Shown here one piece after another: positions 1 through 30,217 of a stretch of 30,217 nucleotides of DNA. A program made the translations under genes and the position numbers. The notes beneath the pieces are model-generated. The model was not told the origin of the DNA. It ran no database searches and worked only from the letters and a program-made list of their open reading frames with translations. Source of the stretch: Nitrososphaeraceae archaeon (GTDB lineage Archaea; Thermoproteota; Nitrososphaeria; Nitrososphaerales; Nitrososphaeraceae); NCBI GenBank assembly GCA_035297365.1, contig DATGZA010000020.1, positions 1 through 30,217 on the forward strand. Direction: 5' to 3'. Within the stretch, counting starts at the first letter, position 1. Every line of letters begins with the position of its first letter.

Positions 1-482
1 AATGCATGCAATATTGTTAAATAAACGTAGAAATAAATTTTACTTCTTTCCATGGAATAAATAATTAACTTGAAATATATATTTGAATAAGATTTTATCT
101 ATTTATTTAATTTATTCTTGTAATACCGAGAGCAATGCTAAAATAAGAGTATAATGTTATAGTAAAATGAGATAATATTTAACAATTATTTTTTAATTAT
201 TATATCACATATTTTAAAAGATTACTCGAGGGTTTATCGGAACATAAAAAAAAAGGAAATTAAGGTATCAATTACAATTGAACATCATAGAAAAGTAAAA
301 AAGGTATCGAATTTCTTTTATCTCATATTGCCTGAATGCACAGATTATTTCCCAGAAAGATGTCTAAATTATCAAGAAACGGTGGACAATTAAGGTTTTC
401 TTTATTCTTAACCTTCAAATAGGTAGAGATATAGCATGATTGTTTACGGTATTATTGATATATACTTCCAGCGAATGAGTGT

Positions 483-883
483 ATGTTTTTATCAAACAAG
501 ATTTGTTTATTATTAATAGAAATACGAGATAAACAAGCTAATGAAGTTGAATGGTATTTACGTGATCATTTTTTCCGGCAGTTTACTCAAGGCAGAGAGC
601 ATTTCAAAATAGTGTGCCTTACTGACGAAATGATTAGTTTGTATTTGAGATACAGGAATTCTAATTTGCAGTATATGAATGAAATGATAACCGCCGTAGT
701 TGAATATCTAATTTCCCGTCAAGTAATAAAAAAGACCGTAAATAATTCATTGGAATTGACAAGCAGGTTTTCTCGTTTACAGTGCTCTAAAATGCTTTTA
801 CATTTCTTATCTGAATAGTAATGAACCTAGGAATTGGGAGATGTTCATCAAGTGAATTGCATGATTTTCCAAAGAAACGGTAA
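483..883 (+). pseudogene. Hypothetical protein with a frameshifted C-terminal Zn-ribbon-like motif
   Basis: ORF 483..818. Removing one base after CAG TGC TCT AAA gives QCSKCFYISYLNSNEPRN, and a second shift gives RCSSSELHDFPKKR* (stop 881-883). Confidence 0.5.
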
Positions 884-965
884 CTGTTAAATATTTGTCT
901 TCATTGACCGATTTCATGAGTAAAATTACTGTTTTTTTACTTCCTACTTGACAGTATCGTGTCTG

Positions 966-1492
966 TTAATACATATTCAGAGTGAATCTCTTTGCTCTAA
1001 AATATGAGGATATTTTATTTCTGAATTCTGTAAATGATGAATAGTATTTAAGGACTAGAAGATCGTTTTTAGATATATACCATATTTCTTCAAGTACCAT
1101 GAATTCTCGAGACGCAGTTGGAAGATGTACTGGAATTAAACTATCTTTATTGTCAGCAAAATATTTCAGCACCTTTCTTGATCTGTAATGTTGTTTTGCC
1201 TTATCCAGTCTAGGTGACATTTTAGAAATTTTCTATGTATTTTCTTAGATAGTCTAAAAAGCTGTTTTCATTAAACCAGTCATACTGTCTGAATAATTCT
1301 TTGCCTTGCATACTTGTAGCATCAAATAGAACTGTCCCCGGATTATGTCCAGTAATCTTTACAACTGGTCTTTCATCTTTCTTTATCCATACTCTTCTTA
1401 CAAGAGAATCAAAGAAGAAAAATGATTCATCAGTAGATACTACCGTGAATACGTCTTGGAGATTATCCAGTATCTTTCTAGCTCTTTTTTAA
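966..1492 (-). mobile_element. IS630-family transposase remnant (DDE domain, frameshifted, N-terminus missing)
   Basis: Minus-strand translation gives VVSTDESFFFFDSLVRRVW, then across a frameshift LDKAKQH...HLPTASREFMVLEEIW. These match the IS630 DES / LDNAxxH / LPxYSPELNPIExxW motifs. Confidence 0.85.
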
Positions 1493-1579
1493 AATGTTCT
1501 TACAGATTAAGATTTATGACGAGACAAAGAATTCAATATTTAAATATCATTAGTCATCATTATATACTAAATTATAAAA

Positions 1580-2704
1580 TTGCATGAATCATCTAAAGAT
1601 CCTTCTGATGATGCTGCTGATGACGATATCAATATTCCATCCTCACAGCATTCTTCAAATGAAATTGAAAACTCATTAATAGATTCTACAAATACTTTGT
1701 CATCTTCGTCTAACATTGTTCATGAAGGAATTATTGTAGGTAAAAGGATAGCAAAAATATCCGTAGTAACTCTTCTAGCTATTGGGATTGTTGAGATAAT
1801 AACAGGATATCTAAGTGGTAGTGTGGTAGCTACTGCTGACGGAATTGACTCTATATCTGATTCCATGATATCGTTTATTGTATTACTAGGACTTAGAATA
1901 GCTCACAAACCTGCGGACAAGAAATTCCATTTTGGATACCATAAGGTAGAGAGTTTTGCTGCTTTAATTGCTGCAATAGGAATGATAGTAATAGGAATAA
2001 TAATCTTCTATAATTCATATCAATCGTTAATATATCCTCACGAGATAAAAGAGCCCGTCTTGGTAATGATTGTGTTAGCTGGTGCTAGTGCTTTATCATT
2101 ACACAGAGCATTTCAAATGCGAAAGATTGCTAATAAATATAATCTTCTTTCACTTAAAACCGATGCCCGAAACTCGATAAAAGATGGGTCGGCTTCCGTA
2201 ATAGGTTTCTTTAGTATACTAATAGCAACCCAGTTTGGATTTTTACAAATGGATGCCATAGGAGGAATGATAATCGCGGGATACATATTCTCTGTATCCT
2301 ATATATCTTTGAAAAGATCATCTCTTATCCTTGTAGATTCATGGCAAAATCCTGAGTTAACAGAATTGATTAAAAAGATAATTTCAGAACAGTTCGGAAA
2401 TGAAATGTTCGAAGTTAAGAATGTATTACTGCGGTCTTCAGGTATGATTGACCAAGCAGAGATCCATATAGAATTTAGTGGTGATGAACCTTTGTCTGAT
2501 ATAGAAATGTTATCACTAGGAATTGAAATGGCAATTCGCTCTAAAATTCCATCTCTTGAAAAAATATCTATTATACCCCATTCATCTTCTAATTTTGTAG
2601 AAAAGCCAGCTTCAGCAAAGACTAATGCTTTGCGTTATATTAAATGGAGACAATCAGCATTTAGATTTGATAGACATAAACAAACCAAAGAAAAGAAAAG
2701 ATAA
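1580..2704 (+). CDS. Cation diffusion facilitator (FieF-like) metal transporter
   Basis: About 6 hydrophobic helices, SVVATADGIDSISD, PADKKFHFGYHKVES, C-terminal cytosolic domain. Confidence 0.92.
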   Translation: MHESSKDPSDDAADDDINIPSSQHSSNEIENSLIDSTNTLSSSSNIVHEGIIVGKRIAKISVVTLLAIGIVEIITGYLSGSVVATADGIDSISDSMISFIVLLGLRIAHKPADKKFHFGYHKVESFAALIAAIGMIVIGIIIFYNSYQSLIYPHEIKEPVLVMIVLAGASALSLHRAFQMRKIANKYNLLSLKTDARNSIKDGSASVIGFFSILIATQFGFLQMDAIGGMIIAGYIFSVSYISLKRSSLILVDSWQNPELTELIKKIISEQFGNEMFEVKNVLLRSSGMIDQAEIHIEFSGDEPLSDIEMLSLGIEMAIRSKIPSLEKISIIPHSSSNFVEKPASAKTNALRYIKWRQSAFRFDRHKQTKEKKR

Positions 2705-2758
2705 AATGCATAATACCTTCAACTTTAAAAAGATATTGAAAATAATAAATGTAAGAAA

Positions 2759-2857
2759 ATAGATGGTCCCTAGAAAATTACTGACCATCTGGAGTAACAC
2801 CGATAGCGGTGCAAAAATAAGAGTCTAATCATGTAGTATAATGGATAATATTTACGA
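2759..2857. repeat. Dispersed element copy 1 (left-flank type A)
   Basis: GGAGTAACACCGATAGCGGTGCAAAAATAAGAGTCTAA at 2791-2828; TATTTAC box at 2849; extra 8-bp inverted repeat AGATGGTC/GACCATCT at 2761-2790. Confidence 0.95.
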
Positions 2858-3250
2858 TTAATACTCTACACATATTCCCGGAACATGGACCTTCTTGAAT
2901 AAATGTGGCGAGACTACTAAACTATCGTCATCATATTTTAAAAGTGACGATTGTGTTTCAGAACTAAACAATATTTTGTTAACCGCTTCCTTATAATGCT
3001 CTATCGATTCCCAAACTGCATAATTAATAAATACACTACTTTTTCGAATCCCTTTGTGCAATTGTGTGGAAATAAATCCTGGTTGCTGTTTAAAGTTAGT
3101 AGCATCCTCTGCCCAATCCTTTAAAAACTGCTCAACCTTGTCTGGTTCTACATTGAATTTGTTTATTAGAATTACCGAGCCCTCTATTTCTTTTTCTTCA
3201 ATCTGATCCTTAAATTTTACTCTCTCGTCCATTTCAATAAATCTTACCAT
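2858..3250 (-). CDS. Antibiotic biosynthesis monooxygenase (ABM) domain protein
   Basis: VILINKFNV...QQPGFISTQLHKG...FINYAVWES pattern. Confidence 0.88.
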   Translation of the reverse strand: MVRFIEMDERVKFKDQIEEKEIEGSVILINKFNVEPDKVEQFLKDWAEDATNFKQQPGFISTQLHKGIRKSSVFINYAVWESIEHYKEAVNKILFSSETQSSLLKYDDDSLVVSPHLFKKVHVPGICVEY

Positions 3251-3437
3251 AACAATACAATATAATAATAACTAAGGGAATAAAGGATTTCTTTTTTACG
3301 ACAAGGACAGGAATACTACTGGGTTACTGAGGATAAGATAGAGGGTGTGAAAAGAAGGTCGTTTTTTCACAGAAACTAAATTATTAATCCTTGTACTATT
3401 AGAATTTATTTAATACAAATATACATATACATATATT

Positions 3438-3849
3438 TCGTCGTCAAACGTTAATGATAATAATAATTTCCTTTACAATTTTACCAAAATTATATTGAAT
3501 TCCCACAAGTCTATACGATCGGTAGGAATAACTAATCATAATGGTACTATTCTAAATGAAAGAGTTAGAAAAGCACTAAAACTTCCTTACCGAAGAAGAA
3601 AATAACGAATTTGCAAAAAATTCAATAATTAGGCATAGAGCAAGATTAAAATTTGAATCAAAAATGGGTAAATTAATCTATGCATTTAGGAGATATGAAA
3701 ACATGAGTAGATGTCTAATTCCAATCAATGAAAGTTATTACCTATTTTTTACTACGGATGTTGAGGAAAGTAATTTCGATGAAATAATAATGGAAAAAAT
3801 TATTCTATTCCTCTCTTGTTATCATATATTTTTAGTTTTTATAGTTTAA
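3438..3849 (+). pseudogene. Thaumarchaeal DUF6659-like protein, frameshifted
   Basis: KIILNSHKSIRSVGITNHNGTIL joins LTEEENNEFAK...MGKLIYAFRRYENM across a frameshift near 3585. Confidence 0.55.
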
Positions 3850-4141
3850 AATTAATGTGACAAAATAAAATATCAAATAATATAACTTTTTAACGTGTAC
3901 ATACTGTTTAATGCAATATTTTTTGGATTGAATTCAAAATAGATGGTATCAGTTGATATCAAATGGTAATAAAAGAACACATTGAAAATTGCCATTCTCT
4001 AAAGGAATAATAAGTTTAAATTTATATTCATTTTCTTTTATTATGTCAGTTCATTGAACAATTACTAAAATTCTGATCTTATTCCTGTTAACATCCTATC
4101 TATGGAGGTTATGTAATTAGTTAATTTATTGTTATTGAAAT

Positions 4142-4159
4142 TTTTTCGGCGCCGAAAAA
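4142..4159. promoter_or_regulatory. Perfect 18-bp palindrome, candidate protein-binding site
   Basis: TTTTTCGGC|GCCGAAAAA in AT-rich intergenic DNA. Confidence 0.45.
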
Positions 4160-4200
4160 TATTATTAAAATTATAAAAAAATTATTTTCATAAAAATTAT

Positions 4201-4239
4201 CAGCAGGATGGCTGGACTGGCTCAGATGCCATCCTGTTG
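4201..4239 (+). other. GC-rich stem-loop, candidate small RNA or structural element
   Basis: CAGCAGGATGGC (4201-4212) pairs with GCCATCCTGTTG (4228-4239): 12 bp with one G-U on the + strand, 15-nt loop. Confidence 0.45.
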
Positions 4240-4825
4240 TCAGTTACCCATCTTTCGTGTAATGATATGATTACTTTGTATTTGTATTATTTATAATATT
4301 TGGTAATAAAAAATATTTTTTTACTATATTAATTATCGATAATAATCTAGCTCATATACATTAGTAGATATATTGAGCTCTTATTTATTGGAGTATTCAC
4401 GGTATGGACTTTCTTTTCTTAGTATGATTCTAACACCATCTACATGTCAGTCCAATAAAAGGCAGCGTTGCAATAAGAGTTGCTCCTACTATCATCCCTA
4501 TGATGCACATGTTGAATTTTGTTAACTTGAACATATTTCTTTATTCTCTTTAGAATAGAAAAAGATTTTCCACGTCTGAAAACAGAATTGGCTGTAAAGA
4601 AGAAACTTAATTTTGAACATACAAAAAAGAAGACCAATATACATATAAGATACTATTTTTTAGTATTTTTTAGTAACTGTGAAGCTATGGTAAATATGTT
4701 TAAATATATTGTAAACTATATTCTGTTTTAATTAAAACATAAACTGAAAATATTATCAATATGGTCACCTTTGGTGGGGGTTCATCTACATGTTCGGTAC
4801 CATGGTCATGAGTTGAATCCATCAC

Positions 4826-5008
4826 GTAGGAAGGTTTTACCACCTTGTATTTGGCTTTTATTATTGAAAACTTATTTTTAAATTGATTTTGAAATATTAA
4901 GTTATGTGAATTCGTTAGAAATTTAAGTAACACATTAATACCGATAGCGGTGCAAAAATAAGAGTTAGATGTTACGGCCAAACATTAGAATATTTAAGAT
5001 TTACTTCA
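4826..5008. repeat. Dispersed element copy 2 (left-flank type B, homologous to 29302-29491)
   Basis: TAATACCGATAGCGGTGCAAAAATAAGAGTT with ACCG at 4940; TATTTAA at 4991; ~110 bp of left flank aligns with copy 7. Confidence 0.95.
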
Positions 5009-5087
5009 ATTACATTTTCATTAATAAAATATCATCAATAAAATTAAAAAACATAAAATTAATTACAGGTTTCCTTAAGTATCAAAT

Positions 5088-5345
5088 TTAGGATCGCAGA
5101 GTTGAACTTTCAAATACAAATTTTTTAAAAGCTCCAATATCAACAAACTCATCGCATTTATTCAAATTAGAATCGCATTTAAATCCATTATGTCCTGAAA
5201 TGGATAGATTTGTACCATCATATTGAAGTGTAATTAAAGAATAGTTTGTATTTGGATCTGTTGAATTACCTTTATTTATCCATGAACCAAATAACTTGTT
5301 AGAATATTGACCAATATTTTGTCTTTCCATTGTCTCTATTGACAA
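5088..5345 (-). CDS. Hypothetical protein, possibly a C-terminal fragment
   Basis: 85-aa ORF whose 5' end lies next to an IS end; no recognisable motif. Confidence 0.35.
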   Translation of the reverse strand: MSIETMERQNIGQYSNKLFGSWINKGNSTDPNTNYSLITLQYDGTNLSISGHNGFKCDSNLNKCDEFVDIGAFKKFVFESSTLRS

Positions 5346-5405
5346 CGAGAACTTTCAGAGAATTTACAAAAAAAGCTAAATGGATCTTTATTAGGCAAGA
5401 TGAAC

Positions 5406-5449
5406 AACCAACGAGATATATTCTTACCTATTTTTGGGATAAACTCTAA
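5406..5449 (-). mobile_element. Solo IS5-family left-end remnant
   Basis: Reverse complement TTAGAGTTTATCCCAAAAATAGGTAAGAATATATCTCGTTGGTT matches 37/44 nt of 16952-16995, which precedes an IS5 transposase fragment. Confidence 0.7.
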
Positions 5450-5594
5450 TTATATATAGGGTAATTTGTAATAATAAATTGAATATTTATCGATAAGACA
5501 AAATCAAAAAAACGTAAAATATGAGAAGAGGTAACGTATTAAATTGAATATTTATATAACAATAAGAATTTTAAATCTAATAAATCTTAAATAA

Positions 5595-5852
5595 TTGATT
5601 CACGTAATATATATTGAATTGTCGGGTGAACCAGCAGTATACGATTGGGATAGAATAGTACTCAGACCTGTACGTTCAAAAGACAATCAAGATGTTGGAA
5701 ATGTGATTTCAGTAGAAAAAGATACTTTTACGATACATTCAGGTCGCTATGAATTTATAGTGTCAAAAAACGATGTTGAAGGCTTTACTGGAGGAGAAGT
5801 ACTTTTGAGCAAAAATTATGTAGACTTGCAGAAAAGTAAAATTAAACCATAA
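5595..5852 (+). CDS. Small hypothetical protein, PRC-barrel-like
   Basis: DWDRIVLRPVRSKDNQDVGNV pattern; true start may be TTG near 5619. Confidence 0.6.
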   Translation: MIHVIYIELSGEPAVYDWDRIVLRPVRSKDNQDVGNVISVEKDTFTIHSGRYEFIVSKNDVEGFTGGEVLLSKNYVDLQKSKIKP

Positions 5853-6274
5853 TTTTTTATTTTAGAAAATTATAATTCCAAATATTTAGAGAAATTTATT
5901 TGATAAAATGTTTCCCTAACGATAGTATCTTAATTCCATTTTGATTTAAAATATGCATTCAAAGAAGATTTTTACAATTGTGTCCAAAAAGAATTATTTT
6001 TAGAAAGCTCTAACTGCAAAAAGAAAGGTAAAAGGGGGTTAAAATAATATTTTTGAAACTTTGTTGATTCCCACTATAGTGGTGTAAATTAAAAACTTGC
6101 TGAAGTGAGTTAACGTATCTATGATTCCGTATTGAAGAACAACAAATCAATGGTTGTGAAACTATAGTATATCTGTTAACCATTGCTATATAATCTGGGT
6201 GATAGTTGGTTATTGAATAGTTACTAACTATTGAAGAGTCTTCAGTTGTTACCCACCCTCAGGTATAAAATTAA

Positions 6275-6535
6275 TTAGTTGTTTTCCATGGTAGTTTGTA
6301 ATAAATCTCCTATTTCGTTATGCATTTTGAGAAAGTTTAATCCTTTTTCCGTAGTCTTGAATGTGTGGGTCCCATCAATATATTCTATTAGATTGTATTC
6401 TATCAAAATAGAAAGATATTCTTTTAATTGATTATAACTTACAAAAGCTATGTACATAATTTTTGTCTTGGTTGCCCCTCCATTTGCAGCATCAAGTATA
6501 TTACTAACTATTTCTGTTCTGCTTCTATTTGCCAT
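6275..6535 (-). CDS. Winged helix-turn-helix regulator (thaumarchaeal expanded family)
   Basis: RSRTEIVSNIL...GATKTKIMY...SYNQLKEYL...TTEKGLNFL. Confidence 0.88.
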   Translation of the reverse strand: MANRSRTEIVSNILDAANGGATKTKIMYIAFVSYNQLKEYLSILIEYNLIEYIDGTHTFKTTEKGLNFLKMHNEIGDLLQTTMENN

Positions 6536-6810
6536 ATTATTAATAATGGATTTACTTATTTTAAGATAACATCACATGAAGAGGGAAGGTAATTATAGAA
6601 AAACATTCTACATATTATCTGCAAATAAAAAAATATAAGAAATATCTATGTCTTGGTTCAAAATTGTGTTATGAAATACTTTTCATATTTAATTTTGTCA
6701 ACAATTCATTATATGGATTGTTTATTTTTAAATATAATTATTAAATCTGGAACTATCCGATGAAACTTTTTATTTTTCCTTTGGAAATTAATTAATTCTT
6801 TTAAGTATTT

Positions 6811-7110
6811 TCATACCATTATTTCTTTAATCATAGTTTTGTATTCTTCTGCTTTCAAAAATAATTCATAATTTAATTGATGTGATTCTTCAATTGTTGG
6901 CTTGATATCTTTGTTGGAACAATAAACAGAATAAAACAAAAGTACTTGTGCAAAAAATGCTCCTAAAAGAAAATCCAAATCATTGGTTACTGTTTTCTTT
7001 AAAGCGTATAAAGGGTCCTGAAATACTTGAATTGTATAAGGTAGAGTTTCTATTGTATCTTCAGTGGCTTTATTAAATAAGTTTCTAAGAATTTTTTCTC
7101 TATCCAACAT
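6811..7110 (-). CDS. Hypothetical protein
   Basis: 99-aa ATG-started ORF with an AT-rich promoter-like upstream region; its 5' part is duplicated at 24597-24781. Confidence 0.6.
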   Translation of the reverse strand: MLDREKILRNLFNKATEDTIETLPYTIQVFQDPLYALKKTVTNDLDFLLGAFFAQVLLFYSVYCSNKDIKPTIEESHQLNYELFLKAEEYKTMIKEIMV

Positions 7111-7181
7111 TTATCAATAATATAAACTTGTTAAAAGATTTTGTATTGTTTGTTCACGTATCATATCAAATAATTTAGTTA
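6994..7181. repeat. Segmental duplication 1, intact copy
   Basis: Near-identical direct repeat of 24597-24781. Confidence 0.95.
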
Positions 7182-7397
7182 TAGATTAATGTAAATATTA
7201 TTATACAAAAGATTAAGGAGGTTTTACGTCGGAAGTGAATTCGTCTATATAGTGTAGTTCTACTACATAATATTTAGATTTTATTATTAGCAATTTATTT
7301 TAGAACTATGAAGATTTACAATAACAGAGTACTTATTTGTAAGTCCCAAGTTTAAATTGAAAATATTCTATTTCATTTAATCTGTTAAAGAATGAAT

Positions 7398-7459
7398 AAC
7401 GATAGCGGTGCAAAAATAAGAGTCCAAATTTACATAATAGATATGGATATTTAAGATTT
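7398..7459. repeat. Dispersed element copy 3 (left-truncated)
   Basis: AACGATAGCGGTGCAAAAATAAGAGTCC; TATTTAAGATTT at 7448. Confidence 0.92.
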
Positions 7460-7515
7460 TTTTTATATTTTCAGTTATAAAGTTAGAATTTATATATTAT
7501 TATATTTACATTCAG

Positions 7516-8196
7516 TTGATGAAAAATAATTTAACTTTAATAACGTTACTTTCAATACTATCAATTCTTGTTGTTGTATCATCATTAACTAAAACAATTC
7601 ATACACAAGAACATCAAACCGAATTATCAGAATCTCAAAATGTCGAAGTCAATGTTGATGTTGGAGGAGGAAATGGAACTACAATACTTACTACTTTTAC
7701 ACCTTCACAGATAGAAATTAACGCAGGAGAAAGTGTAATCTGGAAAAATCCAACATCAGTAGCTGAACCACATACCGTCACTTTTATTGCTGGTGGAGAC
7801 TTTTTTGCACCCCCTGTGGCACCAGTTAATGTTCCAAATTCAACTAAATTTACTGTAGTACCTTCTGACGCTAATGTTGAAGCGAAGATATCTTATAATA
7901 ACCAAAATAATATTACAAATGAAACAAAAACTGTGATGATAGATAATGCCAGGTCTACTTACCCTGTGATAATAGATTCAACTGCAAAAAATGTTACCTA
8001 TTTAAATCCAAATTCAATTTACACAATGCGAGGTGATGAAAAATATGTTAATTCAGGTTGGATGTGGCCTGAAGGTATGGCACCACCAGGTTACCCAAAA
8101 ATTACTACATTTACAGTATTATTTGAAAAATCAGGAACATATTGGTATATATGTTTAGTACATCCATGGATGGCAGGCAGTGTAATAGTCAACTGA
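7516..8196 (+). CDS. Secreted or membrane-anchored cupredoxin (plastocyanin/azurin-like)
   Basis: N-terminal hydrophobic signal; EPHTVTF and YICLVHPWMAG supply type-1 Cu ligands (H, C, H, M). Confidence 0.9.
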   Translation: MMKNNLTLITLLSILSILVVVSSLTKTIHTQEHQTELSESQNVEVNVDVGGGNGTTILTTFTPSQIEINAGESVIWKNPTSVAEPHTVTFIAGGDFFAPPVAPVNVPNSTKFTVVPSDANVEAKISYNNQNNITNETKTVMIDNARSTYPVIIDSTAKNVTYLNPNSIYTMRGDEKYVNSGWMWPEGMAPPGYPKITTFTVLFEKSGTYWYICLVHPWMAGSVIVN

Positions 8197-9036
8197 AACT
8201 GCAGAGTATCACTAACACAAGCAGTCTAAAATCAGAGGTTGTCCTTGTTTAACTACATTGATCTGATCATAATGAGTGGGTCAATATCCTTATCTTGCTT
8301 TTTCAGTGATATTACATAACATGTAGGAAGTTGTGATAATCCTTGGTTGATTTTCAAAGTATAACGATGCTGTTGACGAAAAATATGAAGAATATATACT
8401 ACAAAAATGAGAGAATAAATCCTATAAACCACAGGCAGTCACGTCAACTCATTGCTTCACCGTGTCCTATGCTAGTAGGATAGATCATACTGTCCTGGCA
8501 TTGCTGCAAAATAGTACTTTTGTGTACAAAAAAGATATACCTTATTTTTTTAACTTCATCATAACCTTTGACAAGATGATGAAATATATTGCATTGTTCT
8601 TAGTATTGTTAATAATCTTCTAATAACAGAATTAGTTTATCTAAGTCACCAATAACATCTTCATTCACTTTATCCATTTTCTTATTTTATCCTCTTCGGT
8701 AGACTAGAATTAATATAATAACTAATATTAGAAAATATCTAGCCCTACTTTATAGAAGGATTCAAATCCCAAAAATCTAGCTGATCACCAGTAGTGAACC
8801 CATTTAAGTTATCTGGTCCCATTTAATCTTTATAATATAAAGTACTTTAGTAACATATTAAATATACCTATTTGGAAGTATGAAATCCATTTAGTTAATG
8901 GGAGCGAGTGGAAAACATCTATTATGTTTTTATATTATTTGTTGTTCTATCTAAATTATAGATAAAAGATTTTATCTTATAGAAAATCAGAAGTATAAAA
9001 ATTTTTAAAGTTATAGATCTTTTCTATAGCAGTAGA

Positions 9037-9477
9037 TTGATGCAAAACAGAAAAACATTAGAAAATTTGAACAATTCAAAAATAGCCAGATTAGCAACAG
9101 TAGACCCTGAGATTAATCAACCTTACCTAATACCCGTGGTATTTGCATTTGATGGTAATAATATCTTTATTCCAATAGACGACAAACCTAAAAGGGTAAA
9201 TTCAAACCAGTTAAAAAGAGTAAAAAATATACAAAAAAATCCTAATATTTCTTTTCTAATTGATACTTATGACGATAAAGATTGGAGCAATCTTTCTTAT
9301 TTAATAATCCAAGGTAAAGCAAGAATAGTAGATAGGTTAAAAGATAGAGATATGATAGATAAAGCTCATTCACTATTGTCAGAAAAATATCTTCAGTATA
9401 AAAAAATGGTAGGAATTGGAGACATCTGCATTATAATTGATATTCAAAAGACTATAAGTTGGAAATATTCTAATTAA
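9037..9477 (+). CDS. PPOX-class probable F420-dependent oxidoreductase (Rv0121-like)
   Basis: ARLATVD...PVVFA...IDDKPK...LKRVKNIQKNP...DWSNL. Confidence 0.85.
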   Translation: MMQNRKTLENLNNSKIARLATVDPEINQPYLIPVVFAFDGNNIFIPIDDKPKRVNSNQLKRVKNIQKNPNISFLIDTYDDKDWSNLSYLIIQGKARIVDRLKDRDMIDKAHSLLSEKYLQYKKMVGIGDICIIIDIQKTISWKYSN

Positions 9478-9538
9478 GAAAAACAGATTCTAATATTGAT
9501 TACATTATGTCTTTATAGTATAAAAATTAATAATAGAT

Positions 9539-10459
9539 ATGAAAGTAGGATTAGCTGTTCCTCAATTTGGCATAAATGCTACTAAAGAAAATCTAATTAG
9601 ATTTGTTCAAATTGCAGAACAAGAAGGATTTGAATCACTTTGGGTATATGATAGAATGTTATATGCTCTCAATCCCCAACAACCTTATCCCGGGACTCCA
9701 GATAAAAGAGAATGGCCTGAATTTTTTAAGAATGTTTTAGATCCATTAACAACATTAGCATTTATTGCAGCTAATACAACAAAGGTAAATTTAGGAACTT
9801 GTATTATTGATATGATTTTTCATAATCCTATAACACTTGCTAAAGAGTTTACTACAATAGACATTTTATCTGAAGGTAGGACAATCTGTGGTTTTGGTAT
9901 TGGATGGTCAAAAGATGAGTATCTTGCCGCTAATATTCCTTATGAGAAAAGAGGAGAAAGAGCAAACGAAATTCTCAAAGCTATGAAAAAGGTATGGACA
10001 GAAAATATTGTAGAATTTAATGAAGACTTTTACAAAATTCCGAAGTCAATAATTGATCCAAAACCTATTCAAAAACCTCACCCTAAAATTTTGCTAGGGG
10101 GTTTCTCGCCAAAGACGTTTGAGCGTATGATAAAATATGGAGATGGTTATATAGGAACCTTAGCAGGATCATATGAATATTTTGAAAACTCTATTAAGAT
10201 GTTCAATGATTCGATTAAAAAAAGTACAAGAGAAAGGAAGGATTTTGATCTAACTATTTTAACATTTCCATATATTCTGACAAGAAGTTCTGAAAACGAA
10301 CGAGCTCCGATGAACGGAACAATAGAGGAAATTGGATCTGATTTAACTAAACTCAAAAGTTTTGGAGTAGATAGAGTAATTCTTGCCGTAAATGCAGAAA
10401 AAAATTATGATGTAAACGAAACTATTGAATTTGTTAAAGAACTAAGAAAATTCTGTTAA
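9539..10459 (+). CDS. LLM-class probable F420-dependent oxidoreductase (Rv2161c-like)
   Basis: AEQEGFESLWVYD, LDPLTTLAFIAA, DILSEGR...GIGWSKDEY, PKPIQKPHP. Confidence 0.9.
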   Translation: MKVGLAVPQFGINATKENLIRFVQIAEQEGFESLWVYDRMLYALNPQQPYPGTPDKREWPEFFKNVLDPLTTLAFIAANTTKVNLGTCIIDMIFHNPITLAKEFTTIDILSEGRTICGFGIGWSKDEYLAANIPYEKRGERANEILKAMKKVWTENIVEFNEDFYKIPKSIIDPKPIQKPHPKILLGGFSPKTFERMIKYGDGYIGTLAGSYEYFENSIKMFNDSIKKSTRERKDFDLTILTFPYILTRSSENERAPMNGTIEEIGSDLTKLKSFGVDRVILAVNAEKNYDVNETIEFVKELRKFC

Positions 10460-10706
10460 TAGTTGTCAAACAAACAATATTTTTATCATTGATGCAAAGT
10501 GTATTCTCTCTATATATTTAAGTTGGCAACTTTTTATAGAATCAAAAATTTCTTTGGTTAAAAAAATTAAAACAGAGAAAAAATATAAAATTATTTATAT
10601 AAATAATATATTGATACAATAATGAAAATATGATTGCTATAAAATGAAAAAATAAGACATTTTCATAGAAACTCCTCATTTTCAAAAATACATGTTTTCT
10701 CACAAG

Positions 10707-11498
10707 TTATTTTTTCTTGCATTTAAAAGTATCTTTATCTAGAGTATTGAAAGCTTTATCATCATCAGTCAATTTCAAATTATTAACAAATTTGACAGAG
10801 TTCAATTCACATGCCGATATTTTTGTTATAAGTTCTTGCACAGTGGGAGCCATAATCGATTCTTTGAAATTTGCATGTCCTAAACCAAGAGCATGACCAA
10901 ACTCATGTTTTGCAACATGTTCTAATAGAGATTGATCTAAGGTACGACCATATGATTTTTTAGAGATTGAAATTTCTACATGATCAATATATCCGAGATG
11001 ATCGAAAAATGTTACAGTTTTTCCAACTTTTTCCCCTTTGCCCTTTTTAAATTCAATTTCAATATCTGCGACAGAGTCATCCTTTACATATTTGAATTGT
11101 ACTGATCCCTTTAGTGCTTTTTCCCATTGATTAATAGCTACTTTTACAATTTTAGCCAATTCTGATCCACCGTTCTTGATGGAAAATGTTAATACTCCAT
11201 CGCTTATTGAATTCCCCCAACTACAACACACATCAATCGTTTTTCTTTTTGAATCATCTTTTTTTGCAAAAGCGATATCAATGTCTGATATTATAATTAT
11301 GGTAACAAGAATGAAAAGCAGTAGAATTGCTAAAATGTAAAGTTTAAAGTTAGCAACTACATTCTTAACGCTGTAATTTGAGATGTTGTAAAGTATTTTA
11401 GATTTAATTCTTTCTTTGATAACGTTCTTGCTTATAATAAAAATAGAAATAAGAAATAAAAAAGATTTAGGTAAAAATATCTTTATAGAATGTTGCAT
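10707..11498 (-). CDS. Matrixin-like (metzincin) zinc metalloprotease, secreted
   Basis: HEFGHALGLGH plus Met-turn SIMAP; signal-like segment ending IAFA, so the real start is probably downstream of 11498. Confidence 0.88.
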   Translation of the reverse strand: MQHSIKIFLPKSFLFLISIFIISKNVIKERIKSKILYNISNYSVKNVVANFKLYILAILLLFILVTIIIISDIDIAFAKKDDSKRKTIDVCCSWGNSISDGVLTFSIKNGGSELAKIVKVAINQWEKALKGSVQFKYVKDDSVADIEIEFKKGKGEKVGKTVTFFDHLGYIDHVEISISKKSYGRTLDQSLLEHVAKHEFGHALGLGHANFKESIMAPTVQELITKISACELNSVKFVNNLKLTDDDKAFNTLDKDTFKCKKK

Positions 11499-11851
11499 AC
11501 GATAATATGATATTCATGTGTTATATTTATTCAATCCAATTATATGTTCTGCATATTTATTCTATATTTTTATATTCTAACAATAATCTGAATCTTTTTA
11601 TTGTACGATTTTTCAAAAAGTTTTCATTAAGTTTCGTTATAATTATAGTAACTTCTAAATACAAAATTTATTTCTATTGTTTTATATAAGCAATTGTTTA
11701 ATTATGGCAATTTTGAAGTTCTAGATTTCGTGTATATAATCAGATGATATGGAATTTTGAATTAAGTTCTATTAAAAGTAAATTTATTCTTGACTAATCT
11801 TTTTTGATAGGATTTGACATTTGCGTGATAAAATTATATTCTCATAAATTA

Positions 11852-11941
11852 TCTACGAGTATTGGTCCGTCGGGAGTAATACCGATAGCAGTGCAAAAAT
11901 AAGAGTCTTCTGTTAAGTAAATAAAATAATATTTATGAATT
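11852..11941. repeat. Dispersed element copy 4 (type A, diverged)
   Basis: GGGAGTAATACCGATAGCAGTGCAAAAATAAGAGTCT with ACCG at 11881; TATTTAT at 11930. Confidence 0.93.
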
Positions 11942-12028
11942 CTTTTATGTTAGTATACTTATCTTATGAGGATATTATGACATGTTTGTGGTTAAATTTT
12001 GATCCTGTTATATTTTTTCTTTTCAGCA

Positions 12029-12751
12029 TTATTTTTTGTTATATTCATCATGACGACGAACCCAGCCCATAGGAAATTCATAACCATCCTCGTCACGTAC
12101 CTTTGGAACTAGATCAAGATAGTTATATGTATTATTCAATATATCTATTCCACGTGCATAAGCAGAATATGTGTGGAATATTTTACCCGACGGATCTTTA
12201 TAAAAGATACTTACTCCAGGCAGTTCTGAAACAGATGGATTTTGTATGACAAAATTGTAGAAACCTTCTTTCTTTTCTAGTTCTTCTGATGTAAATGATA
12301 CATAATAATCACGGTTAAAATCTGTATCAGAAGAAGAAACCCACTTAAAATCCCAACCCATCCGCTTCTTGTATGCATCTATCTTACTATAAGGTGCTTT
12401 AGAAATTGCTATCATGGTCACATCTCTTTGGTTCAAATGTACAATTATGTCATTAAAATTGTCTGCCCAAAAAGAACATGACTGACATGCTGCATCCCAT
12501 GCAGGATCATACATCAAATGATATACTATTAGCTGGCTTCGTCCATCAAAAAGTTCTGACAATGATTGTTTTCCATTTGGTCCATCAAAGACATATTCTT
12601 TATTGACCTGAACCCAAGGTAGATCTCGTCGTTCTTGACTAAGCTGGTCACGTAATACAGTAAATTCTTTTTCTTTTTTAAGTAGTTCTTTTCGAGCTTC
12701 TATCCATTCACTTTCAGAAACAACTTTGTGATTATCTAAAATGTAAGTCAT
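12029..12751 (-). CDS. DUF899 thioredoxin-like protein
   Basis: EWIEARKELLKKEKEFT, LFDGRSQLIVYHLM, CQSCS, LDLVPKVRDE, WVRRHDEY. Confidence 0.92.
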   Translation of the reverse strand: MTYILDNHKVVSESEWIEARKELLKKEKEFTVLRDQLSQERRDLPWVQVNKEYVFDGPNGKQSLSELFDGRSQLIVYHLMYDPAWDAACQSCSFWADNFNDIIVHLNQRDVTMIAISKAPYSKIDAYKKRMGWDFKWVSSSDTDFNRDYYVSFTSEELEKKEGFYNFVIQNPSVSELPGVSIFYKDPSGKIFHTYSAYARGIDILNNTYNYLDLVPKVRDEDGYEFPMGWVRRHDEYNKK

Positions 12752-12929
12752 TATTTTTGCCAGGCCTCAATTTCTTTATATTTCGGTTTTCTACAATAGT
12801 TAGTCAACTCTTTTAAAAATAAAGTCCAACTCCTATTGTGTTGTTTTATAGATGTGGAATACATACACATTATATACAATATGAAATATTTAAACATTTA
12901 AATAATTCTTTAACTATCATATTATAATA

Positions 12930-13250
12930 ATGACAGGGTCTGTTTGGAAAGCACTAGCTGAGGATAACAGAAGACAGATTTTATTATTGCTTAGGGAACA
13001 TGATATGTTTCCTTCAGAATTAGCAAAGTATTTTGATACTACCTTTGCTGCAGTATCCACAAATTTAAGAATTTTAAAAGACGCAGATCTCATCAAAGAA
13101 ACTAGAGAAGGACAGAAAAAAAGATACTCTATAAATCCTAAAAAAACTTTAGAAATAAAGGAATTTTTTGATAAAATGTGGGGACATAATCTTGAAGGCC
13201 TTAAAGAGTTTCTAGAAAGTAAAGAGGAAAAGAAAAAAAATGAGCGATAA
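12930..13250 (+). CDS. ArsR/SmtB-family transcriptional regulator
   Basis: WKALAEDNRRQILLLL...AVSTNLRILKDADLI...REGQKKRYS. Confidence 0.9.
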   Translation: MTGSVWKALAEDNRRQILLLLREHDMFPSELAKYFDTTFAAVSTNLRILKDADLIKETREGQKKRYSINPKKTLEIKEFFDKMWGHNLEGLKEFLESKEEKKKNER

Positions 13251-13707
13251 ATATGATGTACTTAAAAAAGAGATAGTAATAAATGCACCAGTAGAGAAAG
13301 TATATTCTGCTCTAATTACTCCAGAACAATTAATTCAATGGTTTCCTAATATAGTAACTATAGAACCAAAGATAGGTGGAAAAATTTCTTTTAAATTCCT
13401 AAAAGAAAGTACACAAGAAGATAAAGACCATGAAATTGTTGGTGAGATTGTTAGTTTTATACCAAATAAGGAGCTATCCTATTCTTGGAATTTTAGAACA
13501 AAGCCTGAATATAATAAAAATACTATTGTTACGTGGAAGCTTGAGCAACTAGATAAGGATAAAACAAAATTAACTTTGATTCATAGTGGATTCACAAATG
13601 CAGATAGATTACAATTTGATGATCATAACAAAGGATGGAGCAGGCATATTAAAAGACTTGAAAATCTTATGGATAAAAACACAAATGCAAACGAAATTGT
13701 AATGTAG
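13240..13707 (+). CDS. SRPBCC (AHSA1-like) domain protein
   Basis: IVINAPVEKVYSALI, LSYSW, TKLTLIHSGF, HNKGW; overlaps the ArsR stop, as is typical of this pair. Confidence 0.9.
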   Translation: MSDKYDVLKKEIVINAPVEKVYSALITPEQLIQWFPNIVTIEPKIGGKISFKFLKESTQEDKDHEIVGEIVSFIPNKELSYSWNFRTKPEYNKNTIVTWKLEQLDKDKTKLTLIHSGFTNADRLQFDDHNKGWSRHIKRLENLMDKNTNANEIVM

Positions 13708-14040
13708 TACTTGCAAGCTGTGGAAAACAGGTATTTTGAATCTGCTAGAAAATATAAGCGACAACGTATAGTACGAGGGACCTGAGGAACTTGGTTCATT
13801 TAATAAAGCGAAGCCTTGAAATATTTAGAGCATCTAAATTTACCAAAAGCAGATATCAAAAAGAAATTCGTAGATGATAACGATGTATGTCTTATCTCTT
13901 ACATGAATTTCGACAAACAGTCTATAACAGCGTTGATATTTTCATGGTATTACGTTGATGATGGAAAAATACGTTGATGATGGAAAAATAACTTCGATAA
14001 GAGTTGCTTTTGATCCACTACCCTTCACCCAGAAAAATGA
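13669..14040 (+). pseudogene. SnoaL-like (NTF2-fold) pseudogene
   Basis: ANEIVM*YLQAVEN...FVDDNDVCLI...WYYVDDGKI...SIRVAFDP, with a stop, frameshifts and a 19-bp tandem duplication at 13951-13988. Confidence 0.7.
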
Positions 14041-14286
14041 GACAAATAATAAAAAGATAAAAAATGATTTATTGCACCAAATTTACATTTAAAATTGTAA
14101 TTAGAAGGACAAGTAAAATATACCAGATATTGATTTTTTTGTGTTTTTTAATTCGTGTTTTGTTTGAAAGTAATTGTAAAGCAACTTTATATCATTTAAT
14201 CCCCCTAGAATGATCTGTTTTTTGACAAAGGACTTGAAATCTTTTGACTGTATGTTGACCACATGCAAGATTAGGTTACCTATGAA

Positions 14287-15003
<717 letters not shown>

Positions 15004-15625
15004 GAACTGATAGTAAATAAATTTTGTATATCTTTTTATTTAGTTCTATATCTTTGTAATTAGGAATGTTTGCATACCCAATAATGTTCATGTTAAGAAT
15101 AATAATAATCGTTTGACCAAAAAAAATATCTAGAAGATAAAATTTATTTTTGGAAAATGATGATTACCAATTTATAAAATCTACTTTGATATACAATTCT
15201 TTTCTGATAATAGAAAAGTAGAAGATGAATTAAGAGATAAAGAAGTAGTCTTTAATACATAACTATTGGCGGTACACATTTACAATCGCTATTAACTTTA
15301 TGATATATTTTTATTAACATTTTAAATTATTAGACAAATAATATTATTACCAAATGTATGTAGATTATTATACATATTTATTCTAGCATTTATGTTAGCA
15401 GTTAATATTTTGATAATAGACATAGAAAGTATTGTACATGGAGTATCAGGTAAAAGGAATATAGCAACTTTTGTACCACCTACTACTAATTCTCATGTTA
15501 AATGAATAATAGAAAATCCCTTTTTACTTTTAGTTTTTTAACTAATAGAAAATAAATAGATATGTCTATATATTTGAAATGCTTTTCTGTTTTTACCTAA
15601 ATTGATTCTAAAGATATTCAAAACT

Positions 15626-15805
15626 ATGAAAGCTCACATTCAAAGTAATTTGAATGCTCCCCATCCAACATTAGTAACATTAGGGATCAGCGCTTTAATT
15701 ACAATTATAGTACTCGGTATATTTTACATTGCGGATACTGGAATGATTGGAATAGGAGATGCTGAGGCTGCTAGAAAATTAATGCCAAAAGATGGCGGAA
15801 GATAA
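15626..15805 (+). CDS. Small protein consisting mostly of a signal peptide with a short C-terminal tail
   Basis: ATG at 15626; HPTLVTLGISALITIIVLGIFYI...AEA followed by ARKLMPKDGGR. Confidence 0.6.
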   Translation: MKAHIQSNLNAPHPTLVTLGISALITIIVLGIFYIADTGMIGIGDAEAARKLMPKDGGR

Positions 15806-15917
15806 AAATAATACAAGTTTTTTATCTAATGCCAATTTTACAGATAATAAAAAAATATTTTGAACAAAAGATTATTAGTATTATATAAAAATAAGAAAGA
15901 TGAAAAATTTACATTTA

Positions 15918-16721
15918 TTATTGTTGTTGTGGTAGTGTTTTATTACCCATAATCCTGTTGAACACATCTAATTCTTTTTCATATAATATTTCAGTTAAAT
16001 TAGAATTTATTCTTAAAGCTTTCTCATAATATACTCTGGCGTTATCATCTTTTCCCATGTTACCTAGTATAAAAGCCATAGTACTTTGCAAATATTCATC
16101 ATTAGGATTATCTCTAGCTGTTTTTTCTATAACTGAAATTGCTTCTTCATTCTTTCCCATTTCAGCTAAGGCTTCTGCTTTGTTATTTATTGCATAAACA
16201 TCAGATGCATTAATGGATAAAGCTTGGTCAAAGTACTTTATTGCCTCATCATTTTTTTCTAATGCCAATAAAGCACCTCCTTTATTAATTAGAGCATAAA
16301 GATCTGATGCATTCATAGAGAGTAATTGGTCAAAGTACTTTATTGCCTCATCATTTTTTTGCAATCCCAATAAAGCAAGACCTTTATTATTTAAAGCCTT
16401 TACATTGGATGGATTTATTGCTAGAATCTGGTCAAAATACGGAAGTGCTTCATTATATTTGTGCAACCTCCATAGAGCAAGACCTTTGTGATTAAGAGCA
16501 TTAATCTCTGATGCATTTATCGCTAGGATTTTGTCATAGTATTTGATTGCTTCGTGATATTTTTTTTGGTTGAACAAAGTATAGGCTGTCTCTAACATTG
16601 AATCTATTTCTGTTGAATTAATAACATTTTGAGCATCAGCTAGCGTAATAGTATTAACAGAAGCAGATATATAAAGAATTGATAAAGCTACAATAATTGT
16701 ACTAAAATACAAAAATTTCAA
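15918..16721 (-). CDS. Secreted tetratricopeptide-repeat protein
   Basis: Signal peptide ending ADA; 34-aa repeats ALxNKGxAL...EAIKYFDQ, also visible as a 102-bp DNA period. Confidence 0.9.
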   Translation of the reverse strand: MKFLYFSTIIVALSILYISASVNTITLADAQNVINSTEIDSMLETAYTLFNQKKYHEAIKYYDKILAINASEINALNHKGLALWRLHKYNEALPYFDQILAINPSNVKALNNKGLALLGLQKNDEAIKYFDQLLSMNASDLYALINKGGALLALEKNDEAIKYFDQALSINASDVYAINNKAEALAEMGKNEEAISVIEKTARDNPNDEYLQSTMAFILGNMGKDDNARVYYEKALRINSNLTEILYEKELDVFNRIMGNKTLPQQQ

Positions 16722-16870
16722 ATAATTAATTCTTTTAGATAGTGATGATGATGATGGTTTGTAATATTGACTTATCGTATTTTGTTCTAAAAGAAAGAAT
16801 AATATAATTTTATCTGTTATGAATTATTTATCTAGAAAGAAAATACTAAATTTTAAATTAATGTAGTCTG

Positions 16871-17095
16871 TATTTATTTTCATTATATTTTTAGTTCTAT
16901 TTTTTAGATTAATTGTTTACTTGTATTTTGTTATATTTATTAGTTTTTTTCTTAGAATCTATCCCAAAAATAGATAATAATATGGCTCATTGGTTCCTAT
17001 ATTACAATGATAATTGAATAACAGCAGCAAGAATAATTCACATTGGAACAATTATACGTATTCCATATGATCTTTACAACTAAATTAATATTTTA
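16871..17095. repeat. Segmental duplication 2, copy A
   Basis: Near-identical direct repeat of 29987-30217. Confidence 0.95.
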
Positions 17096-17333
17096 CCTGT
17101 AGAAAAACCAGACAATACATAGGGTCGTCCAATTGTTCTATATCGAAAAGTATTTGATGGTATCATATTTGTATTGAGTACCGGATGTCAGTGGAAATTG
17201 TTGCCCAAAGAATTTGGTTCTGGTTCTACATGTTATACAAGATTTCAAGAATGCATACAATCAGGTATTTTTTGATACATTATGGACCAGATTACTAAAA
17301 TTATACAATTTAAAGAAAGGAATCAGATGGAAA
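16952..17333 (+). mobile_element. IS5-family (IS427-like) left end and N-terminal transposase pseudogene
   Basis: ILPVEKPDNT*GRP...VFDGIIFVLSTGCQWKLLPKEFGSGSTCYTRFQE, with in-frame stops. Confidence 0.88.
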
Positions 17334-17740
17334 GTTACTTACTTCAGAACAGAATGACATTGTAAAAATAATGAGAAAAACTGAGGTCGATAAAATACAT
17401 TGAACATCAAATTGTCGAAATCGAATAATTATATGATCAAATTGAACAAAATATTAATTTACTTCCTAGAACTATTCTAAAAAAATTCATTGAAAGTGAT
17501 ATACTCTGATAAAATATAATAGAATTCTTACTCATCTAAATATACTAAAATTAACATCGTCGAAAATTTAAAGTATCTTATATTTATAGCATAAATCCAA
17601 TGTGAAAATCATTAAATCTTGTTTATTGTTTAGCATATTGGATGGATGTCATTTCTTTTAATATTTAGAACGTAGTATATTAGTAATTTTTTGTTAAATG
17701 TATCCTATTTTATTTTTTGTTTTAATTTGTATTTCTTAAT

Positions 17741-17815
17741 ATCGATAAATCAACCCTGGAAGACTACGGGCCCGTTAGTAGTAACACCGATAGTGGTGCA
17801 AAAATAAAAACCTAA
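17741..17815. repeat. Dispersed element copy 5 (type A, no right-hand TATTTA box)
   Basis: GTAGTAACACCGATAGTGGTGCAAAAATAAAAACCTAA with ACCG at 17786; left flank ATCGAT...CCCTGGAAGACTACGGGCCCGTT aligns with copies 1 and 6. Confidence 0.9.
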
Positions 17816-17849
17816 TTTAGAGATTCATACGTTTTAGACAATAACAGAA

Positions 17850-18119
17850 CTAGAAGTCTTCATCTTTGTTTTTTCTTCTTGTATCCAAAAATGCTACAAT
17901 ATCATCAATAGAATTTACTTCTGTTAAGTTGCTTAGCTATTTTCTTGATTGTAAAAAATCTGCAAACATAACATAACTTTGATACAGTTTCTCTGATATT
18001 TTGCATTTGTATCTTTTGAGATTAGATATTTTGAAAATTCCTATCAAATTTTTATTTAAATTACTTTCAGCGGTTTCAATTTGCTCCAATACATTTTCTA
18101 AACTATGAGAGTAACTCAT
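17850..18119 (-). pseudogene. Probable N-terminal fragment of a tyrosine recombinase/integrase
   Basis: Joined frames read MSYSHSLENVLEQIE...KYLISKDTNAKYQRNCIKV..MFADFL...*LSNLTEVNSIDDIVAFLDTRRKNKDEDF*. From memory this resembles the N-terminal domain of Nitrososphaeraceae integrases; no catalytic domain is present. Confidence 0.55.
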
Positions 18120-18384
18120 TATTACAAATATTATAAAAAAACACATGTATATGAACACTGATAAAAACGGGCCATTCGGATTGAGTGGTATTTCTGCCTC
18201 TTATGTAGTGCATTACAACCGAAGGTAATTTCATATTGTGTATCTAAGAAGGTTCAAAAATAAGATACGATATTTAGAATCATTATTTAATAACATATAA
18301 AGTCATTTACATATGAAATGGTTATTTAATTTCACGTTCTCTATTTGATATATGATATATTTAGTACCGAGGTGAGTATATATC

Positions 18385-18687
18385 ATGAGTCACAACATTT
18401 ACATAAAATGCGTCAAAAAAGACAAAAAAGGACACGTACATAGTGTGATTACGAATGATCATGATATAAGCCCTAAAAGGCACGAGACGGATATCGAATT
18501 TACCATTGAAGAGATTAGAATGAAACTCCAAAATAGTACAATAGACAACGTAGTCAATATTTTTACTGATAGATTAGGCAGGATTATTCGTCTTAAAGTA
18601 GATACTATAACATATGGAAGGTGGACATTAGTCGATCAAGAGGACTCTAAATTTCATTTAGATTTACTTCCTACATGTAGTAGATAA
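18385..18687 (+). CDS. DUF3892-like protein
   Basis: YIKCVKKD...FTIEEI...HLDLLPTC pattern. Confidence 0.55.
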   Translation: MSHNIYIKCVKKDKKGHVHSVITNDHDISPKRHETDIEFTIEEIRMKLQNSTIDNVVNIFTDRLGRIIRLKVDTITYGRWTLVDQEDSKFHLDLLPTCSR

Positions 18688-18961
18688 ATTGAGAAAATTA
18701 TATAATCTCTTTTCATCATCAAAACATGTATTGGTAGAATATTTACTATCAAAAAAATTCAGTATGCAAAGGAAGGAGACTACTGTAAAGATAATGTTGT
18801 ATAAGTTCATATCGCTGTAGCATAATTTGTTTGCGAATAAAATTTATTATTGTTGAATTACCCCAGAAAAGTGAATGATTAAAGTCTCTCATCATATTTT
18901 TAATAATAAATACCATTGTTAGTCAAAATATGAGATAACATTAGAAATGAACTAACAAATG

Positions 18962-19264
18962 TTATAATTTTTTACACTGTTCTATAACATCAGAAAATGT
19001 GATTAGAGGGACTATTTTTAATGCATTAAATTTACCCGCATTTGTTGCAAAGAATGATTGTATTAAATGAACGTCATCTGCCTCAACGACCCATAAAAAA
19101 GTATGTTCTAATGCTGAGTGATATTGGTTAATTATTTTTATATTTAAATTACTTGCTTCTTCAATCACTTTAGGACCTTTTTCTAATACTAATTTTCGAG
19201 TTTCAGTGTTATTCCATGGACATGCTTCTGTAGTGTGACTGCCGTATATTCCGAATAATCCCAT
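18962..19264 (-). CDS. Small ferredoxin-like-fold protein (DUF3303/GYD-like)
   Basis: GSHTTEACP...LEHTFLWVVEADD...KIVPL; 14 nt downstream of the preceding gene. Confidence 0.6.
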   Translation of the reverse strand: MGLFGIYGSHTTEACPWNNTETRKLVLEKGPKVIEEASNLNIKIINQYHSALEHTFLWVVEADDVHLIQSFFATNAGKFNALKIVPLITFSDVIEQCKKL

Positions 19265-19278
19265 ATTTCTATACTACC

Positions 19279-19656
19279 TTAAGCTGTTGTTTTCACTTCT
19301 GTTATCCATTCACATTTGACGCCAGCTTTATGATGATGATTTTCCACTGCTTCTCTATTGGGTGCCTCGAGAAGGCAAAAGAACTTGTCTTCTTCTTTGT
19401 TATACAGTATATTAAAATGTGTAATTGCGAATTCATCTATAGGAGCCTGTTGCAATTTTCTTAAAGTCCCTTCATCAAATCCTTTCAAAGAGTGAACATC
19501 AAGGAATTTTTTAGAATTGAATTTTGCAATTTCAGGTTTTTCCTTTTTTTCTTCAACTGTCTTAAAGAGTTTGTCTACCTTGACTCCATTTATTATTTTT
19601 TGTTGTTCAATTTTTTCTTGTTGCCGATTTATTTGATTCATAATATATGATAGCAT
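19279..19656 (-). CDS. DUF4242/SCO4226-type nickel-binding protein with an OsmC-like N-terminal extension
   Basis: KFLDVHS...FFCLLEAPNREAVENHH...ITEV preceded by INGVKVDKLFKTV...PEIAKF. Confidence 0.75.
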   Translation of the reverse strand: MLSYIMNQINRQQEKIEQQKIINGVKVDKLFKTVEEKKEKPEIAKFNSKKFLDVHSLKGFDEGTLRKLQQAPIDEFAITHFNILYNKEEDKFFCLLEAPNREAVENHHHKAGVKCEWITEVKTTA

Positions 19657-19847
19657 GCTATCATCATATAAATGTTATTATTATTTGATATCATGATATC
19701 TGACACGTAAGAAATCAATAACTTGATATAATATTAATAAATAGAAAGTAACACATCATTTACTAATAAGAAAATATATTACAAATATATAACTATATTT
19801 TAATTCATAAAAATATAAATCCTAATTATTTTATAATACAAGATAGA

Positions 19848-20141
19848 TTACTGCAATTTTATGATTTCATCCCATGTTCCAGATAAAGAGAGCATATAAA
19901 ATTTGCTGTGATCTGCACTTTCTAAATTTATAATATCTCCAGCTGATACTTGAATTTGAAATAATTTATTTAAGAACTGCAGAAAACTGGGTCCTGCAAC
20001 TATACTTTTAGCTTCTTTTTCAACAGGTAGGTTATAGTATTTTTGCAACGCTTCCACTAGACCCAAACTACTAATTTCTCCTACTAAGTCTGCAGGATCT
20101 ATAAATTTAGAATTTCTTTTGTATACTTTAAGCCTAGCCAT
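19848..20141 (-). CDS. Hypothetical protein
   Basis: 97-aa ATG-started ORF co-oriented with its neighbours. Confidence 0.6.
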   Translation of the reverse strand: MARLKVYKRNSKFIDPADLVGEISSLGLVEALQKYYNLPVEKEAKSIVAGPSFLQFLNKLFQIQVSAGDIINLESADHSKFYMLSLSGTWDEIIKLQ

Positions 20142-20254
20142 TATAAAATCATCCTTTATATTCCTCTAATCAATCTATAATATAATATTATCATTATTGT
20201 TTATCTATAATCAAGATATATGAAATTGATTTAAACAAAAGAATGAAATCATTA

Positions 20255-21591
20255 TCAAAATTTGGGTTTCCAATAGTTGTGATTCCATTTGATAAACTCT
20301 GGTTTTTGTTTGTCATCGTCATATTTTATTTCATATATCTCATTATGATCGAGTATTGTTTTAATGAGTAACTCACAGTTAACATAAGATATAGTGTTGG
20401 AAGCTGAAATCCAGATATTGTATTTTCTAACTTCATCCTTTTTGGCATCAAGTTGATATTCATCTAATTGAATGAGATATTTATTTTTCCACAAACCGAT
20501 CTCCATACTTTTAAATTGAAAAGTAGTAGCTTCTTCAATACTTCTTCTAATTTCATTACCATATAACGGTTCAATCTGTAATAATGTCACGCCCCACTCG
20601 TTATGCCAATTAAGAAAATCTATACAGGCGTTTCTTGTTTTATGATTCTCCCAATCTTTTTCTATACGATGTTTTTCCATCATCATAATTCTAACACTTT
20701 TTGAATCTACGTTATATTTATCTGACCTTCTCCTTAATCTTGCCTGATATTTTACTAATGAAGTATTTGACTGTGACTTTAGAAACGTACTGGCCAACAT
20801 TGTATTTATAGAATCATAGTGGACAGCATATTGGAAAAGTGAACGATACATATTTTTCATTGATTCATCAAGTAAAATTATTTTCTGACCTTGATCAATT
20901 TTCTTTTTTAAACCAATTCCTTCATATTCGAAAAAAGTATCAAACGGACCAGACAATTCAGAATCAATATTAATTCTATCAATCATTCCTCGTTTATCTA
21001 CTGGAAAATTACTATTTCCAAAAATAGGCACAGCAGCGTTTGGTCTATTATTACAAAAATTAAATACATGTATAGACTTTTGATGTTTAACAAAGTATTT
21101 ACCCAGATCCTGAAAGAATTGGCTACTTGTTTGTGATGGTAAAAGATGTTCTAATTCGTTTTTGTGTTTAGTGATAAAACTTTCATATGCACTGAGATCC
21201 AATAGAATATGACCTTCATCACAAAGCTCACATAATCTTCTTACTATTGCTGGTCCATTTCCCCAAACAGGTATTCCTACTAAGGATTTAGCACTATCGA
21301 TTTCAATTGCATCACCTCTTGCAATTGCTATTTTCAATGCTAAACAAGATTCTCCTCCTTTTAGTTGAGGAAATTCCGTATGTACTTTTAATGCAAGTTG
21401 AAGAGGTAATATCAAGGAATCTTTCTTAAACCAGATTATAACTCCGTCACCTGTAAACACTGTCTGAATTTGTTTTTCATATGGAGATAAATAATCTTTA
21501 ATTACAAGTAGTAAATCTTTAATATTATCATTCTGTATATCGGTATCTTTTGAAGAACCGACAATATCAATACAAAAAAATCATACATCAT
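20255..21591 (-). CDS. Class III nucleotidyl cyclase fused to an unknown C-terminal domain; ATG out of frame by 1 nt
   Basis: The frame stays open upstream of 21460 to FFCIDIVGSS (21580); FTGDG, KIAIARG, VWGNG...RRL motifs; one more A in the A7 run 21574-21580 links it to ATG 21591/21588. Confidence 0.8.
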
Positions 21592-22103
21592 AAAAATAAT
21601 GACGAATTTCAAATATCTAATCCTTACTATATGCTATAGTATAATTACAGGGAAAAGAATAATTTATTTATATATGGATGTTTTTAAATTATTATTCTTT
21701 ATTATTTCAGGTTAATCCATCTACATTAAATAGAAAAAGTAAATTTCAAACATTAACATTGTAATAGTCTTAAATTTAATTACAGGAAGAATACAAATAT
21801 TTATTTAAGATACGTATGTATTATCAATTTTAGATTGTACTTTGTTGCACAACTATGATTTTCGTTAATTTTGATTAAAAAAATGAACGTACTATCATAT
21901 AAGGAATCTATTGTGACAATTTATTCTTGTCATAATCTTGTATCATATTATCGAGATATTCATACTTGTGAAACAAAATAATAGATTGTAAGTTGTTATG
22001 TTATCTATTAAAATGATGCAATACGTCTAATAAAAACAAACTTTCAGGAAATACTTTTACAGGAAACAATGAATTTATAATGCGACATCTGTAAATATTT
22101 CAA

Positions 22104-22244
22104 ATGTATTTGAATTGTAGTACATGTAAGAAGGAGTTTAATAATTTTGTTGAAGGAGTAAAATATTCCAGCTCAGTCATGGGTATTATATCATTTTGTT
22201 CAGATAACTGTTGTAAAGCATATCTTAATGAAAAATTGAAATAG
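22104..22244 (+). CDS. 46-aa TRASH/YHS-like metal-binding microprotein
   Basis: MYLNCSTCKKEF...SFCSDNCCKAYLNEKLK*; below the ORF-track size cutoff. Confidence 0.6.
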   Translation: MYLNCSTCKKEFNNFVEGVKYSSSVMGIISFCSDNCCKAYLNEKLK

Positions 22245-22573
22245 CTAAATTTCTTAATATCAAGAAAACCAATAATTTTGCGATAAATAAAAAGGATCTA
22301 TTAAAATTAAAAATACTGTTTAAAAAATAACTAATTCAGTTTTTTGTTGATATAGATTTATCTAAGTATCAGAATACACTTTCTTATTTTTCACCTAAAA
22401 GAATAGAAAATTTGAGATACTATTATGCAGGAGTAGTTTTTTTATTAATGGATTATATGAATTTAGCATTAGAGAATTTTAAGATAATAGAAGATGATAA
22501 GTCGATCAAAGGGTATAAGGATTATAAAACTTATAAAATAAATTATTTTAATTAATAAAAATAAAAGGAAATT

Positions 22574-22944
22574 TCACTCTCGCAAGAAATTTCTTAGTCT
22601 TGCTTGTTCAAATTCTATCATTGCTAATGTTGGATTATGTTGATTATAAAAAGTCTCTGCATTTTTCATAGCCAATTCTATGGATATTTTTGCTTCTTCT
22701 TCTGATCTTCTTGGCTGTTCTTCTGCAAGTTCAATTGTTTTTTTACCAGTTCTTCTGTAAATCCCAATTGTTCTTTTATCTGTTCTTGTGTAAATTCCAT
22801 TTGTTTTTTTACCTGTTCTTGTGTAAGTTGCATTTGTTTTTTTACCTGTTCTTGTGTAAGTTCCATTTGTTTTTTAAAATTTTCTTGCATTTGTTGATTC
22901 AATCGATTCCAAAACTCTTTTTGCCAAATATCAATGTCACTCAT
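22574..22944 (-). pseudogene. Coiled-coil protein with 11-aa repeats, probably frameshifted near 22733
   Basis: QMELTQEQVKK repeats; the register resumes as ELAEEQ in another frame that stays open to TGA at 22574-22576. Confidence 0.55.
22729..22875. repeat. 33-bp tandem repeat, about 4.5 units
   Basis: TTCCATTTGTTTTTTTACCTGTTCTTGTGTAAG-like units at 22729, 22762, 22795, 22828, partial at 22861. Confidence 0.9.
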
Positions 22945-23044
22945 CTTAATTATTCAATAACAGGAAGATGCTATTAAATATTAATAATTAATTTTAAAAA
23001 TATTTCGATACATTTTTGATCTTTGATACTGGTATGATTTATAC

Positions 23045-23812
23045 TGCTTTGTTGCATAACTCATTCTTCCTAACACATTTACCTAACCTATTTTAGGCAT
23101 ATTATGTTAACTAGAGAAATTACATGAGTCTCTTGTTAAACGTGATGAGATATTAGTTGATTTTGATGTTATAGATAACTAGGATAATGACCTCGAGGAG
23201 ATGAATAAGGACAAGGAAGGTAGAAAATTCGTATATCCATGAATGGATTAAACATAAGTGGAATGTAAAGAGAGATTATCTAAAGATATATGTAGCGGTT
23301 GAAATTAAAAGAAAGAGAATTTTATCATTACATTTAACCAGCAGTAACAGGTACATGATGATAAAATACTATCAAAATTAGTTGAGGATATAACAATAAA
23401 GCAGAATAAGCAAGTAGAAATTACTATCTCAGACGGTTCGTATGACAGTAACAGGAATTTTCAATTCCTATCATTTAAGGGAATTGACCAGCAATCAAAG
23501 TAGAAAGAATTCCAGATGCAGTAAGAAGACCAATCACGATCTTACAAGAAAAAAGATTGCGAATATAGAAATAACTTCCAAGAATCGAAAGCTAACGTTA
23601 GCTACAGACAAAGGTGGATTGTAGAACTGTCTTCTCTTGCATCAAGAGAATATTTGGGGAATATGTTACTGCTATTAGATTTCAGAATATGATAAAGGAG
23701 ATAATATTGAATGTATAATTGTACAACTTTTTGAGAAGCACGACTACTTTAACATGATTACAGATTAGACGAAAATAAAAAACATTGTCTAAAGGAGTTA
23801 TGCAACAAAGCA
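23045..23812 (+). mobile_element. Internally deleted, degraded IS5-family (IS903-like) element
   Basis: Perfect 18-bp TIRs TGCTTTGTTGCATAACTC / GAGTTATGCAACAAAGCA; transposase relics ESLVKR...MNKDKEGRKFVYP, EWIKHKW, DGSYDS, RWIVE. Confidence 0.92.
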
Positions 23813-24009
23813 TTGCAGAGTAAAAGGTGTTAACATATGTTAGGATAGTATGCCATCAAAAATTCTTGTTGTTATTAAAATGTTCTATTAAAAGTTTAAT
23901 GGTTGTACTAAACATTCTGAATATACTATTTTATTATAAAATGGTACCGTTTACACGGAAGTAAAAAAATTTCATACTAGTTAAATATTTTAAGACTAAA
24001 TAATTATTA

Positions 24010-24090
24010 ATGATTTGGCAAATAATATCCGCAGTTGTAGGAATAATAATTTTAATACTGCTGTTGAGATTCCTTTTTGGAATAATATAA
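24010..24090 (+). CDS. 26-aa single-TM microprotein
   Basis: MIWQIISAVVGIIILILLLRFLFGII*. Confidence 0.45.
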   Translation: MIWQIISAVVGIIILILLLRFLFGII

Positions 24091-24105
24091 CAGGATTGGA
24101 TACTA

Positions 24106-24336
24106 ATGATGAATTTTACTTCAAAATTTATTCAGGCTGCACTAGCTCTCTCCTCGTTCAAGGTAGAAGAAATCAAAAATAACAGAATCAAAGAATTACT
24201 AGAAATAAAATCAAAAATTAAAGATAATCCTATAGCAGTAGAAAATTGGTTTGATAATGAAATCAATAAAATAATAAATGTGACAGAAAACAGTGCATCA
24301 GTCGATATTGAGTCTTTGATAAACAAAATAAAATAA
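24106..24336 (+). CDS. Hypothetical helical protein
   Basis: 76-aa ORF 15 nt after the TM peptide. Confidence 0.5.
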   Translation: MMNFTSKFIQAALALSSFKVEEIKNNRIKELLEIKSKIKDNPIAVENWFDNEINKIINVTENSASVDIESLINKIK

Positions 24337-24373
24337 TAAAAATTTTAATATAAAAATGTAGATAGTTATTACA

Positions 24374-24469
24374 TTGAAATGTTCTGAACGTATGTGTGAT
24401 AAAGAAGATTGTAAAGCTAGCCAGTCACTATTTGAATGTTCGGGTTGTATTCTCAATATATGTTGTTGA
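24374..24469 (+). CDS. 31-aa Cys-rich microprotein
   Basis: TTG start; MKCSERMCDKEDCKASQSLFECSGCILNICC* (7 Cys). Confidence 0.4.
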   Translation: MKCSERMCDKEDCKASQSLFECSGCILNICC

Positions 24470-24518
24470 TGGAAAAGTTTTCATTTTATTAAAATAGCAA
24501 TAATAATTAGTTAACAGA

Positions 24519-24600
24519 TGTATTCCATTACCAGAGAAACTGTACAATATTACAAGAAGATTGAGAACTGTACGAGGTAGAAAGTTACTTTCCTGATTTC
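24519..24600 (+). mobile_element. Short internal transposase fragment (ISL2-like, DDE_Tnp_4 type)
   Basis: CIPLPEKLYNITRRLRTV then, after a frameshift, EVESYFPDF; recognised from memory of thaumarchaeal transposases. Confidence 0.55.
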
Positions 24601-24781
24601 TTTAAAGCGTATAAATGGTCCTGAAATACTTGAATTATATAAGGTAGAGTTTCTATTGTATCTTCAGTGGCTTTATTAAATAAGTTTCTAAGAATTTTTC
24701 TCTCTAATATTTATCAATAATATAAACTTGTTAAAAGATTTTGTCTTGTTTGTTCACGTATCATATTGAATAATTTAGTTA
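24597..24781. repeat. Segmental duplication 1, decayed copy
   Basis: Matches 6994-7181, but the start-codon region is altered (TCTCTCTAATAT vs TCTCTATCCAACAT). Confidence 0.95.
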
Positions 24782-24963
24782 ATTTAATATGATATTTTCC
24801 ACAATTAGTGAAAAGTAAATGATAACAACGGTAATTAACTGATAGCATATAAAAACAAGATGATAACAATAAAAATATTAAAACTACTTTTTAATGCCTC
24901 AATATTTGCTGATTCCACTATATTTTTCACTTTTATATGATTCATATTTACAGATGCTAATAA

Positions 24964-25146
24964 ATAAATGGAAGAATCCCTGAAGGTTTACTTTGTGCAA
25001 AATTTCAATGCTATAACAAGCCAAGAAATCAATGTTCTGAATGTTCAATTTATTATTGCATTGAACATGTAACATCACATATTCATACTGAAACTTTCCA
25101 AGATTTACATAGAGAACAAGAACGAGATATAGACAATACCAGATAG
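24964..25146 (+). pseudogene. AN1-like Zn-finger small protein lacking an in-frame ATG
   Basis: CAKFQC-x7-CSEC-x4-CIEHVTSHIH; ATG at 24968 is out of frame. Confidence 0.5.
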
Positions 25147-25346
25147 ATTCCTTTTTATTATTAATCCCTTTATTGGTAACAATAAGTATTAAGTACTTGA
25201 TTTATAAATATATTTTATCTTTTCAATGTGATCCTTTAATTAAAAAATAAAATTAAAAAGATATATGAAGAGTGGCTTTATCAAAATACAATACACATTC
25301 CCAATGAATAGATATCTTTAATATATTAGAAATTATTTTACGAGTA

Positions 25347-26081
25347 TTGATTAAGGATACCACTCATCTAGAATTACACATCAAAGAAAGTAATTATATC
25401 CGGGATATTATATTCGGATTTGGAGACGGTATAAACACCTCTCTGGGAATTGTTGCTGGAGTAGGAGGAGCTTTAATAGTAGCTGATGTTGTTATTCTTG
25501 CTGCATTAGTAGGAATGTTCACTGGTGCAAAAGCAATGGCAGTCCAGAATTATCTTGCAGTAAAGTCTCAGCGGGAAATATTAGAATCAGAAATAAAGCG
25601 AGAAGAGTTTGAGATAAAAAATATGCCTAATGAAGAAAGAAAGGAGATCGAAGATATATACCGTGCCAAAGGATTTGAAGGAGAACAGCTTGAGAATATT
25701 GTAGAAAAAATAACATCAAACAAAGACGTATGGCTCAAGACCATGTTGACTGAAGAATTAGGACTTAATCTTGACATTCTTGGTAGTCCCTTGAAGGGTG
25801 CATTAGTGATGTTTGGATCTTTCCTATTAGGTGGTATCCTCCCTATTCTTCCTTATTTTGTAGTCAAAGCTGGAGTTATATCTTCAATAACTGCTATTGG
25901 AATAGCTATTGTCATCAGTGTTTTGTCTTCTTTCATAGTTGGTGCATTAAAGGCTCGTATGGCAAAGAAAAATTGGATCAAAGGGGGAATAGAAATGGCT
26001 GGACTAGGAACAGGTATAGCATTAGTAGGTTATGGTCTAGGAGCTGAACTTGCAAAAACAGGAATCGTAAACGTTCAATAA
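25347..26081 (+). CDS. VIT1/CCC1-family Fe/Mn transporter
   Basis: IRDIIFGFGDGI, MAVQNYLAVKSQRE, YRAKGF, MLTEELGL. Confidence 0.92.
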   Translation: MIKDTTHLELHIKESNYIRDIIFGFGDGINTSLGIVAGVGGALIVADVVILAALVGMFTGAKAMAVQNYLAVKSQREILESEIKREEFEIKNMPNEERKEIEDIYRAKGFEGEQLENIVEKITSNKDVWLKTMLTEELGLNLDILGSPLKGALVMFGSFLLGGILPILPYFVVKAGVISSITAIGIAIVISVLSSFIVGALKARMAKKNWIKGGIEMAGLGTGIALVGYGLGAELAKTGIVNVQ

Positions 26082-26394
26082 ATGATACTTTAACACCCCA
26101 TTTTTGACATCCAAATAAAACGCGTTAATCAATAGAAACATATTTTAATAGCCGATAAATAAACAGATTTAATAGTTTTAATATAGATTTCCAAAATAAA
26201 GCTTTTGTTACATAAGATTTATTTTAAAAGTGCAAGTAAAAGAGTAGAGAATAGTGAGCTGAAACGTTATTGTTGAAAAATTGGTTTAGCTCATTGTGTT
26301 TAGTGTTAAGATTATTTTCTAGCTCATTACTATTGTCTTCTTGTGGTTATGTTTCTTTTTCTCTTTTTCTTTTTTAAATTTAAATCATATGGAC

Positions 26395-27195
26395 AACATA
26401 CGTCACATTCGACTCATTGCAATACAATGGGCTTCTCTTGGACTCTTCTAATGTTTGAATGGTTTAGCAACCTGTGTCATAGATCCCTTACTTTGCTGAT
26501 ATCCCTGATCTTAAATGTTTTTTCATTATATCCGAAATAATAGGCAAGTTGTTCATTGCCTGCACATATTTGTTTGATCAATTCCTCCACTCTAATCCCT
26601 GCAAATTCCTTAATTTCCTTGAGTAAGGCCAAACTTTTTTTGATATGCTAGATCTTTAGGTGATCGAGATATTACTACATTTTCTGAAAGCCCAAAAGCA
26701 TCACATTATAGAACTACATTGTTTCCTTTGCATCCTCCTCATCGACTACTTCCTTTAATTTCAATCTAGCAATTACTTTTGTGACTTTCAATAATGTTTT
26801 AAAGACCCTGGAAGATCCGAAGACTTTGAGACTGACCTCCTTATAGAGCTCCCGTACCATTATTCTGGCTTCAACATTCAAAATAGGATTGAATTGATTT
26901 GATTAGAAATCCCGTATAATCTGGTAGTTCCCCCTTAACCTTTTTTCTTCAACTTCACTCAGTCTGTCAATGAAATAGTCATTATCTTCTTTTGATTTAC
27001 GTTTCTTGAATGGAAAGATAGGATCAAAGCAATCTAACACCGTGTTCAGTATAGGAAACTCATTCAGGTCGATTTTATTGTTATGTTTCCAGTTTGCTCG
27101 ATTCACCGAATTTGCTAAAGGCATAATACTGGTAGGGGATCCTATTGTGGCCTTATTCCATGTTTGTTTATCGAAAAAGGTCTCCTATGCATGCC
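26395..27195 (-). pseudogene. MCM-like AAA+ helicase pseudogene (C-terminal part)
   Basis: FSINKHGI/ATIGSPTSI..AN, LDCFDPIF (cf. SRFDLIF), SRVFKTLLKVTKVIARLKLKEVVDEEDAKET (MCM lid region); multiple stops and frameshifts. Confidence 0.75.
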
Positions 27196-27384
27196 AATAG
27201 TAATTATTGTAAATAATTAATTATAGAAACAGCTTTATTTTTAAATATACCATCTTTGTGTAACATAAGTTATAATTAAAATACAATCAAATATATACTA
27301 AAAATAATGATTGATTTCTATATCGGTGGCAAATTTGTATTATATTAAGGTTATAGTTATATATTTGTAATAAATCATTATATT

Positions 27385-28029
27385 ATGAGTAATGATAAAG
27401 ATCCTTCTATATCTTCAGATGCTAAAGAAAATGTTTTAGATAGGGAAGTAAGTGAAACAATTCATGCTGACGGAAGTGTTACACCAGAAATAGAACAAGA
27501 AGAACAACAATCACAATTAGGAAATAAATCCAAGGAATTACAAGATTATTCAATTTCAAAAGATAACCTTCCTTCTTTTAAGAAAATATTAGTTACTGAT
27601 GATGGAAAAGATATATCAAATAAAGCACTTAATTATGCTGTCTCTTTATCTAATTCCACTGGAGCAGAATTATTCATACTTCGTATATTGCACGATTTTG
27701 AAAAATTTGGAAATGTTTCCTTAGAAGGCTCATATGAAAAATCAGAAAGGGATAATCAACAAGAGTTTCATAGAAATATCAAAGGTGATGTAATAGATGC
27801 TATGGAAGAAAAAATAAAGAAATGTCAAGAAGCTGGATGTCAAAATAAAATTTCTTATAAATTTCTAACTGGTAATGTAGTCGATGAAATAGTGAATGAA
27901 ATTAATAATAATAGCTATGATTTGGTCGTTATGTTAACTTATCATATAGATTCATGGTTTAGCTCATTATTTAGTGATGTCAGAAAAATAATGAATCATA
28001 TTAGTAAACCTATTTTGATAATACAATAA
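27385..28029 (+). CDS. Universal stress protein (USP) with acidic N-terminal extension
   Basis: FKKILVTDDGKDISNKALNYA, GNVVDEIV, DLVVM, KPILII. Confidence 0.88.
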   Translation: MSNDKDPSISSDAKENVLDREVSETIHADGSVTPEIEQEEQQSQLGNKSKELQDYSISKDNLPSFKKILVTDDGKDISNKALNYAVSLSNSTGAELFILRILHDFEKFGNVSLEGSYEKSERDNQQEFHRNIKGDVIDAMEEKIKKCQEAGCQNKISYKFLTGNVVDEIVNEINNNSYDLVVMLTYHIDSWFSSLFSDVRKIMNHISKPILIIQ

Positions 28030-28424
28030 ATTCAGATAAATGAAATCTTACAAACTATACTAATACTAAATTAATCTTATGTCTGATAGAGAAAAACCAG
28101 ATTATAGAAATTCTATTAGAGTCTATAAGTGAAGTAGAATCATTATGTGTAAGAATTACTAGAAATAAGAAAGATGTATAAGGTCAAGCATTAAATTATG
28201 TAAAAGAAAATCCAAACAATATAAAAATTTCAATTCCAGAAAGTAAATGAAGCTTTTAAAAATTTATATTTATATACGAATTCATCAAATGGGATTCGTC
28301 ATACACTATATGAACCCATTCTTTATTTTTCTGATGCTCTTTTTATGTTAGTATCTTGTTCTACTTTTATTTATTATTTAGTTTCTAAAACTTATGATGT
28401 AAAAATAAAAGCATCTTGAAGGAT

Positions 28425-28531
28425 ATCGATGGTGGGCCCTAGAAAACTACTGTCCCGTTGGGAGTAATACCGATAGCGGTGCGAAAATAAGAGTCTAATA
28501 TTATAGCAAACAGAGATAATATTTAGGAATT
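28425..28531. repeat. Dispersed element copy 6 (type A)
   Basis: CCCTAGAAAACTACTGTCCCGTTGGGAGTAATACCGATAGCGGTGCGAAAATAAGAGTCTAA with ACCG at 28469; TATTTAG at 28520. Confidence 0.95.
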
Positions 28532-28744
28532 ATTTCATCGGTTTATTATTTTGGTTTTGTTATTTTCAGTACTTAAAAATGCAGAATTGGGTAATCTCAA
28601 TTCTATTAGATGTTCCTCCAATTTTTAGAAAAGAATTATACTGTATGAATTTTTCTTACTAACTAATTATAGTACTAACTAATCATAGTATCAATTAGAA
28701 AAATTATTAATGGTTGTTAAATCATTGTAGATGTTATATTCTTC

Positions 28745-29134
28745 TTAATCTTTATATTCTAATTTGAATTTGACAGTACTGTCCTCATCTTTTGGTAATT
28801 CTTTGGTTTGACAGTATTTAGAATTATCAGCTGATTCTTCTAAACATACTTTAACATTATCTCCTGCCTCACCAGATATAGTTTCCTTTAATTTTTCTGT
28901 ATCATCATTTATGTTTACTGTTGTTTCTACCTTATCATCTTCTGTTTTGATAGAGACGTCTGCTTCCGAATCGGCATTTGCGTCATTCTCGATAGATATA
29001 TCAAGTTTATAATCTTCTGCAAAAGATTGAGTCACCAGGAAGGAGGAAACAAATAAAGTTACTATCATTGATAAAGATATAATAAAGGTTATGTTAAATC
29101 GTAGATAATTTTTGTCCTTAATTATATTATTCAT
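28745..29134 (-). CDS. Secreted acidic hypothetical protein
   Basis: Signal peptide ending QSFA; two Cys in the mature part. Confidence 0.7.
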   Translation of the reverse strand: MNNIIKDKNYLRFNITFIISLSMIVTLFVSSFLVTQSFAEDYKLDISIENDANADSEADVSIKTEDDKVETTVNINDDTEKLKETISGEAGDNVKVCLEESADNSKYCQTKELPKDEDSTVKFKLEYKD

Positions 29135-29301
29135 ATTTGTTATTTATTATTATTACTTTATAAAAATTTTTAAATACATATATCTATAAAAGAATCCAGA
29201 ATTAAATACAGTATAATATTCTATTTAATATATGGTATTCTTAAATTTTATTAATTATGAAATGAGTTATTTAAGTTAATCATTTTCCAAATATAACCCA
29301 G

Positions 29302-29491
29302 GTAGGAGGATTTCACTACTATCATGTACGTCGATTTTATTATTAGAAACTTATTTTTTAAATTGTATTTGAAATGTTAAGGTACGTGAATTTGAAGGAA
29401 ATTTGTGAGGGAGGGAGTTAATACCGATAGCGGTGCAAAAGTAAGAGTCTAATGTTATGGTACAAAGAGATATTATTCAAGATTTACTTCA
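29302..29491. repeat. Dispersed element copy 7 (type B)
   Basis: GGGAGTTAATACCGATAGCGGTGCAAAAGTAAGAGTCTAA with ACCG at 29423; TATTCAAGATTTACTTCA at 29474. Confidence 0.95.
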
Positions 29492-29537
29492 CATCTTAAT
29501 ATTGATAACAAAGGTTTTTATTAATTAATATAATATT

Positions 29538-29999
29538 TTAATGACTTTTTGACATAGATGTATTTTCAGTACTATCTTTCGTGTTAGATTTTCCTTTTAC
29601 TTTTGTTATTTTTGCTTTTGTTATTCTTAAAAGCATTTCTCTCATTTCCTGCTTTTCTCTATCAGTAAGTTTCCCATCTATTAGATCTATGACAAAAAGC
29701 CAGAGCGTTGCTCCAATTTTATTCTCTTTAAATAATGCTTCAGAATCTACCTTCAATTGATTCTTTCTATGCCAAAACCCTATAATGATTGAAAGAGGTA
29801 TATATATAGCGAAGAATATCAAAGCAAATCCTATAATATTTCCCCCCATGAACGAATTTATGAAAGGAACCTTATCAATCAATAATTTATATTGAATAAC
29901 TATAAACTCTGAAAATGTTATCAAAAAAATAAGATATATACCATTTCCTTGTCTAAAATCCAACCATCGTCTACGAAAAAAATTAATATTTATTTTCAT
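29538..29999 (-). CDS. Hypothetical membrane protein
   Basis: RRRWLDFRQG followed by two TM segments. Confidence 0.75.
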   Translation of the reverse strand: MKININFFRRRWLDFRQGNGIYLIFLITFSEFIVIQYKLLIDKVPFINSFMGGNIIGFALIFFAIYIPLSIIIGFWHRKNQLKVDSEALFKENKIGATLWLFVIDLIDGKLTDREKQEMREMLLRITKAKITKVKGKSNTKDSTENTSMSKSH

Positions 30000-30217
30000 T
30001 ATATTTTTAGTTCTATTTTTTAGATTAATTGTTTACATGTATTTTGTTATATTTATTAGTTTTTTTTCTTAGAACCTATCCTATCCCAAAAATAGATAAT
30101 AATATGGCTCATTGGTTCCTATATTACAATGATAATTGAATAACAGCAGCAAGAATAATTCACATTGGAACAATTATACGTATTCCATATGATCTTTACA
30201 ACTAAATTAATATTTTA
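29987..30217. repeat. Segmental duplication 2, copy B (contains an IS5 left end from 30069; runs off the window)
   Basis: Matches 16871-17095 apart from a few substitutions, a longer T run and a 5-nt insertion in the IS end. Confidence 0.95.

Follow-up and report, generated by a model that had tools for sequence, protein, structure and literature searches.

A genus-restricted intergenic repeat with a 42-nt conserved core, a candidate junction element for gene-module exchange in Nitrososphaeraceae

Copies of the repeat and their neighbouring genes

The window analysed here, a whole stretch of 30,217 nt from the genome of a Nitrososphaeraceae archaeon, carries a series of plus-strand copies of an intergenic repeat (Table 1), which are separated by intervals of 954-10,683 bp holding several genes on both strands. 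An earlier note on this DNA had described seven co-oriented copies outside credible genes, six of them close to the 3' end of a minus-strand ORF, and this description was borne out. Six copies matched ACCG-N4-CGGTGCAAAAATAAGAGTC with at most one mismatch, for which the chance expectation over 100 shuffles was a mean of 0.00 and a maximum of 0, and the copy at 17786 was decayed yet real, reaching an nhmmer E of 1e-10 with four mismatches to the 27-mer. An eighth, likewise decayed copy was found in addition (c0, E = 3e-9). The sole listed ORF overlapping a core was that at 4700-4981 (TTG, 93 aa); since its conserved part begins past the core, the copies in the window can be regarded as lying outside credible genes. 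Copy c3 was the exception to the tail-on arrangement. For c1, next to the ABM gene, the A arm begins at the stop codon of that gene and reaches into it. The ORF next to c5 was a weak one, of 73 aa and with a GTG start. A scan of the whole window against Rfam (E ≤ 1) gave a lone irrelevant match at 4529-4585 (E = 0.94) and thus no family, and the window held no tRNA genes.

Table 1. Copies of the repeat in the window, with their cores (mismatches in brackets), arms and neighbouring genes, and the distance from the end of the core to the stop codon of the minus-strand ORF
Copy	Positions	Strand	Left side	Core	Right side	Neighbouring gene	Core to stop (nt)
c0	120-191	+	no left arm	125-151 (5), decayed	A-type arm		
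c1	2760-2868	+	H-type arm	2799-2825 (0)	A arm	ABM gene, 2858-3250 (-)	33
c2	4838-5006	+	B module 4838-4882, degenerate H' arm	4940-4966 (1)	A arm	ORF 5088-5345 (-), tail-on	122
c3	7261-7465	+	B-like module 7261-7305, degenerate left arm	7398-7424 (1)	A arm	cupredoxin gene, 7516-8196 (+)	
c4	11864-11966	+	partial H arm	11881-11907 (1)	A-type arm	DUF899 gene, 12029-12751 (-), tail-on	122
c5	17748-17812	+	H-type arm	17786-17812 (4), decayed	no A or B arm	ORF at 17937 (-)	125
c6	28432-28535	+	H-type arm	28469-28495 (1)	A arm	convergent genes 27385-28029 (+) and 28745-29134 (-)	250
c7	29317-29515	+	B module 29317-29361, H' arm	29423-29449 (1)	A arm and extension	ORF 29538-29999 (-), tail-on	89

The conserved core and its arms

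The conserved unit was longer than the core given in the earlier note, forming a plateau of 42 nt, GGGAGTAAT-ACCGATAGCGGTGCAAAAATAAGAGTC-TAATGT (positions -9 to +32), between two semi-conserved arms. In the plus-strand order of the window, an optional left arm (H or H'), the plateau and a right arm (A or B) together make up a non-coding element of about 110-150 bp, with the A or B arm missing altogether in some copies. Among 138 distinct copies, positions -6 to +32 were conserved at about 75-99% except at +14, +29 and +31, and positions -9 to -7 at 70%, as against just 40-70% in the arms. The motif TATTTA (TAAATA on the minus strand) occurred at +51 to +56 in both families of right arm, with 55-70% conservation. 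Copies in the source genome formed a gradual series between perfect and decayed, carrying 0 to 6 mismatches each; variation affected about 6-24% of copies at core positions holding G or C, as against about 1-7% at most positions holding A or T (+14 and +29 excepted), in a genome having a GC content of 30%.

The right arm was partly complementary to the 3' half of the core, which together with the B arm formed an imperfect inverted repeat of 16 bp, typically with 11-13 of the 16 positions paired (range 6-14 in 45 copies), the mismatches at +23 and +24 being constant. In c7 the B segment at 29342-29358 was 82% complementary to the core 3' half at 29437-29453, and an inverted-repeat search on four copies revealed such internal complementarity between arm and core only. 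The left arm of c1 contains an 8-bp stem (2761-2768 with 2783-2790). Inverted arms of the type bound by recombinases amounted, within the core, to just the 4 bp of ACCG and CGGT, where the changes seen were one-sided, with at most two compensatory cases, and indicated no constraint on pairing. RNAalifold gave no consensus structure on either strand, and the folding z-scores revealed no unusual stability for 33 H-type copies (-0.5 and -0.4), for the hairpin of core 3' half and B arm as compared with shuffled sequence (-0.9 and -0.24) or for A-type copies (-0.14 and +0.41). It was also seen that the minus strand of the core bears TTATTTTT, and the plus strand of the B arm TTATTTT.

No CRISPR array resembling the core emerged from a k-mer scan of the genome, and a CRISPR repeat was ruled out by the spacing of the copies in kilobases.

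Distribution of the repeat

The 2.52-Mb source assembly gave 33 nhmmer matches, 30 of which had E < 1e-3, and three contigs held 20 of these strong matches (C20, eight; C58, six; C63, six), with a single orientation on each contig. Clustering with strand bias, as envisaged in the earlier note, was thus found on the contigs of the source genome, while in a near-complete relative the copies formed nine or more separate clusters, with both orientations represented, and not one array. Outside the source genome, the element was present in 24 of 24 further genus genomes as compared with 0 of 16 from other families of the order; in a second sampling it was found in 21 of 21 genus genomes, while among 129 genomes representing 17 other genera of the family 3 had it, with one copy each. 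The repeat is a family restricted to one genus of soil ammonia-oxidising archaea, with copy numbers between 1 and 84 per genome in the 25 genus genomes. Copies concentrate in the flexible regions of the genomes, and one tandem pair was found 135 nt apart. With gene calls from our own, crude ORF picker, 39 of 57 copies had a tail-on gene as their closest neighbour on the side of the right arm, and for another two copies that side was without a gene. The right arm typically adjoins the stop codon of a gene encoded on the other strand. At two loci a B module was also located just upstream of a small conserved ORF. Most genes of the genome were without the element.

Exchange of DNA at the core and its possible explanations

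Blocks of homology with related genomes began at positions 120, 2791, 4936, 17780 and 29413 of the window, in each case 4-10 nt before a core, which placed breakpoints between relatives at the motif as the earlier note had anticipated. In the unit formed by the ABM gene and its element, which is shared by the window and the relatives L092 and L122, a three-way divergence set in directly after ...CGGTATTACTCC(C). The nine cross-genome pairs having the most similar right arms (identity of at least 0.92) all had unrelated left arms (at most 0.43), and over 168 copies, which as copies from related genomes are non-independent observations, the types of left and right arm were statistically independent (chi-square p = 0.46). 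Within the core, variants at +12 and +29 were linked to the right arm (p = 0.018 and 8e-6) but not to the left (0.82 and 0.35), whereas those at -5, -8 and -9 were linked to the left arm only. In one relative two loci were 100% identical over 1308 bp starting from exactly -9, with unrelated DNA to the left, and another pair of loci showed 99.7% identity over 726 bp from -20. At one orthologous locus the element carried by a relative corresponded, in the source genome, to 1.75 kb of other DNA having no trace of a core. On a contig of one relative, 2 of 11 intergenic regions with the element were syntenic as compared with 57 of 104 without it, a count that used the same ORF picker, took only regions with both flanking genes matching the source genome and comes from a contig that was poorly syntenic as a whole, and in which paralogues can mimic loss. 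No excision circle, empty site or conserved cassette running from core to core was seen, and none of 109 flank pairs tested gave a clean empty site.

The DNA to the left and that to the right (right arm plus gene) hence assort independently, both between copies and between species, so that the core marks joints of gene modules, and comparison between genomes shows exchange at this position. We tentatively propose that the motif forms an invariant centre within a recombination-junction element, specific to the genus, for exchange of gene modules, an explanation that we prefer to the others while giving it slightly less than even odds. Modules would be swapped through crossovers inside the core, at about -5 to +12 around TAAT/ACCGATAGCGGT, a zone placed by the weak linkage at +12, and the gene-proximal arm would move together with its gene. 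A trans-acting site-specific recombinase encoded elsewhere appears a somewhat likelier agent than ordinary homologous recombination over the 42 bp of identity; homology blocks would stop at the boundary of any repeat that is conserved, and homologous recombination or gene conversion would therefore explain the same pattern. Of the suggestion in the earlier note that a site-specific recombination site builds this region, only the module joints at the core could be upheld, with exchange there being seen through genome comparison. The linkage to tyrosine recombinase genes that it had raised was not found. Matches to PF00589 in the source genome were located on contigs C12, C18, C26 and C9 and none on the cluster contigs C20, C58 and C63; in the near-complete relative the nearest such matches lay at distances of about 18 and 29 kb from the copies, and in the 25 genus genomes no tyrosine-recombinase-like match fell on a contig with a core, among the cores listed.

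In the pdif modules of Acinetobacter plasmids, gene modules bounded by short sites are shuffled by Xer recombinases encoded elsewhere. The element resembles that system in its discrete modules with short conserved sites at their boundaries, with a recombinase here being hypothetical, but its core lacks the 11-6-11 architecture of dif, and its sites are co-oriented instead of alternating, chromosomal and archaeal. Nitrososphaeraceae ammonia-oxidising archaea are major nitrifiers in soil; to our knowledge the assembly of their flexible genome is poorly understood, and we know of few mobile-element mechanisms that have been worked out for it. The core offers a short, almost invariant and genus-specific marker for the joints of independently assorting modules, which include metal transporters, redox enzymes and regulators. 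Module exchange thereby becomes testable, by counting junctions in strain-resolved metagenomes and by recombinase tests on the 42-bp core, and the cores can be used as anchors to amplify cassettes out of DNA extracted from soil. Should there be a dedicated enzyme, the system would represent a functional counterpart of the integron in archaea, assembled from unrelated components; otherwise it would clearly exemplify how recombination at a family of short repeats can shape the plasticity of a genome.

That the repeat is instead a mobile element of non-autonomous type (MITE-, REP- or SINE-like) copying itself downstream of genes, with rearrangement as a by-product of its many copies, seems to us fairly unlikely. 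It would agree with the widely varying copy number within one genus, the continuous range from perfect to decayed copies, the G/C-biased core variation as expected from neutral decay in a genome of low GC content, the existence of arm subfamilies, the tandem pair, and a 103-nt unit (c4) that was 95% identical to a relative's copy having both flanks different. However, the independence of the arm types argues against movement of the element as a single fixed unit, and clean empty sites were missing. In the copies inspected we saw neither terminal inverted repeats nor target-site duplications, which speaks against a MITE. Derivation from IS200/IS605 (as a PATE, REP/RAYT or TnpB omega-RNA) was rejected, with TnpB (PF07282) absent from three genomes, no Y1 TnpA match (PF01797) above cut-off in these three and a stem without constraint. 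IS91 Y2 or viral Rep proteins (PF04986 and PF02407) gave no match in five genomes, a weak result as the control genomes were silent too. REP/BIME, the dRS3/NIME repeats of Neisseria and Correia-type elements are genus-level intergenic repeats at gene 3' ends, of variable copy number and associated with rearrangement. The present element is likewise genus-level, intergenic, placed at gene 3' ends and linked to rearrangement, but no RAYT/Y1 transposase or terminal inverted repeats were found for it, and it is low in copy number, polar and equipped with two different arms.

We consider it unlikely that the copies represent genes for a family of small non-coding RNAs, or outward promoter modules, read on the minus strand of the window, in which the A or B arm would provide a BRE/TATA box and the core the first 36-42 nt of a putative RNA. 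The conserved TATTTA lies about 25 nt upstream of the end of the core in that direction and resembles the TTTAAATA-like boxes located about 30 nt upstream of tRNA genes in the source genome, and both the B modules preceding a small conserved ORF and the 135-nt tandem unit would suit such a role. Against it, no consensus structure or unusual folding stability was found, the 4-bp stem was not maintained by compensatory change, the putative RNA would have a T5 tract at 9-13 nt from its start, the A or B arm is missing from some copies, copies decay freely and about 40% of them are directed into a convergent gene at its 3' end.

A role in punctuating gene ends, as a terminator or 3'-UTR module, possibly bidirectional, that is retained as an insulator between neighbouring genes, is improbable. 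The frequent tail-on position, often amid convergent genes, the TTATTTTT and TTATTTT tracts and the imperfect inverted repeat would fit it, but it requires neither 42 nearly invariant bases nor restriction to one genus, it leaves the independent assortment of the arms unexplained, the hairpin was not significantly stabler than shuffled sequence, and the element is missing from most genes.

In the attC sites of integrons, an imperfect palindrome that acts as a single-stranded hairpin is bounded by the inverted core sites R'' (RYYYAAC) and R' (GTTRRRY). With sedentary chromosomal integrons and CALINs, such as those with the VCR of Vibrio, the element has in common homogeneous lineage-specific repeats downstream of unrelated accessory genes, and with integron arrays and CALINs a shared local orientation, neighbours that differ between relatives and one arm having an imperfect inverted repeat. 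It differs in having no IntI, no R''/R' motifs and no significant hairpin, in its multigene two-strand units, in its many scattered clusters in both orientations and in that the conserved part is a 42-bp sequence and not a structure. From the integron-like array of the earlier note there consequently remained the polar site at gene 3' ends, while IntI, attC motifs, fold and a single array fell away, and its statement that the motif is no canonical attC site was supported. An integron-like cassette exchange in soil Nitrososphaeraceae without integron integrase or attC hairpin, in which gene and downstream site move as a unit through lineage-specific double-stranded sites and a chromosomally fixed recombinase acting in trans, is improbable; the site would be the 42-bp core, and one candidate enzyme a serine recombinase, found as a single copy between bioB and bioA in 135 of 150 family genomes. 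Ghaly et al. (2022; PMC9668308) report CALINs, i.e. attC clusters without integrase, as common in metagenome-assembled archaeal genomes. That and the layout of gene plus downstream site in one local orientation, with a right-arm inverted repeat having a constant internal mismatch, notwithstanding, a true integron array with attC sites recombined by IntI is highly improbable, as none of 25 genus genomes reached the 265-bit cut-off of the IntI model (TIGR02249; best score 54.9 bits), the R'' and R' motifs were not found in the consensus from -9 to +45, no significant fold was seen, the proposed exchange zone lies outside the inverted repeat, and the intervals, at up to 10.7 kb, hold multiple genes on both strands. 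On the minus strand of the element, GGTATTAC resembles the nick motif of rolling-circle replication, (N)AGTATTAC.

Copies in the window and anatomy of the repeat

The motif from which the earlier note had built its cassette-array reading, ACCG-N4-CGGTGCAAAAATAAGAGTC, was recovered six times on the plus strand with at most one mismatch, with 0 occurrences expected from 100 shuffles, and the seventh copy that it had listed carried four mismatches, yet gave E=1e-10 in a profile search. An eighth, decayed copy was found on the same strand. These eight copies (c0–c7) lie on what is the complete contig C20 (30,217 bp) of a 2.52-Mb assembly having 110 contigs and 30.5% G+C. The closeness of the 3' ends of minus-strand ORFs held for six of the seven copies first listed, c3 having a plus-strand cupredoxin gene instead.

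The conserved unit was found to extend beyond the core first noted, with its core segment ACCGATAGCGGT flanked by TAAT. A conservation profile made from 138 distinct copies, taken from this genome and eight relatives, gave a plateau of 42 nt from -9 to +32, within which the stretch from -6 to +32 (AGTAAT ACCGATAGCGGTGCAAAAATAAGAGTC TAATGT) was conserved at about 75–99%, apart from weaker positions at +14 (61%), +29 (58%) and +31 (52%), and the GGG at -9 to -7 was conserved at 70%. The left arm is optional and absent from many copies, occurring either as H, with the consensus GTGAACCCGAGAAAACTACGGGCCCGTC, or as the AT-rich H', which terminates in ...CAAGGAG and in most cases has a B module ahead of it. 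The right arm has three states, being A (TAATGTTATAGTAA..GAGATAATATTTAAGATTTACTT, with an extra extension of about 50 nt in some copies), B (..GTAGAGATACTACTACCTTGTATTTAGCTTTTATTATTAGAAACTTATTTT) or none. Inside the B arm there is an inverted copy of the 3' half of the core, with 82% complementarity in c7 and 9/9 in c2; among 45 core-B copies the pairing typically involved 11–13 of 16 positions (range 6–14), +23 and +24 being invariably mismatched (A.A and G.A). By inspection, the core had stop codons in all three plus-strand frames and varied without a codon pattern.

Coordinates of the copies of the repeat and of other features in the window
Feature	Position	Strand	Start of homology block (BLAST against genus)
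Copy c0 (decayed)	125-151	+	120
Copy c1	2799	+	2791
Copy c2	4940	+	4936
Copy c3	7398	+	
Copy c4	11881	+	
Copy c5 (four mismatches)	17786	+	17780
Copy c6	28469	+	
Copy c7	29423	+	29413
Complementary segments of c7	29342-29358, 29437-29453		
ABM gene	2858-3250	-	
Small ORF (MDSTHDHGTEHVDEPPPKV...)	~4700-4822	-	
401-aa ORF	20255-21460	-	
IS630-family transposase fragment	966-1220	-	
530-bp repeat	972-1501		
Duplication	16871-17095, 29987-30217		
~380 bp repeat	16952-17332		
~195 bp block	6987-7181, 24590-24781		
ORF overlapped at its start by the ~195 bp block	6811-7110		
~780 bp unit	23033-23813		
33-nt tandem units	22727-22891		
ORF with the 33-nt units	22678-22944		
102-nt tandem units	16138-16443		
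TPR gene with the 102-nt units	15918-16721		

Exchange of flanking modules at the core

The earlier note had expected breakpoints at the motif, and BLAST of the window against the genus bore this out, with homology blocks beginning 4–10 nt before the core. The same blocks occurred elsewhere in relatives in other orders and orientations; in G017, a near-complete relative, the ABM block, for example, precedes the CDF block, with the order reversed in the window. Among 80 loci with ABM relatives, only two besides the window (L092 and L122, from other genomes) carried the element, and in all three the gene, A arm and core were conserved, with mutual divergence immediately past ...CGGTATTACTCC(C). 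The nine cross-genome pairs having the most similar right arms had unrelated left arms in all nine cases, and most of the pairs sharing left arms had unrelated right arms. For only three copies of the relatives were both flanks conserved together with the element in this genome.

Considering 168 copies, the types of left and right arm were independent (p=0.46), the core variants at -5, -8 and -9 were linked to the left arm only, and those at +12 and +29 to the right arm only, with the linkage at +12 being weak (p=0.018). Because of this arm-specific linkage, an exchange zone would lie between about -5 and +12. In the relative G010, two loci shared a stretch of 1308 bp at 100% identity, which starts precisely at -9 and is bordered on the left by unrelated DNA, and a second pair was 99.7% identical over 726 bp from -20; these pairs are very recent events, in a genome of 6.3 Mb that may hold two strains, so that the two loci possibly come from different strains. 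Comparing a G017 contig with this genome, and counting only intergenic regions with both flanking genes matched, synteny was kept in 2 of 11 element-bearing regions vs 57 of 104 element-free regions. In one of these two, the element was absent from this genome, with 1.75 kb of other DNA instead. That segment (C63:14490-16240, on another contig of this genome) lies between convergent genes and has no trace of the core, the relative having only a 280-bp spacer with the element, and it holds a series of short ORFs next to one another, resembling fragments of a single disrupted gene. Taken together, the genome comparisons show that the core marks the joints between modules that assort independently of one another, the right arm appearing to travel with its gene.

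We tentatively regard the repeat as a recombination-junction element, a reading with a good but less than even chance of being right. That the plateau is sharp, the element polar, and gene and site form a unit would be accounted for by site-specific recombination; however, neither a linked recombinase nor an intermediate was seen. The same block pattern would be expected from homologous recombination or gene conversion over the 42-bp identity, since alignments stop at the edge of any conserved repeat.

With regard to recombinases, linkage to a tyrosine recombinase, as looked for following the earlier note, did not emerge, as the matches in this genome sit on other contigs and the nearest ones in G017 lie about 18 and 29 kb from any copy. 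A small serine recombinase of about 200–240 aa with an N-terminal ...YLRVSTEEQ... was found at locus L207 (1489-2121; G017:C10:151689-152132), with a bioB-like gene on one side and a bioA-like gene on the other. It has one copy each in 20 of 25 genus genomes, 135 of 150 family genomes and 97 of 102 high-quality ones (counts that take in the unpublished genomes G073 and G111), and seems to be fixed in the chromosome and not mobile. It gave no tblastn match anywhere in the assembly of the window, and no core stood beside it in L207. Being family-wide and single-copy, not found in this assembly and without an adjoining core in L207, it was rejected as a genus-specific partner of the repeat.

Three soil metatranscriptome runs, each sharing only 6–8% of words with the query, gave RNA-library contigs of low depth, mainly over coding regions, and these data do not give strand, ends or expression level. 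One such contig runs to the core end at 2826 and then continues in unlike sequence. The joints seen in one run (X4) had short sides of 20–41 letters on the repeat itself, and were not counted as evidence of excision.

Distribution, gene neighbours and known element classes

In this genome and in relatives the copies were clustered and locally on one strand, two points that the earlier note had proposed to test. Of 30 copies in this genome with E<1e-3 in the profile search, 20 lie on three contigs with one orientation per contig, namely eight on C20, six on C58 and six in the first 19 kb of C63. G017 (10 contigs, 99% complete) has 34 copies in at least nine clusters, locally co-oriented and in both orientations overall, and G010 has seven copies in succession with one orientation within 14 kb as well as a tandem pair 135 nt apart. 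Allowing at most three mismatches, the core was present in all of 24 further genus genomes and in 0 of 16 genomes representing other families of the order. A second sample had it in all of 21 genus genomes; of 129 genomes belonging to 17 other genera of the family, 3 had one copy each, a count that includes G073 and G111, both without a match. In another genus, the one core copy (L171) is situated at the end of a contig. The number of copies per genome ranged from 1 to 84. This range would fit a self-copying element, as would the subfamilies, the continuum of decay and the c4 unit, found at 95% identity in a context differing on both sides; we consider that explanation unlikely, and it leaves unexplained both the independence of the arms and the absence of transposon ends.

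Gene neighbours were called with a crude custom ORF picker. Of 57 copies, 39 had a tail-on gene as nearest neighbour on the right-arm side, meaning one on the opposite strand whose 3' end faces the element; nearly all right-arm neighbours closer than 200 nt were likewise tail-on, and the left side was mixed (32 vs 23). For the ABM monooxygenase, the stop codon is the start of the A arm. The genes next to the element are accessory genes unrelated to one another, those in the window including genes for a CDF transporter, ABM, HTH_45, cupredoxin, PNPOx, LLM oxidoreductase, M10 peptidase, DUF899 and TPR proteins. One constant partner gene family was rejected, since 60 right-arm-side ORFs (105 contexts) fell into 43 clusters. 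The largest cluster (9 of 60; C58 and C63 of this genome, and relatives) has a nucleotide-cyclase-like N-terminus and a receiver domain in 375 aa. The 401-aa ORF of the window, listed with this family, had no Pfam or NCBIfam match and only a weak cyclase lead in the protein atlas (0.86). Two loci, one in the window and one on C30 of this genome near 772, share a conserved small ORF (MDSTHDHGTEHVDEPPPKV..., then a hydrophobic tail), which in both cases follows immediately after a B module when read on the minus strand, as though B might be its promoter.

That the repeat is a promoter or small-RNA gene has, in our view, a low probability; a TAAATA box on the minus strand, some 25 nt upstream of the core end, would fit, as would the B modules ahead of the small ORF, but structural support is missing. 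No consensus structure was obtained on either strand with RNAalifold (33 H-type copies), and folding z-scores against dinucleotide shuffles were -0.5/-0.4 for left arm and core, -0.9/-0.24 for core and B, and -0.14/+0.41 for core and A. Among 138 copies, the four ACCG/CGGT pairs had transitions affecting one partner only, on either side, and no more than two compensatory changes. A terminator role, likewise of low probability, would agree with the position and with the T tracts, but the invariance is left unexplained.

Searches for known classes of elements gave nothing relevant in an Rfam scan of the window at E<=1, no tRNA genes in the window, and no terminal inverted repeats or target duplications in an inverted-repeat search and among inspected copies. 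The exact degenerate core pattern matched 0 stretches of the viral collection. A CRISPR-like origin was rejected with no array resembling the core found, and an IS200/605 or omega-RNA origin with no TnpB, and no Y1 TnpA above the cut-off, in three genomes. IS91-type Y2 and viral Rep, considered for a rolling-circle origin, gave no match in five genomes, but the control genomes were equally silent for both families. A promoter weight matrix made from regions upstream of start codons had no positional signal, and tRNA upstream regions were used instead.

We take the repeat to resemble REP/BIME, dRS3 and pdif-module systems in some respects. Its organisation is like that of a sedentary integron or CALIN: the sites are homogeneous and specific to the lineage, they follow unrelated genes, and the neighbours change at the site; an integron integrase, however, was found above the cut-off in 0 of 25 genomes, and the repeat has neither attC motifs nor an attC fold. 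As to single-gene, co-oriented cassettes the picture was mixed, the intervals between copies in the window measuring 954–10,683 bp and holding genes on both strands. The integron-like reading of the earlier note found partial support as to organisation and breakpoints, and none as to mechanism or family membership. Archaeal integrons with canonical attC sites have already been published (PMC9668308). Searches of the full text of articles gave no description of the repeat. The repeat is a genus-specific junction repeat, apparently undescribed before.

Other repeats in the window

The IS630-family fragment is a transposase C-terminus (NCBIfam E=9e-4) within the 530-bp repeat, which has many occurrences in relatives at 80–85% identity. 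The duplication is 99–100% identical and reaches the right end of the contig, a likely reason for the assembly ending at this point; the duplicated segment runs on into the multi-copy ~380 bp repeat, with five copies on a relative's contig. The two occurrences of the ~195 bp block are 92–96% identical, and the ~780 bp unit has at least eight copies on a relative's contig. Tandem units, all in frame, were seen three times over in the TPR gene, and four times over in the ORF repeating ...QMxLTQEQVKK....
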